Assembly: GCA_965204375.1 (NCBI GenBank)
Contig: OZ241986.1
Location: 4,544,001 to 4,608,000 of the forward strand
Source of the DNA: Candidatus Latescibacterota bacterium
Lineage (GTDB): Bacteria; Latescibacterota; UBA2968
Direction: 5' to 3'
Length of the DNA: 64,000 nt
In this document: in pieces, positions 1-64,000 of the stretch
How the letters are laid out: each line of letters begins with the position of its first letter
How positions within the stretch are numbered: the first letter of the stretch is position 1
Program-made: the position numbers and the translations under genes
Notes under the pieces: model-generated
Seen by the model: only the letters and a program-made list of their open reading frames with translations
Database searches by the model: none
Told to the model about the DNA's origin: nothing

Positions 1-2
1 TA

Positions 3-356
3 TCGGCCATCCAATCATTCATTTTCGACAAAAAATTCCAATTCTGGATCGCGGGCATTCTCGTCGGCTTATTCGCCGGTCCCAACCAATCGGCCAGCCG
101 CTCCCTCATGGGACGTTTTGTCCCCCCAAACAAAGAAACCGAATTTTACGGCTTCTACGCCTTCTCGGGAAAAGCCACCGCATTTCTCGGCCCCCTCCTC
201 ATGGGCATCATCACACAAGCCTTTGGATCCCAGCGCTTCGGCATGGCAACCGTGGGCCTGTTCTTCATCATAGGCGGTCTCCTCTTGCGCACCGTTGACG
301 AACAAAAAGGCATCCGCATGGCGCGTGAAAAAACGCCAACGGAAACAGACGCCTGA
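3..356 (+). CDS. MFS transporter (UMF1/ATG22-like), C-terminal part, truncated by window edge
   Basis: Frame open from base 3: ...FWIAGILVGLFAGPNQSASRSLMGRFVPPNKETEFYGFYAFSGKATAFLGP...; typical UMF1-family C-terminal helices. Confidence 0.8.
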   Translation, partial: SAIQSFIFDKKFQFWIAGILVGLFAGPNQSASRSLMGRFVPPNKETEFYGFYAFSGKATAFLGPLLMGIITQAFGSQRFGMATVGLFFIIGGLLLRTVDEQKGIRMAREKTPTETDA

Positions 357-399
357 CACTGGATCACCCTACCGAAATACTTCAAAATAGAAATTCCCC

Positions 400-456
400 T
401 TGACAATTATTTGTAATATTGTCATATTTTACTATGACAATAGGACGATATGACAA
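400..456 (+). promoter_or_regulatory. sigma70 -35 box plus palindromic operator upstream of GntR gene
   Basis: TTGACA at 400-405; perfect inverted repeat TATTGTCATA-N6-TATGACAATA at 417-442; extra half-site TATGACAA at 449-456. Confidence 0.7.
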
Positions 457-488
457 GCGTATTCTAAAACATAAGGTATAATCCCAAG

Positions 489-872
489 ATGAATTTTGAA
501 TTAGATCCCAAAAGCGGTATCCCTTTCTATCGCCAGATCATTGACCAGATTCGTTATGGCATTGCTGCGGGCAGATTGAAAGTAGGAGACCAATTACCCA
601 CCGTTCGCGCTCTGGCCGTAGAACTCAAGGTCAATCTCAACACCATCAGCAAAGCCTATAGGGAACTGGAAATTAAAAACATTCTGGAGACCCAGCAGGG
701 TTCAGGAACGTTTATCGCGCCAGTAAAAGTAGAGATCCCCGACAACGAAAGGGAAAAAAAACTGGCGGGTATATGCAATGAATTCCAGAGCATTGCTGCA
801 GCCTACGGATTCAATCTTGAAGACTTAATCAAAGAACTGAAACAACGAAAAGGAGCAGATCATGAACGATAA
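489..872 (+). CDS. GntR family transcriptional regulator (YtrA subfamily)
   Basis: 127 aa; PFYRQIIDQI...LKVGDQLPTVRALAVELKVNLNTISKAYRELE...QGSGTF winged HTH with short C-terminus. Confidence 0.92.
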   Translation: MNFELDPKSGIPFYRQIIDQIRYGIAAGRLKVGDQLPTVRALAVELKVNLNTISKAYRELEIKNILETQQGSGTFIAPVKVEIPDNEREKKLAGICNEFQSIAAAYGFNLEDLIKELKQRKGADHER

Positions 873-1773
873 AATTCCTCTGAACAAGCATGTCAATCTC
901 GTCTCGATCTTCATTTTCGTCATCCTCACGCTGGCAAACGCAATCCTATTCTATTCGGAACTGATCTCTCTAACCATCGCCCTGATCGGACTGGCTGCTA
1001 CGCTATTCATCGCCGCCACATTGAAAATCTCTGACCAGTGGGAAAAGGCCGTGGTCTTGCGTATGGGAAAATTTATTGGATTAAAAGGTCCGGGTTGGTT
1101 TCTCATCATTCCCATCATCGACCGGGTCGATAAATATATCGACCAGCGAGTCCGGGTTACTGACATTAGAGCCGACTCTACCCTGACAAAAGACACTGTC
1201 CCGGTCAACGTCGATGCCGTCGTCTATTGGACCGTTTGGGATGCTGAAAAAGCCGCCCTCGAAGTTCAAGAATACGAATACGCCGTTTCACTCGTCTCCC
1301 GGACTGGTCTGCGCGACATCATCGGCAAACACGAATTGGCAGATCTCCTGCAAAATCGAGAAAAAATCGCCGAAGCCCTGCAACAGACCCTCGACGAAAC
1401 GACCAGTTCCTGGGGCATAACCTGTCAGACTGTAGGCATCAAAGACATCGTTATACCACCCGACCTTGCAGACGCCATGAGCAAACAAGCCCAGGCAGAA
1501 AGGGAACGCCAGGCCCGGATCATCCTGGGCACAGCCGAAACCGAAATCTCAGAAAAATTCTCCCAGGCCAGCGAAAACTATCACAATAACCCCGTTGCCC
1601 TTCAACTGCGCGGTATGAACATGCTCTTTGAAGGACTAAAAGAAAAAGGCTCTCTGGTAATCGTACCGAGTTCCGCCCTGGAATCGATGAACCTGGGGGC
1701 TATTGGGGGACTGACCGCCCTTGCTGAGAACAACACAGACCAAACACCCGACCCGACTGAAAAGACGGCTTAA
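862..1773 (+). CDS. SPFH/stomatin-like (slipin) membrane protein
   Basis: N-terminal TM helices; QWEKAVVLRMGK, LTKDTVPVNVDAVV, AMSKQAQAERERQA band-7 motifs; overlaps GntR stop. Confidence 0.92.
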   Translation: MNDKIPLNKHVNLVSIFIFVILTLANAILFYSELISLTIALIGLAATLFIAATLKISDQWEKAVVLRMGKFIGLKGPGWFLIIPIIDRVDKYIDQRVRVTDIRADSTLTKDTVPVNVDAVVYWTVWDAEKAALEVQEYEYAVSLVSRTGLRDIIGKHELADLLQNREKIAEALQQTLDETTSSWGITCQTVGIKDIVIPPDLADAMSKQAQAERERQARIILGTAETEISEKFSQASENYHNNPVALQLRGMNMLFEGLKEKGSLVIVPSSALESMNLGAIGGLTALAENNTDQTPDPTEKTA

Positions 1774-1792
1774 ACACCACCGGGAAAGACAC

Positions 1793-1823
1793 AAAAAAAG
1801 CCGCTCAAACGAGCGGCTTTTGC
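1793..1823. terminator. Bidirectional intrinsic terminator T, copy 1 of 3
   Basis: AAAAAAAGCCGCTC-AAAC-GAGCGGCTTTTGC between convergent genes; near-identical copies at 8573 and 14012. Confidence 0.85.
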
Positions 1824-1838
1824 GTAAAGAACACAGGA

Positions 1839-2669
1839 TCACTCCACCCGAAAAACCACAGAATCCGCGGCCATAGAAGCGAACAACCCAATCCCCCCCT
1901 TCACATGGAACTGCGGCTCATCTAACGCCGCTTCATCTTGCGCGCTCGAAATCAAATAATCGCCGTAATTCTCATCCAGCGCATAGACCAGAAATGAGTA
2001 TATGCCATAATACGAAAACTGTCTCGAATTTAAGGTCAACGCGCGCCCCTGCAAAAAACGCCATTGATCTGCCCGGGCAATACTATCCCGCAACGCGCCC
2101 AGCCCTGTGGTATCCACTGCGCCGCCAAACCCCCCACCAAATCTTCCAAACTGAGTCGCCAGCGGAATTTGCTCCAATAGCTCCACAGACTTGCGCGTCG
2201 TAACATATCCACCCTTTGTCTCACCCTCCCATGTGACCCGATACGCATCACCCCCAATCAGCAACGTAGATGTGCCCGAAACATGCGGCGCAACCGGCAC
2301 CGTCGTCTGCGCCGTCGCTGTACCCAACCCCGTCGTAACAGACAAGTAATAGGTCTTACCCGATTCAACAATCAGATCCGATTGCGCGTAATAACCCGGC
2401 CTATCCACCACAGGTGACAACTCGTACGACACCCCATCCACCTCAATCGTCACCAGCGCATCCGACAGCGCACTCGCCTCCCGATCATACACGCTGGAAA
2501 GCGGCATCGTTGTACCCACAAACAAATCGGACACAGGACTCCCCGCCCGCAAATAACCCTCGACATAAACCGTCTCTCGAAACTCCCCCAACGACTCAGT
2601 CGGCGCCGTGCTACAACCCCCAGCACCAAGACCGAGAACAAAACAAAATATCCATTGTATTTTTTTCAT
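1839..2669 (-). CDS. DUF4249-family outer-membrane lipoprotein
   Basis: Start MKKIQW (ATG 2669), lipobox-like GAGGC, VYVEGYL near N-terminus, HVKGGIGLFAS near C-terminus; follows TonB receptor. Confidence 0.75.
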   Translation of the reverse strand: MKKIQWIFCFVLGLGAGGCSTAPTESLGEFRETVYVEGYLRAGSPVSDLFVGTTMPLSSVYDREASALSDALVTIEVDGVSYELSPVVDRPGYYAQSDLIVESGKTYYLSVTTGLGTATAQTTVPVAPHVSGTSTLLIGGDAYRVTWEGETKGGYVTTRKSVELLEQIPLATQFGRFGGGFGGAVDTTGLGALRDSIARADQWRFLQGRALTLNSRQFSYYGIYSFLVYALDENYGDYLISSAQDEAALDEPQFHVKGGIGLFASMAADSVVFRVE

Positions 2670-2710
2670 CCCAAATTCCTCTGCATTAATATCGCAATGA
2701 CGGGTAACCA

Positions 2711-2845
2711 CGGGCGGTGTACAACTGGTCGCAGTCCAGACCAGTTCACGGTTGCCCCTACAATCAGACGAATGATTTTTCACCCTATGTTTCATCTGTG
2801 TCCATCTGCGTAAAACGCTCGAATTACTCGCGTTTTTTCTGCGGA
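2711..2845. repeat. REP-like hairpin (GTAG family) plus ATCTGCG-type intergenic repeat
   Basis: GGGCGGTGTACAACTGGTC...GACCAGTTCACGGTTGCCCCTAC; then ATCTGCGTAAAACGCTCGAATTACTCGCGTTTTTTCTGCGG, related to 24888-24927 (reverse) and 60667-60728. Confidence 0.6.
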
Positions 2846-5299
2846 TCACATATTAAAACGAAAACCAACACTCGGCAAAATCGGCTGAAGAAGCACATCC
2901 TGCACCTGAATCTCAGCCTCTGTCGCATCAAACGAGCGATACCACACATTGCGCCGATTATAGACATTGAACACACTGAACACCAGCTGCCCCCCAACGC
3001 CACCCCACCTGAAATCGCGCGTAATACCCAGATCCATGCGGTGATACGCCGGCAACCGATAGGCATTCTTCTCCGACACATGGACATAGGGAATAGACTG
3101 CCCCGTTGGCTGCTGCACCTCATAACGCGCCTCGGGAAGCGTATATGCCTGCCCCGTACCATAAACCCAATTGGCATTCAGATTCCAGCCCCTGCCCAGA
3201 TAATAATCCGTCACAACAGAAACATCGTGGCGCCGGTCGTACTTTGGCGGAAACGGATTGCCCTGGTTCAAAGCGGCAAAAGTATGCTCTGTCTTACTCA
3301 ACGTATATCCAATCCAACCCTTCAAACGCCCCTCAGTCTTCCGAAGCAAAAACTCCCCACCATAAGATCTTCCCGAACCAGTCGCGAACAAATCGGACAG
3401 CGGCGTCGAATCGCTCAGACGAACCTGGGACTGAAACGCCACAAGATCATCCATCTCCTTGTGATAAAATTCCAGATCAACCTGCCAGCTTTCACCCGGC
3501 GTCAACATAAGGCCAAACGCATTGTGAACAGCTTTCCCCGGCGTCAAAGTCTCATCCACCGGCAGCCACATATCCGTCGTATAAGTATTGGCCTCAATCG
3601 AAATCAAATTGACAAACTGGTGATAAATGCCCCAACCGCCCTTAAACGCGATCCTATCATCCAGTTGAAACAAACCCGCCACCCGCGGAGACCAGCGGGT
3701 ATAATTGCCACTCTGGAAATGACTCACGCGCACCCCAGGCGTCAACTCCAGACGCCCCCAGCGCATCGTATGCTCGAGAAAACCCGTCTGATAAAAAGAC
3801 GACGTATTAATCTGTGACCGGGTCGAATCGCCCACGCCCTGCTTGTAAAAAGCGTCATACGATGTAAATTGGGCACCCACGCGCGTCGTGTGAAAAGGAC
3901 CCGAATAAAGATCAAACGTCAACTTTGCCGTCAAATCGTTCAACTCATTATTGCGATTCAATGCAAAGCCACGCCGTCCGCCTCCACCTTGTCCCGCCTG
4001 ATCACTATTGACAGCCTCGTTTTGATTGGTCGCAACATCAAAATTGGACAGATATCGACTCGCCGAAACCTGCACATTGCCGATCAAATTATCCGTGTAA
4101 ATATGCAACCACTTAAACCGCGCAATCCGATTGCCCCAATCCATGAGCTGATCGCGCGTCTGCTCTCGAAAAGACGGCAGCGACAGATTCAGCGCATCAT
4201 TGCCCATATATCCACTCACCGAAACCCGGTCATTGTCAGACACATCTAAATTGAGCTTGAAATTCGTATCGTAGAACCCATAATCCTGTCCAAAATCGCT
4301 CGTCTGCTGCTGAAAATTGAACCGCGCCTGCCCAAAGCGTCCCCCACCTTGCCGTCTCCCAAAGCCGCCACCTCCCAATCCCCCCGGCCCACCGCCAGTA
4401 ACTGGAGCCGTGCCAATGGTGCCAATGCGCGTACTGAACATTTCATCCACGATATGATCAAACAGCGGCGAATTTAAAACCTCTTGATATGTGCGCCGCC
4501 CCGAAAACATCCACGAACCGCGATCACCCACTGGCCCACCAACCGTCAACCCCGCACTGATCAAATCCATGGACGCCCGCGCATCAAAAGACTTCCGGTT
4601 ACCATCCAAATTTGTAATATCCAGCACACTCGACAGGCGGTCGCCATACCGCGCGGGAAACGTCCCCTTAATCAGAGTGACATCCTTCAACGCATCGGGA
4701 TTAAACGTACTAAAAAACCCAAACAAATGATTCGGATTATAGACCACCACATCATCTAACAGAATCAAATTTTGTCCCGGCGTGCCCCCGCGCACATACA
4801 AACCCGCAGAATTTTCACTCGCGGCCTGCACGCCCGGAAGCAATTGAATCCCGCGCATCAAATCGGGCTGCCCCACCGTCGGAATACGCGCCAACTCCGT
4901 CACCCGTGTGCCAAACGCACTCACAGGCGTCACCTCAGTCGGTGCCACGCGCTCGCCTATGGCCTCGATCTCCTCACCCATCAACTCCGCAGGCTCCAAC
5001 TCAATCACAATCCGCGCGGTCTCACCCTGTATAACCACGACCTGAACAGACCGGCTCTCATAGCCGATATAACTCGCCGAAACCCTGTGCAAACCCGGCG
5101 ACAGATTCCCAATGACAAAATAACCGGCCTTATCTGTCGCCACACCAATGTGCAAACTGTCAATCACAACATTGGCATTCGGCAGAGTCTCGCCATTGGA
5201 AGCATCGCGCACCGTACCCCGTACCGCACCCTGACCATACGCCTGTGTACTGATGGCAAGACATACAACGCACAAAAACAACTGCACAATCCTCTTCAT
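2846..5299 (-). CDS. TonB-dependent outer membrane receptor with N-terminal carboxypeptidase-regulatory-like domain
   Basis: Signal peptide MKRIVQ; VRGTVRDASNGETLPNANV; plug motifs LYVRGGTPGQNLILLD and FPARYGDRLSSVL; C-terminal LPAYHRMDL...FNVYNRRN...GFRFNM. Confidence 0.92.
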   Translation of the reverse strand: MKRIVQLFLCVVCLAISTQAYGQGAVRGTVRDASNGETLPNANVVIDSLHIGVATDKAGYFVIGNLSPGLHRVSASYIGYESRSVQVVVIQGETARIVIELEPAELMGEEIEAIGERVAPTEVTPVSAFGTRVTELARIPTVGQPDLMRGIQLLPGVQAASENSAGLYVRGGTPGQNLILLDDVVVYNPNHLFGFFSTFNPDALKDVTLIKGTFPARYGDRLSSVLDITNLDGNRKSFDARASMDLISAGLTVGGPVGDRGSWMFSGRRTYQEVLNSPLFDHIVDEMFSTRIGTIGTAPVTGGGPGGLGGGGFGRRQGGGRFGQARFNFQQQTSDFGQDYGFYDTNFKLNLDVSDNDRVSVSGYMGNDALNLSLPSFREQTRDQLMDWGNRIARFKWLHIYTDNLIGNVQVSASRYLSNFDVATNQNEAVNSDQAGQGGGGRRGFALNRNNELNDLTAKLTFDLYSGPFHTTRVGAQFTSYDAFYKQGVGDSTRSQINTSSFYQTGFLEHTMRWGRLELTPGVRVSHFQSGNYTRWSPRVAGLFQLDDRIAFKGGWGIYHQFVNLISIEANTYTTDMWLPVDETLTPGKAVHNAFGLMLTPGESWQVDLEFYHKEMDDLVAFQSQVRLSDSTPLSDLFATGSGRSYGGEFLLRKTEGRLKGWIGYTLSKTEHTFAALNQGNPFPPKYDRRHDVSVVTDYYLGRGWNLNANWVYGTGQAYTLPEARYEVQQPTGQSIPYVHVSEKNAYRLPAYHRMDLGITRDFRWGGVGGQLVFSVFNVYNRRNVWYRSFDATEAEIQVQDVLLQPILPSVGFRFNM

Positions 5300-5304
5300 G
5301 GTCT

Positions 5305-5468
5305 CTCCTTTTCCCCTCCCAAGGACGGTTTTGAAATAATCCTCCCTTCTGACATTTCTTAGATTCACAGAATGACTTTTCCGTTCCCCATTTTCTGTAC
5401 AAAAATTGTTAAGATTCTGTTAAAATCCGTAAAAAAAACGCGCCCATTTCTCAATGGACGCGCTTTAT
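5305..5468 (-). repeat. Duplicated upstream block (terminator U, promoter region, RBS), copy A
   Basis: Colinear homology with 8317-8478, including identical AAAACGCGCCCATTTCTCAATGGACGCG hairpin. Confidence 0.8.
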
Positions 5469-5504
5469 ACTTCGATTCGACGGGTTAGGTACAGAAAAAG
5501 GTGG

Positions 5505-8237
5505 TCAATTGACAATCACAAACAGACCCTTCTGGGTCTGCCCCAAACTCTCGGGATGGTGTGACTCAATCACCCAGATATACGTACCGGCATTGAGACG
5601 ACCCCGCGTATTGGCATTCAAGCCCACCGTATGCGTATCCCACTCGACCTCGCCCTGCACCACCGGGCTACCCCGCTGCGGATCGAGTGAATCAAAGGTA
5701 TCACGCCAGGCCAGATCGCCCGTCAGCGTGTAAATGTACAGCGTACACCTGCTCGGCACATTGATCCACCGGATGCGAGGCGCGCCATAGCTGTGCTCAT
5801 CCATGCCCTGTACCCAGGGATTGGGCACCACCCTGATCGGCAGTGACATGGACTCATTTTCATGATTGAGCAAGGCAGAGGTCAAGCGCGGCACAAGGCC
5901 ATTGGGGGGATTCAGATACTGATTGCGCTCATCCGAGTGCCCGGTTTCCAGACCCTGCTCATCAAAAGCGCGTACCGAATAGTGGTAAACAAATCCCTGG
6001 CTGGGCTCTGGATCAGTAAACATATAGGTACCCCAGCGGAAAGGACCATCAACCTCGGCTTCGGCAGGCTCCTCCTCGCCTTCTGCCCAGGGCTGATTGA
6101 TAAAAGAAGCACCCGGGGGCGCATCTGAGGGCAACTGCCGTTCGCCCTCAGGTCCCACAGCCTTGGGAATCGTCGCCAGCAATTTCCACGGACCAGCCCG
6201 CATAAAATCAGAGCGATAGATCCGATAACCCAGCACATCGGGACGACCCAGATCCGGATCAATCGCCGTATCGGCAATACCCGACCAGTTCAGTTCGACT
6301 TTCCCTTCCAGATTCGTCATCCCATTGACCTTCACATCGGGTGGTTGGTTAAGCCCGTCAAAACCCAGATCATACAGCTTTTGAGCCTCATTGCCGTGGG
6401 CATAAATCGCTTCGAGACCCAGTTCCAATTCGTCAACCAGACTCTGCTGCTGCCAGTTCCACTCGTAGGGACGCGCATAATTCCCGCTATCCATGCGATA
6501 TTTGGCTGAATTGGCCGCCATACCCGCCACATACGCGATCACGACTTTTGCTTTGTCGCCGGGACCCAGGGTATAGGGACCGTAAATCTGTGCATCGATC
6601 CACGCACCCAATTCCTCATTGTCGTGGTGCTGCACCATCCGATCGGTCTCATGATCTCCGAGCACGCCAGCAGCATCGCTATAGATGTCAAACAATTGAT
6701 TCTCGCCGTGCGTACCGCCATGCGGATCATCGCCTAATGCCGAAGAATACATCCGCCATCTGAACACAGTGTGGGGCTGTGGACCTTGCGGCTTCACATA
6801 ACCGCCTTTTCTATCCAGAGCATTAAAGGGATGCTCAGATGTACCCGTCGCAATCGGCATCATCCCGATGTACTGCGGAGAAAGCAACGTATCATCCTTA
6901 AAATTGGACGTTGATACGTATTGATGCTGTGCGCGGGATCGGGTATAAGGCTCACCCAAGTCATTCCACAGGCGGGCAACGGCATCGCCATCATACACAT
7001 ACGTCAGGTGCATCGGCGCACCCTTGTAGTTGTAGGCATATTCCGGATGATCGTAATTATCCGCCTGTGTATAGCGCCAGTGATCGTCTTGCGTGGAAGG
7101 CTGCACAAGGTTCCACGCATTCGAGTTCGATCCGCCAGCCGGCACCCACTCAGCACCGGTCTTGCTGGCGATAAACCCGTTCTTGACCACGATATAGACT
7201 TCGTCGAGTTGTTTGGGATATCCGGCATCTGCTTTGCCATCGCCATCTGTATCGCCGTTATTCCAGAACTCGATCTCCGTGATCAAAAAGTCGTCGTAAT
7301 CACCCCGGGTCATGATCGAAGACTGCTTGCCTTTAGGAGTTGGCACGGGGATCATCACGTCGTTATCAGTACCGGGTGTGGAATACGCATGGATCATCCG
7401 CTTCACCGTAATACCCGAAGCCTGTGTCCAGCCGGTCACCAGCAGATTCTCACCGAACAACTCGGGCGACAAACGCGGATCATTGGTCTTCACCCCATTC
7501 GATCGCATCTGATTCAATCCGGCGCGCACCCTTTTGTAGGATGACTCCAGCATCTGCTTGAACGACTCATTGTTCAGGGGATAAAATCCATAGCCCCAGT
7601 TGTAATAATCCATTGGCTCTACTTTTTCCGGTCCCGGCGGAAAAGCGCGTTGTCCCAAACCGCCGTAGGTACTGAAATCATACTGGTATTCCACAGCCTC
7701 GCCATTCACAAAATGGTGTGTGATCTTCATATCTCTCATGCGGGGCCAATAAAGCGCAGCATTCTGCCCGTAATTGAACAGATTAAAAGGGCGACCACCA
7801 GACCGCCACACAGACCGCCAGATCGATGCAATGCTTTCGACATTATTGCGCGGATTGTGCTGGATAGAAAAAATGTCTGCGGTTGGCTGGCGGGGACCTC
7901 CCTGAGATACAAACTTGCGACCATCATTTGTGCGCGCCATCACCCACACGCCATTGCCACGCGAATTGTCCTGCCGGTTCACGCGGTTCACAATACCCGA
8001 CGAATAGGTCGAAGTCCACCGTCCGGGATAAGACATGCCCACCTCAGCACCAATGATGGTACCGCCATCCAGCGAGTGCCCCAAGGTGCCGTTGTTGCGC
8101 ATCGACACCCAGAGCTTCGCGCGATTGGTCGTACGGCGGCGCGTGCGCTGCTGCGCCTCGACATCAATCGCCATATACAACTCCGACACACCCAACACAC
8201 CAATTAGAATTAGACAAAACAATAAAAACTTGCGCAT
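5505..8237 (-). CDS. Large secreted protein with FN3-like domain and FCB-type C-terminal Ig/FlgD-like (T9SS-CTD-like) domain
   Basis: Start MRKFLLF (ATG 8237, RBS AGGAGG); VELNWS...GYRIYRS...YHYSVRAFD FN3 signature; IRVVPNPW...IRWINVPSRCTLYIYTLTGDL...W C-terminus. Confidence 0.7.
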   Translation of the reverse strand: MRKFLLFCLILIGVLGVSELYMAIDVEAQQRTRRRTTNRAKLWVSMRNNGTLGHSLDGGTIIGAEVGMSYPGRWTSTYSSGIVNRVNRQDNSRGNGVWVMARTNDGRKFVSQGGPRQPTADIFSIQHNPRNNVESIASIWRSVWRSGGRPFNLFNYGQNAALYWPRMRDMKITHHFVNGEAVEYQYDFSTYGGLGQRAFPPGPEKVEPMDYYNWGYGFYPLNNESFKQMLESSYKRVRAGLNQMRSNGVKTNDPRLSPELFGENLLVTGWTQASGITVKRMIHAYSTPGTDNDVMIPVPTPKGKQSSIMTRGDYDDFLITEIEFWNNGDTDGDGKADAGYPKQLDEVYIVVKNGFIASKTGAEWVPAGGSNSNAWNLVQPSTQDDHWRYTQADNYDHPEYAYNYKGAPMHLTYVYDGDAVARLWNDLGEPYTRSRAQHQYVSTSNFKDDTLLSPQYIGMMPIATGTSEHPFNALDRKGGYVKPQGPQPHTVFRWRMYSSALGDDPHGGTHGENQLFDIYSDAAGVLGDHETDRMVQHHDNEELGAWIDAQIYGPYTLGPGDKAKVVIAYVAGMAANSAKYRMDSGNYARPYEWNWQQQSLVDELELGLEAIYAHGNEAQKLYDLGFDGLNQPPDVKVNGMTNLEGKVELNWSGIADTAIDPDLGRPDVLGYRIYRSDFMRAGPWKLLATIPKAVGPEGERQLPSDAPPGASFINQPWAEGEEEPAEAEVDGPFRWGTYMFTDPEPSQGFVYHYSVRAFDEQGLETGHSDERNQYLNPPNGLVPRLTSALLNHENESMSLPIRVVPNPWVQGMDEHSYGAPRIRWINVPSRCTLYIYTLTGDLAWRDTFDSLDPQRGSPVVQGEVEWDTHTVGLNANTRGRLNAGTYIWVIESHHPESLGQTQKGLFVIVN

Positions 8238-8252
8238 CGTGTGATTCCTCCT

Positions 8253-8304
8253 ATTTTGCCCCGGCGTGCCTCCGCGCACCTACAAGTCCGCGGAATTTTC
8301 ACTC
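8253..8304 (-). pseudogene. 52-nt relic of the TonB receptor plug-coding region in the leader of the 910-aa gene
   Basis: 46/52 identical to 4769-4820 (ENSAGLYVRGGTPGQN); Tyr codon changed to TAG. Confidence 0.8.
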
Positions 8305-8316
8305 CTCTTCAGAGTC

Positions 8317-8478
8317 CTCCTTTCCCCTCCCAAGGACAATATTGAAAGAACCCACTCTTTTAATATTTATTAAACTCACTTATTGATTCTCTTGTTCCCC
8401 ATTTTTTGTACGAAATTGTAAGACTATGTTAAGCTATGTAAAACAAAACGCGCCCATTTCTCAATGGACGCGTTTTAT
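8317..8478 (-). repeat. Duplicated upstream block, copy B
   Basis: Homologous to 5305-5468. Confidence 0.8.
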
Positions 8479-8487
8479 CGTATCTGA

Positions 8488-8555
8488 ACAGGCGGAAAGC
8501 CAACCAATACTATATCAATACGCCGATGTTAGAGTTATTTTTACAACTATCGGAT
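8488..8555. repeat. 68-bp direct repeat (GWxTD gene 3' end plus downstream DNA), left copy
   Basis: 63/68 identical to 14535-14602. Confidence 0.88.
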
Positions 8556-8572
8556 AGAGGAATTAATCGCCC

Positions 8573-8647
8573 AAAAAAAAGCCGCTCAAACAAGCGGCTT
8601 TTGCATTAGGGGCGCTGAATCACTTCATCCCAAAAATCACGGCATCC
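8573..8647. repeat. Terminator T copy 2 plus degenerate copy of DUF4249 gene 3' end
   Basis: Colinear similarity to 1793-1866; relic reads WDAVIFGMK* versus ADSVVFRVE*, with the same stop-to-terminator spacing. Confidence 0.7.
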
Positions 8648-8672
8648 CATTGGGACCAGCATTTCATCCAAT

Positions 8673-9527
8673 TTAGGGATCTATGGATAATGTCTCAGGA
8701 GTGAGAAATGCGAGCCAGTTCTGTACCGTTTCCATGTCCCTTCTTGCCTCGGTAACATTGAGGTTATAGGTCTCAGCGATTGAGCGAGATGCTCTTGGGA
8801 TTTCGATGTTATGCAACCGTATCACGGTGTTAGTGAAGGGGGCGGCGAGCAAACAAGCCGATGCCCACATTCGAACCTGCTCATCGGTCAACCCTGGAGG
8901 GATTCGGAGAGCTTGGATGTCGTGCTGCGCCGCTCGTTGCTCGTCGAATGAAGCTATCTCATCTTCTCTGTCTTGATATGAGAGTTCTAAATTCCTAAAA
9001 TCACGAGTCGCTGGTCGCCAAGTATCAAGCTGGGGTTGGTCGCCAGTAATTACGCTGTTACTCTGCGTACTGATCTCAGTTATGGCTTCCCAACGTGCGA
9101 ATTCGTCATCGCCTATTTCTCTCGATCCTTCCAGAAGTCCCTGCTGAAAGGCGTATGCATCAAAGTCGTCTCCCGGACGACAAAGGATCTCCAAGTTAGG
9201 TTGGCGCGACCATCCCATCGCGGACGATGTCAGGTTGGCAGATCCGATGAGGACCACACTATCGACTCGGTAGTATTTGGCATGAAGTGAGGGATGGAGC
9301 CTGAATGAGCCACCACGCTCAGTGACAATAGTGCGGCATTCAGTGTCGGACGCCCCTACAGCGAGGTCGTGCAAATTCCACCTCGTGATACAAATGAGGG
9401 ATGCGACTGGACTCACGTCTGCCAGAACTCTGGTAAGAGCATCCGTCTTAATATACGGTGCTGCCAAGATGAGATCCTGAGCACCTGAACAGAGCTGGCT
9501 CAACAAATCTCCTGGCCCAATAGACAT
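8673..9527 (-). CDS. Phospholipase D-family (single HKD) nuclease
   Basis: LILAAPYIK...LHAKYYRVDSVVLIGSANLT motif of PLD-type nucleases; last gene of operon. Confidence 0.85.
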   Translation of the reverse strand: MSIGPGDLLSQLCSGAQDLILAAPYIKTDALTRVLADVSPVASLICITRWNLHDLAVGASDTECRTIVTERGGSFRLHPSLHAKYYRVDSVVLIGSANLTSSAMGWSRQPNLEILCRPGDDFDAYAFQQGLLEGSREIGDDEFARWEAITEISTQSNSVITGDQPQLDTWRPATRDFRNLELSYQDREDEIASFDEQRAAQHDIQALRIPPGLTDEQVRMWASACLLAAPFTNTVIRLHNIEIPRASRSIAETYNLNVTEARRDMETVQNWLAFLTPETLSIDP

Positions 9528-9529
9528 AT

Positions 9530-11386
9530 TTATTCGTCCCTATCACGCAGTTGATTGATGACCTTATCTACTTGGCGCCCCCAATTCATACTGATGTTTT
9601 GGATATGCATTCGTTCTTCCCGTGATTCGGTCTGGTCTTCCATTCGTGCCCATGACGACAGTAATAATCGGATAGCGACACTGGCCTCAAATAAAGGATG
9701 GCTCTCGTCAATATTTTCGTCAAGACGACCTTCGATGTGCTTGAGCAGATTGTAGATTGGATGGTCAGTATTAAGATTGATATGCAGGACTCCTTGATTC
9801 GAGCGCACATTAAACATCTGATATCCGTCAAGTTGAGCTGGATTGAATTGATATGAGAGACCTTGCTCTACCAGCATCTTTGCGAGTTTTTGGGCTTCCT
9901 GACCGTCCTGACCAGATTCAATGAACTGTTCCGTAAGACCGGCTTCTCGCTCTTCGGATGGAATTTGCTCACGGTCTTTATCAGTGTTGGTTGGTGTCTC
10001 TATACCGGCCGTTATAGCGTCTCGGTCTGCATCAGTGGCAGTCTCTACAGCCTTAATTTCTGGGCTTCTACTGCCACCCCCATTCTGTGGGTTTCGTTTC
10101 TGATTAAACATCTGCCTTATGTCGCGCATCATGGAACGCGTTCGATCCCGGATGTCTCCCACGATATCGTATATGGGATCTTCGTCTATCCCCATCTCGT
10201 CAAGTATGACTTGATTAGGACGGTCATCACGAGCGAGGGTCTTAGCGGCCTGTGTAAAGTTTGCAACCATCTGTTTATTGTGGTCCACACCAAACAACTC
10301 ATCGCAGTTGCGAAAGAAGAGAACTTCACAGCCCCACCAGCGGTTCTGCGGATTCTCATCACTACCACCTTCTCTGAGGAAGGCATCTTCAAGAACGATC
10401 TCTCTATCTTCCCGGACGACTGATACACCAATGTTGTGTCTGGCGTGCTTACCATAATCGGTAGTGCCTGGATTCTGTGAGACTCTATCTGTTTTCAGGG
10501 CCTCAGGCGTCACAATTGAATATTTTACTTCAATAGTTACCTCCCGACCATCCACAATAGGTGTATAGTATTTCGTATCGCCGTATTGGGTAAACATCGG
10601 TTTACTATTCCATGGCTCAGGAGTAGATGTGGGATTCATCAAGTATAGAGGATCATTCGCGACAAATCGCGTCTCATCAAGTTCGGTAGGACGGATATCA
10701 AGGAAAGATACCGCTTTTATTCTATGTATTTCAGCATCAATGAAATGCCGATGGATGCGCCCAACTTATCGAGAAGTATTGTCGATTATCGTGCGAGCGG
10801 TTTTCCATTGAATCTTGTCCAATTTGCTCCACACTACAAGAGTGCCTGAGCGATTTCGATAGATCTCGTCGCTGCCAGCCGTTCTCCACACCTCAGGTAT
10901 AGGCGTGTCTTGGTCAGGAATCGGCACAAGGTGGTCACCTTGTGCTATGATATCAGCATCAATGCTGGAGTGCCATACTGAGTCCACACCGTCTTGCCAC
11001 GTCCACACATCTACTCTCTTGCATTGGGACATTGATGATGTGGGTAGGCCCATGCCATACTTTCCTATTCCCTTTTGAGAATTATGCCTGGTGCCCCCGC
11101 CAAACTTCAAGGCATCCAAAAGGGTCTGCCAGTCCATCCCTGTACCATTATCCAAGACAGCCATTTTAGATATTCGCCGCTGTCGCCTCTGCGACTCCGT
11201 CCTATGGACTTTCTCCATGCAAAGAAGTTCGATTTGTTCGGCATCGGCCTCTATCGAGTTGTCTATGAGTTCTGCTATGGCATAGGCGGTATTATGATAC
11301 CGACTGTCCCGAAGAGCTCGTATCGTGAAGCTGCTGGGAAATAGGCTGCGATCTGCGTCTTTTAGGTCGTTGAGTTGTTCGACCAT
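9530..11386 (-). pseudogene. MORC/GHKL (HATPase_c_3) ATPase, about 618 codons, interrupted by one in-frame TAA at 10766-10768
   Basis: ATG 11386 with GGAGG RBS; AIAELIDNSIEA, VLDNGTGM, GIGKYGMGL, SGTLVVWSKLD motifs; frame continues NTSR*VGRIHRHFI...ANDPLYLMNPT into ORF 9530-10642. Confidence 0.85.
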
Positions 11387-12609
11387 AGTTCCTCCCAATT
11401 CGTGAATGCATCTGTCACAGACCCGAAACCCGGAAGGTTCGTATCTGCAACGGTGAATATCTCGGCTTTTGGATTTCCGCCTGACCGGGGCCCGCGCATC
11501 GCTCGACCTGCCATTTGTGAGTAGAGTACCAGTGATGTGGTAGGCCGGGCGATAATGACGCAACGAGTCCTGGGCGCGTCAAAACCGGCGGTAAGCACGC
11601 CGTAGTTGAACACCACTTTATGCTCCCTGCTGTCGCTCCTAAAGTCATCAACAATAGATCGGCGATCTTCACCTGGTGTATTCGCTGTTACCACTGCACT
11701 TGCAACTCCTTTACTGCGGAGAAGTCTGTTGCATTCCACAGCACTTTCAACAGAAGGGCAAAAAACAATTGTACGAAGGTGGCGTCTAACTGCATCCTCT
11801 GTGAGTTCGACTATTTTTATTGTCCGCTCGTGGTTGCGACCCAGATCGTCCAACTCATGAGTGCTGTAATCCATACCAGGTTGAGGATCTGTAATTACGA
11901 TATCGGAGTCGAAGCTGATCGGCACAAAGCGGGGATCGGCGAGGTAGCGATTCTGGATTAGATAGGTAACGGGGCTATCGTAACCTCTTGGATCTATCGA
12001 AACCTTGTTGTGATTGAACATGTCGGCAAGTCGATAGTCCTCATCCGTTAGATTCGCTGTGCGTCCTGGCGTAGCCGTAAGACCAAGGAGGGGCGGCCTA
12101 ACACTGCATAGCTGCTCAGTTATAAAAGAGTAAGTTTCCGCAACTGCCTGATGAGCCTCGTCAAAAATGACGGCAGCAGCACAGTTCGCAAGGTGTGCAA
12201 GGAGAGTGTTGTCTTGGAATGCAGCAGAGCGCAGTTTGGCAAGACCTGTCACCAAGAACCCGGATGGAAGACGCCGTAGATCAAGTGACCGGCTTCCCCA
12301 GTTTCGATGAATGGAGGCATCCCACCGTCCCAGATATGTCCAGGCGTCTGCGAGTTGGTTTGCCGCTTGTTCGCAAAGTTCCTCAGTAGCAGCCAACCAG
12401 ATGACCAAGGAATTATCGGTGTCTTTTTCGTTGAGCAAGTGACATGCCGTGTGGGCTGCGATTCTGGTCTTTCCCGCACCGGTAGGAAGATGAGCCACGG
12501 CTCGACGTTCAGGAGATGATAGGGCATGAAGGATGTCAGTCAACACCTGCCGCTGGTAGGGATATAGCGGGAACTTCGGCCTGACCGTTTCCACCTCTGT
12601 TTCAGACAC
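11362..12609 (-). CDS. SF2 DEAD/DEAH (ResIII-like) helicase
   Basis: LYPYQ, LPTGAGKT, DEAH, GLTATP, VLTAGFDAP, QMAGRAMRG; likely GTG start at 12609 overlapping the upstream stop (alternative ATG 12675). Confidence 0.92.
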   Translation of the reverse strand: MSETEVETVRPKFPLYPYQRQVLTDILHALSSPERRAVAHLPTGAGKTRIAAHTACHLLNEKDTDNSLVIWLAATEELCEQAANQLADAWTYLGRWDASIHRNWGSRSLDLRRLPSGFLVTGLAKLRSAAFQDNTLLAHLANCAAAVIFDEAHQAVAETYSFITEQLCSVRPPLLGLTATPGRTANLTDEDYRLADMFNHNKVSIDPRGYDSPVTYLIQNRYLADPRFVPISFDSDIVITDPQPGMDYSTHELDDLGRNHERTIKIVELTEDAVRRHLRTIVFCPSVESAVECNRLLRSKGVASAVVTANTPGEDRRSIVDDFRSDSREHKVVFNYGVLTAGFDAPRTRCVIIARPTTSLVLYSQMAGRAMRGPRSGGNPKAEIFTVADTNLPGFGSVTDAFTNWEELWSNNSTT

Positions 12610-13471
12610 CGCAAAGGCCTTCGCATTCGTTTTCAAAGTGATTGATCCCTTCCCCTCCCTCTGTTTCTTGCTCATCAATAACGCTGTCAAGGGGACGACG
12701 TGCAGAATGTAGATATGGCCGACCGTGTAGCAATTCCCTTACAGGATTCTTTGTACTATGGCGGAGCCATCGATCAAAATGCACAGCCTCCTCGTAGCTA
12801 TCTGGTTCAGACTGCTTTAGTTCCAACCAATGTTCGTCTGACCGATAAGGACAGATGACGCAAGCTGACCGGGGCAGGTGGCGACCTGGATATTCCGAGT
12901 TAAACCATTCAACACAATCTTGGCGTGTCATACCAATATCCACTAGTGGCCAGCGATGTTCGACCCACCGTTCTCGGCTCGGCTTCATGCGGCCCACTTC
13001 ATCCAGCGAAATTCCGATCCACATTTCGGCGTGGGTGTTCTTGGGAAATGGTCGGCCGCGCTGTCCTCCCGCGAGTTCCCTAACCCGTCGATAAATAGGC
13101 TTAATCTTGTAGTGAGTGGTGCATTGCCGCCGCAACATGCCCTTCTTCCCATCCCCATTGACAGTGAATAAGGGAACATCAACAAAGTTGTGACCCGACA
13201 CCGTGCGGGCTTTTTTAAGATTAGTTTTTAGATCGCCTTCAGACACGCGAATCAGTGGATATTGGAGTTGCTCTTCAAGCCAGTCCAAATGTTGATATAC
13301 ATAAGCTGGCTCCCATCCAGTATCAGCGAAGACGGCGACGTCAGGTTTAGGATAGCCCAACTCAATCAAACGAGGGTGGGACCTCGATAGGAGGAGTGCT
13401 AAAACAGAACTCTGTACGCCAGCCCCCAAGCTCAGGGCACGATAGGTTACGGTGCTCGTCTTCACGACCAT
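12602..13471 (-). CDS. PAPS-reductase/PP-loop (adenine nucleotide alpha-hydrolase)-like protein with Cys motifs
   Basis: LSLGAGVQSS PP-loop variant, FADTGWEP, RRQCT..YKIKP, WIGISLDE, SACVICPY, C-terminal ECEGLCGV. Confidence 0.8.
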   Translation of the reverse strand: MVVKTSTVTYRALSLGAGVQSSVLALLLSRSHPRLIELGYPKPDVAVFADTGWEPAYVYQHLDWLEEQLQYPLIRVSEGDLKTNLKKARTVSGHNFVDVPLFTVNGDGKKGMLRRQCTTHYKIKPIYRRVRELAGGQRGRPFPKNTHAEMWIGISLDEVGRMKPSRERWVEHRWPLVDIGMTRQDCVEWFNSEYPGRHLPRSACVICPYRSDEHWLELKQSEPDSYEEAVHFDRWLRHSTKNPVRELLHGRPYLHSARRPLDSVIDEQETEGGEGINHFENECEGLCGV

Positions 13472-13533
13472 TTCGAAAGCCTCCTTGATTCAGTTGCATG
13501 AATGTCTGCTCAGGACAGATAAAAATATGAGAT

Positions 13534-13562
13534 ATTATAGTCAGTAGCGGTAAAAGGGTCAA
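13534..13562 (-). promoter_or_regulatory. Near-consensus sigma70 promoter of the four-gene operon
   Basis: TTGACC (13562-13557), 17-bp spacer, TATAAT (13539-13534) on the minus strand. Confidence 0.75.
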
Positions 13563-14011
13563 GGGAGAGGATGGAAAATTTTTGATATCGTTAAATGGCG
13601 GTAAGCAGTTTTTATAGACTGCTTACCAAACGAGTTTTCGCTATAGATTACAGGCTGACTGATGTTACGCGATGTCCCTGTATTTCGTCCTGCATTGGGA
13701 ACTCACGTCACGCATCTAACGTCGCTCAGAATCTCAGCAAATATCAGGCCAATGTCACAGCATCGCGTGACAAATTGTATGGACAGCATCAAAAACCCTT
13801 ATTATGTCTTCGATATGCTGTATTGCGCCCTTGTTCACGACCTGAATTTTAAGGATCGTCTGTTGAAAAGAAAGCGGCACAGAACAATTTCGGATGCGAA
13901 AGTGTATATTTTGAGCGATGAATGAGTGGTCAGGTGAAAGATATGTACCGCTTGACCATGTAGCTGCCGCGGTGGTTATCTGTGTGTGCTTGCGTAACGC
14001 GAGAGGCTAAC

Positions 14012-14113
14012 AAAAAAAGCCGCTCAAAAGAGCGGCTTTTGCAATCGCACTACCATCAGACCGTCGCCTGCAGATCCTTCAGATAACTCAACGTATCGCG
14101 GATACTCGCCTCT
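14012..14113 (-). repeat. Terminator T copy 3 plus duplicate of sugar-isomerase gene 3' end
   Basis: 14056-14113 is 52/58 identical to 16981-17038 (EASIRDTLSYLKDLQATV* versus ...KELQATV*). Confidence 0.9.
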
Positions 14114-14115
14114 TT

Positions 14116-14376
14116 TTAGCGTTGATATACGTCTCCCGTTTCACGAAGCAAATCGCGCAAAGGCCGTGTCTCGCTATTCTCCTCGTTCGCTTCTTCCATT
14201 AACATGGTATCAACAGCATCCTGCAAGTGAGGAGGAAGCGTCTCCCAATCTGTTTCCCGAGCCACCTTTTGAATTAAAGTCTTGAAATCGTCATATCCAA
14301 GTATCACCTCTATGACCTCACCTGAATCATCATATACCCATTTTGGAGAACGAGATTTTTCGAGAATGCGTGTCAT
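14116..14376 (-). CDS. Small acidic hypothetical protein (orphan antitoxin-like)
   Basis: Start MTRILEK (ATG 14376), 86 aa; PKWVYDDSGEVIEVILGYDDF N-terminus resembles small antitoxin-like proteins. Confidence 0.5.
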   Translation of the reverse strand: MTRILEKSRSPKWVYDDSGEVIEVILGYDDFKTLIQKVARETDWETLPPHLQDAVDTMLMEEANEENSETRPLRDLLRETGDVYQR

Positions 14377-14440
14377 ATTACCCTCAATAGTATTGATCAA
14401 GTTAAATCTGAAAATAAGTTGAATTTCTATTGATGTCAAT

Positions 14441-14536
14441 TCAGGACTGTCGCTTATAGCTCTTTCAAATACCTCAGCGTATCGCGGATGCTTGCCTCAG
14501 TCGTATCCGACGTCCCTTTCTCTACACACAGCGGAC
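14441..14536 (-). repeat. Second, longer degenerate duplicate of sugar-isomerase gene 3' end
   Basis: Aligns with 16981-17075; reads PLCVEKGTSDTTEASIRDTLRYLKEL*. Confidence 0.88.
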
Positions 14537-14602
14537 AGGTGGAAAATCAACCAATACTATATCAATACGCCGATGTTAGAGTTATTTTTTCAACCATCGG
14601 AT
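14535..14602. repeat. 68-bp direct repeat, right copy (includes GWxTD stop codon)
   Basis: 63/68 identical to 8488-8555. Confidence 0.88.
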
Positions 14603-16944
14603 CGGAAGCGCACTTCGCGTTCGACGCTCTTGCCACTGACCAGGTCGGTTACAATGACCTCGAGTGCGTTGACCCCGGGTCTGACTTTGTTGAGTACGAT
14701 TTCGACGTATTCCCGTTCGTCGGCGTCGCGTCCCGTGAGCTCGTTAGTGATGGCCACCTGGGGTTTGCTGGTTCTAAAGATGGTGCGCAACCCCGTAGCC
14801 ACTGCGCCAAATACACCAACAGCGGGCATAGCACTGGAACGAATGCGGTATTCGGTTTTGTAACGGGTTTGTCCAAAGGTGTCTTTGGTCAGGTTGTAGA
14901 TTTCAAAGTAGGCATAGACATTTTGCGTTGCGGCATAACTGCGCGTGGGAATGGGGATGATCCACACATCTTCTTTTTGGAATTTTGTCGCGCCTTCTTC
15001 CGCAATGCTCGAGGCCAGTTGAATTTCACTGACTTGAAGCTCTGGGATCTGATAGTCTCTGACTTCGAGTTCTTGCCGGTAGAGTCCGGTGCGTCCAGAG
15101 ATGAGGTCTTTCATTTGCACTTGAAGTTCGTATTTGCCGGGCGGTACCTGTGTTTTGATGATTTCAGGCACAAAAGCACCCTGTTCGATTGTGCTGGGTA
15201 CTTGCGCGCCGCGATACGCGAACTCATCGGTTGTGCGATAGATGGATGTATGACCCTCATTTGCCAGCGCAACGGCCAATTGTACGTGTATGAAACTCGA
15301 ATCGGCTTCTTGCTCAATTTCGACCTGCTCGGGCGGGATGCCGTAATAAATCTCGAGATTGGTTTGCCCGTCGGGTCCGCGGAAGTGCGCCAGATCATAG
15401 TAGAAATTGAGTATATCGCCGGGAAGACCAGGGCGGTAAAAATCGGGTGAAGTCGATACGGCTTGCTGGTAGATGACTTCGGGCATGTATTCGGTCATGC
15501 GGGCGATATAAGCGATGGCTTCGGGATCTGCAATGCTTGTGGCTTCGGGTAATGGGGCAAAGTCATAGCGTCCATTGCCCATTTCGTCGGTAAAGGTAAT
15601 CTCTATGCCCCCATTGATCTGAATATAGGTCCAGGTTTCCCAGGGCACAGTATCAATTTCACTGCCAATGGTAACAGGCGAAAAGCGGCCAAATTGTAAG
15701 CGGGTGTTGAGTTGTCCCGTTTGCTCATCGAGAACGCTTTCGATGGTGCCATCGCCCTCAAATGGATTATCCTCAACGAGTTCGAAACTTATGTCGCGGT
15801 TGGTGCGAATGGGAAAGACGGGACCTGTGAAGGTGAAATGGGCAGCTTCAGGACCGTAGATGTCAACGGCCATCTGCGTGCGCACGCGCTCTACTTCGGC
15901 GGTTTGAAAAAAGTTGCGATCATTGGAGCGCGACCGATAGTCGGGTTCGCCATATCGAATATAAACAGCACCTCGCTCATCCCAGGGATAGACATTGGAC
16001 GAAAAATAGGTGCGCGCATACCAGGTGCGGCGGTAGTGTTCGATGACGCGCTCGTTGAGTTTGGTGAGAATATCGGGGTCGCGCCGTGCCCAGAATTGCT
16101 CGCGATATGCCTGTTGTTCGGGCCCCGGTGTGGCGGCGTGGTATTCCTGGAGTTCTGTATCTGAGGCAACATAGGCAATATCGGTGTAGTGTGCGCGTTC
16201 ACTGCTTTTGATGTTGGCGAGATAACGCTCGAAGAGTTCAAGGGCTTTTTGCGCCTCGTCGTTGTAAAAATGACCCTGTGCAACAATGGGCAAGAGCTGA
16301 ACCACATCGGGGTGTGCGGAGAGATAGGGAGCAATATGTTCGAGAATGGTGTCAAATGCTTTGGCCTGTACACAGGCTAAGCCGTAATAATAAAGATTAT
16401 CGGGATTATCGGGTTCGAGTTCGACGTATTTCTGATAGTACTGCATAGCCCTATTGTGGTCTTCTTCAAATCGCTCATAGACTTCGCCGAGCAGACGATA
16501 GGCCGGACCGTAATTGGGATCGAGTTTGGTGGCGCGCTTGGCTTCGCCAATAGCTCTGTGAAAATTGTAATAAGATTGCAGGCCCCGCGTGGGTACTTTG
16601 GCATACGTAAGGCCAAGCCCGACATAGGCCTCGACGAGGCTTTTGTCGAATTTTTTGGCTGTTTTGAAGGCGCCTTCAGCTTCTTTGTATTCTTTCCGTT
16701 TGAGATAGATATAACCCAGTTGAGAATACACATGGGCGTCTTCGGGAAAGTTTTTTAAAATGCGTTGGAGAGTCGCCATGGCCTCGTTGATTTCACCCGC
16801 TTGAATCTGACGCTGGCTCAGGGCAAACAGCGTATTTCGGACGATCTTGTCTTGTTGAGGTGCTTCATCTTCTTCTGCAAGAAGAGGCAGCGCAATGCAA
16901 GAGGCACAGCAGACAACCATCCAGAACTGCAATCCAATTTTCAT
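14590..16944 (-). CDS. TPR-repeat plus GWxTD-domain secreted protein
   Basis: Signal peptide; several TPRs; FWARRDP...EHYRRTWYA...PWDERGAVYIRYGEPD (GWxTD-domain variant); C-terminal Ig-like domains. Confidence 0.82.
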   Translation of the reverse strand: MKIGLQFWMVVCCASCIALPLLAEEDEAPQQDKIVRNTLFALSQRQIQAGEINEAMATLQRILKNFPEDAHVYSQLGYIYLKRKEYKEAEGAFKTAKKFDKSLVEAYVGLGLTYAKVPTRGLQSYYNFHRAIGEAKRATKLDPNYGPAYRLLGEVYERFEEDHNRAMQYYQKYVELEPDNPDNLYYYGLACVQAKAFDTILEHIAPYLSAHPDVVQLLPIVAQGHFYNDEAQKALELFERYLANIKSSERAHYTDIAYVASDTELQEYHAATPGPEQQAYREQFWARRDPDILTKLNERVIEHYRRTWYARTYFSSNVYPWDERGAVYIRYGEPDYRSRSNDRNFFQTAEVERVRTQMAVDIYGPEAAHFTFTGPVFPIRTNRDISFELVEDNPFEGDGTIESVLDEQTGQLNTRLQFGRFSPVTIGSEIDTVPWETWTYIQINGGIEITFTDEMGNGRYDFAPLPEATSIADPEAIAYIARMTEYMPEVIYQQAVSTSPDFYRPGLPGDILNFYYDLAHFRGPDGQTNLEIYYGIPPEQVEIEQEADSSFIHVQLAVALANEGHTSIYRTTDEFAYRGAQVPSTIEQGAFVPEIIKTQVPPGKYELQVQMKDLISGRTGLYRQELEVRDYQIPELQVSEIQLASSIAEEGATKFQKEDVWIIPIPTRSYAATQNVYAYFEIYNLTKDTFGQTRYKTEYRIRSSAMPAVGVFGAVATGLRTIFRTSKPQVAITNELTGRDADEREYVEIVLNKVRPGVNALEVIVTDLVSGKSVEREVRFRSDG

Positions 16945-16980
16945 GGTGTTCTCCCGATTGATCAAGATGTAAAACTGCTC

Positions 16981-17790
16981 TTAGACCGTCGCTTGCAGCT
17001 CTTTCAAATAACTCAGCGTATCGCGGATACTCGCCTCTGTCGTCTCCGACGCACCCTTCTCCACACACAGTGGACCCGCGTAATCTGCCGCATTTAAAAT
17101 TTCCAAACACGTCTTCAAATCATATCCCATAGCTTTGCCATCCCGCTCCCACGCCTGCACGCCGTCATCACTGTAATTAAACACCTTCACATGACACGAA
17201 AACGCGCGCGGTGCCAGCACGCGCATGCCCGCCTCCCAATCGCCATCGGGAAAATTCGCCGTATCTGGACAGGTGCCAAACCAATCGGAACCCACCCCAT
17301 CCAAAATCCGCTGCAAATTATCAGAAGAAGACGACACCCCCCCGTGATTCTCCACCAGCAGCTTCACACCCGCCTGCTCGCCCACAGCCACCAATTCCCG
17401 ATACCCCTCAATCACCCGGCTCATCGCCCCATCGTCATCCGCGTGCCCCGTATTAATCCGTATCGCCTCGGACCCCACAGCCGACGCCGTGTAAAACCAC
17501 TGCTTCAGCGCCTCCAGATCCGTGCGCCGCACAGCCGCATCAGCACCCGCAATATTGCCCATATCCACCGCGATATTGCGCACCGAAAGTCCATTGTCAG
17601 CCAACCGATTCCGAAGCTCATTCAAATACCTCGCATCCTGAGACTCAAAAAACCGCGAACACAACTCCACTGTCTCCACGCCATGGGAGGCACACACCTC
17701 GGGAAATTCCAGCAAAGTCAGCGACTTCTCCCGCAAAATTTCACCGCTAAGCACCCATCCGGCAATACCGAGTTCGAGATCCATACTCAT
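16981..17790 (-). CDS. Sugar phosphate isomerase/epimerase (xylose isomerase-like TIM barrel)
   Basis: LLVENHGG, TCPDTANF, CHVK, LCVE metal-site motifs. Confidence 0.88.
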   Translation of the reverse strand: MSMDLELGIAGWVLSGEILREKSLTLLEFPEVCASHGVETVELCSRFFESQDARYLNELRNRLADNGLSVRNIAVDMGNIAGADAAVRRTDLEALKQWFYTASAVGSEAIRINTGHADDDGAMSRVIEGYRELVAVGEQAGVKLLVENHGGVSSSSDNLQRILDGVGSDWFGTCPDTANFPDGDWEAGMRVLAPRAFSCHVKVFNYSDDGVQAWERDGKAMGYDLKTCLEILNAADYAGPLCVEKGASETTEASIRDTLSYLKELQATV

Positions 17791-17880
17791 TTCTCCTTTT
17801 ACTGAATTTATCGACAGATTTGACCACCACTCCTATATTTATATTATATTACACTCCCCCACAACACAAGGAGGTTTTGC

Positions 17881-19146
17881 GTGGAATCCGTTATCGGCAT
17901 CATCTTAGGAGGCGGAGCAGGGTCGCGCCTCTATCCCCTGACCAAATACCGCTCCAAACCCGCCGTCCCTATCGGCGGCAAATACCGCCTCATCGACATA
18001 CCCATCAGCAACTGCCTGCACTCGGGCCTCACACGCATCTACGCACTCACCCAATTCAACTCCGCCTCTCTCAACCGCCACATCGCCCAAACCTATCGCT
18101 TCGACGCCTTTTCAAACGGCTTTGTCGAAATCCTCGCCGCCGAACAAACCGAAGACCGCCTCGACTGGTATCAGGGCACAGCCGACGCGGTTCGCCAGCA
18201 ACTCCGCCACTTCATGTCCTACCAGATAGATCAATACCTCATCCTCTCCGGTGACCACCTCTACCGCATGAACTACCGGAACTTTATCGCCGAACACCGC
18301 GAAAAAGGCGCAGACCTCACCATCGCCGTCAAACCCGTCAGCCGAGAAATCGCGCCCGAACTCGGTATCCTCAAACTCGATGACACCGGACGCATCATCG
18401 ACTTCGTAGAAAAACCGCAAACCGACGCCGAACTGGACGACCTCAAACTCGATCCCGCACCCGGCAGCAACCCCGACGAAGCGTACATGGCCTCCATGGG
18501 CATCTACGTCTTTGAAAAAGACAAACTGAGAACACTCCTCGCAGAAAACAAAGGCGACGACTTTGGCAAACACATCATCCCCGCCGCCATCCACAGCCAC
18601 AAAGTCTATGCCCACCGGTTCGAAGGCTACTGGGAAGACATCGGCACCATCCGCGCCTTCTACGAAGCCAACCTCGCGCTCACAACCCCGGCACCCCCCT
18701 TCACCTTTTATCAACCCGGCGCCCCCATCTACACCCACCCGCGCTACCTCGCCGCGGCCAAATTGGACGGATGCCACCTCAAACAATGCAAAATCGGCGA
18801 CGGCTCCGACATCCTGGACGCAGAAATCGAACACGCCGTCATCGGCATACGCAGCATCGTTGGTCCCCGCGTCAAACTCACCAACACCGTCATGATGGGC
18901 GCCGACTTTTACGAAACACCCGAAGACAAAAAACGCAACAAACAAAAAGGCATCCCAAACGTCGGCATCGGTCCGGGATGCGTAATCGACAGCGCAATCA
19001 TCGACAAAAACGCGCGCATTGGGGAAAACGTCACCATCCAAAACGCAAAAAACATCCGCGAAACAGAACGCGACGCCTACGCCATCCGAGACGGCATCGT
19101 CGTCATCACCAAAGACGCTATTATTCCCGCGGGTACGGTGATTTAA
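17881..19146 (+). CDS. glgC: Glucose-1-phosphate adenylyltransferase
   Basis: ILGGGAGSRLYPLTKYRSKPAVPIGGKYRLID, WYQGTADAVR, LILSGDHLYRM, ASMGIYVF, DDFGK, YWEDIGT. Confidence 0.97.
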   Translation: MESVIGIILGGGAGSRLYPLTKYRSKPAVPIGGKYRLIDIPISNCLHSGLTRIYALTQFNSASLNRHIAQTYRFDAFSNGFVEILAAEQTEDRLDWYQGTADAVRQQLRHFMSYQIDQYLILSGDHLYRMNYRNFIAEHREKGADLTIAVKPVSREIAPELGILKLDDTGRIIDFVEKPQTDAELDDLKLDPAPGSNPDEAYMASMGIYVFEKDKLRTLLAENKGDDFGKHIIPAAIHSHKVYAHRFEGYWEDIGTIRAFYEANLALTTPAPPFTFYQPGAPIYTHPRYLAAAKLDGCHLKQCKIGDGSDILDAEIEHAVIGIRSIVGPRVKLTNTVMMGADFYETPEDKKRNKQKGIPNVGIGPGCVIDSAIIDKNARIGENVTIQNAKNIRETERDAYAIRDGIVVITKDAIIPAGTVI

Positions 19147-19203
19147 CCAGTCCCTCTTTTTCATCTGCGTCTATCTGCGTTCATCTGCGGATCACACGTC
19201 CTA

Positions 19204-20031
19204 TCACCCGCGCTTTTGTGCAAATAGCCAGTCCCATACATTCTCGGTTTTGTCGCATTGATCGCTGGCAAAATGCGTGATAAATCCGCGTTGTGGATCA
19301 TCGCCAGTGTACGCAAAACCGTAGGCACTCGCATTGTGTCCCACATCTTTTAATTCGGTGTATTTGGTATTGGCATCTATCGCGTCTAACTGGCGAAAAG
19401 CGTCCCGGGTTAATTCCACGGGCACAGTTGCATCGGCATCGCCGTGAAATGTCCAGATGGGAACTTCTACAATGCGGCTGACATCATTCCACGGCTCGCA
19501 TCCGCCAGCAGAGGGCATCGCGGCGGCGAAACGATCGGGTTGTGCGCAAACGGCGTTCCATGTACCGAATCCACCCATTGAATGCCCCAGCACATAGATA
19601 CGGTCTTGATCAATTGGAAACTCATCGCATATTGTATCCAGCAGATCAAAGGCTCTGCCCAGGTCGCCCTTTGAGAGATCGTCGCCTCGATCCAGCAATC
19701 GCTTAACGCGCGCTTGCCAGATGTCGGAGAGCGAGTCGATATATTCCTGTGTGATCTCGGGCATGGAATTGGGCACCAGCCAGCGCAGGGGCGTTTGAGG
19801 AGCAAGCACAAAACAGGGATAGTTGCGGCGGTGTGTTTCATCTGCCAGTGGTGATTCATTCCAGTGGCGCAGATTTTTGATATTATCTGTGCCTTTGCCT
19901 CCTGCCCCATGCAAGCTAAAGATAAGTGGATATACTTTATCGGGATGGTCTGCAATATCAATAGGTCTGAGCAGGCGATAGGGCATGGTGCCGTAGTTTC
20001 GTTCTTCGTAAATATCCATCCAGTCGTTCAT
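19204..20031 (-). CDS. Alpha/beta hydrolase (phospholipase/carboxylesterase or peptidase S9-like)
   Basis: LHGAGGKG, GHSMGG nucleophile elbow, FHGDAD, GH. Confidence 0.85.
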   Translation of the reverse strand: MNDWMDIYEERNYGTMPYRLLRPIDIADHPDKVYPLIFSLHGAGGKGTDNIKNLRHWNESPLADETHRRNYPCFVLAPQTPLRWLVPNSMPEITQEYIDSLSDIWQARVKRLLDRGDDLSKGDLGRAFDLLDTICDEFPIDQDRIYVLGHSMGGFGTWNAVCAQPDRFAAAMPSAGGCEPWNDVSRIVEVPIWTFHGDADATVPVELTRDAFRQLDAIDANTKYTELKDVGHNASAYGFAYTGDDPQRGFITHFASDQCDKTENVWDWLFAQKRG

Positions 20032-20047
20032 ATTGTCTCCTTATGGA

Positions 20048-20494
20048 TCAACTTTTACACAGATAAAGACCCAGGTCTTTCTCAGCCTCTCCCTCTAACA
20101 GACCGACCTGCACGGGAATATCCGCGTCTTTGAGAATTTGGATGCCGCGCCCGCGATTTTTGGGATGCGGGTCGATGAGTGCGACAAAAACATCTCGGAT
20201 TTTTCTTTTAACAAGTGCTTGCGCACACGAAGGCGTGCGTCCGTAAAAAGAGCACGGCTCCAGAGTGACAAATGCCGTAACATCTTCCAGTGAATCCGCC
20301 ACTTGCGCCAGTGCCATCGCCTCTGCGTGAAATTGACCCGGAGGATTGGTATAACCCCGGGCAATAATTTTGCCTTCTCGCACCAGCACACACCCAACCG
20401 GAGGATTGGGCAAACATTCGGGAAGCGCTTTTCTCCCCTCGACGAGCGCGGCGGTCATGAAGTGCTGTAGTTCGGTTTGAGAATATTTAGACAT
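20048..20494 (-). CDS. Stand-alone RibD-type cytidine/pyrimidine deaminase domain protein
   Basis: Start MSKYSQ (ATG 20494); PNPPVGCV, HAE, TLEPC...TPSC zinc motif; no reductase domain. Confidence 0.82.
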   Translation of the reverse strand: MSKYSQTELQHFMTAALVEGRKALPECLPNPPVGCVLVREGKIIARGYTNPPGQFHAEAMALAQVADSLEDVTAFVTLEPCSFYGRTPSCAQALVKRKIRDVFVALIDPHPKNRGRGIQILKDADIPVQVGLLEGEAEKDLGLYLCKS

Positions 20495-20613
20495 TGGATA
20501 AGAGATTACTTGGCGCGAAAAACGCCCCGGCACAACGATGCTGGGGCGTTCTCTTTTTGTCCTGTTGCACTTAAAGAGGTGTGACAGGCTATTGTTTGAG
20601 GAGGATTGTTGCA

Positions 20614-20841
20614 CTATTTGGAAAGCAGATTCAACAAAGCAATGGATGTAGCGATATTGGTTGCCAGAATCGTAAACAACAAACCGATAATCCATTTGAT
20701 CATACTGGTAACGCGGGTATCCATATTGTTCAGGCGGGTATCAATGCCATTGAGTCTTTCGTTGATCTGCGTGTTGATGCCTTCCAACATTGCAATACGG
20801 GTTTCGTGGTCAGCAACGCGGGTTTCCAGTGTAGGCAACAT
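20614..20841 (-). CDS. Small coiled-coil protein with C-terminal TM helix (DUF1640/XhlA-like)
   Basis: Heptads ETRVADHETRIAM...RLNGIDTRLNNMDTR followed by KWIIGLLFTIL; hairpin terminator at 20521-20550. Confidence 0.6.
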   Translation of the reverse strand: MLPTLETRVADHETRIAMLEGINTQINERLNGIDTRLNNMDTRVTSMIKWIIGLLFTILATNIATSIALLNLLSK

Positions 20842-21001
20842 TTGTGGAGGTTCCTTTCTTTAATCTGTGCTTGAGAATCCTGGCAAGAAGCGTTCTCTAA
20901 TTGCCTCAAGTTCAAGATTCTCGCGAATCATCGTTGCGCCCTCCGCCTATCTCTAAAAAATAACACCATGCCCTTTTGAGTGCAAGGCTAAATCACTCCG
21001 T

Positions 21002-22303
21002 TTACTCCTCATCATACCCAATACAATACAAATGCGTCGCCGTCCGAATAAAAAGCTGTGACCCGGATGACACGGGCGAAGACAGCGTGTACGTCCCATC
21101 CAGTTCATTCGTACCCAAAACCTCAAATTTGGGACCAGTGGCCAGAACAGTCGTCACGGCGTATTCATTCAGCAAAAACAACTTCCCATCCGCCAGATGA
21201 GGGGACGCGCTCACAATACCCTGCGTCGTCCGCTCAGGACCCCACACCACAGCACCGGTCTTCGCGTCCAGACACATCGCCCGCCCGCGATCATCAACCA
21301 TATAAAAATACTTCCCATCACTCGTCGGCGTAGGCACATCCGGCGCAGCAGCCCCCTCCCACCTCCACACCACATTGCCGGAAACATCGCCAGTACCACC
21401 AGCCGCCAGCGCCAGCAAGGGCCGTTGCCGGGTCGGTGCATAAATCATATCCCCAACCACCAGAGGAGACGCAACAATCCGATAATTGCCCCTCCGACCG
21501 GGATTCAATCCATTTGCTCGCCAGACCTCACGTCCCGTCTCTGGATCGTGCCCCGTCACACAATCCCCACCCGTAATAACAATCTGAGTCTCTCCATCGC
21601 GCTTCAACAGCACAGGCGTCGTGTACGAATCCGGAGACTCCCGAATAGCATCTGTTGGCCGCTCCTTGCGCCAAGCCTCCTTCCCACTCCCGGCGTCCAG
21701 TGCCATAACATACGAAGGATCGTCCGTCCGCATCCCGTGAAGCACCTGAAGAATGAGCTTGCCATCGTACAGAATCGGCGAAGACGCATACCCGAAAAGC
21801 AGACCAAATCTGCCGTAATCCTTTTGAATACTCCGCGACCAGATTGCCTTCCCCTCCATATCCAGACACGTCACAACCCCATTGCCCGTAACCACCCACA
21901 CATGCGCCCCATCCGTAATAGGAGACGGCGACGTCATATTGTGTTTGCGCCGCAGCTCATTACCCTCATCCAGCTTATGCCGCCAGAGTTCACTCCCGTC
22001 TTTCTTCGACAAACACAAAATATAAATCTCTGGACCGCCCGGTTCCTGTTCCTCTGGCCTTTGGGCAGGTGACGGCGAAGTCAGAAAAATGCGATCACCC
22101 CAGATAACAGGCGTACTCCCGCTCCACGAAGGCAACTCGGCCTTCCAGATAATATTCTTTTCCAAACTCCAGGACGCGGGCAGATTTTTGGCCGTACTCA
22201 CCCCATCTTGCTGCGGACCGCGCCACTGCGGCCAATTATCTGCTTGAACGCCCAGCGGAACAAGTACCAGAATACAAACCATGCGAACAATTCGACCAAC
22301 CAT
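21002..22303 (-). CDS. PQQ-binding-like beta-propeller (BamB-like) protein
   Basis: Signal peptide, DNWPQWRGP, repeated SSP/ALD..TG..VW blades, LFIRT..HLYCIG end. Confidence 0.88.
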   Translation of the reverse strand: MVGRIVRMVCILVLVPLGVQADNWPQWRGPQQDGVSTAKNLPASWSLEKNIIWKAELPSWSGSTPVIWGDRIFLTSPSPAQRPEEQEPGGPEIYILCLSKKDGSELWRHKLDEGNELRRKHNMTSPSPITDGAHVWVVTGNGVVTCLDMEGKAIWSRSIQKDYGRFGLLFGYASSPILYDGKLILQVLHGMRTDDPSYVMALDAGSGKEAWRKERPTDAIRESPDSYTTPVLLKRDGETQIVITGGDCVTGHDPETGREVWRANGLNPGRRGNYRIVASPLVVGDMIYAPTRQRPLLALAAGGTGDVSGNVVWRWEGAAAPDVPTPTSDGKYFYMVDDRGRAMCLDAKTGAVVWGPERTTQGIVSASPHLADGKLFLLNEYAVTTVLATGPKFEVLGTNELDGTYTLSSPVSSGSQLFIRTATHLYCIGYDEE

Positions 22304-22413
22304 AGAAACTCCTCCTCAATAGTGTGATTTTCAACTTGTTTTTCACCCAATTTGACAGATATTTCCCCTTGATTGTTCCTGCCATCCTTCAGCGTCAAGA
22401 TAGAAAGGCTCAC

Positions 22414-23835
22414 ATGAAACGGCAACCCAATATTTTACTATTCATCACCGATCAACAGCGCTCCGACACCATGGCGTGTTACGGCAACGACTGGATCCAA
22501 GCACCGAATATGAACGCCCTCGCCAGCGAAAGCTTTGTCTTTGAAAACCCCTATTGCACGCAACCCGTCTGCACGCCATCGCGCGCCACCCTCATAACGG
22601 GACTGTATCCACACGCTGCCGGAATGACCAAAAACAACATCCTGCTCGATCCAGCAATCAAATCCATCGCAGAAATGACATCAGACACCTATCACAAAGC
22701 CTACTACGGCAAATGGCACCTGGGCAAAGAAACAACGCGACAACACGGATTTGACGAATGGCTACCCGTCTTTGAACTGCCCTGGGTCATCGACCATCCG
22801 GACACACCGTATCACCAGTTCCTCGTAGAAAACGGAATCGAACCAGACAAAACAACAGAAGCCGGACACCGCGTATTCTCCGGACAACTGCGCGCAAACC
22901 TGCCCGAACACCTGTCCATGGTATCCTTTCTATGCGACGAAGCTGCCCGCTTTCTGATGGCCGAACGCGACAAACCCTTCATGCTACAGGTCCACTGCCC
23001 CGAGCCACACCCCCCTGTCTCCGGACCCATGAAACATATACACGACCCCAACAAAATGCCCGTAGGTCCCGCATTCACGCGCTATCCCGCAGGTGCATCG
23101 CTATTCAACAGACTGAGGGCAGAACGCAATATACAACCCAATGCAACTCCTGAAGAACAACACACCGCAGAAGCAAAACTGAGAAAATTCCGCGCCGAAT
23201 ACTACGGCACAGTCACCCTCGTAGATCGGGCACTGGGCAGACTGATGGACGCCCTTGAAAAATCCGACCACGCCGACAACACCATAGTCGTATTCAGCTC
23301 TGACCACGGCGAAATGGCAGGCGACCAGGGCATGCGGGAAAAACGCGCATTCTACGAACCCTCCGCCAAAGTACCGCTCCTCATGCGGATCCCCCATCTC
23401 GGCCGCGAACACCGAATGATCCCCGGCAACATCGGCCATATCGACCTCGTCCCCACCTTATTAGACCTCATGGGACAACCCGTGCCCGACCACCTGCAAG
23501 GCACCAGCCGGGTACCCGTCCTCGAACACAGAGCAACACTCGACGATAATGACGTCTTCATCCAGTGGAACGGACTGGGAGATCGCAGCCTCGGCTCACC
23601 GCAGATCAACTTAATCGCCACCCTCCCCTGGCGCTCAATCGTAACAGCCGACCGATGGAAACTCAACCTGTGCGCAGGCGACCAATGCGAATTATTCGAC
23701 CTGAACAGAGACCCCCATGAACTCACCAACCTATTCGATGAACCTGAACACAGAGATCGCATCCGCAAAATGGCGGCAAAAATTCGCCTCTGGCAACATG
23801 AAACAGGCGATAACGCGCCATTACCAACAGTTTAA
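22414..23835 (+). CDS. Sulfatase (Cys-type, formylglycine-dependent)
   Basis: PNILLFITDQQR, CTPSRATLITG (CxPxR), GKWHLG, SDHG. Confidence 0.92.
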   Translation: MKRQPNILLFITDQQRSDTMACYGNDWIQAPNMNALASESFVFENPYCTQPVCTPSRATLITGLYPHAAGMTKNNILLDPAIKSIAEMTSDTYHKAYYGKWHLGKETTRQHGFDEWLPVFELPWVIDHPDTPYHQFLVENGIEPDKTTEAGHRVFSGQLRANLPEHLSMVSFLCDEAARFLMAERDKPFMLQVHCPEPHPPVSGPMKHIHDPNKMPVGPAFTRYPAGASLFNRLRAERNIQPNATPEEQHTAEAKLRKFRAEYYGTVTLVDRALGRLMDALEKSDHADNTIVVFSSDHGEMAGDQGMREKRAFYEPSAKVPLLMRIPHLGREHRMIPGNIGHIDLVPTLLDLMGQPVPDHLQGTSRVPVLEHRATLDDNDVFIQWNGLGDRSLGSPQINLIATLPWRSIVTADRWKLNLCAGDQCELFDLNRDPHELTNLFDEPEHRDRIRKMAAKIRLWQHETGDNAPLPTV

Positions 23836-23854
23836 CACGCAGGAGAAATACCTC

Positions 23855-24886
23855 ATGAACACAATCAAAACGCGAACAGTAGGGCGAACAGGCCTCGAAG
23901 TAACCGAAATGGGCATGGGCGGCGCGCCCATAGGTGATCTATTCGAACTCGTAAGCGAAACACAGGCGCAAAACACATTGCAAGCCGCATGGGATGCGGG
24001 CATCCGATACTTCGACACAGCCCCCTTTTACGGCTATGGCAAAAGCGAACACCGCCTCGGCCATTTTCTGCGCCAACAGAACAGAGAAGAATTTGCCATC
24101 TCCACCAAAGTCGGACGCGTATTAAAAGCCACGCGCGACCTCAAAACTTATGACAAAGACATGTGGATTGGCGGCTTGCCCTTTGAGTACGCCTTTGACT
24201 ACAGCTATGACGGCATCATGCGATCTTATGAAGACAGCCTCCACCGACTGAGCTTGCACGCCGTAGAACTCCTCCTCATACACGACCCCGACTACTTCTT
24301 TCACACCTCCGAAGACATGGTAACCGCCACCCTCGCCCAAATCTACACAAGCGGCTGGCGCGCCCTAAGCGAACTGCGCTCAAGCGGACAAATCAAAGGC
24401 ATTGGCGTGGGACTCAACATGCTGGGACTCATCCCCCGATTCTTAGACATGGTCGATATCGACTTCTTCATCGTCGCCATGCCCTATACCCTCCTCGACC
24501 AGGACCCATTGGACGATGAATTTCCAAAATGCGCCGAACACGGTGCCGACATCGTCATCGGCTCCGTATTTGCCTCGGGCATCCTCGCCACAGGACCCGT
24601 TGAAGGCGCATTATACGCGTACGACACCGCAACCTCAGAAATCCTTGAAAAAACCCGAAAAATAGAAACAATATGCAATGCATACAACGTACCGCTCCCC
24701 GCAGCAGCCATCCAATTCCCACTCGCACACCCCATTGTCGCCGCCATCATCCCCGGCGCACTCAAACCCGAATACATCCATGCAAACATCAAAAACTACC
24801 AGCACCCCATACCCTCAGACCTCTGGGCAGAACTAAAATCCGAAGGCTTGCTGCGAGAAGACGCGCCGACACCAGGAGAAGTTTGA
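23855..24886 (+). CDS. Aldo/keto reductase (D-threo-aldose 1-dehydrogenase-like)
   Basis: GIRYFDTAPFYGYG, ISTKVGR, FDYSYDG, LLIHD; RBS AGGAG before ATG 23855. Confidence 0.9.
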   Translation: MNTIKTRTVGRTGLEVTEMGMGGAPIGDLFELVSETQAQNTLQAAWDAGIRYFDTAPFYGYGKSEHRLGHFLRQQNREEFAISTKVGRVLKATRDLKTYDKDMWIGGLPFEYAFDYSYDGIMRSYEDSLHRLSLHAVELLLIHDPDYFFHTSEDMVTATLAQIYTSGWRALSELRSSGQIKGIGVGLNMLGLIPRFLDMVDIDFFIVAMPYTLLDQDPLDDEFPKCAEHGADIVIGSVFASGILATGPVEGALYAYDTATSEILEKTRKIETICNAYNVPLPAAAIQFPLAHPIVAAIIPGALKPEYIHANIKNYQHPIPSDLWAELKSEGLLREDAPTPGEV

Positions 24887-24978
24887 TCCGCAGAATGAAG
24901 GCGAGTAATTCGAGCATGAACGCAGATAGACACAGATAAAAGGCAAAATACAAGAGAAATGGGAAGTAGAAAGAGACG

Positions 24979-25020
24979 ACAATCGTCATCGCGGCAGGGT
25001 GTAAGCCGCGATCCAGCCGC
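24979..25020 (+). repeat. 42-bp dispersed element upstream of an accessory gene (copy 1)
   Basis: 36/42 identical to reverse complement of 35080-35121. Confidence 0.7.
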
Positions 25021-25052
25021 ACGCGCTTGAAAACACAGAACGGAGACGGTCC

Positions 25053-25583
25053 ATGATCCATTCACACGCGCTTATTAAAGTCGCCTGCAAAATTTTCGGA
25101 TTGGTATTTTTGGTAAATGCAGCGATTATGCTTGGATTACTACCTCAGGGGCTTATGATACGCCACACCGAGTTGGAAAGCGCGATTTATGGACATTTTG
25201 CTCTGCCGCTTCTCTACTTCATCTTCGCTTATGTATTCTTGAAACATGCCGACGCAATTGCGCAAAAATTGGACCCTGTTGAACGGGAAATTGAAATTTC
25301 TCCCGACAACAACTGGCCCCAGGTGCTTTACAACGTGGGCGTTCGGCTCATCGGGGTCTATATGGTCGTCACAGGTGTGCCCAAAGTGATCAATCAGGGC
25401 ATTATCTTTCTGTTTCTTCTCCAAACTGAAACCATCTGGGAACTCTGGAACGATAACCTGTCCTCGCATATCTGGTCGGAGGGAATCGCCGCTATAATTT
25501 ATCTCGCCTTGGGAATCTATCTACTCGCAGGCGGCTCCCTCCTGTCAAAGTTACAGAATGTTATGGATCGAAATAAGGATTGA
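25053..25583 (+). CDS. Hypothetical membrane protein (about 4 TM helices)
   Basis: Hydrophobic segments in two similar halves; GGAG RBS. Confidence 0.7.
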   Translation: MIHSHALIKVACKIFGLVFLVNAAIMLGLLPQGLMIRHTELESAIYGHFALPLLYFIFAYVFLKHADAIAQKLDPVEREIEISPDNNWPQVLYNVGVRLIGVYMVVTGVPKVINQGIIFLFLLQTETIWELWNDNLSSHIWSEGIAAIIYLALGIYLLAGGSLLSKLQNVMDRNKD

Positions 25584-25598
25584 ATTTGATAGAAAGGA
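25542..25598 (+). repeat. 57-bp direct repeat (gene 3' end, stop, RBS), left copy
   Basis: 48/57 gapless identity to 26840-26896. Confidence 0.88.
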
Positions 25599-25605
25599 AA
25601 ACCAA

Positions 25606-26112
25606 ATGCCATTTTTTTTGTCAGAAAGTGAAAAGCAGGAGCGGGCCCGTAAGAAGCAGGAAGAAAAAAAGAAAAAGTTAGAAGCCCGACAGAAGGAGCA
25701 AGAAAAAAAAGAAAGTCTTAAGCGCGAGCGAGCAGAACAAAGACGATTGCAACAAGAGCGAGAGCGCAAGCGTAGGGAAGAGGAAGCATTCCGAAGAACG
25801 CCCAAAGGATTGGCTCGAACAGCGAAAGAGAAGGAAGATACAATATTCCGATATGTCGAGGAACTATCTACGACAGTTGGTAAGACTGAGGCGATGGTTG
25901 GTGCGTTTACCCATGGAATACAAACCGAAGGTACTATTGACTCATCATCCGTTGAAGATATAGAGTCCGAAGGGTGGATATTGATCAACGACAACTACAT
26001 TTTTCAAGTGACAGGATCAGTCAGTCGTGACAAATTCTTGAGCAGCGGACAACAAGAAGCCGTCAGTGGACAACTGATTGGAATTTATACGTTTCGAGCG
26101 GTTGATGAATGA
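25606..26112 (+). CDS. Hypothetical protein with highly charged N-terminal coiled coil
   Basis: ATG 25606 after AAAGGA; E/K/R/Q-rich helix then globular C-terminal domain. Confidence 0.65.
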   Translation: MPFFLSESEKQERARKKQEEKKKKLEARQKEQEKKESLKRERAEQRRLQQERERKRREEEAFRRTPKGLARTAKEKEDTIFRYVEELSTTVGKTEAMVGAFTHGIQTEGTIDSSSVEDIESEGWILINDNYIFQVTGSVSRDKFLSSGQQEAVSGQLIGIYTFRAVDE

Positions 26113-26113
26113 T

Positions 26114-26500
26114 CTACTTCTTCTGATAAGGCGTGATGATCTCCTTTAACATGGGGAAGTGTTTTCGGTTCAACGTCACCAGTTTTGTCTGGCGGACATC
26201 CGCCGTAGCCGCAATCAGAGCATCTGCCAGACCTGTGTTATGGCTCTTCACATAATCCCGGCGATATGTACCGCCTTTAATTGCTATCTCCCGATCAACA
26301 GGTACGATCTCAAAGGCTTTCAAGAAAGTTTCTAAGGCTTCACGCTCTAATTCGTCGCGAACGCCAGAATAGAGTTCGGCTACCGCAATAGAAGAAATCA
26401 ACAATTCTTCTGGGCGATTTTCGAGATATTGTACTGCATCTGTTTGATCACGCAGATAGTCAATTACAACATCTGTATCCAATAAAAGTCGGAGAGCCAT
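26114..26500 (-). CDS. vapC: VapC PIN-domain toxin
   Basis: LLDTDVVIDYLR, AVAELYSG, LADALIAATA, LVTLNRKHF. Confidence 0.92.
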   Translation of the reverse strand: MALRLLLDTDVVIDYLRDQTDAVQYLENRPEELLISSIAVAELYSGVRDELEREALETFLKAFEIVPVDREIAIKGGTYRRDYVKSHNTGLADALIAATADVRQTKLVTLNRKHFPMLKEIITPYQKK

Positions 26501-26503
26501 ATT

Positions 26504-26737
26504 TTACAATCTGTCCCATTCGCGCCGGAGTTCCTCTGCAGAAGGTAGATCTGTACGATCTTTCCACATTCCGCGGGCACTCTGAAGCAAGGCGCGTCGG
26601 TCTGACTGCTGAAATTGCGAAATCATAAGATGGATAGCATCGCGCAGTAACTCATCCTGGCTCTTGCCAGTCTCGCGTGCAATTGTCAAAAGACAATCAT
26701 TTTCGCGGTCTGTCAGATCAATGTGAACGATAGCCAT
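26504..26737 (-). CDS. Ribbon-helix-helix/CopG-type antitoxin (VapB partner)
   Basis: IARETGKSQDELLRDAI; ARGMWKDR...ELRREW; directly upstream of vapC. Confidence 0.82.
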   Translation of the reverse strand: MAIVHIDLTDRENDCLLTIARETGKSQDELLRDAIHLMISQFQQSDRRALLQSARGMWKDRTDLPSAEELRREWDRL

Positions 26738-26839
26738 AACATTTCCTTTTTAATCATTTTGAGGCAATATAACGCTCATAATAGCTGTCTATAATCAATG
26801 AATAGTAAAGAAAATCAACCCTTGCCTGTCAAGCCAATT

Positions 26840-26896
26840 CTGTCAAAGTTACAGAATCTTGTGAATCGAGATAATGACTGAATCTTATCGAAAGGA
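26840..26896 (+). repeat. 57-bp direct repeat, right copy (supplies RBS of Gfo/Idh/MocA gene)
   Basis: 48/57 identity to 25542-25598. Confidence 0.88.
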
Positions 26897-26903
26897 CCTT
26901 CCC

Positions 26904-27875
26904 ATGCAAACAGTAAAATGGGGCATCATCGGTTGTGGTGACGTATGCGAAGTCAAAAGCGGCCCGGGATTTTACAAAGCGGATCACTCAGAACTCGTCA
27001 TCGTCATGCGCCGGGATGCTGAAAAAGCCGCGGACTTCGCCAAACGCCACGGCATATCCCAATCCACCGACAACGCCGACGAAGTCATCCACCACCCCGA
27101 CGTCAACGCCGTGTACATCGCCACACCGCCCTCCTCGCACTGCGACTACGCCCTGCGCGTCGCCGAAGCGGGCAAACCCTGTTACGTCGAAAAACCCATG
27201 GCCATGAACCACCGCGAATGCGTACAAATGGTCGAAACCTTCAAAGCCAAAAACCTCCCCCTCTTCGTCGCCTATTACCGCCGCGGACTCCCGCGCTTCA
27301 CAAAAGTCCGCGAACTCCTCCGCGAAGGCACCATAGGAACCCTCACCTCTGTACACATCGTCCAATACGGCAAACTCGACACAAACCCCAACAACTGGCG
27401 ATTCGACCCATCCATTGCCGGCGCGGGCAAATTCCTCGACCTCGCATCACACGGCATCGACATCCTCGACTTCCTCGTCAGCCCCATCACCCGCGCCAGC
27501 GGGTACGCACTCAACACAGGCGGAACGTACGAAGCCGAAGACGTAACAACCGCTGCATTTGAATTTGAAAGCGGCGTCGCTGGCACAGGCATCTGGAACT
27601 TCCACGCCGACCACGCCGACAACCGCATCACATTCACGGGATCCGAAGGCGAAATCCAAACACCCGTCTTCGCAGACACCGACATCATCCTCAAACGCAA
27701 CGGCACAGAAGAACACATCTCCGCACCCAATCCCCCACACGTCCAACAGCCCCTGATACAAACCATCGTCAACGAACTGCGCGGCGAAGGCCAATGCGTA
27801 TCCACTGGCGAAAGCGGCGCCCGTGCATCCTGGGTCATGGACCAGTGCTTGATCACCTATTACGGAGAGCGATAG
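26904..27875 (+). CDS. Gfo/Idh/MocA family oxidoreductase
   Basis: WGIIGCGDV, VYIATPP, VEKPMA, DLASHGID. Confidence 0.92.
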   Translation: MQTVKWGIIGCGDVCEVKSGPGFYKADHSELVIVMRRDAEKAADFAKRHGISQSTDNADEVIHHPDVNAVYIATPPSSHCDYALRVAEAGKPCYVEKPMAMNHRECVQMVETFKAKNLPLFVAYYRRGLPRFTKVRELLREGTIGTLTSVHIVQYGKLDTNPNNWRFDPSIAGAGKFLDLASHGIDILDFLVSPITRASGYALNTGGTYEAEDVTTAAFEFESGVAGTGIWNFHADHADNRITFTGSEGEIQTPVFADTDIILKRNGTEEHISAPNPPHVQQPLIQTIVNELRGEGQCVSTGESGARASWVMDQCLITYYGER

Positions 27876-27910
27876 ACGAATCAACGAATCAACGAATCAA
27901 CGAATCAACG
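27876..27910 (+). repeat. Tandem octamer (GAATCAAC)x4
   Basis: Directly visible right after the stop codon. Confidence 0.9.
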
Positions 27911-27993
27911 GAACGGGGTACAACTGCGTCAGCAGTTCATCAACGAATAGACGAACCCTGCCCAACCACTCAACTGCTACCAAGGAGAAAACC

Positions 27994-28941
27994 ATGAAAT
28001 CCGTACGACTTCTCAGTATCTCATTCCCCAGAGGGGGATACAAAAACGTAGAACAAAACGTAGAACACATGGTGCGCCACCTCGAAGAAACAGCCCCTTA
28101 TTGTCCCGACTTTGTATGCTTCACCGAAGTCGCCCGAGAACTCGGCTGTCCCCAGGACAGCGATGCCTGGATGGGCGAACCCATACCCGGTCCCACAACC
28201 GAAGCCATTGGCAAAGCAGCCGCGGAAATCGGCACCCACGTCATCGTGGGCATGCAAGAGCGGTGGGAAGACCAGACCTTCAACGCAGCCGTCCTCATCG
28301 GTCGAGATGGAAACGTCATGGGGCGCTACCACAAAGTGCAACCCACAGTCAACGAAATGGAACGCGGCACCCTGCCGGGCACACAGGCCAACACGTTCGC
28401 CACAGACCGCGGTCGCGTGGGCATGTGCATCTGCTTTGACCTCAAATTCCCCGAAGTTGCCATGATGCTCGCCCGCTCGGGTGCGCGCATGGTCTTCTTC
28501 CCCAGCATGTTCAACGGCGGCATGCGACACGCCGCCTGGGCGCGCGATTACGGCGTCTTCCTCATCGTAAGCCAATCTCAGGAAAGCTCCATCACCGACA
28601 TGTGCGGCCACCGCCTCGCGTGGCAAGGCTATAGTGAACCCCTCGTAGAACAGGGCAAACTCCCGCCCTTTGCATTTGCCGAAATCAACGCAGACACCAA
28701 AGCGTATCACCTCGACTTCAACCAGAACAAACTCGGCGACATACACAGCACCTATGGCGCGGGGGTCCGCATCCACATCATGCGCCCCGAAGCCACATTC
28801 GTACTCGAATCCCTCATGGAAGATATATCCGTAGAAGACATCGAAGCAGAATTTGAACTCGAAGACCTGTGGACCTATTACGACCGCTCGCGCGCCATGC
28901 GCGGCGAATATCTCACAGAACCCGTCGCAATCACACATTAA
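27994..28941 (+). CDS. Carbon-nitrogen hydrolase (nitrilase superfamily)
   Basis: FTE, YHKV, ICFD catalytic E-K-C triad. Confidence 0.88.
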   Translation: MKSVRLLSISFPRGGYKNVEQNVEHMVRHLEETAPYCPDFVCFTEVARELGCPQDSDAWMGEPIPGPTTEAIGKAAAEIGTHVIVGMQERWEDQTFNAAVLIGRDGNVMGRYHKVQPTVNEMERGTLPGTQANTFATDRGRVGMCICFDLKFPEVAMMLARSGARMVFFPSMFNGGMRHAAWARDYGVFLIVSQSQESSITDMCGHRLAWQGYSEPLVEQGKLPPFAFAEINADTKAYHLDFNQNKLGDIHSTYGAGVRIHIMRPEATFVLESLMEDISVEDIEAEFELEDLWTYYDRSRAMRGEYLTEPVAITH

Positions 28942-28953
28942 CAAGGAGGCTAC

Positions 28954-29532
28954 ATGCAACTCTTCGACGGCAAAACCCTCAACGGCTGGGCAGCCACTGG
29001 CAATCCCGACGGCTGGATTGTGGATCACGGCTGCCTCTTCTGCACCGCAGAACAAGGGAAATACCTGTACTACACAGAAGACCAGTTCAAAAACTTTGAA
29101 CTCTCGCTCGAATTCAAACATCCCCCCAGAACCAACAGCGGCGTCTTCTTCCGCTGGACCGATCTGGACAACCCCGTGCAAACCGGCATTGAAATCCAAA
29201 TCCTGGACACACACGGACACGAACCCGCAACCACCAAATGCTGCGGCGCAGTCTATGATTTGCAAGCCCCTACGCACAACACCTGCAAACCCGCGGGCGA
29301 ATGGAATCACATGATCCTCTACACCATGGACAACATCATCCGCGTCACCTTAAACGGCGAACAAATCACCGACATGGACCTCAACCGCTGGACCACGCCG
29401 AACCAGAACCCCGACGGCACGCGCAACAAATTCAACCGCGCATTCCGCGAAATGACCGAACCCGGGTACATCGGCCTTCAAGACCACGGCAACCAGATCT
29501 GGTTCCGCAACATAGAAATCGAAAAACTCTAA
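28954..29532 (+). CDS. DUF1080 (3-keto-disaccharide hydrolase-like) protein
   Basis: LFDGKTLNGW, NSGVFFR, EIQILD, GEWN, GYIGLQDHG..WFRNI. Confidence 0.9.
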   Translation: MQLFDGKTLNGWAATGNPDGWIVDHGCLFCTAEQGKYLYYTEDQFKNFELSLEFKHPPRTNSGVFFRWTDLDNPVQTGIEIQILDTHGHEPATTKCCGAVYDLQAPTHNTCKPAGEWNHMILYTMDNIIRVTLNGEQITDMDLNRWTTPNQNPDGTRNKFNRAFREMTEPGYIGLQDHGNQIWFRNIEIEKL

Positions 29533-29552
29533 CACACGACGCGATAACAAAC

Positions 29553-29579
29553 AGGCGCGACCAGGCCGGTCGCGCCTAC
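29553..29579. repeat. REP-like palindrome (GTAG family)
   Basis: AGGCGCGACC-AGGCC-GGTCGCGCCTAC. Confidence 0.65.
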
Positions 29580-29587
29580 TTTCCGAT

Positions 29588-31099
29588 ATGAAGCACTACG
29601 CATACATCACGATCCTTGCCTGTCTCTTGCCGTGTACCTGCACGGCCTACGAACTTATCGGCACAGCGACATTATCTGAAACTCTCGTCGCACAGCACTA
29701 CACCATCAACCCCAGGCTCAATGCCGTCATCGTCGTCGATCGCACCATCCCGTCCTTTGAATACCAGACCTTTTACTGCGCGGGTTCCGCAGATGAAGCC
29801 GAAGGCGAACAAGGGCGGCTCCACTTTTTAGAGCATATTATGATGGGCAGAGGAAGCTATGAACCGGGCGAACTCAAACAAATTATCGCCGAGAACAGCG
29901 GGCAAAGTCACGCCGCGACGTATTATCATTTTACCCGCTTTACACTGAGATTTCCGAAGGACAAGTTCGACCTCGCCGTCGAGATAGACCGCAACATATA
30001 TTACGATACAGTAATTGATGAAGAAGTCGTGCAAAAAGAAAAAAAGATCGTACTCACAGAAAGAAGCCAAAGACTGGCACGACCAACACTCCAATCTACA
30101 AATTATTTTTACGGTTTAATCTATGGAAAGAAAAATTTTAATGGCCTTGGCACGGAGACATTTATTCGACAACTCGAACCCGTTGGTCTGAAAGATTACT
30201 ACGAAAATTTCCTGTGCGAGCAAAAAAGACTCATCGTCATTATCGGCGATGTGGATATTGACCATGTCCTCACCAAACTCGACGAGGCTTATGGCAATGA
30301 TATAACGCCGGCCAAATTGTACGCGTGGCCATCCCCCGACCGGGACGTGCTTGGAAAAAGATTAAAAAACTCTTCAAACGAGCTCCCTTTTACCATATTC
30401 AGAAAGGGCTGGTACACCCCCAATTTAGGCCATCGCGACTATGCGGGTCTGCTCATTGTAGAACGTCTATTGGAAAAGCCCTCAAATTCTCTGGGTGCTT
30501 CTCTGGTCAATTCTCGGCTCGCAAAATCTTTCAGAGTCTCAGTAGGCAGCTATAAGGGATTCGGCTTGATGACTTGCTATGCAGAACTGCCCCATAATAC
30601 ATCTCGAAATACGATCCAGGACATGATCTATGTGACATTGGAGAATCTGAAAACCATTTCTGAAGCAGAACTCAATGCCGCCCGAAACCAGAAGTTGACC
30701 ACAATGTATTCCACATTTTACAACCGATCGAGCATGGCGAATTTATTTGGTAGAGCATTTGCCCACGCCGATGATCCCCTTCTCTATCCCAAATTGATAC
30801 AAGACCTTAAATCCATCCGCACAGAAGATATTCCGCGCCTCATCGACGAATATCTGAAAGATGACAATTCGATCACCCACTCCCTCACAGAGCCAGAAAA
30901 AAAAGAACCAGCTCCGCGAAGATCCCTGCACTTTGGGCACTATACAGCTATAGTACTGACATTGATCGGAGCTCTAACCCTTTTAGGCGGTATTGTCACA
31001 CTATTTGTAAGGGGAATAAAAAAATGGCGGAGCAAGACCGAGACGATCATTTCTCCAAAGGTGATACTCAATGATGCGATTTTTAACCCCGATATTTAG
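29588..31099 (+). CDS. M16 family zinc peptidase, catalytic subunit, with signal peptide and C-terminal TM helix
   Basis: AGSADE...HFLEHIM (HxxEH), EKKIVLTER, IIGD. Confidence 0.85.
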   Translation: MKHYAYITILACLLPCTCTAYELIGTATLSETLVAQHYTINPRLNAVIVVDRTIPSFEYQTFYCAGSADEAEGEQGRLHFLEHIMMGRGSYEPGELKQIIAENSGQSHAATYYHFTRFTLRFPKDKFDLAVEIDRNIYYDTVIDEEVVQKEKKIVLTERSQRLARPTLQSTNYFYGLIYGKKNFNGLGTETFIRQLEPVGLKDYYENFLCEQKRLIVIIGDVDIDHVLTKLDEAYGNDITPAKLYAWPSPDRDVLGKRLKNSSNELPFTIFRKGWYTPNLGHRDYAGLLIVERLLEKPSNSLGASLVNSRLAKSFRVSVGSYKGFGLMTCYAELPHNTSRNTIQDMIYVTLENLKTISEAELNAARNQKLTTMYSTFYNRSSMANLFGRAFAHADDPLLYPKLIQDLKSIRTEDIPRLIDEYLKDDNSITHSLTEPEKKEPAPRRSLHFGHYTAIVLTLIGALTLLGGIVTLFVRGIKKWRSKTETIISPKVILNDAIFNPDI

Positions 31100-32414
31100 C
31101 TTTGTTCTACTTGGTACTCTATCTGCGTTTGCCGAAATCCCCAACCACCACATCTTTTATCGCATCGACAAACGCGCCCCCCTCACCAAAATTGAGATTG
31201 TCTTTCTCGGCGCGGGAACCGGTGTGGACGTCCCTTCGCAGATTGGCCGTGCACAAACAGTCTCAAAATTGATTCGGGAGACGGCAAAAAAACAGGGGCA
31301 CACGGATCAACTCGAAGCATTGGGCATCAGTCTGAGTGTCGCGACCTACACCGAATACCAGACCATCTCCATTTACGGCTTATCCGAGAACATTGGCAAA
31401 GCAATAGAAATAGTCCGCAACCTGATATATAACCTCGCGTTTTCCGAGTATGATCTGAAATATGTAAAATCACAACTCAGTGCCGATTACAAAGATAGGG
31501 TCAAAAGCGGAACCAATATCTATACACTAATGAGAAACCTGGCACTGTCACAGACCTTTGACATCCTGAAAATGCGCTCATTAAAAACGCTGAATAATCT
31601 CTCACTATATGAAATCAAACTATACGCCGATCGGCTCCTGAAGACAGACGTGGTATTCTTTAAGGTCATCTCAGACCGCGATTCCACTGAAATTGCGGAC
31701 TTACTTCGTCCCCTCACAGAAGAAAGGAAGATGCGCGGGCAGGTGGGCGGCTTTGTACATTCATTGAATTTCCCATCAAAAAATGCCAAAGGTGGTCCTG
31801 CTGCTTTTATTTTTGAGGGTTATTCACATTTAAAAAATGTATTCTGCTATTGGGTGATCCCATGCGGCCACATAGGTGAAGAAAATTATATTCCAAACCT
31901 GTTATCGGACACGCTTGGTCAATCGCCTGAGTCCAGGTTGCTCTATGAATATTTCAGAGAAGAATTGAAATTAATCTATACGACTTATGTCAGGTATCTA
32001 TCCGAACAAAATGTCCGATATCTCGAAATTTACGCCGATCCTCAACTCCATAATAGCGAAGAATTGATCACCAAAATGTTCGACTTCATCCAAAACCTGC
32101 CCGACAACCCTCGCTTTTGGGAAACACTCAAAGAACAGCGCGAAACGAACGATATATCTTTTGTCCACGACGAAACACCGCAGCAAAGCCTCAACCAGGA
32201 AGCAAGCAGAGCCATTCACAATACACAAATCCGCAAAGGCGGATTTGATGCCGTCACCGATGATGAAGTGCGCGCCTTTCTCGAAAAATTCTTTGTACCT
32301 CAGAATATGATCATGATCTTCCTCGGTCCCAAGGATCACATTATCGAAATCCTGAACACCCATTGGCCCGAAGTCGATATTCGCGTTTACAATGTCAAAG
32401 AATTGATCGAATAA
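31071..32414 (+). CDS. M16 peptidase-like non-catalytic partner subunit
   Basis: No HxxEH; YFREELKLIY resembles the M16 RxxxGLxY motif; overlaps upstream M16 gene. Confidence 0.68.
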   Translation: MMRFLTPIFSFVLLGTLSAFAEIPNHHIFYRIDKRAPLTKIEIVFLGAGTGVDVPSQIGRAQTVSKLIRETAKKQGHTDQLEALGISLSVATYTEYQTISIYGLSENIGKAIEIVRNLIYNLAFSEYDLKYVKSQLSADYKDRVKSGTNIYTLMRNLALSQTFDILKMRSLKTLNNLSLYEIKLYADRLLKTDVVFFKVISDRDSTEIADLLRPLTEERKMRGQVGGFVHSLNFPSKNAKGGPAAFIFEGYSHLKNVFCYWVIPCGHIGEENYIPNLLSDTLGQSPESRLLYEYFREELKLIYTTYVRYLSEQNVRYLEIYADPQLHNSEELITKMFDFIQNLPDNPRFWETLKEQRETNDISFVHDETPQQSLNQEASRAIHNTQIRKGGFDAVTDDEVRAFLEKFFVPQNMIMIFLGPKDHIIEILNTHWPEVDIRVYNVKELIE

Positions 32415-32449
32415 AAAAAGCCCACCCGCTTTTCAGCAGATGGGCTTTT
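32415..32449. terminator. Intrinsic terminator
   Basis: AAAAAGCCCA...TGGGCTTTTT. Confidence 0.7.
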
Positions 32450-32480
32450 ACATATATCGAATTGCCTTTCGTCTTCTTCC

Positions 32481-32561
32481 TTCACACTTCACACTTCACA
32501 CTTCACACTTCACACTTCACACTTCACACTTCACACTTCACACTTCACACTTCACACTTCA
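32481..32561 (+). repeat. Heptamer microsatellite (TTCACAC)x11 plus partial copy
   Basis: Perfect tandem array ending in the opine dehydrogenase stop codon. Confidence 0.95.
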
Positions 32562-33647
32562 TAATCCTGTCTCCAAAAACGCATTCAAATCATCCAGACC
32601 CATCCCCTCAATCCCCAACTCGCGCACGCTACGCCCTGAAGTCCATCCATCAAAACCCATCACCACAGACGCAATATCCACCAGCCCGCGCATCAACGGC
32701 GCATCCACCCCGTATTGCGCGCCCACATCGTGCCATGCTGAAAGACCATAAGGAATATCCTCCGTGAGCCATCGGCTCTCAAGCGACCCCGGTGCCTTGA
32801 GTTGCGTCAGCATCCGGCTGCCATTAATCGCCGCCCACAAATCGCCCTTTGGCCCAAAACCCGCGCGATAAAACGCCTCATCAGCCGCCACCAGATCGTA
32901 CCCCAAAGCCTTTGCAATCGCTCTGCGCTCTGCATCCACAGCCATAATCGTCTTCGCCACAGACGGAGAAACCCCCTCCTCGTAAAAATAGAACTCCCCA
33001 TGAGAATACTCAATCCGCCCCGCATTCATCAACACACCCGCGGGATGCACAACCGGATTCATCGCAGACAAACCACACGCCATCACCGTCGGATACGTCT
33101 GAATACCCGGAAAAAAAGGCGACAGGCGATCGCGCACCCGTTCAGTCTCCGTCGCTGGCAAAACTCCCAACCCCAACCCCGTCACAGTACCCCAAATCGT
33201 CGCCGTATCCGGCGCAGTCTTCCGACACACATAAGGCGCGGTATCCACCTCAGCAAGCGCGACACCTTCCACACCCCGTTCCCTCAACAGCGTCGCCCAT
33301 TCCAGCGTACCCAACGTCCCCGGCATCAGCACAACCGTATGATCGGGTCCCAGATAGGGCGCACACGCCAGTGCAAACGGCTTATGGGCATACGCCGGCA
33401 CAATCACCAGAATCAGATCCGAGGCATTCAAAGCCGCCTCAATATCCGTCGTCAAACTATGAACTCTTGCCGCCCCCGTCTCCTCAACACCGACCAGATG
33501 AATCACGCCACTATCGCGCACGGGATCGAGCATCTCTCTGAAATCCGGCAATTCGCAAAGCGTAACCCCAAACCCCTTCAAAGTCAGATTCGCAGCCGTA
33601 GCAAACGCCGTATTACCCCCACCCAAAATTGTAATATGTTCAGACAT
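32559..33647 (-). CDS. NAD/NADP-dependent octopine/nopaline (opine) dehydrogenase family protein
   Basis: ITILGGGNTAF, NPVVHPAGVLMN, FYFYEEG, RWLTEDIPYGL. Confidence 0.88.
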   Translation of the reverse strand: MSEHITILGGGNTAFATAANLTLKGFGVTLCELPDFREMLDPVRDSGVIHLVGVEETGAARVHSLTTDIEAALNASDLILVIVPAYAHKPFALACAPYLGPDHTVVLMPGTLGTLEWATLLRERGVEGVALAEVDTAPYVCRKTAPDTATIWGTVTGLGLGVLPATETERVRDRLSPFFPGIQTYPTVMACGLSAMNPVVHPAGVLMNAGRIEYSHGEFYFYEEGVSPSVAKTIMAVDAERRAIAKALGYDLVAADEAFYRAGFGPKGDLWAAINGSRMLTQLKAPGSLESRWLTEDIPYGLSAWHDVGAQYGVDAPLMRGLVDIASVVMGFDGWTSGRSVRELGIEGMGLDDLNAFLETGL

Positions 33648-33690
33648 AAGGCATCGTCCTCTCCAAAGATCAAAATATTCGACGTATTTT

Positions 33691-34299
33691 TTATTTCTTC
33701 TGAAATTTCTCGGCGTCGGCAGGCCATTGGCTCTCTCGGCACTCATCGGCATGCCACAGCAGTTCGCGCGAAAGCTTTTGAGCAGGGGGAGGTAATTGAA
33801 CTATAACGATCTGGAGACCTGCGATCCGACCATGTTTCATAGCAGGCACACAATCGGTGTCACCCGATACGAGGATGATCCGATCCACGGCTTTTGAAAC
33901 CGAAAAAGTCGCAATATCGAGCCCAAGACGCATGTCAACACCTTTTTGTTCAAAATCCGGGTAAAAGTCATCATCGGAAAGTGATGTGCTCTTTACTGGA
34001 ATCTTTTTGAGCTTGAAGCCCCGAAATTTTAGAACGCCACGACGAACCGCAAAGTAGTCTTTGGCCGCCAGAATATCCAGCCAGCCATGTGCATCAAATG
34101 CTCTCCTGTCTCCAGACACTGGAAGACGCACCGTACCTGTGTACGGATCGCAGTCGTAGTATAATATTCGAAAAAGTTGCTCATCCTTACAAACGATACT
34201 CAGTGCAACCTTCTCAATAAAATCTGGATTATAGCGATAGACCGGACTTGCTGCTTTCCTCAAATAGCCTCCATCAATCAAAATCGTCACTTTCGGCAT
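33691..34299 (-). CDS. NYN-domain (LabA/DUF88, PIN-like) ribonuclease
   Basis: ILIDGGYL, RILYYDC, EQKGVDMRLGLD, LVSGDTDCVPA, HAD. Confidence 0.9.
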   Translation of the reverse strand: MPKVTILIDGGYLRKAASPVYRYNPDFIEKVALSIVCKDEQLFRILYYDCDPYTGTVRLPVSGDRRAFDAHGWLDILAAKDYFAVRRGVLKFRGFKLKKIPVKSTSLSDDDFYPDFEQKGVDMRLGLDIATFSVSKAVDRIILVSGDTDCVPAMKHGRIAGLQIVIVQLPPPAQKLSRELLWHADECRESQWPADAEKFQKK

Positions 34300-34311
34300 A
34301 CACGCACCTCT

Positions 34312-34420
34312 ACAAAAAATAAAAGCCCCTGTGCGTCACCACACGGGGGCTAAAAGATAGACTCGCCTACGAGCGTAGCGGATATAAACCAAATGTAGCG
34401 TATTCCCTACTTTTTGTCAA
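34312..34420 (-). ncRNA. Putative promoter-driven short leader RNA (about 75 nt) ending in an intrinsic terminator, upstream of NYN gene
   Basis: TTGACA (34420-34415), 17 bp, TACATT (34397-34392); then structured CTACGCTCGTAGGCGAG; then AGCCCCCGTG...CACAGGGGCT-TTTATTTTTT before the RBS. Confidence 0.55.
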
Positions 34421-34482
34421 CTAAGAGAAATTAAAAATGCGAATCTCGCTTTTAACTCTTGAAAGGGTCAACTTCTTAAAGA

Positions 34483-34716
34483 TCACGTTACGCCGATCGG
34501 TTCAATAATGTCGCCGAGAATGCGAATTTTGTCCCGATCCCTGCCAAAATTCTTCTCATGATAGGGGACGAGGCGCGACACAGGTCGGCCATTCTTGGTA
34601 ATGACAATCTCGGTGCCCCCCTCGGCAACCTCGTCCATTAGCTTGAGGCATTTGGCCTTGAACTCAGATGCCTTGATCGTCCGAACATCAGTCGAATTAT
34701 TGTCGTGCGTATCCAT
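34483..34716 (-). CDS. Phd/YefM family antitoxin, no cognate toxin adjacent
   Basis: TIKASEFKAKCLKLMDEV...IVITKNGRPVSRLVP. Confidence 0.85.
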   Translation of the reverse strand: MDTHDNNSTDVRTIKASEFKAKCLKLMDEVAEGGTEIVITKNGRPVSRLVPYHEKNFGRDRDKIRILGDIIEPIGVT

Positions 34717-34748
34717 AAATAGTCCCCTATTGCATCGTGGCAAAAGGC

Positions 34749-35051
34749 CTATCCCTTATAGCGAGGAATAGCACTCGCTTGACCTTTCCTGCTTTCTACA
34801 GTTGCCATATAAACTGCTAAAGTAGCCGAGTTTTGGATTCTGTCAAGGTATTCGATAACCTTGTCTTGAGGGAACTGGCGAAAGAAGCTACGCAACTGAA
34901 GTGTCCGGTGAGCCGCAGGATCTTTTTCTATAGAGAGTTTGATCTGAAAAGGCTGATCACCAGAATATGCATAAGCTGAAAACCCCTCGCCAAGTCCACC
35001 TCGCCCAGCGAATAAGTCAATAACAGGAATTTTAGTAATATCTCCTGACAA
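34749..35051 (-). pseudogene. N-terminal fragment of a C5 DNA cytosine methyltransferase
   Basis: IPVIDLFAGRGGLGEGF (motif I), LSIEKDPAAHRTL; no PC catalytic motif; only 100 aa. Confidence 0.8.
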
Positions 35052-35079
35052 GATTTACCTTCCGTTGGAAGAGAGAGTC

Positions 35080-35121
35080 GCGTCTGGATTGCGGCTAACA
35101 CCATGCTGCAATGACGATTGT
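35080..35121 (-). repeat. 42-bp dispersed element upstream of an accessory gene (copy 2)
   Basis: 36/42 identical to 24979-25020; contains TTGCAGC-ATGGT-GTTAGCC. Confidence 0.7.
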
Positions 35122-35128
35122 AGCGAAC

Positions 35129-35701
35129 CTACCATCCTAAATCAACAATCCGAAGCTCAAACCCCGGCAACTGATCAGAAGTATAAACATCGCCTTCCTG
35201 CAATTCCCGAGCCAAATAATCGCCCTCGCCGCGCGAAAGAAACGTAACCACTTTTCGAAAAGGATCGACAATCACGTACTCTGCCACACCCAGATCGAAA
35301 TACTCGCCACGCTTCAAAATATAATCTCGTTCTTCACTCCCACTGCTCACAATCTCGAAAACGAGATCGGGAACAAGATCGTAAATATGTTCAGCAGACA
35401 CATCTTCCAAATACACGGCAATATCACCGACCCGATCCGTCTGGTCCGAAGTCCGTATCCAGCCCTCGGGCGCAATGAGTTCAATCATCCCCGAATGGGT
35501 ATGTCTATACACATAGAGCTTCTCGAGAATTGCGGAAACCACCTGCATATGTGGCAAATCGCTCGGCTCCATCACAACCAATCTCTCTTCCACACGCTCA
35601 TACCGATAGGGTGCATCCCACTCCGCCTCGGCAAACTCCTCATCCGTCAGCAACCGCCCTTGATCCTTCAAACCCAATTTCAAGTGTGTTTTTGTCATCA
35701 T
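35129..35701 (-). CDS. Uma2 family (DUF820) PD-(D/E)XK endonuclease-like protein, paralog 2
   Basis: RYERVEERLVVM.P...H, PDLVFEIVS, K..EY...GVAEYVIVDP. Confidence 0.88.
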   Translation of the reverse strand: MMTKTHLKLGLKDQGRLLTDEEFAEAEWDAPYRYERVEERLVVMEPSDLPHMQVVSAILEKLYVYRHTHSGMIELIAPEGWIRTSDQTDRVGDIAVYLEDVSAEHIYDLVPDLVFEIVSSGSEERDYILKRGEYFDLGVAEYVIVDPFRKVVTFLSRGEGDYLARELQEGDVYTSDQLPGFELRIVDLGW

Positions 35702-35703
35702 AC

Positions 35704-36279
35704 TCACCATCCCAAATCAGCAATCCGAAACTCAAACCCCAGCAATTGATCAGAAGTATAAACATCTCCCTCTCTCAATTCCCGAGCCAAATAATCGCCC
35801 TCACCGCGCGAAAGAACCGTAACCACTTTTCGAAAGGGATCGACAATCACATATTCTGCCACACCCAAATCGAAATACTCTCCACGCTTCAAAATATAAT
35901 CTCGCTCTTCACTCCCCCTGCTCACAACTTCGAAAACAACGCGGGGAATCCTCTCGTACTGTTGATCGGACTGCGGCTCATCTTCCGTGAGATAAACGCC
36001 GACATCCGCCATGCGATCCTGTCCTTCCCCCGTGCGAATCCACGCTTCTGTCGCTGCCATTTCAATCATTCCCGGATGGGCTGCATCGTAAAGAGAGAGC
36101 TCTTTCACAACAGCCCATACCAACCCCAAATGCGTCTTACCACTTGGCGACATAACCACAAGCCTCCCTTCCACGCGTTCATATCGATAGGGCGCATCGC
36201 ACTCCGCCTTGGCAAACTCCTCATCCGTCAGCAACCGCCCCTGATCCTTCAAACCCAATCTCAATTTTGTCTCCAGCAT
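35704..36279 (-). CDS. Uma2 family (DUF820) endonuclease-like protein, paralog 1
   Basis: Same motifs; GGAGG RBS before ATG 36279. Confidence 0.88.
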   Translation of the reverse strand: MLETKLRLGLKDQGRLLTDEEFAKAECDAPYRYERVEGRLVVMSPSGKTHLGLVWAVVKELSLYDAAHPGMIEMAATEAWIRTGEGQDRMADVGVYLTEDEPQSDQQYERIPRVVFEVVSRGSEERDYILKRGEYFDLGVAEYVIVDPFRKVVTVLSRGEGDYLARELREGDVYTSDQLLGFEFRIADLGW

Positions 36280-36293
36280 GGCCTGACCTCCGT

Positions 36294-37454
36294 TCACGAC
36301 TCATTTTTCATCGCCCACTGTTGCTTCTTCTCTCTCATCTCCGCATTCAACACCACCTCGCGCTGCGGCGTCTGGTTCTCGCCATCCTGAACCCACTCGC
36401 CTTCGCGCGACTTCTCTACCGGTTGTCGCTGTGCCACATCCAGAATTCCAAACTTGCGATGCGGTTCTTTTTGATACCAGTAAGCCACAGACGCCATCTC
36501 ATTCGCCAGATGATTGCCGTGCCCGTGCTCAATCGTCACCTTAATCTCCTTTTCAAACCGCACCGGATTGGTCAAATGAAACACATAAGACGTCTGATAC
36601 CCACCCGTATTCCGCTCGTAAATCGACGACCCATTCATCAAAAACGCATTATCCTGCATCCCCCACGCCTGATTGAGATAATCTTCGCTACCAGTACCGT
36701 GCAACTCCGGCGGCCACTTGTACCCATCCACCCAGATCATATCATCGCCCTCGCCCCACCATGTTCCCTGAAAATTGGTCACCGACAAATTGCACCCAAT
36801 ATAGTGCCCGACACCCGTCGCCTCCAGAATCACGTAATTTCCATCCCACGCCTGCCGCTCAACATTGACAATATTCGCCTCTGGCGTATTCACGCGAATC
36901 TCATGCCCCCAGCCATCGCAGGGATTTTCCCTGTGAAATTGCGCGTGAAAATACGCTGTATCTTCTCCCCAGGGATCGTCGTACAACTCGTAATCCACGT
37001 AAAAATATTGTCGATAAGACTCATCGCCCTCATTCGTCACCTCAACGCGCGCAGAACGATTAAACGGCATAAGCAAATAGCAATTTAGCGCAGCATTGGG
37101 CACAAACTGATTCTCGCGCTGTGCATTGGCAGACGCGGAAAAGGGCAGCGATTGAAAAGACGTGGAAATACCGTGCCCCAAACAAAAGAAATCTCCCAAC
37201 GGCACCTCGACACTCGGATCGTCTTCATCATCCCAAAACATCTTTAAGACCACATTGCGAAAAGCACCCTCCCCACTCTGCGTCATCCAGATATGCGTAA
37301 TACAACCCGGTCCCTTGAGATCGGCCAACACGCGCGTCTCGCCGCCCTCAATAACCCATGCATCGCCATTTCGTCCGCTGTTATCCCATGACGATGCCCG
37401 CAGTGTCCTAGCCTTTTTGGTCTGTGTCAGTGAAGCGAGCAAATGAGCGTCCAT
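36294..37454 (-). CDS. DUF2961 / glycoside hydrolase family 172-like protein
   Basis: GPGCITHIWMT, PLGDFF, WWGEGDD, HGTGSEDY, VTIEHG, SVAYWYQ. Confidence 0.88.
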   Translation of the reverse strand: MDAHLLASLTQTKKARTLRASSWDNSGRNGDAWVIEGGETRVLADLKGPGCITHIWMTQSGEGAFRNVVLKMFWDDEDDPSVEVPLGDFFCLGHGISTSFQSLPFSASANAQRENQFVPNAALNCYLLMPFNRSARVEVTNEGDESYRQYFYVDYELYDDPWGEDTAYFHAQFHRENPCDGWGHEIRVNTPEANIVNVERQAWDGNYVILEATGVGHYIGCNLSVTNFQGTWWGEGDDMIWVDGYKWPPELHGTGSEDYLNQAWGMQDNAFLMNGSSIYERNTGGYQTSYVFHLTNPVRFEKEIKVTIEHGHGNHLANEMASVAYWYQKEPHRKFGILDVAQRQPVEKSREGEWVQDGENQTPQREVVLNAEMREKKQQWAMKNES

Positions 37455-37685
37455 ATCTTCTCCTTGTTAGCGGTTAGCAGTCAGCAGTCAACGTCCAGAA
37501 TATTCGGAATTTTATCCACCGCGTCAAAGGATTTTTTTAGAAAAAAACAATACGCAAAAAAAATGCATTGTTTTCCTGTCGCACATGCGAAACCCATTTC
37601 CCTCAGCCTCAAATTTTTGCTCTAAATCTCGCATATACAGGCAATTGGACGCACGCACAACGCAATGCCGGTAAAGTTACAATTT

Positions 37686-37731
37686 AAGCACATTTGGTAT
37701 TGACTTTTTTAATAGACCACCATATATTGTG
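37686..37731 (+). promoter_or_regulatory. Tandem NrdR boxes around a -35 element
   Basis: Strong box CACCATATATTGTG (37718-37731); weaker box AAGCACATTTGGTA starting 32 bp upstream (37686); TTGACT at 37700-37705. Confidence 0.72.
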
Positions 37732-38049
37732 CTTGCAGTTGTTAGTGAAAATTTATCCGCTCTCCCCCTTTACCCATTTTTTGCAAACTCAAACAAATCA
37801 TTACAACTGCGTAAGTTATTATTATATTTCGGGAAAACAAATCCATTGTTCGCAGTCTCTCCCCTCCTCTGCGATTGGGATTTCCAACCTTATGTTTTCC
37901 CGATTTGTTGTCTTAAAACACATCCCCAGACTCATCTTTTCAACCCTCCCCGTTGCGATCTTTATACAGCGGTTACGGGTTTATTTTTTCTGCCAGAACC
38001 CACGGGAGCAGATTCTTATTGGTTCTTGGCTGGCATTTGGGAGGCATGC

Positions 38050-40941
38050 ATGGCCGAAATGGTTGACACTTTACTGGAAGCAGTTGATTTTGCGGTACGC
38101 AAACGCGATGGTCGGGTCGTGGATTTTGACCGCGCGCGCATTGAACGCGCGATTGAGGCGGCATTTAGAGCCGAGTTGGGATTGTCCAACGATCATTCAT
38201 TGCCGCCCAAAATTGGAACCGATGTGTCGGAACTCACCGACGCTGTTATTGCTGAAATTGAAGGGGAACTGCACGAGCCGGATGACAGCGTGGATGTCGA
38301 ACGCATTCAGGACAAAGTCGAAATCCAATTAATGCGTGCAGGCCACTTTGCGGTCGCACGGCGCTACATCGTCTATCGAGAAGACCACAAAAAAGCCCGC
38401 GTACTCAGCGGCAAAGAAGAACCCCAGGACCCCAACGCGCCCAAACTCCGCGTACAAACAGCCGACGGCAAGCGCGAACCTTTAGATGCCAACCGCATTC
38501 GCGCCGAAGTATTTGCCGTTTGCGATGACGAGGTAGATCCCCAGGCTCTGCTCAATGAAATATATCGCTCCCTATACGACGACATCAAACCCGACGATAT
38601 CGAACGCGCCATGATATTGGCAGCGCGTAGCCGCGTGGAAAAAGAACCCGCCTATAGCAAAGTCGCCATGCGGTTGCTGCTCAACGTGATCTATCGCCAC
38701 GCCCTGGGATTCAAACCCGCGATAGAAGACAGAGACACAGCCTGTCGGCAGGGATTTGCAAAATTTATTGAAACGGGCATTGAAAACGACCGCTTAGACC
38801 CCAAATTGCGCGTATTTGACCTGGAGCGTCTATCCTCGGCATTAAAACCCGAGCGCGATGAAGACTTTGAGTACCTGGGCGTACAAACCATTTTTGATCG
38901 CTATTTGCTCCACGTCAACGAGCGCCGCATTGAAACCCCACAGTTCTTCTGGATGCGCGTGGCCATGGGCCTGTCCTGGGACGAAGACGACAAAGAGGCG
39001 CGCGCCATTCAATTTTACGAAGTCCTCTCTTCCTTCCGATTTGTCTCTGCCACCCCCACCTTGTTCAATTCCGGCACCCTGCATCCGCAGTTGTCCTCGT
39101 GTTATCTGTCAACCGCGCAAGATGACCTGGAACACATATTCAAAATGGTATCCGACAATGCCAAATTATCCAAATGGGCGGGCGGTCTGGGCAATGACTG
39201 GACCAATGTGCGCGCCACAAATTCCTATATCCGCGGCACAAATGGCAGAAGCCAGGGCGTCATTCCATTTTTGAAAGTCGTGAACGACACAGCAGTTGCC
39301 GTCAACCAGGGCGGAAAACGCAAGGGCGCGGTATGCTCCTATCTCGAAACCTGGCACCTGGATATTGAAGACTTTCTGGAACTGCGCAAAAACACGGGCG
39401 ATGACCGCCGCCGCACACACGACATGAACACGGCCAACTGGATCCCCGACCTGTTTATGAAACGCGTCATGGAAAAGGGAACCTGGACCCTGTTCAGCCC
39501 GGATGAAGTCCCCGACCTGCACGAATTGTACGGCAAAGCCTTTGAAGAGAAATATCTCGCCTATGAGCAAATGGCCGAAGCCGGTGAACTGCAACAACAT
39601 CGCCAGATCGACGCCGTGCAATTGTGGCGCAAAATGTTGTCCATGCTCTTTGAAACCGGGCATCCCTGGATCACATTTAAGGACCCGTCCAACATCCGCT
39701 CGCCCCAGGATCACGCGGGCGTTGTCCACAGCTCGAACTTGTGTACTGAAATTTTGTTGAACACGAGCCGCGAAGAAACCGCGGTATGCAACCTCGGCTC
39801 TGTAAATCTCGTGGCGCATATCACACCCACGGGTCTCAACCGCGAATTGCTGGAAGACACGATATCCACCGCGCTTCGGATGCTGGACAACGTGATAGAC
39901 ATCAATTTTTATCCCACAGAAGAAGCCGCCACATCCAACAAACGCCACCGTCCCGTGGGCCTGGGCGTGATGGGATTTCAGGACGCGCTCTACCTGTTGA
40001 ATTTGCCCTACGACTCGCAAGGCGCGGTTGATTTTGCCGACATCAGCATGGAAATGATCTCGTATTACGCGATCCTCGCCTCAACGCACCTGGCCGAAGA
40101 ACGCGGCACATATCACTCCTACATCGGTTCAAAATGGAACCGCGGCATATTGCCCATCGATACCCTGACCGTGTTGGGACAGGAACGGGGGTCGTACCTC
40201 GAAGTCGATACATCCGCGCGCCTGGACTGGAATGTGGTGCGCGAGGCCGTCGCCAAACACGGCATGCGAAACAGCAACGTGATGGCCATTGCCCCAACCG
40301 CCACCATATCGAACATCTCGGGCGTGACGCAATCCATCGAGCCGATGTATCGCAACCTGTATGTAAAAGCAAATCTGTCCGGAGACTTCACAGTCTTAAA
40401 TCCCTATATGGTCGATGCCTTAAAAGCGCGCGACCTGTGGGACGACCAGATGGTAGATGACCTGAAATACTTCGACGGCTCAGTCCAGGAAATCGACCGC
40501 ATCCCGCAAGACGTAAAAGACCTCTACAAAACCGCATTTGAAGTGGCACCCGAATGGCTCATCGAATGCGCCAGCCGCCGGCAAAAGTGGATCGACATGG
40601 GCCAGTCCCTGAATCTGTACATTGCAGCACCCAGCGGCAAGGCATTGGACGACATGTACAAACTCGCCTGGATACGCGGGCTGAAAACCACGTACTACTT
40701 GCGCTCCCTGGCCGCGACCCAGATCGAAAAATCCACCATGGACATCAACAAACGCGGCGTCCAGCCCCGGTGGATGCAATCCAAATCCGCTTCAAGCGAT
40801 GTGCAAGTACAACGCAAAGACGCACCCGTTGAAACAGACGCGTCGCTCAACGGGCAGGTACACCAACAGACCCCTGCCACCCCAGCACCAACAGCCGAGT
40901 CATGCGATATTACAGACGGCTCATGTGAGGCGTGTCAGTAA
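38050..40941 (+). CDS. nrdA: Ribonucleoside-diphosphate reductase class I alpha subunit with two ATP cones
   Basis: ATG 38050 after GGGAGG; VRKRDG and VQTADGK cones; [44 protein letters not shown]-terminal CEACQ. Confidence 0.96.
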
Positions 40942-40958
40942 AAGTAGAACATGTAGTT

Positions 40959-41091
40959 CTGAAAACATGGTTAGAGGACTATAACCTCGGCCAACTCTGG
41001 GAAAAGAATGAGATAGGTGGCCGTCCCGTTTTGGAATAGATAGAGAATCGGCAAAATGACCAGATTGCTCATCCTTGCGCTCGCACCTTAA
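40959..41091 (+). pseudogene. Relic of an earlier AAA_21 ATPase 3' end and DUF4276 5' start
   Basis: Reads LKTWLEDYNLGQLWEKNEIGGRPVLE* (stop 41037-41039), then ATG 41056 MTRLLILA... Confidence 0.65.
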
Positions 41092-41094
41092 GAG

Positions 41095-42366
41095 ATGAAC
41101 CCAACAACTACACAATACACAGCTCCGGCACGCATTGAATACCTGAAGGTGAGGAACTTCCGCGCGTTGCGGGAAGTTGAGTTCAAGGAATTGGCACCGC
41201 TGACGGTGTTGCTCGGTCCCAATGGCAGCGGCAAATCAACAGTATTTGACGTATTCGCGTTTCTATCTGAATGTTTCGAGGTGGGTCTGCGCCGCGCCTG
41301 GGACCAGCGTGGCCGTGCCAAAGAACTGCGGACGCGAGGAAACATTGATCCCGTTGTCATTGAACTTAAGTACCGCGAACAGCCGGGCACGCCTCTGATC
41401 ACTTATCACCTGGCTATTGACGAAGACCGAAACCGGCCCGTTGTCATGGAGGAGTGGTTACAATGGCGACGCGGCCAACACGGCAGACCATTCCGATTCC
41501 TCGATTATCGCGAGGGACAGGGCAGAGCGGTCAGCGGTGAGCAACCCGGCAAATTGGACATGCGCAACCAGGGAACGATCCAATTGGACCCGCGCAACGA
41601 AGTACCGCTCCAATCGCCCGATCTGCTGGCAGTCAATGCTCTGGGACAACTTGCCGATCACCCGCGCGTAGCAGCACTGCGCGACTTCATCACCGGATGG
41701 CATGTGTCATACCTCTCGGCAGACAGCGCACGAGGCCAGCCCGAGGCAGGACCACAAGAGCGACTGTCCAGAAGCGGCGACAATCTTGCCAATGTCATAC
41801 AGCATCTCGCAGAGCAACATCCCGACCGACTTAACCAGATCTTCGAGGTGCTACGTCAGCGCGTGCCGCGCATTGAGCGCGTGCTATCAGCAGTCATGCC
41901 CGATGGCCGCCTATTATTGCAGATCAAGGACGCGCCATTCAACAACCCGGTACTGGCGCGATTCGCTTCTGATGGCACATTAAAAATACTGGCTTATTTG
42001 GTACTGTTATACGACCCCGAACCGCCGCCCTTCATCGGCATTGAAGAACCGGAAAACTTCTTGCACCCTCGATTGCTTTCGGAACTTGCCGAAGAATGCC
42101 GTGCGGCCTGCGAACGCACGCAGTTACTGGCGACCACACATTCGCCATTTTTTCTCAACGCACTGCGTCCCGAAGAAGTACGCATTCTCTGGCGCAACGA
42201 ACAAGGGTACACACAAACAAGCCGCGTCGCAGACATACCCGGTGTACGGGAATTTATCGAAGAAGGTGCATATCTCGGCCATCTATGGATGGAAGGATAT
42301 TTCAATCTGGGAGATCCGCTAGACAGACATGGTGAACCGACTCCTCCTCTGGAGGGACGCGGGTAA
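41095..42366 (+). CDS. AAA_21 / ABC-type (AbiEii-like) ATPase
   Basis: [18 protein letters not shown] Walker A, SDGT signature, [15 protein letters not shown]. Confidence 0.9.
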
Positions 42367-42655
42367 TGGCACCACAACATCTGGAATTACTCGTCGAAGA
42401 ACCCTCAATGGAGGCCTTCTTGCGAGAGTTATTGCCGCGTATGCTGTCCGTGGAATGCACATTCAAAATTCATCCGTTTCAGGGGAAGCCAGACCTATTG
42501 GACAAGTTGCAAAATCGTCTGCGAGCCTATGCAAAAAAACTGGACTACGCAAGACGGAGGCTGCCAGAGATATTGGCATTCACATTGATGCTAATCGTAG
42601 CCGTTCGCACAGTTTCGTGAAATTTCGCGAAGCCATCATTGAGGCAACTGCTTGA
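42366..42655 (+). pseudogene. DUF4276 (TOPRIM-like) protein with internal deletion and frameshift
   Basis: N-terminus LLVEEPSMEAFL...FQGKPDLL..L..RLRAYAK joined out of frame to C-terminus GLRKTEAARDIG...RSHSF. Confidence 0.75.
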
Positions 42656-42693
42656 ACCATTATTATATTTCATTTTTTTAAAGGAGTTGTGAT

Positions 42694-43881
42694 ATGTCTA
42701 AGCTCATATTTGAAGACGAAGAAGTTGAAAGTCATGCAAATATGGACTACCAAAACGGTGGTCACGCGCAGCAAAACGGTATTCCTGCACCCGTTGAAGC
42801 GGATAACACTGACGTGCCATCCGCGCTGTGTTGTGGTGCCACTGGCGAGGCGTATGACCTGACCAGGCGCATCAACCCGGAAGACAAGCGATTGCTCAAC
42901 TGTCGGCAGGTAGATGTGAACCAGTTGATGCCCCTCAAATACGAATGGGCCTGGGAGCACTATCTCAACGGATGCGCCAATCACTGGATGCCGACAGAAG
43001 TGCCGATGCAGCGCGACATAGAACTCTGGCGTTCAAATGCACTGAACGACGCCGAGCGAAAAGTCATCTTGCGAAACCTCGGATTCTTCAGCACAGGCGA
43101 AAGCCTCGTCGGCAACAACATCGTACTCGCCATCTTCAAACACATCACAAACTCCGAAGCGCGACAATACCTCTTGCGTCAGGCATTTGAAGAAGCCATA
43201 CACACGCACACATTCCACTACATCGTCGAATCTCTGGGCTTGAACGCACGCGAAGTATTCAACATGTATCACGAAGTCGCCTCCATCGAAGGCAAAGACA
43301 AATTCGTGATGGAACTGACCGAAGACGTACTGGATCCCAACTTCTCAACACAAAGCATTGAGGGCATGCAGAAATTCGTGAAAAATCTCGTCGGATTTTA
43401 CGTCATCATGGAAGGCATATTCTTTTACAGTGGCTTTGTCATGATCCTGTCCTTCCACCGACAAAACCGCATGACCGGCATAGGCGAACAATTCCAGTAC
43501 ATCCTGCGCGACGAGACCATACATCTGAATTTTGGCATCGACCTGATCAACACCATCAAACTCGAAAATCCAGAAATATGGACAACGGAACTGCAACGCG
43601 ACATCTACGACCTCATACACGAAGCCGTAGAATACGAAGTCATCTATGCTCGGGATTGTGTGCCCGACGGCGTACTGGGCCTCAATGAAGACTTATTCCG
43701 CGAATACGTGCAATTCATCGCCGACCGGCGATTGGAACGGATTGGACTACAAGCGGTATATGGATCGAAAAATCCATTTCCGTGGATGGGTGAAACCATT
43801 GACATCGCAAAAGAAAAGAACTTCTTTGAAACGCGCGTCACGGATTATCAAAGTGCGGGATCCTTGCAGTGGGATGATTAA
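42694..43881 (+). CDS. nrdB: Ribonucleotide reductase beta subunit, class Ic-type signature
   Basis: [47 protein letters not shown]. Confidence 0.94.
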
Positions 43882-43946
43882 ACCTGAACCTTGAACAATA
43901 ATACATCTCTTCAGGCTGACGGGGGAAGGGAAATCAGAGCCTGACC

Positions 43947-43984
43947 CAGGGTGGAAGACACACATCTTCCGCCCTGTTTTTTTA
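43947..43984 (+). terminator. Intrinsic terminator after nrdB
   Basis: CAGGGTGGAAGA-CACACA-TCTTCCGCCCTG-TTTTTTT. Confidence 0.8.
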
Positions 43985-45235
43985 TTGATCAGACATGGGA
44001 AACGCCATAACCTCACTAATAGAAGACGCACCTGTAAGCAACATAACCAGACGATCCACCCCAAGCGCAATCCCGCCAGAAGGCGGCATCCCGTATTCGA
44101 GCGCTGAAAGAAAACGCTCGTCAATCGGATAAGCCGGATTCCCCTCACGCACGCGCTGGGCGGCCTCCTCTTCCAACCGCTGGCGTTGCTCATCCGGATC
44201 ATTCAACTCTGTAAACGCATTGCACAACTCCATCCCCGCAATATAAACCTCAAAACGCTCAGCCAGATCTGGCGCACTGGACTTGCGTTTGGCAAGCGCA
44301 GCCATCGGCGCGGGATAATCGCAGAGAATCACGGGCTTTTGCACACCCAGATGTGGCTCAACCTGATCGAGAAAAACCTTAAAAAACGCGACATCTGGCG
44401 GATCGTCTCTGTCAACCGTCGCATGTCCCGCCTGTTTGATAAACGCAGCCGTCTTCGAATACGGATCAGCAGCAATACCCGCGTAGCGCAACATCGCCTC
44501 CCGCACAGAAAGACGCTCCCACGGAGGCGTCAGATCAACCGCGCACTGATCCGTCCGCACAACAGACTCTCCATATAAATCTGTCGCAAGTTCGGCAATC
44601 AAATACTCGGTATCCACCATAATATCGGTATAATCCGCGAACGCGCGATACCACTCTATCATCGTAAACTCCGGCGTATGCATCCTGCCAACAGGCTCGT
44701 GCCGAAACACCTTGCAAACCTGGTATATCCGTTCAAAACCAGCCGCGAGCAGGCGTTTCATCGCATACTCAGGCGACGTATGCAGATAAAACTGACGCAT
44801 CTCATACATCGTCTGAAACGCCTCGAGATGCGGTTCCATACCCGGTTGCGGCACCATCAGAGGGGTCTCAACCTCAACAAAACCCTTTGCATCAAAAAAG
44901 CGGCGAATACCCGCAATAATCCTGGCACGCTTGCGCAAATTCTCCTGCACGCCCTGGCTTAAAGACGCACCTGCAGAACGCGACGGCACCAGCACCCGCA
45001 GCCCCGTAGCACAAAAAACATCGCCTTCGAGACGACCCTCAACCTCCACAATATCCCCTGTCTTTGCCTCGACCGCAGTATTAAAACCCAGACGTACCGT
45101 CCCCGTCTCATCGGAAAGCGAATCTCGCGCCACAAGCCGCCCGGCCACGACTGCAAACGCACCCGACTGAAGTTCACAGACCCGATGGGTACGCTTACAC
45201 CGTGCGGGATATTGGGGAGATGGATACTCGTGCAT
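43982..45235 (-). CDS. epmA: EF-P lysine aminoacylase (EpmA/GenX/PoxA) with N-terminal extension
   Basis: [42 protein letters not shown]....[22 protein letters not shown]. Confidence 0.88.
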
Positions 45236-45337
45236 CTATATTGTCCTTGATTATATTATAAAATAAGGATTATGTAGAATAGTGCCAAAAGCACAAATAC
45301 GAATCTGGAGGCAGATAGGAGCGATGCTAAAAACTAT

Positions 45338-45432
45338 TTGACAAGCAAAATTTTTACACATACTCTTGTATGCACCGGGGTCAATTATTGGTCCGAGTTA
45401 GAGGGGATGTCTTATGGGCATCCCTACTTTTT
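45338..45432 (+). ncRNA. Putative short RNA (about 60 nt) with its own promoter and terminator
   Basis: TTGACA (45338-45343), 17 bp, TACTCT (45361-45366); hairpin GGGATGTC-TTATG-GGCATCCC followed by TACTTTTT; no ORF. Confidence 0.45.
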
Positions 45433-45584
45433 CGCCATGTACTTATAAGTACATATATATTTATATAGATCAAATGTTAATAATTTACAGGTACTTACAG
45501 GCAAAAAGCACTTGACATTTGGCAAGTATTGGATATTTTTGAGGCGAAAGCCGCTAGTTGTTAATAGTTTATTTAGAGTGATAG

Positions 45585-46595
45585 ATGACTACACTTGTTT
45601 CATTAGTAACCAAAGATTCTGCAGTATTAGGCTGTGACAGCTTAGGGACTGTTACAAGGGCTCTTGTTGATCCAAGAGAGCTTAGGGGGTTTTTTGATGA
45701 TTCTGGAAAATTGAAGATGGATCAAAAAGGTCAACCGTCTCTAAAGACCATTGTCGATATCCAAGATAAAGCTAGAGAATACCCTTATAATCACATAACG
45801 CACTTGGAAAAGCTATTTTCTTTAGAACCGCTTAAAATAGGTGTTATGACTGCGGGGATAGCAGGACTTGGCGACCGAACTATAAAAAGTCTAATATCAG
45901 AATTCAAAGATAAAAATTTTTTATTTAAGAGTAAAGGTGAGCCCAGCAATTACACGCTAAATGGAGTAGCAGAACGCTTGCTGAAATTTGTAAGACCCTT
46001 CTACTTGGAAGAGTACCCAGAAAAAGAAGACACTTACAGACCCAAACTTGAATTCATTCTTGCGGGATACTCTAAACGCCAACAACTTCCATCTACTATT
46101 AGGATCACTTTTCCCGAAGGAGAAATTGATCCTTTCGGCGATGGGTTTGGTATTATGTTTGGAGGACAAACAAAAGAAATTCGGAGGATTATTTTTGGCA
46201 CCGATGCTGAGAACGAGCATCGTATTATCTTTAGACACGCAGTCAAATTGTTTGAGTATCATAAACTTTTAACTGAATATCTTCGAGAAAATAATATAAC
46301 TATTGATTTACCTACCCCAAATGAATATATCGACCAAATCCATATATTCAATGATGGGTGGAGACTCGAGGGATTTAGTGCTGATTGGGGCAATTTTTCT
46401 GAACAAAATGCTATTGAATGTGTTCATTGGTTGGTTGAGATTATGTGCAAGGCCCAACAATTTAGCAGTGCCTTGCCGACTGTAGGTGGAGAGATTAACC
46501 TTGCCATTGTGACAAAGAGCGATGGCTTCCGATTTGTCTCTAAAAGAGAGTACCAAGTAGGTGATTACTCAATCCCCCGAGAGGAAGGAAACTGA
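45585..46595 (+). CDS. Proteasome-beta/Ntn-hydrolase-like protein
   Basis: After Met removal T1-T2...D17 (TTLVSLVTKDSAVLGCDS), EKLF, TAGIA, C-terminal TVGGEINLAIVTK; AT-rich; TTGACA at 45512. Confidence 0.7.
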   Translation: MTTLVSLVTKDSAVLGCDSLGTVTRALVDPRELRGFFDDSGKLKMDQKGQPSLKTIVDIQDKAREYPYNHITHLEKLFSLEPLKIGVMTAGIAGLGDRTIKSLISEFKDKNFLFKSKGEPSNYTLNGVAERLLKFVRPFYLEEYPEKEDTYRPKLEFILAGYSKRQQLPSTIRITFPEGEIDPFGDGFGIMFGGQTKEIRRIIFGTDAENEHRIIFRHAVKLFEYHKLLTEYLRENNITIDLPTPNEYIDQIHIFNDGWRLEGFSADWGNFSEQNAIECVHWLVEIMCKAQQFSSALPTVGGEINLAIVTKSDGFRFVSKREYQVGDYSIPREEGN

Positions 46596-46596
46596 C

Positions 46597-46776
46597 ATGG
46601 CAAAAAGAACTTTTGATGACGCTGCGGAAGAGAAACAGAGGCAGGAGGACATTCGTCGATTCGCAGAAAGTATTCCCGTTAAAGATGTGCCCCAACAAGA
46701 AATACAGTCACCCTATCCTCGTATCCGTACAGAAAAAGAAAATGATAGTATCTCTCCTGAATCGTTCAATCCCTGA
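46597..46776 (+). CDS. Small hypothetical protein (59 aa) adjacent to the Ntn protein
   Basis: ATG 1 nt after upstream stop, purine-rich RBS; charged, low-complexity sequence. Confidence 0.5.
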   Translation: MAKRTFDDAAEEKQRQEDIRRFAESIPVKDVPQQEIQSPYPRIRTEKENDSISPESFNP

Positions 46777-46857
46777 TACTTTTAACTCTTGATATTTGAA
46801 TAGCCAGCTAACCTTAGTAGGCTATTTGTTATGAGGCCGAGACGTTACGCTATCAGG

Positions 46858-47115
46858 TCACAATAGCGTAGGCTCCGTATAGACGGTTGCCCTTTCGCGG
46901 ACGTGATCGTGTATATGTATAAAGGTCTCCATAATGATCTCATCTGCGTTGTCCACAACGATTGCGCGGACTTCCTTTGTGTCTCTTTTCTTTACGCCAG
47001 CCACAGGGATCTTGCCAGTGGTTCTTCTGCCCGCCTGTAGTCTATCCCTAGCGTGTTTGTTGGTTTCTCTCCCGTCGATATAGGTTTCATCAACCTCAAC
47101 AGGCCCTTCAAACAG
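46858..47115 (-). mobile_element. IS1595-family transposase fragment
   Basis: EGPVEVDETYIDG..NKH...GR.T.GK.PVAG...VYT; truncated at both ends, no terminal repeats seen. Confidence 0.8.
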
Positions 47116-47151
47116 GATTTGTTCCTCCGCGCAAATTTGAAAGGAATAACC

Positions 47152-47997
47152 ATGCGCCCGTACATCTGTTGTCACAACCACATTGGACGAACCATTAACC
47201 GCGTACCCACCGTCGGACAAAATGCCCAGATGTGTTTATCCCGATTTGCCGAAACCGATATATACGCAGCCATATCAATGCCAACAGCCGTGGGCAGCCC
47301 AATCACGCGGGGGATACAAGACATACGAGAACAAAACGAAGCCATTGCCCGCGCGTGCAAAAAATTTCCAGACGTATTTCCCATAGGCATGGCACTCATC
47401 GAACCGAGATTTGGCGAATGCGGCATTGACGAAGCCGAAAAAGCCATGGACGACCTGGGCCTCGTCGGAGTCGCCGGACATCCCCCCATGAAAGAAGAAA
47501 TCCTCCCCATGGTAGAAGTCGCAGCCGCGCGAAACGGACTGTGCAACCTGCACTGGCACGACAGCTTGATGGACCGCACCGCCCGAACATTTCCAAATGC
47601 ACAATTTATCGTACACGCCAGCACCTGGGCCGCAGAAAATTTGGCACAGCACGACAACATCTGGTTCGAAGTCGTACAATACCCCGATGGACGGAACTCC
47701 ACCTGGGACTTCAACTGGTTCGCCAACAAAGTCGGACGCGAGCGACTCATATTCGGCGCAGACCTGCCCTATTACGACTATCGCTATCTCCAGCGCGTAA
47801 TAGAAGAAGCCGACTGCGACGACGACTTGAAAGATCGAATTTCCCATCGAAATGTCATGACCCTGATCAAACACTACAAACCAAACTGGACATTGCCGAC
47901 ACATCCGCCTCAGGTCCCCCGTGTGTACAGTCCAGACAGACTCTGGGCGTGCAACCCGGACCAGACAGATCGGTTGACCGTAGATATCTTGCCCTGA
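47152..47997 (+). CDS. Amidohydrolase family (Amidohydro_2-like) protein
   Basis: ATG 47152 after AAGGA; CHNH, GHP, LH, VHA, RLIFGADLP. Confidence 0.8.
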   Translation: MRPYICCHNHIGRTINRVPTVGQNAQMCLSRFAETDIYAAISMPTAVGSPITRGIQDIREQNEAIARACKKFPDVFPIGMALIEPRFGECGIDEAEKAMDDLGLVGVAGHPPMKEEILPMVEVAAARNGLCNLHWHDSLMDRTARTFPNAQFIVHASTWAAENLAQHDNIWFEVVQYPDGRNSTWDFNWFANKVGRERLIFGADLPYYDYRYLQRVIEEADCDDDLKDRISHRNVMTLIKHYKPNWTLPTHPPQVPRVYSPDRLWACNPDQTDRLTVDILP

Positions 47998-48006
47998 GGC
48001 ACAAAA

Positions 48007-49392
48007 ATGACCAGTAAGCGACCGCGACCAAACATAATTGTATTCTTGACCGACGACCAGGGCTATGGGGACCTGGGCATCTACGGAAACCCGGACCTGG
48101 ACACACCCCACATCGACCGCATCGGCCAGGAAGGACTCTGTCTGAACCAGCACTACACCGCATCCCCAATCTGCGCGCCAGCCCGCGCCGCTCTTTTAAC
48201 CGGCCGCTACAACCACCGCGTAGGCGCATTGAGCGTGGAATCAAACCGCGGACTGGACCGGATTGCACTCGGCGAATCCACAATCGCGGACTTATTCAAA
48301 GCAAACGGCTATGCAACGGGAATGGTGGGCAAATGGCACAACGGCCTACACGACATGAGGTATCATCCGAACAACCGGGGCTTCGATGAATTCGCCGGCT
48401 TTTTGAACGGCGGAATGAATTACTGGAACTGGATCATCGAATACAACGGACAGCCGAAATGGTCAGACGGCCGGTATCTCACAGACGTATTTACGCAGGA
48501 CGCCATCGAATTTATCGAACGGCACAAAACAGAGCCGTTCTTTCTCTACGTCGCCTACAATGCGCCACACGGTCCCCTCGAAGCGCCAGAAGAAGACGTC
48601 CACCCCTTTGAAGAAATGGAAAAATTCACCCGGGCCGTATGTCTCACCTACGGCATGATCCGGCGGATGGACACCGGAATCGGACAAATCCTGGACACAC
48701 TCGAACAACACGGCCTCGCGGAAGATACGATAATACTTTACACCAGCGACAATGGACCCGTCCACCTCGGCAAAGGAGAAAACGACCAGACCCGCTACAA
48801 CGGACCATTTCGGGGCATGAAATACGACGTACTCGAAGGCGGAATCCGCGTACCGGGCTTGATCCGCTGGCCTGCGGGCTTGCCGCAGGGCGAGACCTAT
48901 GACGGAATGCTGCACTTTACAGACTGGATGCCCACGCTATTACAGGCCTGCGGAATCGACATGCAGACGCCCTCGGACGGAATGGATGTCATGCCCGCAT
49001 TACAGGGAGAACCCGAAAAACTCCCGACCAAACGATACTGGCAATTCAACCGCTACGACCCCATCGGCACCTGCAATGCCGCGATGCGGGATGGGGAATG
49101 GAAACTCTACTGGCCCCGCATTGAAGAAGCCATGCAAAAAATGAGATCGGACAATCCGCCATTCCAAAAAAATCTCGAAGTCCCGCATTTTCTCATGGAT
49201 GTGGAAAATCCACCTGTGGAACGGACCCTATCGCCGCCCGGCGCCCCGGAACTCTACAATATTGAAAACGACCCGCACGAAAACATCGACCTCGCGCAAC
49301 AACAGCCAGACCGCGTACACCGCATGAAACGCGAACTGGAAACATGGTTTGAATCCGTAGAAGCGGATCGGCAGCGCATCGCACCGTCATAA
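48007..49392 (+). CDS. Arylsulfatase (Cys-type)
   Basis: PNIIVFLTDDQGYGD, CAPARAALLTGR, GKWH, SDNG, EGGIRVP. Confidence 0.93.
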   Translation: MTSKRPRPNIIVFLTDDQGYGDLGIYGNPDLDTPHIDRIGQEGLCLNQHYTASPICAPARAALLTGRYNHRVGALSVESNRGLDRIALGESTIADLFKANGYATGMVGKWHNGLHDMRYHPNNRGFDEFAGFLNGGMNYWNWIIEYNGQPKWSDGRYLTDVFTQDAIEFIERHKTEPFFLYVAYNAPHGPLEAPEEDVHPFEEMEKFTRAVCLTYGMIRRMDTGIGQILDTLEQHGLAEDTIILYTSDNGPVHLGKGENDQTRYNGPFRGMKYDVLEGGIRVPGLIRWPAGLPQGETYDGMLHFTDWMPTLLQACGIDMQTPSDGMDVMPALQGEPEKLPTKRYWQFNRYDPIGTCNAAMRDGEWKLYWPRIEEAMQKMRSDNPPFQKNLEVPHFLMDVENPPVERTLSPPGAPELYNIENDPHENIDLAQQQPDRVHRMKRELETWFESVEADRQRIAPS

Positions 49393-49568
49393 GTGACTGA
49401 CGTTACGCAGCGGTTTTTTCGAGACACATATCTTTCACTATACTACCCATTCCTGGCTCAAAATGTTCCCATTCGCCTGTGTTTCAGCAGGGGATCCTTA
49501 AATTCAAGTTGTGAACAGCGGCGCAATACTGCATATTTCAAGAAAAATGAGGTGTTTGCGCTTCTTTT

Positions 49569-50024
49569 TTGCAATATATGGCTCAATTTGTTGACCGAGT
49601 GACTGACCTGCCACTAAATGAATCTGCCAAGGGCAATTTTCTTGCGGGTTTGTCTGTGTTGGGTGGGTTGGTGCATGATCGAGAAATGATTGCGAATCTT
49701 ATATCAAAGGAGGGGTTGATGGATCTCATCCGCGAATCATCATTTGCCCAATATCTGATTGAGCAAGAGATAGAGGAAAACAAAGAACAATGGCTCAAGC
49801 AAGGGATTGAACAGGGCATTGAACAGGGCATTGAGCAAGGGGAGAGAAAAAGCACGCTCGCAGGCCTCCTCGACGTGTTGGAGATTCGCTTTGGTCTGAG
49901 CGAAGCGCATCCCCTATCTGACCGCATTGCCGATATTGACGACTTGCAACGTCTCAAGCAGTTGCTTCGTGCAGCAATTCAGGCCACCAGTCTTGAAGCA
50001 TTTGAGCAAGCGTTGGATGCGTGA
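49569..50024 (+). pseudogene. C-terminal part of an Rpn/PD-(D/E)XK transposase-like protein; intact internal ORF 49719-50024
   Basis: QGIEQGIEQGIEQGERK repeats, LEIRFG, I.DL..L..LLRAA; strong RBS AAAGGAGG before MDLIRESS; no N-terminal nuclease domain. Confidence 0.7.
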
Positions 50025-50071
50025 CGCGATTTCCCAACCACAGACAGCCAACATCCCCAACTCGGATTCGC

Positions 50072-50111
50072 TAAAAAAAACCGCTCGCCATAACTTCAGG
50101 GAGCGGTTTTT
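50072..50111. terminator. Bidirectional terminator
   Basis: AAAAAAAACCGCTC...GAGCGGTTTTT. Confidence 0.65.
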
Positions 50112-50383
50112 CGATTGGGTCAAGTCCTGTTTTTAGTTGAAATAATCGAGGCGTGTGGTTTCAATCAGCAGCAATCGCGTCTTGGCTGTCAACTCATTTA
50201 CTATCTTCAGTTTCTAACAGTATCTTGTCTAACTCCTCAACTATCCCTTCTGAGACAGATTGTATAGCATTGCTATATTTATTAGCAGAACCAGGTGGAT
50301 GTTGATTATCAATTAACCCTATGAACATTTCCTCTATAAGCCCATAACCAGTTAGATCCAAAAAATATATCCCCACCACCCCT

Positions 50384-50617
50384 TGTCTGAATCAGGATGA
50401 GCAAGATTTTCAGGATTTTCAGGATACCACCCACATCAACTCATCCCCGAAAAACCCATCCCACACGCCATCCAACCTTTCCTCTTTTGCCGTGCAAAAA
50501 GCATCCCGCCTCGAACTTGCCAAAGCCCTAATTTAGCACACTGCCTTCATCCTGTTCATCCTCTCATCACTGGATAGAACCACTCCAGTGCAGGCTCTGA
50601 AAATCCTGATTCAGACA
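50384..50617. repeat. MITE-like non-coding element with 15-bp terminal inverted repeats
   Basis: TGTCTGAATCAGGAT (50384-50398) ... ATCCTGATTCAGACA (50603-50617); internal CAGGATTTT repeats. Confidence 0.65.
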
Positions 50618-50644
50618 GTTTTCATACTCCTCGCCTCTAACACC

Positions 50645-52819
50645 TCAAAACCGCACAGTCACCCCTCTAGCCCGAAGGGCTGGAATGTGCGTGTTGCGTG
50701 ATGTGGTGCTCAGCGCGTTTTCCCGCACATCAACCTCATCGCCTCTACCCAATCCCGTGTTTGCCACCAGCGGTGCGAGATCCGAGATATTGTTTCCGCC
50801 AAGAGACAGGCGTGTCAGGTTGGTCAGACTGGTAAGGGGGGTAATATCTACGATCCTGTTGCTGGTAAGATTCAGCTCTGTCAGATTGGTCGCATGCTCC
50901 AGTCCCGTCAAATCGCTAATATCCTTGTTTGATGCGTTAAAAGTCCTCAATGTGGCCATCTCTGAAGAAGTGATTGACGGAACGATGCCTTTCTTGCCGA
51001 GACTATGGCCGATTGCTAAATTCAGCTTATGATCCGGAATGGTCAAGATTGGTTCACCGCCAGAGCCAAATTGTATTTCTGCCTTGTAAATATCTTGATT
51101 AGAATTGAAGGCGATAAAACGACCATCGGGAGACCAGGCGGGAGAACCGTCGCTTCTTTCAGGGAGGTTAACGCGGGTCAGATTGTTCCCATCTGATCCC
51201 ACTATGTAAATATCTGTCGAGGATTTATCTTCGGGGCTATCTCGATTAGAAGTGAAGGCGATAAAACGACCATCGGGAGACCAAGCGGGATCAGCGTCGC
51301 GGGCAGGGGAGGGGGGGACAAGGGGGATCAGGTTATTCCCATCGGAATCCATCACATAAGTATTCTTGTTGGGGCCAGGGGCGTCGAACCAGCTATCGAA
51401 GGCGATAAAACGACTATCAGGAGACCAGAGGGCATAAACGCCACTGCCGGGATTTGTTTCGGTTAAAAAACCGGTCTCATTGCGCCCATCTGAATCCATC
51501 CTCTGAATTTGGAAATCCCATCCGTCGTGGCCTGTGAAGGCGATAAAACGACCATCGGGAGAATAGGCGGGCCACCCGCCACCTTTGCGCAATAAAGTTA
51601 CGTTGCTCCCATCGGAATCCATCCTGTAAATCCCAGCGGGATCGCGCTGAGAGGTGAAGAGGATAAAACGACCATCGGGAGACCACGAGGGATCCCCGTC
51701 ACTGTCGGGTTTTAAGGTCAACTGGATCCGGTTGCTCCCATCCGAATCTATCCTGTAAATATCCTGGTTGTTGCCGATGCTGAGGATATAGGCGATAAAA
51801 CGGCCATCGGGAGAATAGGCAGGCTGTAGGCCACCGCCGACATAGCCGCCAGTTAAGTGGATCAGGTTGGCCCCATCCGAATCCATCTTGTAAAGTCCTC
51901 CTCCTCCGGGCCCGGCCCAATTTTGGAAGAGGATAAAACGGCCATCAGGGGACCAAATGGGATTAGTAGGCCACCCCAACGAATCAGAAGTCAATTTGGT
52001 TATTCCGATTACCGACACGCCACCATTAGAACTGCCACTATCAGAACCGTCACCACCGGTACCACCACCAGAACCGCTATTAGGCGGAGGTTGAGATCCA
52101 CATGGCGTGCCATACACATCCACAAAGGCCAGAAAATCGGCTATATCAACGCTCCCATTACTGTCCAAATCCATCTGAGCATTGTAATTGGCATCCGATG
52201 AACTGCTGCCATACACATCTACAAAGGATAGAAAATCGGCTATATCAACCTTCTCATTGCCATCAAAATCACCAGGACACGTTGACGCTGACGGGGCAGT
52301 AAAGGTGATCACTGCATTGGACACATCCAACTGGTCAACATCACGCCCGCTGGTCAGGGACATGCTTTTCACAATCAGCGTCGCACCGTCTTCAAGCGGT
52401 CGCGTCACCTGTAAGTCAACCTGACCCAAATATCCCGTCGAAGGTATAGTCGCACCCGTAACGAACAATGCGGATAGCTCTTTAGAACCCCTGCTGACCA
52501 GCGCGGCCCCGGTCCAGTCTCGACCCGATACAGTCCCGACAGAACTGGAGAAGGTCTTGCCCGGCAGGTCGAGTTCCAGCGCATAACCATTGGTTGTCTG
52601 TCCTGCACCGGCAGGCACAAAAAGCTGAAATCGAATGGTATCACCCGCCTGTTGTTCGGGCAGGGTTTGCGCGTTGTTGTTTTGTGCGGGACTTTCGATT
52701 TGCGTATCTACCTGAAGTTCTGCGCCTGAAAACGCACCCAAAAAGTGTTGGGCAAACGCTGGAATGCAGATGAAAAGTGCGATGGTGATGATGGCGAAAA
52801 GCGCGATGCGTTTACACAT
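50645..52819 (-). CDS. Secreted mosaic protein: cohesin-like domain, EF-hand/dockerin pair, TolB/PD40 beta-propeller, internalin-type LRR
   Basis: Signal peptide; GDFDGNEKVDIADFL and DLDSNGSVDIADFL; about seven (W/Y)SPD(G/S)RFI repeats; ISDLTGLEHATNLTELNL LRR. Confidence 0.85.
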   Translation of the reverse strand: MCKRIALFAIITIALFICIPAFAQHFLGAFSGAELQVDTQIESPAQNNNAQTLPEQQAGDTIRFQLFVPAGAGQTTNGYALELDLPGKTFSSSVGTVSGRDWTGAALVSRGSKELSALFVTGATIPSTGYLGQVDLQVTRPLEDGATLIVKSMSLTSGRDVDQLDVSNAVITFTAPSASTCPGDFDGNEKVDIADFLSFVDVYGSSSSDANYNAQMDLDSNGSVDIADFLAFVDVYGTPCGSQPPPNSGSGGGTGGDGSDSGSSNGGVSVIGITKLTSDSLGWPTNPIWSPDGRFILFQNWAGPGGGGLYKMDSDGANLIHLTGGYVGGGLQPAYSPDGRFIAYILSIGNNQDIYRIDSDGSNRIQLTLKPDSDGDPSWSPDGRFILFTSQRDPAGIYRMDSDGSNVTLLRKGGGWPAYSPDGRFIAFTGHDGWDFQIQRMDSDGRNETGFLTETNPGSGVYALWSPDSRFIAFDSWFDAPGPNKNTYVMDSDGNNLIPLVPPSPARDADPAWSPDGRFIAFTSNRDSPEDKSSTDIYIVGSDGNNLTRVNLPERSDGSPAWSPDGRFIAFNSNQDIYKAEIQFGSGGEPILTIPDHKLNLAIGHSLGKKGIVPSITSSEMATLRTFNASNKDISDLTGLEHATNLTELNLTSNRIVDITPLTSLTNLTRLSLGGNNISDLAPLVANTGLGRGDEVDVRENALSTTSRNTHIPALRARGVTVRF

Positions 52820-53329
52820 GATGTTCTCCTGATTGTGAAATGAACCAAAAGCGGACAGACTAACCACTAATCACTAATCACTATCTTTCAGGAGGATCAC
52901 GGGATGTGCGGAAATGCGGCGATGCGAAATGAACACCGGCAGGCTGTTTTAGCAGATGGGACGCCTTCAGCACAGAATGCCGAGGCGGTTGGTTAAAGAA
53001 AAATGGTGTGGGAGGATCGTGTGATGTGTGAGCGGAAGGAAAGCGCGAATGCGCGAAAGGCGGGGAAAGAGGAAGGTCAGGTAGTAGAAGTACTTCTACC
53101 CCCCCGAATATAAGTTTAAATAAATCAACTACTTGAGAGCTATTCGGGAAGGTCGCAGAACATTCCGGTGCGTTCATCCGGATACCGATAAACGGCCCTG
53201 CGCTGGCGCAGATGTCCGAAACAGTTTGATGGGAGGTCTTCATAAAATCCGCCAATAACAAGGATGAGAAAAATTTCAGAATAAATTAACCCCGCTAATT
53301 ACCTTGTCAAGGCTTTTTTATCATATCAC

Positions 53330-53366
53330 CGGTACAAATCTCAAGTTTAACTTGAAATATGTACCG
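53330..53366. promoter_or_regulatory. 37-bp palindrome, putative operator
   Basis: CGGTACAAATCTCAAGTT-T-AACTTGAAATATGTACCG, 16 of 18 pairs complementary. Confidence 0.6.
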
Positions 53367-53417
53367 ATTTGCTTATTTTACCCTTGAGTTGCATCAATGC
53401 GAACAGGGATCAGCACC

Positions 53418-54584
53418 GTGATAGTACGACAAATCGCCCAAGAATTGGCTGCGACAGCAAACGAATTTCCCGTGGTAACAATCATCGGTCCACGACAGGC
53501 GGGAAAAACCACATTGGCGCGCATGCAATTTCCCAACCACGCTTACGCGAACCTGGAAGCACCCGATATACGCACGCTTGCCATGAGCGATCCCCACGCC
53601 TTCTTCTCACAATTTCCCCCACCCGTTATCATCGACGAAATTCAGCGCGTCCCCGAACTGCTCTCAACCATCCAGGTCCTCGCTGACAGCAGCCATCAAC
53701 GCGGACAATATATACTCACAGGCAGTCATCAGTTGCGCCTTCAAGAAGCCGTTGCCCAATCCCTGGCCGGACGCACCGCCCTCTTGCGCCTGCTGCCCCT
53801 GTCGATATCAGAACTCAAAGCAACCGGCATCACACATACGCGCGACGAATTTATCTATCAAGGCTTCATGCCCCGGCTTTACAACGAAAAAATCAATCCG
53901 ACTCGCCTGTACCGAAATTACTGTCAAACCTGTATCGAGCGCGACATCAGACAAATGATCAACCTCAGAAGCCTGACAGATTTTGAGAACTTCACGCGCC
54001 TGCTGGCTGGACGCGTCGGTCAGATCTTGAATCTGAGTTCGCTATCTAACGATGTGGGTGTCTCGAGCACCACCCTGAAAGAATGGCTCTCCGTACTCGA
54101 AGCATCGCACACCATTTTCAGGTTGAATCCCTATTTTGAAAACTTTGGTAAACGCATCATCAAATCGCCAAAAATCTATTTTACCGATATCGGACTCGCG
54201 TCCTACTTGCTCGGCATTGAATCGCCCGCACTCGCTACCCGGGATCCACTAATCGGCAATCTCTTTGAAAACATGGTCGTCATCGAAGCCTTGAAAGCCA
54301 GACTCAACGCGGGAAAAGAGCCTGAACTCTACTTTTACCGCGACAACAAAGGCAACGAAGTAGATCTGTTGTTCAGGCAAAACAGACAGTTAATCCCCAT
54401 AGAAATCAAATCCGCCATGACATTTAATCCAGAATTTGCAAAAGGCATCGCGCAATTCCAGAAAATTGCATCCTCCGCGCAAAAAGGCCACATCATCTAC
54501 GCTGGCAATCTCACACCTGAACTGACCCATGCCAGCGTACTGCATTTTACCGACGTGGATCACATCTTTCAAGAAAAGATATGA
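53418..54584 (+). CDS. AAA_14 ATPase with DUF4143 domain
   Basis: GPRQAGKTT, IIDEIQRVP, LTGS, SLAGR, KSPKIYFTDIGL, EVDL...IEIK; start GTG 53418 or ATG 53397. Confidence 0.92.
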   Translation: MIVRQIAQELAATANEFPVVTIIGPRQAGKTTLARMQFPNHAYANLEAPDIRTLAMSDPHAFFSQFPPPVIIDEIQRVPELLSTIQVLADSSHQRGQYILTGSHQLRLQEAVAQSLAGRTALLRLLPLSISELKATGITHTRDEFIYQGFMPRLYNEKINPTRLYRNYCQTCIERDIRQMINLRSLTDFENFTRLLAGRVGQILNLSSLSNDVGVSSTTLKEWLSVLEASHTIFRLNPYFENFGKRIIKSPKIYFTDIGLASYLLGIESPALATRDPLIGNLFENMVVIEALKARLNAGKEPELYFYRDNKGNEVDLLFRQNRQLIPIEIKSAMTFNPEFAKGIAQFQKIASSAQKGHIIYAGNLTPELTHASVLHFTDVDHIFQEKI

Positions 54585-54670
54585 CCTGCTGAATCTGTTG
54601 TTCCTTCCAAATAAGCGACTTATATTCACAAAATCCCGGTATTTTATTCACAAATAAGGAACGTTAGCCT

Positions 54671-56560
54671 ATGGAAAAAGATCCATTTGCCGATCTGACC
54701 TGGGAAGACCTTGAAGACTGGGCGGGGACTACAATCGTCAGCAGAGGGCGCACCTACCAGCGCAACAGTAGCGTTTCTGATTTGGGAATCACACCTGAAG
54801 GCACACTCATCGCCTATGTGCTGGGCAGCACGCGCTATGTCACGCAAGTGGCAATCCAGGATGGGGACTTGATCTCTGAATGTACCTGTCCTTACTGGAC
54901 AACTTGCAAACACGCGGTCGCCGTGGTATTGGAATACCTGATGTGTTTGAAGAACGACGTTGCAGTACCACAAATCCCACCAACAGACCCCCGTCTGGAC
55001 AGGCTGCGAGAAACAGAGACACCCGGAGGAGAATACTGGGACCCCGAACTGGAACAGCAGAACACCGGCTCCCTTTTGGCCTACCTCGAAAAACAAACCA
55101 AAGCACAACTCGTAGAACTGTTCGACGAACTCACCAGAGCCTTTCCCGATGTACGAGAATTTCTGGAGGATCGCCGAAATGTTCGCAGCGGCAACGCCAG
55201 CACGCTACTCAAAGCGATCAGAAAGGAAATTGCGGACATAAGAGAAGAACCCGATTGGGATGAATATGAGCGGGAATATCAGCCTATGAGCTTCAACCGC
55301 CTGAAAACATATCTTCAGGCACTCCTTATAGCCGGCCATGCCGACGAGGCCATTCCCCTGGGCAAAGAATTGATCAATGCCGTCAATTTCGCGCTTGACA
55401 ACTACGATATCGAAGGAGACATAATCGACGAAGTCCCAGCCTGCATGGAAATTGTGATTCAAGCTCTGCCGGCGTCATCCCTATCTTCGTCCGAACAACT
55501 AATCTGGGCGGTAGATATAGAACTGGCAGACAGCTACGAATTTTGTTATGAAGTCCTGGAAAATATTTGGAATAATGCAAATAAAAAATCCGACTGGCGC
55601 GAACTGGCCGACGAATTGCAGAAACGCCTTGCTGTCAAACAGACAGACAAGTACCTCCGAAACCAGTTGACCGGATGGCTCATCGCTGCACTTGAGCAAA
55701 CCGGACGCGAGGATGAAATCATCCCTCTGCGTGAACGAGAGGCTGAAATCACCGGCGACTATATACAACTGATAGACCTCCTGATTGAGGAAAAACACTA
55801 TGAAGACGCCGAAAACTGGTGCCAGAAAGCCATTGCAAACACAGATCCCAACCATCTGGGCAATATCTCAGATATTGAGGACCGGCTACGTACCATCCGG
55901 GAAAAAACTGGTGACCATCTGAGTGCTGCGACCTTTTATGCGGAGGACTTTTTCTCGAATCCTTCGCTACACACCTTTCAAGAATTGTGCAAATCTGCAC
56001 AAAAGGCCAAAGTGGGACCAGCAGTCGAAGCCTGGGCGCGCTATTTTCTGGAAACAGGACACTTGCCTCGAACAAAAGGCAGAAAGCGAAAAGGGGAACC
56101 CAATGACAAATGGCCTTTACCAAAGACGGAATTTGAAAAAGACATTGACGCTTCAGAAGGCCCCCTGATCCATCTCCTGATCGAACTTGCCATCGCAGAG
56201 AAAAAACCAACAGAGGTTTTGAAGTGGTACGATATAAAACCATCCACAACAAACTACACATGGGGCTACATGTACAAACCATCGCTCGAAGTAGCCCACG
56301 CCATCAAAGAAAAATATCCAGACCGTGCCATAGCGATCTGGAAAGAACAGGCCGAATCTGCGATCAGCCGGGTTGAAGTTTCCGGTTATCGAGAGGCCAG
56401 CACCTTTCTCCGCGAAGTGCGAGACACATTAAAGCGTCTCAACAGAGAAAAAGAATGGGAAGCGTATTTGAGCGAGTTGAGAGACCAAAACAAAAGAAGA
56501 CCGCGTTGCCTCGAAGTCCTGGATGGTTTGGCAGGCAAGCGCATCATCGATAGGGAATAG
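54671..56560 (+). CDS. SWIM zinc-finger protein with helical repeats
   Basis: RGRTY, CTCP...CKHAVAV (CxC...CxH). Confidence 0.85.
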   Translation: MEKDPFADLTWEDLEDWAGTTIVSRGRTYQRNSSVSDLGITPEGTLIAYVLGSTRYVTQVAIQDGDLISECTCPYWTTCKHAVAVVLEYLMCLKNDVAVPQIPPTDPRLDRLRETETPGGEYWDPELEQQNTGSLLAYLEKQTKAQLVELFDELTRAFPDVREFLEDRRNVRSGNASTLLKAIRKEIADIREEPDWDEYEREYQPMSFNRLKTYLQALLIAGHADEAIPLGKELINAVNFALDNYDIEGDIIDEVPACMEIVIQALPASSLSSSEQLIWAVDIELADSYEFCYEVLENIWNNANKKSDWRELADELQKRLAVKQTDKYLRNQLTGWLIAALEQTGREDEIIPLREREAEITGDYIQLIDLLIEEKHYEDAENWCQKAIANTDPNHLGNISDIEDRLRTIREKTGDHLSAATFYAEDFFSNPSLHTFQELCKSAQKAKVGPAVEAWARYFLETGHLPRTKGRKRKGEPNDKWPLPKTEFEKDIDASEGPLIHLLIELAIAEKKPTEVLKWYDIKPSTTNYTWGYMYKPSLEVAHAIKEKYPDRAIAIWKEQAESAISRVEVSGYREASTFLREVRDTLKRLNREKEWEAYLSELRDQNKRRPRCLEVLDGLAGKRIIDRE

Positions 56561-56577
56561 ATTATATCGGAGCCGCC

Positions 56578-57315
56578 TTATTCGACTGCAAACAGCCGGT
56601 TGCGCGCGGGCAGGCTGACAATCTTCGAGAAATGGTAAATCTGCAAATCGGGATGGTCGGGATCGACCGTGGTGGGCACTTCGATCACGAAATCGGCGAA
56701 ATGAGGGACATTAAAAGCCACGAAAGCCAGCATCAGACAATCGACGAGCCGCTCGGGACGCACCGAAAGATCCGGAAAGGCGACCGGACCAGTATCGACC
56801 TGGTAGCGGTCGTCGTCACGGCGGGTATTCATCGTCTTAACCGGACATTCAATCAGTGCCCGGAGCTTGGTCTCGTCGTTGCGGATCTCGGTCTGCGAGA
56901 CCAGCGGCGCAAAGCGATACGTCTCCTCGCGAATCGCCGCATTCGTCGGCAACTCGCGAATCGTCGCGCCTTCGACGAGATGCAGATCGTAACCGCCGAA
57001 CATCTCCGTGTACGAACGCGTTTCCCGGTACCGGTCACTGAGATAGGCATGGCGCCTGAAGATAAGACCGTACCCGGCACTGAAGATCGGCAGGAAATCG
57101 TAGTTGTCCTGTATAAACAGATCCTGCGCGTGAAAGGTATTCTCGCTCTTGCAGGAGGCTGTCTGGTAGAAATCCTCACAGATCCCTCGCCTGTCATCGA
57201 TAACGCGGGTGCGCGACTCGATCCAGAAGCGCGCCTCATTGGCGTGCCCCTTCCCGGTCAGGAACGAACGCCCGTAATCCAGCGGGGCCATCTCGATTTG
57301 CATATCTTCACTCAC
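56578..57315 (-). CDS. Hypothetical protein
   Basis: GTG overlapping SulP stop (alternative ATG 57303); long GC-rich ORF; no recognised motif. Confidence 0.65.
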   Translation of the reverse strand: MSEDMQIEMAPLDYGRSFLTGKGHANEARFWIESRTRVIDDRRGICEDFYQTASCKSENTFHAQDLFIQDNYDFLPIFSAGYGLIFRRHAYLSDRYRETRSYTEMFGGYDLHLVEGATIRELPTNAAIREETYRFAPLVSQTEIRNDETKLRALIECPVKTMNTRRDDDRYQVDTGPVAFPDLSVRPERLVDCLMLAFVAFNVPHFADFVIEVPTTVDPDHPDLQIYHFSKIVSLPARNRLFAVE

Positions 57316-59513
57316 TGGTCTTCCTCCGTTCTCTGTTCTACCTGGAGACGCCCGCCGAGGAGGTATCGATACAGCTTGAGGGCAAGCCCCTCCTCGTTCT
57401 TCTCCAGCCAGCCGCGGGTGACCGACGTCAGCACCATCGTTCGGCAGGATTTGTCCGCAACCACAGAAGTCTGGTCTGGCGCGTCCTCCGGCCATATCGC
57501 ATCGCCAGGACCGAACTGAAACAGGCGCGTACCTGCGGCGTCGTAGCCGGAAGCCCGGCCCGAAAGCAGCAGTTGCAGATCTTCCTGGGGCGCACCCGGT
57601 CCTGCGATAGTCTCGCCAGCGGAGTACTCGTGAGGATTCAGATAGCGTTGAAGTTCCTCTATCAAATCCTCGAAATCAATCTGCCGCTCCAGATACCGCT
57701 CGAGGTCATCGGCGGCGTGATCCAGCAGCGAGGCACGCCGCTCGTCTGCCATATCCACATCCGTATTCCACACCTCAATAACAATATCCTCGCAGCGCTC
57801 GAGAGCGCCATCCACATTCTGCTCCACCTGCAACTCATCATATACAGAAGGCGGAAGATTGTGCTCAATCCCGGCCCTCAAACCCCCGGACAATCCGCTC
57901 AGAACGACCCGCACCCTGGCCGCGTTTGCCGTCTGCAAAAACCTGCACAGAACGTTCACCGCCGAAAAGTCAAAACCGGAGACAGCGCCGAAGTCCAGTA
58001 TCAAGCAAGTGGGACGCGAAGCACCGCTCAGGGACTGCCTGAGATGATCGGCCAGAGGGCACACGCTGCCAAAAAAGATGTAGCCGCGCAGCCGGTATGC
58101 ATGAACCCGCTCTCCCTCCTCCAGCAAGATGGCGCGATCGGGGACAGGACGTGCTCTGTTGCTCGCGCGCTCTCGTGCGGTAAACCGCGATTCAATCAGA
58201 TCCACGCGGCTGAGGCGCACGGTGAAAAACATTAGGGTAGCGAGCATCCCGACAGCCACGCCCTCGATTAGTCCGAAGGACATAATCGTAAAAAATATCA
58301 ACATAATAATGCCGTACTCCGACCAGGGAAGCCGCTTACAGCTTGCCACGAGACCCTGGTCCAGCAGGCCAAGACCAGTAAAGATCAGGATTCCGCCTAC
58401 GAGTGGTGCCGGGACGAATTCCAGCATCCCGTCGCCCAGGAACAACGCGCCCCCGATGACCAGAGCAGCGACCAGTCCCGTCAACCTCGTTGAGGCCCCC
58501 AGCAACTTGCTGCGCAGGGACGCTGGCACAACAATGGTCGCCACCGTACCGCCACCCAGCCCGGCGACCACACTCGCAACCCCTGTCACGCGGAACTCCC
58601 GGTCCCAGTCCAACTCCTGATTCGCAGCCAACTCAAGGCCGGCGAAATTCATGACCACACAGATGAAAGCAACCAGAACCAACGTCAGTATGTGGGGGGT
58701 CTGCGCGGCAATCGAGGCCCATTCCACCTGCAGCAGATCGGCGGGCAACAGAGCCGGCCACAGGCTTCCGTCCGCCGTGCTCGTAAGCAGCAAGCCCTCT
58801 GCCCGCGCCTCGTCGCCCGAAATGCCGAGACCGGCGAGTGCGAGATGGTACGCAGCTACGGCAAGTGCGACGCTCACCGACAGGATCAGCGGGCTGCCCC
58901 AGCGCTTCATCGCGAAGAACAGGGCAATCCCATACACCGCGCCCGGGCTCCACTTCCACAGAACGGGAGACTCAAAGAGTGCGGGAATCACCCACCATTT
59001 CAGTTCCGCCCCCATCAACGACATCGCCGCCAGACACACGGCACCCCCGATACCCGCCACAAATCCGCCTGCCACTGGATAGGGGATAAAGCGCATCAGG
59101 TTGGCGAGTCCAAAATGCCCGATCATGAGACAGCACACGCCGGTAACGACCGCGCTGATAATAAGCGCGATCGCCGCGGAAACGAACAGCGCATCCCCTT
59201 TGGCGTCTATCCAGGAGCCGATCAGAGCCATGACCAGCACCAGCGCGGGAGACAGCCCCGCAATCACCCCGCGAAAGCTACTCGCGAAAGCGAAGATCAG
59301 GCACGTCGCGAAATTCCCAAACAGCACCAGGCCAACGCCCTGAGAGGAATAGGAAGCCAGAGGTCCCGAGAATATGAAGCTCCCGAAGGCAACCTGAGCG
59401 ACGAGCAGACCCAGGCCCGAGGTAAAGCCGGCTGACAGTGCCGGAACAGCCTTCCCGGACCGGAGATCGGCGCGAAGCTCAGAAGCAAGGTCTCGAAATA
59501 CGGATATCGCCAT
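57312..59513 (-). CDS. SulP/SLC26 anion transporter with STAS and degenerate cNMP-binding domains
   Basis: LMRFIPYPVAGGF, many TM helices, LRGYIFFG...LILDFGAVSGFDFSA STAS motif. Confidence 0.88.
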   Translation of the reverse strand: MAISVFRDLASELRADLRSGKAVPALSAGFTSGLGLLVAQVAFGSFIFSGPLASYSSQGVGLVLFGNFATCLIFAFASSFRGVIAGLSPALVLVMALIGSWIDAKGDALFVSAAIALIISAVVTGVCCLMIGHFGLANLMRFIPYPVAGGFVAGIGGAVCLAAMSLMGAELKWWVIPALFESPVLWKWSPGAVYGIALFFAMKRWGSPLILSVSVALAVAAYHLALAGLGISGDEARAEGLLLTSTADGSLWPALLPADLLQVEWASIAAQTPHILTLVLVAFICVVMNFAGLELAANQELDWDREFRVTGVASVVAGLGGGTVATIVVPASLRSKLLGASTRLTGLVAALVIGGALFLGDGMLEFVPAPLVGGILIFTGLGLLDQGLVASCKRLPWSEYGIIMLIFFTIMSFGLIEGVAVGMLATLMFFTVRLSRVDLIESRFTARERASNRARPVPDRAILLEEGERVHAYRLRGYIFFGSVCPLADHLRQSLSGASRPTCLILDFGAVSGFDFSAVNVLCRFLQTANAARVRVVLSGLSGGLRAGIEHNLPPSVYDELQVEQNVDGALERCEDIVIEVWNTDVDMADERRASLLDHAADDLERYLERQIDFEDLIEELQRYLNPHEYSAGETIAGPGAPQEDLQLLLSGRASGYDAAGTRLFQFGPGDAIWPEDAPDQTSVVADKSCRTMVLTSVTRGWLEKNEEGLALKLYRYLLGGRLQVEQRTEEDQ

Positions 59514-59528
59514 TTCACACTTCCTACT

Positions 59529-60527
59529 TCACTCTTCACCCTTCAAAAACCCCTGAACCCGCGGGTGATCGAGCACATCGGTATTGAGCACATCCCTGGG
59601 CGTGCGACCTTCAAGCGCGTCAATAATTTGCTCCACGCAACACTCGTCAAGCCGAATAGCGGATTCCACAGTAATACCCGCGTTGTGGTTGGTACAGATA
59701 ATGCGGGGATGGTCCTTGTGAATCGCGCGGGTCTGATTAACCGGATCATCGACGAGATAATAATAGAGCCGATCTTCTTTAATCGCCCGATTCACCGCCT
59801 CGTCGTCCACCAGATTGCCGCGCGAGGGATTGATCACTGAGGCGTGGGGTTTCATCGCGCAGAGCAAATCGTAGGTCACAACCGTATCATCGCCCGAAAG
59901 ATGCAGAGAAATCGCATCGCATTCCTCAAAAAGGACGCGGGGATCATCCACCACCTCGGCATCGTATTGCGCGGCGACCTCGTCAATATCCGGACGGATA
60001 TCATAGACCAGCAAACGCCCAGAATCGCCCAGAATTGGACGCGCGAGTTCGGCCATCGCCTGACCGATGCGTCCCAGACCCCAGATCCCCAGCGTAGAGC
60101 CTTCCGCGTCATAAGTCCTGATAATCTCAAAATTCCCCGCATGGCTATTTCGGTTCAAAGTATAAACGCGCTTCAGCGCGGCCATCCACTGCGCGATCGC
60201 AAACTCGGCAACCGTAACCATATGCACGGGAGCAACCGTGACGATAACACCGCAATCGGTCGCGCGCGGCACATCGACCTTTTCAAAACCTACACCCCAG
60301 CGCGCAACAATGCGCAAATCGCGCGCCGTGGCGTAAAACTCGGGCGAGAACACAACCGAATCCGCCAGAACACCCACCACACCCTCGGCGTGTTCGGCAC
60401 CAAATTCGGTCTCAGAGTAAAATTCCACCTCCGCGTAATCGCGCAACCTGTCAATCGCCTTTGTCCGCTCCTCAGATGCAAACTCGGGACCCTGCAATTT
60501 ATCTGTAATAAGAATCTTTTGAGCCAT
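59529..60527 (-). CDS. D-isomer-specific 2-hydroxyacid dehydrogenase (SerA-like)
   Basis: RWGVGFEKVD, GIWGLGRIG, NPSRG, HNAG. Confidence 0.88.
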   Translation of the reverse strand: MAQKILITDKLQGPEFASEERTKAIDRLRDYAEVEFYSETEFGAEHAEGVVGVLADSVVFSPEFYATARDLRIVARWGVGFEKVDVPRATDCGVIVTVAPVHMVTVAEFAIAQWMAALKRVYTLNRNSHAGNFEIIRTYDAEGSTLGIWGLGRIGQAMAELARPILGDSGRLLVYDIRPDIDEVAAQYDAEVVDDPRVLFEECDAISLHLSGDDTVVTYDLLCAMKPHASVINPSRGNLVDDEAVNRAIKEDRLYYYLVDDPVNQTRAIHKDHPRIICTNHNAGITVESAIRLDECCVEQIIDALEGRTPRDVLNTDVLDHPRVQGFLKGEE

Positions 60528-60582
60528 CGTTCCCCCTGAGATTCGTTAATAAAATACGGCCTTCTCCTTGCCTTTCATCTGC

Positions 60583-60728
60583 GGGCGAAAAATTTTTCGC
60601 CCCTACGTTTTCACACGTCACAGATGGCGCATGCCTCGCCCCTACATATCTCCGCTGGCTATCTTCATCTGCGAAAAACGCTCAAATTATTCGCGTTTTT
60701 TTCTGCGCTATCTGCGCCATCTGCGGAT
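60583..60728. repeat. Cluster of REP-like hairpins and ATCTGCG repeats
   Basis: GGGCGAAAAATTTTTCGCCCCTAC; GGCGCATGCCTCGCCCCTAC; ATCTGCGAAAAACGCTCAAATTATTCGCGTTTTTTTCTGCG. Confidence 0.7.
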
Positions 60729-60729
60729 A

Positions 60730-61617
60730 CTATCCAATCAGCGGCAACAAAGTATCGGCGGTCTTCTTCACCAGAAAAGTGTAAAACGCCTCACTCAACA
60801 GACTACTCCCGTGATCCTGAATAAATTTGAGTTCCTCGGGTGTAATATCAACGGGATTGGTCTCAACCGCATTGGGGTATTCATTCGCAGGCGTCCGATC
60901 AATCGGCGCGACAAACTCCACCGTCAGCGCGTCATCATAACCCACCTCTTTGAGCGTCGCCACCAACTTTGCCCAATCCCAGTTCCCCAGCCCACACGCC
61001 ATGCGATTGTTATCCGCCACGTGAAAATCCACCAGCCGATCCCCGGCATCTCGGATAGCTTGATACGGATCCGCCTCTTCAATATTGATATGAAAAGCAT
61101 CTAAACACACCCCGCAATTCGCACCCGTCGTCTCTGCCAGAGCAAGAGCCTGAGCACCCCGGGTAATAAAATACGTCTCAAACCGATTGATGGGTTCAAT
61201 AGCGAGGCGAATTCCCTCACTTTCGGAATGATCGTAAACCTCCTGCATGCCCGCCACAGCCCATTGCCACTCCTCATCGGGCGTGGCATCCGGTTCGATT
61301 TTTCCCACAGTAGCCGGCACCACAGTCAACTCGTACCCATCGAGTTCTTTAACCATCGTAACACAGTCCTTGACGTACTGCACGGACTGTGCCCGAATCC
61401 CCGCATCTTTGGCCAGCATATTGCGGTCGCCCATCATCAACGTCACCGCCCCCCAGCAACGGATAGTGTACGCATTGAGCAAAGCACGCACCTCTGACGT
61501 ATCGTACCGCTCGGGTTCACCACTCAGTTCAATACTCTCGTACCCAAATTTCGCCAACCTCTCAAGCGTGACTTCGAGAGACTCCGACCGCATCCAATTG
61601 TGCATAGATAAATGCAT
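60730..61617 (-). CDS. Sugar phosphate isomerase/epimerase (D-psicose/tagatose 3-epimerase-like)
   Basis: LAIEPINRFE, CLDAFHINIEE, FHVADNNR, TVEF. Confidence 0.9.
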   Translation of the reverse strand: MHLSMHNWMRSESLEVTLERLAKFGYESIELSGEPERYDTSEVRALLNAYTIRCWGAVTLMMGDRNMLAKDAGIRAQSVQYVKDCVTMVKELDGYELTVVPATVGKIEPDATPDEEWQWAVAGMQEVYDHSESEGIRLAIEPINRFETYFITRGAQALALAETTGANCGVCLDAFHINIEEADPYQAIRDAGDRLVDFHVADNNRMACGLGNWDWAKLVATLKEVGYDDALTVEFVAPIDRTPANEYPNAVETNPVDITPEELKFIQDHGSSLLSEAFYTFLVKKTADTLLPLIG

Positions 61618-62438
61618 CAATAACCCCCCTGAACAATAATATCCGGCGTATTTTCAACGCGCCCCCACCAGAGCGCCATATCAAAAGTGGGATCTCCAGT
61701 GAGAAAACGCCAGAACTTGATGCGATTCATAAGCTCAATGCGATGGCGTTGCCCGTGCCAGGGAATCTTCTGATTGAGCTTCTGCATAACCTCGGGACTA
61801 TCCAGATCATCCGTATTCCACAAACGCTGCTGCCGAACCGTGGGATTGAGGCGGAGCTTAAACATATACCGATCCCTATCCGTAAAATTGCTCCGCGCCG
61901 AATGCCATATATTGGTATGCCAGAAAAACATCGTCCCCGCTTCGCAAACCGCCTGCACCTGTCCTATGATATTTTGATAGCGTTTGATCTCGGCTTCGTG
62001 AACCCGGCGAAATTGCGTACCCGGCACAAAAAGCGTACCCCCACTTTCCAGCGGCGTATCCTCTGGAAAAAAGGAAATTTGAATATCGAAATGCAAATCG
62101 CGAACATCGTATTCGGCATCCTGATGCAAATTGGCACCCTTGCGCGTATTTGCCGGCGTAAGATGCGCCGCGTGATGATCGTATCGCGGATTGGGACCCA
62201 CCAGACTGTGAATAATCGCTGCCACTTTGGGCAGGCGAAAAACCTTGCCAATAGCTTCATCGGGCCAGGCCTCGCTAAAAGGCGAGCCCATCGGCGCGCG
62301 GCGTCTGAGCTTGCCCGTACTCATCTCTTCATGTGCGGCTTCGCAGAGTTCGCGCGGCACCAGATTGTCAAACCGCAGAAAACCCGTGCTTGCAAACTGC
62401 GCCATTTCCACGGACGTAAGCAAAAGATTCTTATCCAT
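61617..62438 (-). CDS. Phytanoyl-CoA dioxygenase (PhyH) family 2OG-Fe(II) oxygenase
   Basis: F...GFL, LHQD, GGTLFVPGT, AGTMFF...IWH. Confidence 0.85.
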   Translation of the reverse strand: MDKNLLLTSVEMAQFASTGFLRFDNLVPRELCEAAHEEMSTGKLRRRAPMGSPFSEAWPDEAIGKVFRLPKVAAIIHSLVGPNPRYDHHAAHLTPANTRKGANLHQDAEYDVRDLHFDIQISFFPEDTPLESGGTLFVPGTQFRRVHEAEIKRYQNIIGQVQAVCEAGTMFFWHTNIWHSARSNFTDRDRYMFKLRLNPTVRQQRLWNTDDLDSPEVMQKLNQKIPWHGQRHRIELMNRIKFWRFLTGDPTFDMALWWGRVENTPDIIVQGGY

Positions 62439-62721
62439 TGATAGCCTCCATTTTTTCCAGGACAAATTCAAAATCGAGATAGTCGTTTTCGTATTCGCGT
62501 CCAACTTGCGGCGTTTTCAGAAAAGGCACCTGAATAACGCGCCAGCCATCGCGCATGGCATCCAGCACAGAGTTGTAAGGCGGCTCGGCATCCTCACCTG
62601 CAGCTTCAAACATCTCATCAGTCGTGCCATCGTAAAGTGACCAGCCAACAACTTCACTCTCCAAACTGGAATTGCCCAGATAGAGAAAGAGAAGTTTTTG
62701 TCTCAGTTGTGTTTCAGGCAT
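62431..62721 (-). CDS. Hypothetical protein
   Basis: Overlaps PhyH start; AAGGA RBS; PYNSVLDAMRDGWRVIQ. Confidence 0.7.
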   Translation of the reverse strand: MPETQLRQKLLFLYLGNSSLESEVVGWSLYDGTTDEMFEAAGEDAEPPYNSVLDAMRDGWRVIQVPFLKTPQVGREYENDYLDFEFVLEKMEAING

Positions 62722-62752
62722 TCGCGGATTCCTTTTAATAAATAGGGAGTTA

Positions 62753-63004
62753 TCAAACGAGGTTTTTTGTTGGGATCGTTCTTAAAAGATTCCCCATCAC
62801 TTTTTTTGCGTTAAAGATATCAATCAGATAAACCTGATTATCTTTAAATTCAACTGTAAAACCATCACCTTCAATCACCTGGTCAGGTATGCCTCGCATA
62901 TCCCGCCGAAAAAAGAGAATATTTCCGGTTTGAGGATCGATCTTCTTGTCAAAAAGTTCGGGCTTATTGAAAATATAGGAAATCCAATCCACCTTATCGA
63001 GCAT
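62753..63004 (-). CDS. Small hypothetical protein (DUF2283-like)
   Basis: D..GNILFF...GDGFTVEF...IDIFNA pattern; AT-rich. Confidence 0.5.
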   Translation of the reverse strand: MLDKVDWISYIFNKPELFDKKIDPQTGNILFFRRDMRGIPDQVIEGDGFTVEFKDNQVYLIDIFNAKKVMGNLLRTIPTKNLV

Positions 63005-63124
63005 TTTTTATGGGTAGTATTGTTGTGCCAGATGCGGCTAGAGGGCCTTTGCTTTCAGGGGTGATGCAGAGGCATTTTTTGCACATTGGAATATTCTATC
63101 TAGCCCTTCTCCAAAAAAATAATG

Positions 63125-63163
63125 AAAATGGGGGTAACCGATAATGGCTACCCCCATTTTTTT
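63125..63163. terminator. Intrinsic terminator
   Basis: AAAATGGGGGTA...TACCCCCATTTT. Confidence 0.75.
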
Positions 63164-63178
63164 ACGCATTGCTCTTTT

Positions 63179-63706
63179 TCAATCGCCTCCACTTCCTGGG
63201 GATGTTGCGCTTGGAGCATCCCAATCTATGGGCTTTCGGTATATCGGCGTTAATGGCGATTTACCTGTGACTGTGGGATTCTTCCCTGTGGATAAATCAA
63301 CCATCACCTTATATCCCCGGTTAATCGGGATATTCTCCCAAGAGCCTATGCTATCCTCACCTTCCCACGCTCTGGCCTGATACTGCCCCATATCCTCTTT
63401 AGGCCAGAACATAAAAGAGACCTGTCCCTGGGCGTCTGTGCGAGCTATTGTGAGAATGTAAAGGTCAGGGTCGTTCCCCTCCGCAGGATATTTGAACTCA
63501 ACAATCGCGTCATTTACCGGGCGACCGTTCCGAGTCAAGGTGAATAATACCTCGGAATGTGTGGCCTGCTCTCCAGCCAGTTTTGCCAACCTCGATTCCT
63601 GCCCCTGACCACCTGCAATCGGGTTTGCCACGTTCCCCTTGCCACATCCCCATATAATACCCACCGCGAGCATTCCCGCGACAATACCACTAATGCGTGC
63701 CAACAT
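63179..63706 (-). CDS. Putative lipoprotein with Ig-like (carboxypeptidase-regulatory-like) domain
   Basis: AAGGAGG RBS, ATG 63706, lipobox-like IIWGC, G.PV..A.V...RTDAQG...GQY.ARA. Confidence 0.65.
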   Translation of the reverse strand: MLARISGIVAGMLAVGIIWGCGKGNVANPIAGGQGQESRLAKLAGEQATHSEVLFTLTRNGRPVNDAIVEFKYPAEGNDPDLYILTIARTDAQGQVSFMFWPKEDMGQYQARAWEGEDSIGSWENIPINRGYKVMVDLSTGKNPTVTGKSPLTPIYRKPIDWDAPSATSPGSGGD

Positions 63707-63807
63707 GACAGCCTCCTTTGTGTTGGGGTTCCCCGACTTGTTAAAAATTAAACGCCTGCCATCCCGCAAGGTTTCAATCAACTATTTCTCCCGCGTGATA
63801 ACAGCTT

Positions 63808-63999
63808 TCATACATCAAACACGAGCACATCATCGACAATTGGACGTATAAAAGTCTGGCTGAGTGCTCTGTGATCCGGATGCGGCAAATAAAAGTCTCG
63901 CGCGGTCTCATCCGCAAACCGAATAATAAACCCCCAGTCATAGCCGTAATTCTTCCCCTCGGGACTATTGTTATACCCCGCAGTAATCTCCTCTATACC
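63808..63999 (-). CDS. Dabb (stress-responsive A/B barrel) protein, C-terminal part, truncated by window edge
   Basis: Not in ORF track; manual translation GIEEITAGYNNSPEGKNYGYDWGFIIRFADETARDFYLPHPDH...VLVFDV*. Confidence 0.82.
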   Translation of the reverse strand, partial: GIEEITAGYNNSPEGKNYGYDWGFIIRFADETARDFYLPHPDHRALSQTFIRPIVDDVLVFDV

Positions 64000-64000
64000 C

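What the first reader, a model, noticed from the sequence alone, without database searches (positions are those of the whole stretch)
1793..17075. Integrase-free accordion locus: cassettes bordered by duplicated gene ends, terminators and promoters
Seen, between the SPFH gene and the sugar isomerase: three copies of terminator T (1793, 8573, 14012); three copies of the isomerase 3' end (16981, 14441, 14056); two of the GWxTD 3' end plus flank (14535, 8488); two of the DUF4249 3' end (1839, about 8620); two of a roughly 165-bp promoter block (5305, 8317). No integrase, transposase or tRNA is present. The 14056 copy differs from the live gene at 6/58 nt but by only one conservative residue (E to D), suggesting it was once a functional gene end under selection. 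Inference: about 15 kb accumulated by repeated events in which incoming DNA replaced a gene's 3' end with a diverged allele and pushed the old end and terminator outward. This could be homology-facilitated insertion or an unrecognised trans-acting cassette system that targets gene ends.
Basis: partly seen in the sequence, partly recalled or inferred. Interest (0 to 1): 0.75.

Follow-up and report, generated by a model that had tools for sequence, protein, structure and literature searches.

The report
Integrase-free cassette pile-up behind a gene end
In an uncultured sponge-associated bacterium, about 15 kb of accessory and anti-phage genes has piled up behind one housekeeping gene through repeated recombination that pushed old copies of the gene's end outward, a process so far described mainly for toxin genes.

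Summary
The genome is a closed 6.34-Mb Candidatus Latescibacterota MAG. Its nearest relatives in public runs come from sponge and coral metagenomes.

Across 19 congeneric genomes the interval takes 15 different arrangements. They range from left gene–terminator T–isomerase to the 16.6-kb stack seen here.

The relics were once working gene ends:
- Copy B is the live isomerase end in G012.
- Copy A joined to T is live in another sponge run and in outgroup genomes.
- Relic and live copies differ mostly at synonymous sites, 74 synonymous to 37 non-synonymous over 12 pairs.

Breakpoints vary (2, 21, 58 and 95 nt). No shared core sequence exists. The whole genome has only two Xer-like tyrosine recombinases and one serine recombinase.

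Best reading: homology-driven 3'-end displacement, of the Rhs-type "C-terminal displacement" or HFIR kind, with no dedicated cassette machinery.

The same footprint flanks a four-gene candidate defence operon that is shared across phyla.

The parts
1..366 (+). 3' end of the left core gene. This is the true conserved left border of the hotspot at genus level.
   Evidence: Homologous at 79-86% in outgroups G001, G017 and G019, where it lies next to T.
489..1773 (+). GntR regulator (489-872) and SPFH/Band 7 protein (862-1773). Present only in the ingroup clade.
   Evidence: Pfam hits. An SPFH orthologue of at least 92% identity was found in 16 of 21 genus genomes, G000 included.
1791..1823 (.). 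Terminator T1, a two-way hairpin between SPFH and DUF4249.
   Evidence: Repeat family D6. Flagged as terminator-like.
1824..5473 (-). Cassette A: DUF4249 gene (1839-2849), TonB-dependent receptor (2846-5368), promoter block 1 (5287-5468) ending in hairpin T' (5431-5468).
   Evidence: Pfam. Present as one unit between T and the isomerase in G014, G018, G007 and G010.
5474..8487 (-). Cassette B. It holds a secreted 893-aa protein of no known family (5505-8186). Upstream of that gene lie a 52-nt relic of a TonB plug (8253-8304) and promoter block 2 (8300-8478) with its own T' (8441-8478).
   Evidence: No Pfam family. B is present in G005, G004 and G016.
8488..8555 (-). Relic of the GWxTD gene end: the last 13 coding nt plus 55 nt of flank.
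   Evidence: 93% identical to 14535-14602. The same junction to T' is live in G016.
8572..8647 (.). Terminator T2 (8572-8604) with a relic of the flank and last codons of DUF4249 (8605-8647).
   Evidence: 80% identical to 1793-1866 and up to 88% identical to T/DUF4249 junctions of other species.
8648..14009 (-). Cassette C, a candidate defence operon.
- PLD-like nuclease: 8673-9527.
- MORC-like GHKL ATPase: 9530-11563, split here by an in-frame stop at 10766-10768.
- Helicase: 11362-12690.
- PAPS-reductase-like protein: 12602-13471.
- About 540 nt of upstream DNA with a promoter-like site at 13562-13534.
   Evidence: The operon is conserved at 65-85% amino-acid identity in 36 loci from many phyla.
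14010..14113 (.). Terminator T3 (14010-14042) plus relic A of the isomerase end (14056-14113). Together they are the ancestral junction of isomerase and terminator.
   Evidence: The same junction is live in G019, G001 and G017 and in a contig of run X1 (joint 14077 to 17003). Five synonymous changes and one non-synonymous change against the live end.
14114..14444 (-). Remnant of cassette D, a ParE-type toxin-antitoxin pair. The antitoxin ORF survives (14116-14376/14439). The toxin gene is lost in a 250-nt deletion near 14130.
   Evidence: G012, G015 and G002 carry 250 more nt there. In G012 these encode a ParE toxin (Pfam E 2.5e-11).
14445..14536 (-). Relic B of the isomerase end: 92 nt, now carrying an in-frame stop.
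   Evidence: 86% identical to 16984-17075. The B-type end is the live end in G012. Nine synonymous and four non-synonymous differences.
14535..16961 (-). Cassette E: the TPR/GWxTD protein gene (14590-16965) with its 55-nt 3' flank.
   Evidence: Pfam and NCBIfam hits. Present without any isomerase relic in G016, G008 and G006.
16962..17790 (-). Live sugar-isomerase-like TIM-barrel gene (16981-17790) with its conserved 19-nt 3' flank. This is the right anchor of the hotspot.
   Evidence: Pfam AP_endonuc_2. Orthologues of 85-97% identity in all 21 genus genomes. The flank is conserved next to T' in 10 genomes.

Best explanation
This is a recombination hotspot between two conserved genes, the gene ending at window 356 and the sugar isomerase. 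Alternative cassettes carried by different lineages have been stacked there one behind another.

Each addition seems to work as follows. DNA from a related lineage carries the 3' part of the anchor gene followed by that lineage's own downstream cassette. It pairs with the resident anchor gene by ordinary homology. The other join falls a few to about 100 nt upstream of the resident stop codon. This could happen in one of two ways: single-crossover or ends-in integration of a circular or permuted fragment, or one homologous plus one illegitimate join (HFIR).

The result is: gene body, then a working end, then the new cassette, then the old end with its terminator and everything that lay behind it. 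The short duplicated end later serves as a homology arm. It lets the cassette be lost by recombination between the repeats, or passed to any genome that has the same gene end.

No dedicated recombinase is needed.

Shown here: the repeats, the variable content, that the relics were once live ends, the variable breakpoints and the lack of integrases.

Inferred: the recombination route, the DNA uptake route, and how each cassette first came to lie beside the anchor gene.
For: 1. Content varies among relatives. The gap between SPFH and the isomerase runs from 129 nt (G020) to 15.2 kb (G000) (coordinates). There are 15 arrangements in the 19 genomes where the locus is resolved, built from modules A to F in many combinations.

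2. The relics were live ends.
- G012's working isomerase ends with the B-type sequence directly followed by cassette D.
- T followed by an A-type end is the live state in G019, G001 and G017 and in a contig of run X1.
- The junction of T', 9 nt and the GWxTD flank at 8478-8488 is the live junction of G016.

3. Differences between relic and live copies are mostly synonymous. The counts are A 5:1 and B 9:4. Over 12 pairs from two phyla the total is 74 synonymous to 37 non-synonymous, against about 25% synonymous expected for random change. Seven of the 12 pairs are individually significant.

4. Breakpoints are not fixed. Isomerase relics are 2 nt (G004), 21 nt (G015), 58 nt (A) and 95 nt (B) long. 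The one junction for which both parents are known overlaps by only 2 nt, AC at 14535-14536.

5. No recombinase is available.
- None among the 16 ORFs scanned.
- 0 tRNA genes in the window.
- The whole genome holds 2 PF00589 hits, both about 300 aa and far away, 1 PF00239 hit and no Ku.
- ComEC and DprA are present.

6. Loss through the repeats, or the matching unfilled states, is seen in other strains. Run X19 contigs join 5405 to 8416 (no B) and 14472 to 17012 (no E).

7. The same footprint exists elsewhere.
- In a Dehalococcoidia genome the defence operon sits in a 5064-nt insert flanked by an 86-nt repeat of a solute-binding-protein gene end. The unfilled site with a single copy is seen in G051.
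- An OLD-family cassette sits at the same gene end in G049 and G052, with 252-256-nt repeats.
- At least four more loci in G000 show it.

8. A precedent is in print. Rhs 'C-terminal displacement' by RecA-type recombination with circular intermediates is described in PMC2935791 (I read the abstract, section 10 and passages of the discussion). HFIR was proposed for orphan immunity arrays in Vibrio cholerae in PMC5361080 (passages).
Against: 1. Several pairs of relic and live copy are nearly identical and both carry the resident lineage's own variants:
- G041, 2 differences in 86 nt, both copies of resident type;
- G052, 98.4% identical;
- G012 and G015, 1-2 differences.

The two T copies that flank the defence operon are identical within G001, G017 and G002 but differ between those genomes. 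A plain swap with a diverged allele does not predict this. It needs gene conversion, gap repair during ends-in integration, donors of the same species, or a fresh duplication at each insertion.

2. In G049 it is the relic, not the live end, that looks foreign. So at least some cases are later spread of a unit that was already flanked by repeats.

3. In six events the live copy's homology starts within a few nt of the stop codon. Tight operon spacing in the donor explains this for the isomerase. It does not explain the recent G041 insertion.

4. No circular form, excision read or transformation event was seen. Only contigs, not raw reads, could be laid.

5. The first arrival of any cassette beside its anchor gene is not explained.
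Confidence: 0.68

Rival explanations
1. Each first insertion creates the repeat on the spot. Foreign DNA enters by an illegitimate or replication-linked route such as template switching or a staggered break. That route duplicates 30-250 nt of resident sequence, with one edge at the stop codon. Diverged pairs of relic and live end then arise only later, when the unit spreads between lineages by ordinary recombination.
For: - G041 against its 95%-identical relative G051 shows a clean 5064-nt insertion with an 86-nt duplicate. Both copies are of the resident type.
- The repeats are near-identical in G052, G012 and G015, and the T copies around the operon are identical within a genome.
- Relics of end A in G012, G015 and G002/G000 share one inner junction, yet each carries its own genome's variants.
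- Seven of 34 defence-operon loci have repeats made of local sequence, against 3 of 1122 mismatched flank pairs.
- The ends of the operon cassette vary: 8-545 nt upstream and 1-75 nt downstream.
Against: - Copies A and B in G000 and the relic in G049 differ from the live end mostly at synonymous sites.
- B-type and A-type ends are live in other genomes. This shows real allele displacement for the reported locus.
- Gene conversion or gap repair would also produce near-identical copies.
- No known bacterial route gives target duplications of 30-250 nt (from my own knowledge).
Confidence: 0.17
2. A site-specific recombinase acting in trans, for example the host XerC/D pair or an unrecognised enzyme, integrates cassettes at att-like sites such as hairpins T and T' or the gene end. 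This would resemble ICE/CIME accretion, pdif modules or an integron without its integrase.
For: - All cassettes but one point the same way, and hairpins T or T' sit at most borders.
- T flanks the defence operon as a perfect 37-40-nt direct repeat in G001 and G017.
- The genome does encode two Xer-like recombinases.
Against: - Relic lengths differ: 2, 21, 58 and 95 nt.
- Repeats around the same operon in other genomes are unrelated local sequences. They include a 5' UTR, a coding gene end and terminators.
- T occurs only 4 times in the genome.
- T and T' read as plain intrinsic terminators. T1 and T3 are flagged as such.
- No integron integrase and no dif-like sequence was noticed. The latter rests on reading the sequence only.
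Confidence: 0.07
3. The stack is an assembly artefact that merges strain variants of one locus.
For: - The genome is a MAG with 5.5% estimated contamination.
- Related strains with other arrangements live in sponges.
- MAG G013 holds two copies of the locus on separate contigs.
Against: - The chromosome is a single 6.34-Mb contig.
- Run X15 contigs cover the key junctions at 100% identity.
- G002, an independent closed genome, shares five of the junctions.
- The relics differ from the live copies by 7-14%, and relic B carries an in-frame stop. A merge of strains would not give this.
Confidence: 0.02

Closest known systems
Rhs 'C-terminal displacement' arrays (Jackson et al. 2009, PMC2935791; I read the abstract, section 10 and discussion passages)
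   Same: - An intact gene is followed downstream by direct repeats of its own 3' part, of varying length.
- Each repeat brings different downstream DNA.
- The repeats are near-identical to the resident gene.
- There is no integrase.
- The model proposed there is excision as a circle by recombination between repeats, followed by single-crossover entry that shunts the old end downstream.
   Different: - Here the anchor is a housekeeping sugar-isomerase-like gene, and in another phylum a solute-binding-protein gene. The displaced ends encode the same residues as the live end.
- There is no variable toxin tip and no immunity gene.
- What changes is the cassette behind the gene.
- A terminator and a promoter block can also serve as the repeat.
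Orphan immunity-gene arrays in Vibrio cholerae T6SS clusters, proposed to arise by homology-facilitated illegitimate recombination (Kirchberger et al. 2017, PMC5361080; passages read)
   Same: Successive insertions are anchored in a conserved upstream gene, and each pushes the earlier module further downstream. HFIR is named as the likely route.
   Different: - In Vibrio the old effector is mostly deleted and the retained genes are immunity genes under selection.
- Here the whole earlier cassettes are kept, and the relic is only a short gene end.
Neisseria 'minimal mobile elements' (I saw only search listings and abstract starts for PMC3787668 and PMC1797815; the definition is recalled)
   Same: A site between two conserved genes holds different cassettes in different strains. 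There are no mobility genes. Exchange is by transformation and recombination in the flanks.
   Different: As I recall them, these elements replace one another. Here cassettes add up, and duplicated ends mark each addition.
Tandem accretion of integrative elements at a gene's 3' end (ICE/CIME arrays, tRNA-targeting islands; recalled, no paper read)
   Same: The element supplies a new gene end, the old end is displaced as a direct repeat, and arrays can build up and shrink.
   Different: This kind needs a tyrosine or serine recombinase and a fixed crossover core. Neither was found here.

Membership tests
3'-end (C-terminal) displacement array | An intact gene followed downstream by direct repeats of its own 3' part, of varying length | tested here: met
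   The live end is at 16981-17075, relic B covers 92-95 nt and relic A 58 nt. Relics of 21 nt and 2 nt occur in G015 and G004.
3'-end (C-terminal) displacement array | The displaced ends were once attached, working ends | tested here: met
   The B-type end is live in G012. The A-type end plus T is live in G019, G001, G017 and run X1. There is an excess of synonymous differences.
3'-end (C-terminal) displacement array | The displaced tips encode different toxin domains with cognate immunity genes (the Rhs/CDI/T6SS sense) | tested here: not met
   The relics encode the same residues as the live end, apart from one E-to-D change in A. The anchor is a xylose-isomerase-like TIM barrel.
Integrase-mediated accretion (ICE/CIME, gene-end-targeting islands) | A tyrosine or serine recombinase gene within or beside the array | tested here: not met
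   No such Pfam family among the 16 ORFs scanned. In the whole genome PF00589 hits only 4257832 and 3366173, and PF00239 only 673295.
Integrase-mediated accretion (ICE/CIME, gene-end-targeting islands) | The same core sequence and crossover position at every junction | tested here: not met
   The inner borders of the isomerase relics lie 2, 21, 58 and 95 nt from the stop. Repeats around the defence operon in other genomes are unrelated to one another.
Integron or attC cluster without integrase | An intI gene and attC sites closing short, mostly promoterless cassettes | tested here: not met
   There is no intI nearby. The cassettes are 0.4-5.5 kb and carry their own promoter blocks. The recurring hairpins T and T' read as plain terminators. 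attC structure itself was judged by reading the sequence only.
Homology-facilitated illegitimate recombination | One join in homology and the other at a non-homologous site with a few bases of microhomology | tested here: inconclusive
   Only one junction has both parents known. That is relic B joined to the GWxTD flank, which overlap by 2 nt (AC, 14535-14536). Parents of the other junctions were not sampled.
Homology-facilitated illegitimate recombination | The host takes up DNA (natural transformation or an equivalent) | not testable with these tools
   ComEC (1 hit) and DprA (3 hits) are encoded. Both genes are also common in species not known to transform. The organism is uncultured.
Minimal mobile element / replacement hotspot | Different cassettes between the same two conserved genes in different genomes, with no mobility genes | tested here: met
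   15 arrangements in 19 genomes between the left core gene and the isomerase.
Transposon or insertion sequence | Terminal inverted repeats, a short target duplication of fixed length, and a transposase | tested here: not met
   None for cassettes A to E. The only such element seen is a 1.6-kb insert in G002, with 12-nt inverted ends and a 9-bp duplication at the window-equivalent of 13576-13584.

The most novel reading that the evidence does not exclude
Short duplicated gene ends, terminators and 5' leaders may act as portable, recombinase-free attachment sites.

On this reading, cassettes leave as circles by recombination between the repeats. They re-enter any genome that has the same gene end, and gap repair resets both copies to the resident sequence.

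This would make 3'-end displacement a general route of gene gain in sponge symbionts, and not a quirk of toxin loci. It could help explain how a four-gene defence operon moves between phyla without any mobile-element genes.

A bolder form: first insertions follow an unknown rule that places foreign DNA right after a stop codon and duplicates 30-250 nt of the gene end.
Probability: 0.2. Interest if true: 0.8.

Novelty: new variant of a known kind. Interest (0 to 1): 0.55.

Why it matters
Defence and accessory genes often sit in hotspots that carry no mobile-element genes, and how they get there is an open question.

This locus preserves a readable record of at least five successive additions, with intermediate states still alive in sister species.

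It shows that displacement of gene ends, known from Rhs and T6SS toxin loci, also works at ordinary housekeeping genes. In this way it builds a defence island in bacteria that nobody has cultured.

The same footprint surrounds a widely shared, unnamed four-gene defence operon in a second phylum, and an OLD-family gene at the same site. Duplicated gene ends could therefore serve as a simple marker for recent integrase-free gene gain in closed metagenome-assembled genomes.

Tried and rejected
1. Reads. Only Logan contigs, not raw reads, were on offer for the 4 runs laid. Circular forms, excision junctions within the source population and read-level support could therefore not be examined. Stretches without cover in runs X1 and X19 say nothing.

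2. Two exact-pattern scans of the metagenome contig collection found nothing. One used the cassette end in G041 and the other the junction of relic A with cassette D.

3. I looked for a close copy of G041's defence cassette in another context to define its ends. All other copies are only 64-76% identical at the DNA level, and homology stops at the coding region.

4. I looked for an unfilled site at the PhyH/LRR locus of G000. Relatives share the PhyH gene only, and the flank is variable too, so this stayed unresolved.

5. I tested whether cassette B is a diverged duplicate of cassette A. The proteins share no similarity beyond a 9-residue plug motif, which lies in the upstream relic.

6. Genome-wide counts rest on my crude ORF calls. 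They are inflated by paralogues that share C-terminal domains and by a dispersed repeat with a CAGGAT periodicity. I use them only to show two things:
- both gene ends are enriched among the duplicates (41 and 33 of 155 pairs in the first and last tenth of a gene, against about 10 per inner tenth);
- several other relics anchored at a stop codon exist.

7. The primary HFIR papers (PMC122324, PMC122325) are not held. What I say about HFIR comes from the passages in PMC5361080 and from memory.

8. Literature searches found no description of gene-end displacement at housekeeping genes or in sponge symbionts. The searches were 'Latescibacter + sponge + defense system' (5 papers, listing only) and 'C-terminal displacement / orphan / homologous recombination / direct repeat'. 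This is no proof that none exists.

9. I considered and set aside an integron, Xer/dif modules, a class C group II intron at terminators and a transposon. The reasons are in the membership table.

10. The look-up of earlier findings returned nothing for this place.

Full report
**1. What is there**

The window lies at 4,544,001-4,608,000 of a single-contig 6.34-Mb genome. Record titles of its closest relatives name them Candidatus Latescibacterota MAGs. Public runs that hold the stretch are mostly sponge, coral or marine metagenomes.

Between 1 and 17,790 the genes read as follows:
- the 3' end of a left core gene (to 356, + strand);
- GntR (489-872, +) and SPFH (862-1773, +).

All the rest lie on the minus strand:
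- DUF4249 (1839-2849);
- a TonB-dependent receptor (2846-5368);
- a secreted protein of about 893 aa with no known family (5505-8186);
- a PLD-like nuclease (8673-9527);
- a MORC-like GHKL ATPase (9530-11563);
- a helicase (11362-12690);
- a PAPS-reductase-like protein (12602-13471);
- a small ORF (14116-14439);
- a TPR/GWxTD protein (14590-16965);
- a xylose-isomerase-like TIM-barrel gene (16981-17790).

**2.

- three copies of terminator T (1791-1823, 8572-8604, 14010-14042);
- three isomerase ends (live 16981-17075; B 14445-14536 at 86%; A 14058-14113 at 91%);
- two GWxTD ends with flank (14535-14602 and 8488-8555, 93%);
- two T/DUF4249 ends (1793-1866 and 8574-8647, 80%);
- two promoter blocks (5287-5468 and 8300-8478, 79%).

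E-values against the genome run from 1e-8 to 3e-34. Apart from one further T-like hairpin at genome position 6,336,177, the pieces occur nowhere else.

I add one relic. Fifty-two nt from inside the TonB plug domain (4769-4820) recur at 8253-8304. There they read SENSADL*VRGGTPGQN just upstream of the true start of the 893-aa gene. That protein is otherwise unrelated to the TonB receptor and to DUF4249.

Each promoter block ends in a second hairpin, which I call T' (5431-5468 and 8441-8478).

The window has no tRNA gene. None of the 16 ORFs scanned is a recombinase or a transposase.

**3. Not an assembly artefact**

Contigs of run X15 match the window without a single difference across 7590-8530, 8513-8922 and 13932-14577. 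These spans cover the following junctions:
- promoter block 2 to the GWxTD relic;
- the GWxTD relic to T2, the DUF4249 relic and the defence operon;
- T3 to relic A, the small ORF, relic B and the GWxTD flank.

X15 may be the source sample, so this checks the assembly rather than the biology. The independent closed genome G002 shares the junctions from the GWxTD relic through T2, the DUF4249 relic, the operon, T3 and relic A. So does a contig from another study, L104.

**4. Relatives show a modular hotspot**

The isomerase has an orthologue of 85-97% identity in all 21 genomes of the genus. SPFH has an orthologue of at least 92% in 16 of the 21. I fetched the interval from 14 genomes and from 6 more, and mapped each onto the window.

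I name the modules:
- A, DUF4249 plus TonB receptor plus promoter block and T';
- B, the 893-aa gene with its own promoter block;
- C, the four-gene operon;
- D, the small-ORF unit;
- E, the GWxTD gene;
- F, a 1025-nt unit seen only in G004 and G015.

The arrangements are:

| Genome(s) | Arrangement |
|---|---|
| G019 | left core – T – isomerase |
| G001, G017 | left core – T – C – T – isomerase |
| G011 | unrelated content |
| G014, G018, G007, G010 | SPFH – T – A – isomerase |
| G009 | as above, with an internal deletion |
| G020 | SPFH – T – 23 nt of A – half of T' – isomerase (a deletion derivative, not a pristine empty site) |
| G005 | A – B |
| G004 | F – A – B |
| G016 | A – B – E |
| G008 | A – E |
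| G006 | T – 114 nt – E |
| G012 | A – relic A – D – isomerase |
| G015 | F – A – relic A – part of D – E – a 24-nt relic – isomerase |
| G002 | A – GWxTD relic – T2 – DUF4249 relic – C (plus an insertion sequence) – T3 – relic A – D – isomerase |
| G000 | the same as G002, plus B, relic B and E |

That makes 15 arrangements in the 19 genomes where the locus is resolved. G003 and G013 are fragmented; G013's two contigs both show the junction of A with the isomerase.

At genus level the conserved borders are the left core gene and the isomerase. GntR-SPFH is itself missing from the outgroup genomes.

**5. The relics were working gene ends**

- In G012 the live isomerase ends with the B-type sequence (…ATVLN*), and cassette D follows at once.
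- T followed within about 15 nt by the isomerase stop is the arrangement frozen at 14010-14113. It is the live state in G019, G001 and G017.
- A contig of run X1 joins 14077 to 17003, which is C – T3 – live isomerase.
- The junction of T', 9 nt and the GWxTD flank at 8478-8488 is the live junction in G016.

I also counted codon changes between each relic and its live copy:

| Pair | Synonymous | Non-synonymous |
|---|---|---|
| Relic A vs live | 5 | 1 (E to D) |
| Relic B vs live | 9 | 4 (one is a new stop) |
| All 12 pairs | 74 | 37 |

About 25% of random single-base changes would be synonymous. The 12 pairs come from this locus, from four other G000 loci and from a Dehalococcoidia gene. Seven of the 12 are individually significant.

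Even if only the relic decays while the live copy stays under selection, I estimate about 40% synonymous, still well below the 67% observed. So much of the divergence arose while both copies served as gene ends in separate lineages.

**6. No sign of a site-specific system**

- Isomerase relics end 2 nt (G004, between A and B), 21 nt (G015), 58 nt (A) and 95 nt (B) upstream of the stop.
- The only junction with both parents known, relic B joined to the GWxTD flank, overlaps by two bases.
- Internal gene pieces and promoter blocks are duplicated as well.
- Among 155 local repeat pairs with one non-coding and one coding copy, 34 reach a stop codon and 31 reach a start codon.
- The whole genome holds two tyrosine recombinases of about 300 aa, at 4,257,832 and 3,366,173, which I take to be XerC/D by size only. 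It also holds one serine recombinase at 673,295 and no Ku.
- ComEC and DprA are present. This allows DNA uptake but does not show it.

**7. A workable history (inferred)**

1. Ancestral state: left core – T – isomerase, as in G019.
2. One lineage held C between two T copies, as in G001 and G017.
3. Another lineage gained GntR-SPFH to the left of T, and A with T' to the right.
4. A copy of A was gutted and refilled with the 893-aa gene, giving B. B still carries A's promoter block and a plug relic. In G004 the isomerase flank, its stop codon and 2 nt lie behind it.
5. C with T3 and the isomerase replaced most of A in one haplotype, leaving T2 and the DUF4249 relic.
6. An A–E haplotype was then added from the SPFH side, leaving the GWxTD relic.
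7. D, with a B-type isomerase end, displaced end A.
8. E, with the present end, displaced end B.

Run X19 shows a strain without B (joint 5405 to 8416) and without E (joint 14472 to 17012). Run X18 shows the junction of A with relic A. These are either the unfilled states or losses through the repeats.

**8. The same footprint elsewhere**

Module C is a conserved operon found at 65-85% amino-acid identity in 36 loci. The order is PAPS-reductase-like protein, helicase, a 620-aa MORC-like ATPase, then the PLD nuclease. The loci come from Chloroflexota/Dehalococcoidia, Alphaproteobacteria, Gemmatimonadota, Acidobacteriota, Entotheonella, Binatia and other Latescibacterota.

The copy in G017 sits at the same site in the same genus, yet it is no closer to G000's copy than the Chloroflexota copies are.

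Seven of 34 loci with both flanks have a direct repeat at the operon's borders. Only 3 of 1122 mismatched flank pairs do. The repeats are 30-128 nt long, 92-100% identical and made of local sequence. They include a terminator, a 5' leader with its ribosome-binding site, and a coding gene end.

In Dehalococcoidia genome G041 the insert is 5064 nt, flanked by an 86-nt repeat of a solute-binding-protein gene end. G051, which is 95% identical, has the unfilled site with one copy.

At the same gene end, G049 and G052 carry a 2.1-kb OLD/GajA-like gene with repeats of 252-256 nt.

In G000 itself, relics anchored at a stop codon flank four more cassettes:
- an LRR protein behind a PhyH gene (243 nt, 96.7%);
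- an APH-like kinase behind an MFS gene (130 nt);
- a PD-(D/E)XK nuclease behind a Schlafen/AlbA gene (100 nt);
- a cytochrome c peroxidase behind a LacI-like gene (147 nt).

**9. What plain allele displacement does not explain**

- In G041 both copies are of the resident type.
- In G012 and G015 relic A differs from the genome's own live end at 1-2 positions and shares its lineage-specific variants. Yet all relic A copies share one inner junction.
- The two T copies around C are identical within G001, G017 and G002 but differ between them.
- In G049 the relic is the foreign-looking copy.
- Jackson et al. noted the same within-genome identity for Rhs core fragments.

Gene conversion would produce this. 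So would repeated loss and re-entry through the repeats. A third route is ends-in integration of a broken circle, with the gap copied from the resident; that last idea rests on the double-strand-break repair model as I recall it. A fresh duplication at each insertion would give the same picture, so I keep it as the main rival.

In six events the live copy's homology begins within a few bases of the stop codon. Tight operon spacing in the donor accounts for the isomerase cases: D's first possible start codon overlaps the stop as TTGA, and E starts 16 nt after the stop. The G041 case remains unexplained.

**10. Comparison with what is known**

The footprint matches Rhs 'C-terminal displacement'. 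For that, Jackson et al. proposed excision as a circle by recombination between repeated core fragments, followed by a single crossover that shunts the old tip downstream without an integrase (PMC2935791; abstract, section 10 and discussion passages read).

It also matches the HFIR model for orphan immunity arrays in V. cholerae (PMC5361080, passages).

Transformation is known to create duplications by unequal pairing between sister chromatids in S. pneumoniae (PMC3784515, abstract only).

This locus differs in four ways:
- the anchor is a housekeeping gene whose displaced ends encode the same residues;
- the earlier cassettes are kept whole;
- terminators and promoter blocks can serve as the repeat;
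- the hosts are uncultured symbionts from two phyla.

My searches found no paper describing this, which does not prove that none exists.

**11. Verdict**

The accretion-by-displacement reading is supported, and the trans-acting cassette-system reading is not.

This is a new variant of a known kind of event, preserved in unusually readable form. Its wider interest lies in the hint that duplicated gene ends mark a common integrase-free route of gene gain, including for a widely shared unnamed defence operon.

The recombination route, the way DNA enters the cell and the first insertion of each cassette remain inferred.

Noticed in passing
window 8673-13471; loci L103-L141: Module C is a conserved four-gene operon: an SspD-like PAPS-reductase-fold protein, a PbeA/RadD-like helicase, a 620-aa MORC-like GHKL ATPase and a DrmC-like PLD nuclease. 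Each protein has only a weak, partial match to a component of a different named defence system in PADLOC. The operon occurs at 65-85% amino-acid identity in MAGs of many phyla, several of them sponge-associated. It looks like an unnamed defence system that spreads between phyla.
   Followed up: partly
window 10766-10768: In G000 the MORC-like ATPase gene of module C is split by one in-frame stop into ORFs 10766-11563 and 9530-10642. It is a single 620-637-aa frame in other genomes. The operon may be inactive here. G002 also shows a break in this gene.
   Followed up: partly
window 14116-14439; L008 5220-5737: Cassette D is a toxin-antitoxin pair: a ParE-family toxin plus an 84-aa upstream partner with no Pfam family. 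G000 has lost the toxin gene in a 250-nt deletion and keeps only the partner ORF.
   Followed up: yes
L011 1546-2570 and L012 1540-2570 (G004, G015): Module F lies between T and the DUF4249 stop. It encodes an EF-hand protein and an iodothyronine-deiodinase-like thioredoxin-fold protein as two adjacent ORFs. The first ends ...FGSYT just before a stop codon, which may be a selenocysteine codon and not a real break. I did not check which stop codon it is.
   Followed up: no
L014 9772-11362 (G002), window-equivalent 13576-13584: A 1591-nt insert with 12-nt terminal inverted repeats and a 9-bp target duplication. It looks like an ordinary insertion sequence sitting in the upstream region of module C.
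   Followed up: no
window 2683-2845: About 163 nt between the DUF4249 and TonB genes is absent from many relatives: homology breaks at 2682 and resumes at 2846. The stretch consists of short dispersed repeats with 35 other hits in the genome, and contig depth piles up there.
   Followed up: partly
genome C1, for example 4230764-4283414 and many other places: A dispersed intergenic repeat of about 45 nt with CAGGAT-like words every 9-10 nt (…TCAGGATTTACAGGATTATAGGATGAACAGGAT…). It gives about 100 BLAST hits genome-wide, often as tandem pairs. Its function is unknown. It inflated my genome-wide repeat counts.
   Followed up: no
G011 C1:4747793-4747945 (within locus L121): In G011 the copy of module C lies at a different locus and is flanked by a 128-nt direct repeat. 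Close by is a 50-aa internal fragment of the isomerase gene (76% identity, one TGA). It looks as if C moved together with a piece of its old neighbour.
   Followed up: no
genome C1:5312783-5316936, 6022605-6024564, 5592932-5594762, 2122777-2125455: Four more G000 loci where a cassette sits between a live gene end and a 100-243-nt relic of that end. The cassettes are an LRR protein, an APH-like kinase, a PD-(D/E)XK nuclease and a cytochrome c peroxidase.
   Followed up: partly
window 862-1773: The SPFH protein has relatives of 67-77% identity in many unrelated phyla, yet it is missing at this locus in the outgroup species of its own genus. The GntR-SPFH pair is probably an acquired cassette too.
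   Followed up: no

Follow-up and report, generated by a model that had tools for sequence, protein, structure and literature searches.

A stretch of 64,000 nucleotides from a Candidatus Latescibacterota bacterium (contig OZ241986.1, positions 4,544,001 to 4,608,000; hereafter the window) carries a four-gene cassette that looks like a restriction-modification-type phage defense system in a previously undescribed combination. The minus-strand block consists of translationally coupled genes for a PP-loop/PAPS-reductase-like protein (12602..13471, 289 aa, intact), a RadD/XPB-like SF2 helicase (11362..12609, 415 aa counted from the GTG at 12609), a MORC-type GHKL ATPase (9530..11386, 618 codons with an in-frame TAA at 10768..10766) and a single-HKD PLD-family nuclease (8673..9527, 284 aa). 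The preliminary description had reported four co-oriented genes with overlapping or abutting starts and stops, and the ORF coordinates bear this out: the PP-loop stop and the helicase GTG start share an 8-nt overlap, the MORC start overlaps the helicase end by 25 nt and the PLD gene starts 2 nt past the MORC stop.

The near-consensus sigma-70-type promoter reported earlier (TTGACC-17-TATAAT; 13534..13562, minus strand) is present with 11 of 12 consensus matches and recurs before related cassettes. It lies approximately 63 nt from the PP-loop ATG, which is preceded by an AAGGAGG ribosome-binding site, and is the top-scoring promoter-like site within 8000..15000; as a class, such sites are not enriched in that interval (9 found vs 8.1 expected from shuffles). 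Promoter and leader are also found upstream of the cassette at four other loci (L026, L001, L002 and L003), and TTGACG variants at two more (L004 and L008). A terminator-like G+C hairpin followed by a T run lies 3' of the PLD gene (8574..8605, minus strand) and has a second copy upstream of the cassette (14012-14043); the terminator scan flagged only the latter (14040..14015) and not the former. A 68-nt direct repeat had been proposed to bound the segment. The repeat exists, and its two copies, which are 93% identical, are the only ones in the 6.34-Mb genome: copy 1 (14535..14602) overlaps the stop of a TPR/GWxTD gene (16965..14590) and copy 2 (8488..8555) contains a degenerate copy of the last codons of that gene. 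However, the unit shared with a second genomic copy of the cassette (8661..13621, minus strand), which comprises the promoter, the four genes and a 12-nt tail, carries no repeat, and the repeat therefore does not delimit the mobile unit.

This second genomic copy (L026, 8515-13473) is 90.5% identical to the window cassette over 4969 nt and has an intact MORC gene, while the flanks of the two copies have no homology to each other. It sits in a defense island, where its neighbors include PDC-S24 (Fic), an AbiC-like gene and a fusion of a methyltransferase with HNH. The PP-loop, helicase, MORC and PLD genes occur in the same order at every one of the 17 genome loci identified through the PP-loop protein, and a survey of 168 Latescibacterota genomes recovered the same four genes at 12 of 12 strong PP-loop places. 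All four are also present on L031, the one metagenome contig long enough to hold them. The four-gene order is far beyond chance. The loci carry labels from four phylum-level groups (Latescibacterota, Chloroflexota/Dehalococcoidia, Alphaproteobacteria and Rhodothermaceae), with PP-loop identities of 70-99%, and the cassette PP-loop proteins form one clade (SH-aLRT 97) in which the taxa are intermixed. The earlier view of the genes as a single operon thus holds; the unit is conserved at 17 of 17 loci and moves horizontally.

The PP-loop protein contains the motifs SLGAGVQS, RRQC117, C204xxC207 (CVIC) and a C-terminal EC283EGLC287GV. C117, C204, C207, C283 and C287 are invariant in the family alignment and the motifs are invariant or nearly so; every motif named in the preliminary description (SLGAGVQS, RQC, CxxC and CxxxC) was found and is conserved across the family. 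The predicted structure (pLDDT 92.8, with residues 284-289 below 50) matches PAPS/APS reductases (7rge, Z 11.8; 6vpu, Z 10.8; 2goy, Z 10.6; 7lhr, Z 10.4) and [4Fe-4S] thiolases such as NcsA (Z 10.3). The protein has the fold of the CysH family, but its score on Pfam PAPS_reduct is weak (18.7 bits, under the 22.5-bit cut-off), and an assimilatory CysH role was rejected, given the helicase-MORC-PLD context at 17 of 17 genome loci and, for relatives elsewhere, a setting of phage or plasmid replication, modification and leading regions. Its proposed relationship to SspD stands as a distant one, based on profile, hhalign and alignment evidence. The PADLOC SspD model matches it at 3.8e-15 (54.3 bits), whereas the true SspD proteins of L034, L035, L036 and L041 score 363-448 bits on the same model; hhalign pairs it with true SspD at 98.8% probability, with the RxC and CxxC cysteines in common, but SLGAGVQS diverges from the SGGxDS of true SspD. 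In the tree the protein groups with phage and plasmid proteins, and a long branch (support 100) lies between it and SspD. It was therefore rejected as an SspD orthologue on bit scores and tree position and is a homologue only. It was likewise rejected as a DndC orthologue, the DndC model giving no hit at E 0.01 or better. By SspD homology, fold and invariant cysteines it resembles a sulfur-transfer enzyme and is probably an Fe-S, ATP-pyrophosphatase-type enzyme from a phage/plasmid family.

That family is abundant on mobile elements. The profile phrog_424 matches residues 10-289 of the PP-loop protein (E 1.4e-43), and at least 593 viral contigs encode relatives. Viral and plasmid members are 40-47% identical to it and share the C-terminal ECEGxCGV tail, and the cassette clade is nested inside the phage/plasmid family, not inside SspD. 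The stand-alone 'PAPS reductases' of PHROG 424 therefore belong to the same family and have the same motifs, but stand alone on phages and plasmids, whereas the window clade is joined into a chromosomal four-gene operon. MORC or PLD genes were found near viral relatives at 0 of 80 viral loci, so only one narrow PP-loop clade travels with the helicase-MORC-PLD trio; the expectation that PP-loop homologues co-occur with the trio is correct for the cassette clade (17 of 17) and fails for the wider family. The phage and plasmid relatives are solitary or lie beside methyltransferases, replication genes or ArdC-like genes. DNA methylases or Mom account for 12 of the 72 neighbor ORFs scanned on viral contigs, one relative on a phage-plasmid is fused to a protein annotated as a cytosine methyltransferase, and in plasmid leading regions relatives adjoin ArdC-like genes. 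Judged from gene neighborhoods, this context fits a stand-alone DNA-modifying or anti-restriction enzyme. A phage PAPS reductase is described as promoting evasion of host Dnd (PMC13551039, citing Piel 2022).

A protein or nucleotide, rather than DNA, might instead be the substrate of the PP-loop enzyme, which would then regulate or arm the trio as QueC-like enzymes do in defense. The Cap9-CdnD complex (9nto, Z 8.3) and other small-molecule PP-loop enzymes are among the fold matches, and the invariant C-terminal cysteine tail, predicted to be flexible, could pass an intermediate to a partner. This is improbable, since in structure and sequence the protein is closest to PAPS/APS reductases, SspD and tRNA thiolases, and family members carried by phages and plasmids adjoin genes for DNA methylases and replication.

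The other three proteins have the features of a DNA-targeting machine. The helicase has a Walker A motif (PTGAGKT), a DEAH box (FDEAHQ) and ResIII (4e-20) and Helicase_C domains, and is related to RadD (2e-33; structure 6jde, 7e-22), SauUSI (structure 7clg, 1.7e-8) and the PADLOC PbeA models (1.4e-20). The MORC protein matches HATPase_c_3 (8e-23) and the MzaB model (7e-16), and its closest solved relatives are human MORC2/3/4. The PLD protein has catalytic residues H82, K84, D89 and GSxN, the HxK...D...GSxN pattern being invariant in the alignment. It matches Pfam PLDc_2 weakly and the PADLOC DrmC model at 5.7e-9, but reaches 21 bits against a cut-off of 133 on the NCBIfam DrmC model. Its predicted structure (pLDDT 83) resembles the PLD domain of SauUSI most closely (Z 12.4), followed by NucT, Nuc and BfiI (range Z 10-12.4), while its helical C-terminal domain (residues ~166-284) has weak structural matches (Z 5.5 or less). 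DISARM was considered and rejected, as the DrmC-model hits are weak and DrmA and DrmB (DUF1998) gave no hits.

A recent G-to-T change, which turned GAA into TAA at codon 207, has inactivated the window copy of the MORC gene, leaving a pseudogene or a truncated product. All 17 intact homologues have Glu at the aligned position. In 98-99.5% identical contigs from runs of three other studies the codon reads GAA, with C instead of A at base 10768; the TAA is also present in a deep contig from run X1, possibly the source of the window itself. Across the 20 cassettes examined, a trio gene is broken in 3 (the window MORC, a deletion of approximately 350 nt of MORC in L001, the closest relative, and a helicase frameshift in L013), and the PP-loop gene is broken or lost in none. 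This pattern suggests the decay of a restriction-modification system, with the caution that the count is small and the targets are unequal in size (~4 kb of trio vs 0.87 kb of PP-loop gene). L003 contains fragments of a second cassette. The window copy itself is probably a decaying, nonfunctional remnant with no present role, a statement that concerns this copy and not the nature of the system. The stop at an invariant Glu, its recurrence in X1, the MORC loss in L001 and the fragments in L003 speak for decay, although the other three window genes are intact with all motifs present, the mutation is recent and an intact paralogous copy resides in the same genome. Because of that intact natural copy, cloning with repair of the TAA is unnecessary.

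Homologous trios in related genomes (helicase 38-41%, MORC 31-35% and PLD 22-39% identity) immediately follow true SspB/SspC/SspD in L034 and L036, follow SspC/SspD plus a DndB-like gene in L035 and L041, and adjoin a DndB-like gene in L038. Since homologous trios directly follow SspB/C/D, the trio appears tied to DNA-modification logic, though this adjacency could be defense-island clustering rather than functional coupling. The trio is not always tied to a full Dnd or Ssp cluster, as it stands alone between metabolic genes in L039 and L040. These solo trios indicate that the trio can exist without the PP-loop gene and may need no partner mark. In L037 two genes suffice, a MORC gene and an HKD-helicase fusion that matches PbeA at 1e-72.

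The solo trios and the two-gene arrangement in L037 would suit a trio that is self-sufficient and recognizes foreign or modified DNA by itself, as do type IV enzymes such as SauUSI, to which the PLD protein is closest and which the helicase also matches. The PP-loop gene would then be a captured mobile-element accessory, for example one that marks DNA against other restriction systems or counters phage anti-defense, and not the source of the trio's self-mark; its placement within a phage/plasmid family whose viral members are solitary agrees with such an origin. This reading is nevertheless unlikely. All 17 copies whose helicase is intact preserve the 8-nt overlap between PP-loop stop and helicase GTG, forming a strict operon across four phylum-level labels, the PP-loop gene is retained in every cassette examined, and its product is highly conserved (mean column identity over the same 17 copies of 81%, vs 82% for the helicase and 72% for the PLD protein; MORC, from a different 16-row set, 72%). 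Less probable still is a mechanism like that of SspE, which needs phosphorothioate-modified host DNA to act (PMC8092258): the PP-loop protein would mark host DNA, and the mark would stimulate the trio to attack phage DNA. The trios that adjoin SspBCD and DndB-like genes are compatible with this, but loss of the writer would then be harmless and so expected, yet no cassette lacks the PP-loop gene, and solo trios would be inert.

The four-gene combination had not been recognized as a named system, and no name for it was found in PADLOC-DB 2.0.0, which contains no specific model for any of the four, or in the literature searched. In 2008, Iyer, Abhiman and Aravind described predicted restriction-modification-like operons in which a MORC gene adjoins genes for a Rad25/XPB-like SF2 helicase and an HKD-family nuclease (PMC2292703), and noted HKD domains fused to helicases of this kind, as in L037. 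The window cassette shares the MORC ATPase, the overlapping SF2 helicase gene and the endonuclease with these operons. Those operons are described there as linked to DNA methylases, whereas the sole modification-type gene of the window cassette is the PP-loop gene, which occupies the modification-gene position; the terms 'PAPS', 'DndC' and 'PP-loop' are absent from the text of that paper. A 2026 preprint refers to prokaryotic MORC systems as still proposed and not tested. As previously stated for the window, no methyltransferase accompanies the cassette, none being present in it or among the scanned ORFs of the window's first 30 kb.

Ssp likewise pairs a PAPS-reductase-fold PP-loop protein (RxC, CxxC) with a separate restriction module, but the window cassette has no SspB or SspC ORFs within it or adjoining it and its restriction genes are unrelated to SspE. 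SspFGH differs from the trio in that SspF has a Walker A motif and SspH an FtsK-like C-terminus, as described in PMC8092258. The reported absence of sspC from the window extends to the whole 6.34-Mb genome, in which the SspC model PDLC02781 has no match; true SspD is also absent genome-wide. The cassette differs from Dnd in its lack of a DndC match, and one DndB-family gene of the genome is remote, ~1.7 Mb from the cassette. PbeA (of PbeABCD) and SauUSI also combine an SF2 helicase with an HKD nuclease, but in the window cassette helicase and nuclease are distinct proteins, and the MORC ATPase lies between the two, and PbeB/C/D (CxC ABC ATPase, DndE) were not seen beside it. BREX type 4 is similar in that the PAPS-reductase-fold BrxP takes the place of the methyltransferase as modification gene (PMC12839542). 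BrxP, however, is larger, is fused to DUF4007 and has no match to the window PP-loop protein at E 0.01 or better, and the cassette lacks BrxC, PglZ and BrxL.

The leading interpretation, to which slightly less than an even chance is given, is a system akin to restriction-modification: host DNA would be marked by the PP-loop enzyme, and DNA lacking the mark would be cut by the trio. The enzyme would most likely place a covalent mark on host DNA, probably a sulfur-containing one (phosphorothioate-like or another thio mark), with a housekeeping cysteine desulfurase as the sulfur source; elsewhere the genome has at least three strong class-V aminotransferase/cysteine desulfurase genes. The trio would form a restriction machine powered by ATP and damaging to incoming DNA that lacks the mark, in which the helicase may translocate, the MORC ATPase may clamp or compact DNA and the PLD nuclease may cut as a dimer. 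Action of the PP-loop protein on DNA, the kind of mark it leaves and its role as writer or sensor are inferred; presumably the mark protects rather than activates and the cassette protects against phage. All known phosphorothioate writers are reported to need an ATPase and a DNA-nicking or -binding partner, such as SspB/C, DndD/E or BrxC (PMC12707154). Because known writers need partners and the genome has neither SspC nor a true SspD, a one-protein writer would be unprecedented, unless the helicase or MORC fills the role. It is a doubtful proposal that the 289-residue Fe-S PP-loop enzyme alone writes an undescribed DNA mark that MORC, helicase and PLD read and execute upon; such a mark could be thio or otherwise adenylation-dependent and not necessarily a backbone phosphorothioate.

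The cassette is easy to test because it is 5 kb long, has its own promoter and exists as an intact natural copy. If the restriction-modification interpretation is correct, a prokaryotic MORC system would for the first time have a partner mark that can be tested, supplied by the PP-loop gene, and the trio would be an added restriction module for Ssp-type modification, for which 83.9% of sspBCD clusters are reported to lack a known partner (PMC8092258). It would also suggest what the abundant solitary 'PAPS reductase' genes on phages and plasmids do, genes that are commonly catalogued as auxiliary to sulfur metabolism. Should a single gene prove to write the mark, the cassette would be a minimal epigenetic immune system, and thousands of phage and plasmid 'PAPS reductases' would be counter-restriction writers of the same mark.

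The cassette occupies a compact transcription unit on the minus strand (13621..8661) comprising a promoter and four genes. The preliminary description of co-oriented genes, overlapping or abutting, behind a near-consensus promoter agrees with the gene calls and the promoter match. The promoter (TTGACC-17-TATAAT, 13562..13534, minus strand) has 11 of 12 matches and is the top promoter-like site within 8000..15000, although the region is not enriched in promoter-like sites overall (9 found vs 8.1 expected). An AAGGAGG ribosome-binding site lies 5' of the first gene, which encodes a PP-loop/PAPS-reductase-like protein of 289 aa (13471..12602). The SF2 helicase gene (12609..11362) starts with GTG and shares 8 nt with the end of the PP-loop gene, the gene for a MORC-type GHKL ATPase (11386..9530) shares 25 nt with the end of the helicase gene, and the single-HKD PLD nuclease gene (9527..8673) starts 2 nt past the MORC stop; all are on the minus strand. 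The repeat/inverted-repeat scan places a terminator-like hairpin at 8605..8574 on the same strand.

The arrangement is conserved. A pattern scan with the PP-loop protein, using one genome per species, returned 17 loci, and the PP-loop, helicase, MORC, and PLD genes stand in identical order and spacing in all 17, confirming the expected co-occurrence of the PP-loop homologues with the trio (helicase, MORC, and PLD). These loci are labeled Latescibacterota (8), Dehalococcoidia/other Chloroflexota (6), Alphaproteobacteria (1), Rhodothermaceae (1, on a 9-kb contig of uncertain binning), and "uncultured bacterium" (1), with PP-loop identities of 70-99%. Among 168 Latescibacterota genomes, the PP-loop profile gave 12 strong places (at least 351 bits) in 11 genomes, each with a strong MORC match approximately 1-2 kb downstream on the same strand. 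The MORC alignment picked up only 4 loci in metagenomes, and on 3 the contig is too short for the upstream gene to be visible. The sequencing runs containing the sequence include some labeled as sponge, marine, and coral-reef metagenomes; no RNA run is among them.

The genome of the window (6.34 Mb, one contig) carries a second cassette near 0.65 Mb. This copy (approximately 647,500-652,500; L026 8515-13473) aligns with window 13621..8661 at 90.5% identity across 4969 nt, has unrelated flanks and an intact MORC gene, and sits in a defence island (approximately 639,000-658,500 of the contig). Its neighbors encode a Fic-domain protein that matches the PADLOC candidate PDC-S24 (5e-184) and a putative AbiC-like protein; a ParB-HTH-like ORF and a fusion of an N6/N4 methyltransferase with HNH lie there too.

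In family scans, the helicase matches ResIII/Helicase_C, PbeA (1.4e-20), and a RadD-like family (2e-33), with its Walker A and DEAH motifs intact. The MORC protein matches HATPase_c_3 (8e-23) and the PADLOC model MzaB (7e-16), and the solved structures nearest to it are human MORC2/3/4. The PLD protein gives a weak PLDc_2 match and a PADLOC DrmC match (6e-9); its HKD residues are invariant among homologues, and structure comparison places its PLD domain among nucleases (SauUSI, Z 12.4; NucT, Nuc, and BfiI, Z 10-10.6). The matches of its C-terminal domain (BrxA, Z 5.5; FokI, 4.7; SspB, 4.5) are too weak for naming. The PP-loop protein scores 18.7 bits with PAPS_reduct, which is under the cut-off, and 3.8e-15 with the PADLOC SspD model. 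Since no family match is system-specific, PADLOC-DB 2.0.0 does not contain this cassette. The four-gene combination is without a name in that database and in the full-text literature searched (supplementary candidate-system tables, which might list it, lie outside this coverage), and no paper found joins a PAPS-reductase-like gene, MORC, a helicase, and PLD, in line with the preliminary impression that this is not a named system.

The PP-loop protein belongs to a large family. Matches at E <=0.001 were obtained for 7783 of 8000 scored candidates, the best 120 all at least 74% identical, and 4256 cluster representatives among 1.84 billion also match (1252 at E <=1e-30), as does the phage family phrog_424 ("PAPS reductase", 1.4e-43). 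Residues G16, G18, Q20, and S21 (in SLGAGVQS), D50, R115, C117, E158, R161, C204, C207, P208, W215, and the C-terminal C283-x-G-x-C287 are invariant in 66 diverse members, and C186 is 90% conserved. The AlphaFold model (pLDDT 92.8) is confident except for the final six residues; the flexible Cys-bearing C-terminal tail is similar to the ECGLH tail that is catalytic in CysH. The nearest folds are PAPS/APS reductases (Z 10.4-11.8), the [4Fe-4S] tRNA thiolase NcsA (Z 10.3), and TilS, and Foldseek returned generic PP-loop matches only (TM approximately 0.4). The protein by itself matches nothing in a PDB sequence search at E <=10. A search with the family profile gave a sole match, weak (E 5e-4) and over the CxxC region, to 21fy chain C ("PptA", 270 aa), which may be a newly solved relative; helicase, MORC, and PLD do not match 21fy.

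Compared profile to profile with a true SspD, the protein aligns with 98.8% probability and 25% identity, RxC and CxxC being matched; the SspD loop is the canonical SGGRDS, whereas the cassette protein has SLGAGVQS. The PP-loop enzyme might instead target a protein or nucleotide, but we consider this improbable beside the kinship with SspD. A quick maximum-likelihood analysis of 93 rows groups the 19 PP-loop proteins of the cassettes in one clade (SH-aLRT 97), which is placed within the phage, plasmid, and metagenome members and far from four true SspD proteins (support 100).

On mobile elements, the PP-loop gene stands alone. Relatives occur in 52 phage records and on at least 593 viral contigs; MORC and PLD homologues are absent from all 80 viral loci kept, and a single locus has a helicase (26% identical). 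Among the flanking ORFs scanned (72 of 142 distinct viral ORFs, the longer ones chosen) were 9 C5 cytosine methylases, 1 N6/N4 methylase, 1 Dam methylase, 1 Mom, 12 UvrD-type helicases, and 4 2OG-Fe(II) oxygenases, the remainder being replication/packaging or unassigned genes. Plasmid records with relatives number 196. In three conjugative/mobilisable plasmids, an ArdC-like DUF1738/zincin gene immediately precedes it, in a stretch that resembles a leading region, and in a phage-plasmid the PP-loop makes up the C-terminal portion of a protein that carries a cytosine methyltransferase annotation. Some family members (P0124, P0125, P0127, and P0133, approximately 540 aa, and P0240) have an N-terminal DUF6339 or ArsR/MarR-type HTH; a full-text literature search did not find DUF6339. 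A 2026 paper (PMC13551039) lists phage genes of this kind in operons associated with anti-CRISPRs and states, with reference to Piel et al. 2022, that evasion of host Dnd is promoted by a phage PAPS reductase.

The trio also occurs without this PP-loop gene. The phylum scan gave 14 further, more distant MORC places (302-465 bits), of which 8 were fetched; of the remaining 6, 4 are on short contigs. A helicase gene adjoins MORC in 8/8 fetched places and a separate PLD gene is present in 7/8; full-length identity to the cassette proteins is 38-41% for helicase, 31-35% for MORC, and 22-39% for PLD. Upstream of the trio, L034 has SspB, SspC, SspD, a GmrSD_N/NsnA-like gene, and a 239-aa gene; L036 has SspB, SspC, and SspD; L035 and L041 have SspC, SspD, and a DndB-family gene; and L038 has a DndB-family gene and a small GIY-YIG-like gene. 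L037 carries an HKD-helicase fusion (PbeA, 1e-72) and MORC without a separate PLD. In L039 and L040, a solo trio lies between lactate/hydroxyacid dehydrogenase genes. Two of the 6 remaining places (G144 and G117) have weak PAPS-reductase-like matches 2-3.6 kb upstream on the same strand. The GmrSD_N/NsnA-like gene and the 239-aa gene, which is without a match, lie in the Ssp-to-trio interval of L034 (7974-9840), and the small, weak GIY-YIG-like ORFs of L038 (14534-15034) and L041 (13308-13772) adjoin DndB-like genes; any of these could be an additional part of the Ssp-linked form.

These contexts make the trio a modular unit of restriction type whose partners vary in this phylum: true phosphorothioation genes, DndB-like genes, a phage-type PP-loop gene, or nothing. 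The case that would have tied it always to a full Dnd/Ssp cluster does not apply, given the solo trios and the cassette itself. Its composition fits the MORC/SFII-helicase/nuclease operons that were predicted in 2008 (PMC2292703); a 2026 preprint still terms prokaryotic MORC operons proposed. Identity of the trio with SspFGH is ruled out, as PMC8092258 describes a Walker A motif in SspF and an FtsK-like C-terminus in SspH.

We tentatively favor, at somewhat less than even confidence, a restriction-modification-like system in which the PP-loop enzyme would mark host DNA and the helicase-MORC-PLD machine would damage DNA without the mark. The enzyme would activate its target with ATP and receive sulfur via a cysteine persulfide relay; the genome has at least 3 strong class-V aminotransferase/cysteine desulfurase genes elsewhere. 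The analysis shows the gene anatomy and coupling, the conservation, the homology to Ssp-linked trios, and the defence-island setting of the second copy; we infer what the enzyme acts on, by which chemistry, and whether its mark inhibits or stimulates the trio. The first main objection is that known phosphorothioate writers all need an ATPase and a DNA-handling partner (PMC12707154); SspC and true SspD were absent throughout the window's genome in a profile search. Complex prediction for the PP-loop protein with the helicase and with PLD scored 0.00 and 0.00 (17-row alignments each; MORC omitted for size), which counts neither for nor against contact. The solo trios are the second main objection, and they would suit a self-sufficient trio with the PP-loop gene as a captured accessory; set beside the unvarying order at all 17 loci, this is an unlikely reading. 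A mark that stimulates the trio, as in an SspE-like system, would suit the trios found beside Ssp genes, and we regard it as quite unlikely alongside the damage pattern described next.

The MORC gene of the window has an in-frame TAA at 10768..10766 (codon 207; the frame read through with X has 618 codons). This position is Glu in 17/17 intact homologues, within the invariant motif E-[VI]-G-R-I-H-R, and therefore the change is GAA to TAA. Contigs from three other studies (runs X4, X5, and X7), 98-99.5% identical over 10300-11300, have C rather than A at 10768, which indicates that the TAA is recent and strain-specific. An assembly error is weakly rejected: a deep contig of run X1 (depth 112) shares the A but may be the window's own source. 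In the nearest relative, L001, approximately 350 nt of the MORC N-terminus are gone, and in L013 the helicase is frameshifted. In total, a trio gene is damaged in 3 of 20 cassettes examined and the PP-loop gene in 0 of 20, which is the pattern expected of a restriction-modification system, though the numbers are small. Whatever the mechanism, the window's own copy probably no longer works in restriction.

Identity between the window and L001 is 97.7% up to mid-MORC and 87.5% beyond, which argues for recombination within the cassette. The drop sits at the L001 deletion site (window 11276..10927), as a recombination mosaic in MORC; the N-terminal part of the window's MORC is like those of L004, L008, and L016, and that of the second copy is like L002. 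At L003, a decayed tandem copy (7046-7397) holds fragments of a second PP-loop (aa 71-105) and helicase (aa 4-71), 1.6 kb upstream of the intact cassette.

The 68-bp direct repeat taken at first to bound the segment is real (8488-8555 and 14535-14602, 93% identical, just two copies genome-wide), but it is not the cassette edge. It also encloses a 107-aa ORF, two partial copies of the 3' end of the TIM-barrel gene upstream, and a duplicated terminator, and its first copy overlaps the stop of a TPR/GWxTD gene. Comparison with the second cassette and with L001, which has the same neighborhood, a single repeat copy, and no TPR gene, rules out the repeats as element ends. The 3' end of a xylose-isomerase-like TIM-barrel gene occurs three times (14049-14113, 14435-14536, and 16974-17075), once as the genuine end and twice as a fragment (86% and 68% identical), the fragments lying on either side of the 107-aa ORF (14439..14116), which has no family match and is present also in L001; this points to a site of repeated insertion or recombination. 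The L016 cassette lies between two approximately 75-nt copies of a host gene's promoter/ribosome-binding region (~8930-9000 and ~13810-13890), and in L005 and L006 a shorter duplicated stretch flanks the cassette on both sides. Together with the 68-nt repeat, these duplications hint that the cassette may insert by a mechanism leaving long target stretches in two copies; an integrase was not seen.

Elsewhere in the window, the upstream regions of two neighboring genes for large secreted/outer-membrane proteins (5310-5468 and 8321-8478; products of 840 aa, TonB-plug-like, and 924 aa, without a family) are 76-95% identical and include a terminator-like hairpin. A 215-aa cytidine/deoxycytidylate deaminase-fold protein with a MafB19-like deaminase match (1.7e-9) is encoded at 20048-20695 on the minus strand.

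On this analysis, what may be new in the cassette is modification-linked restriction built from a previously predicted MORC module and a one-gene writer that would have been borrowed from mobile elements.
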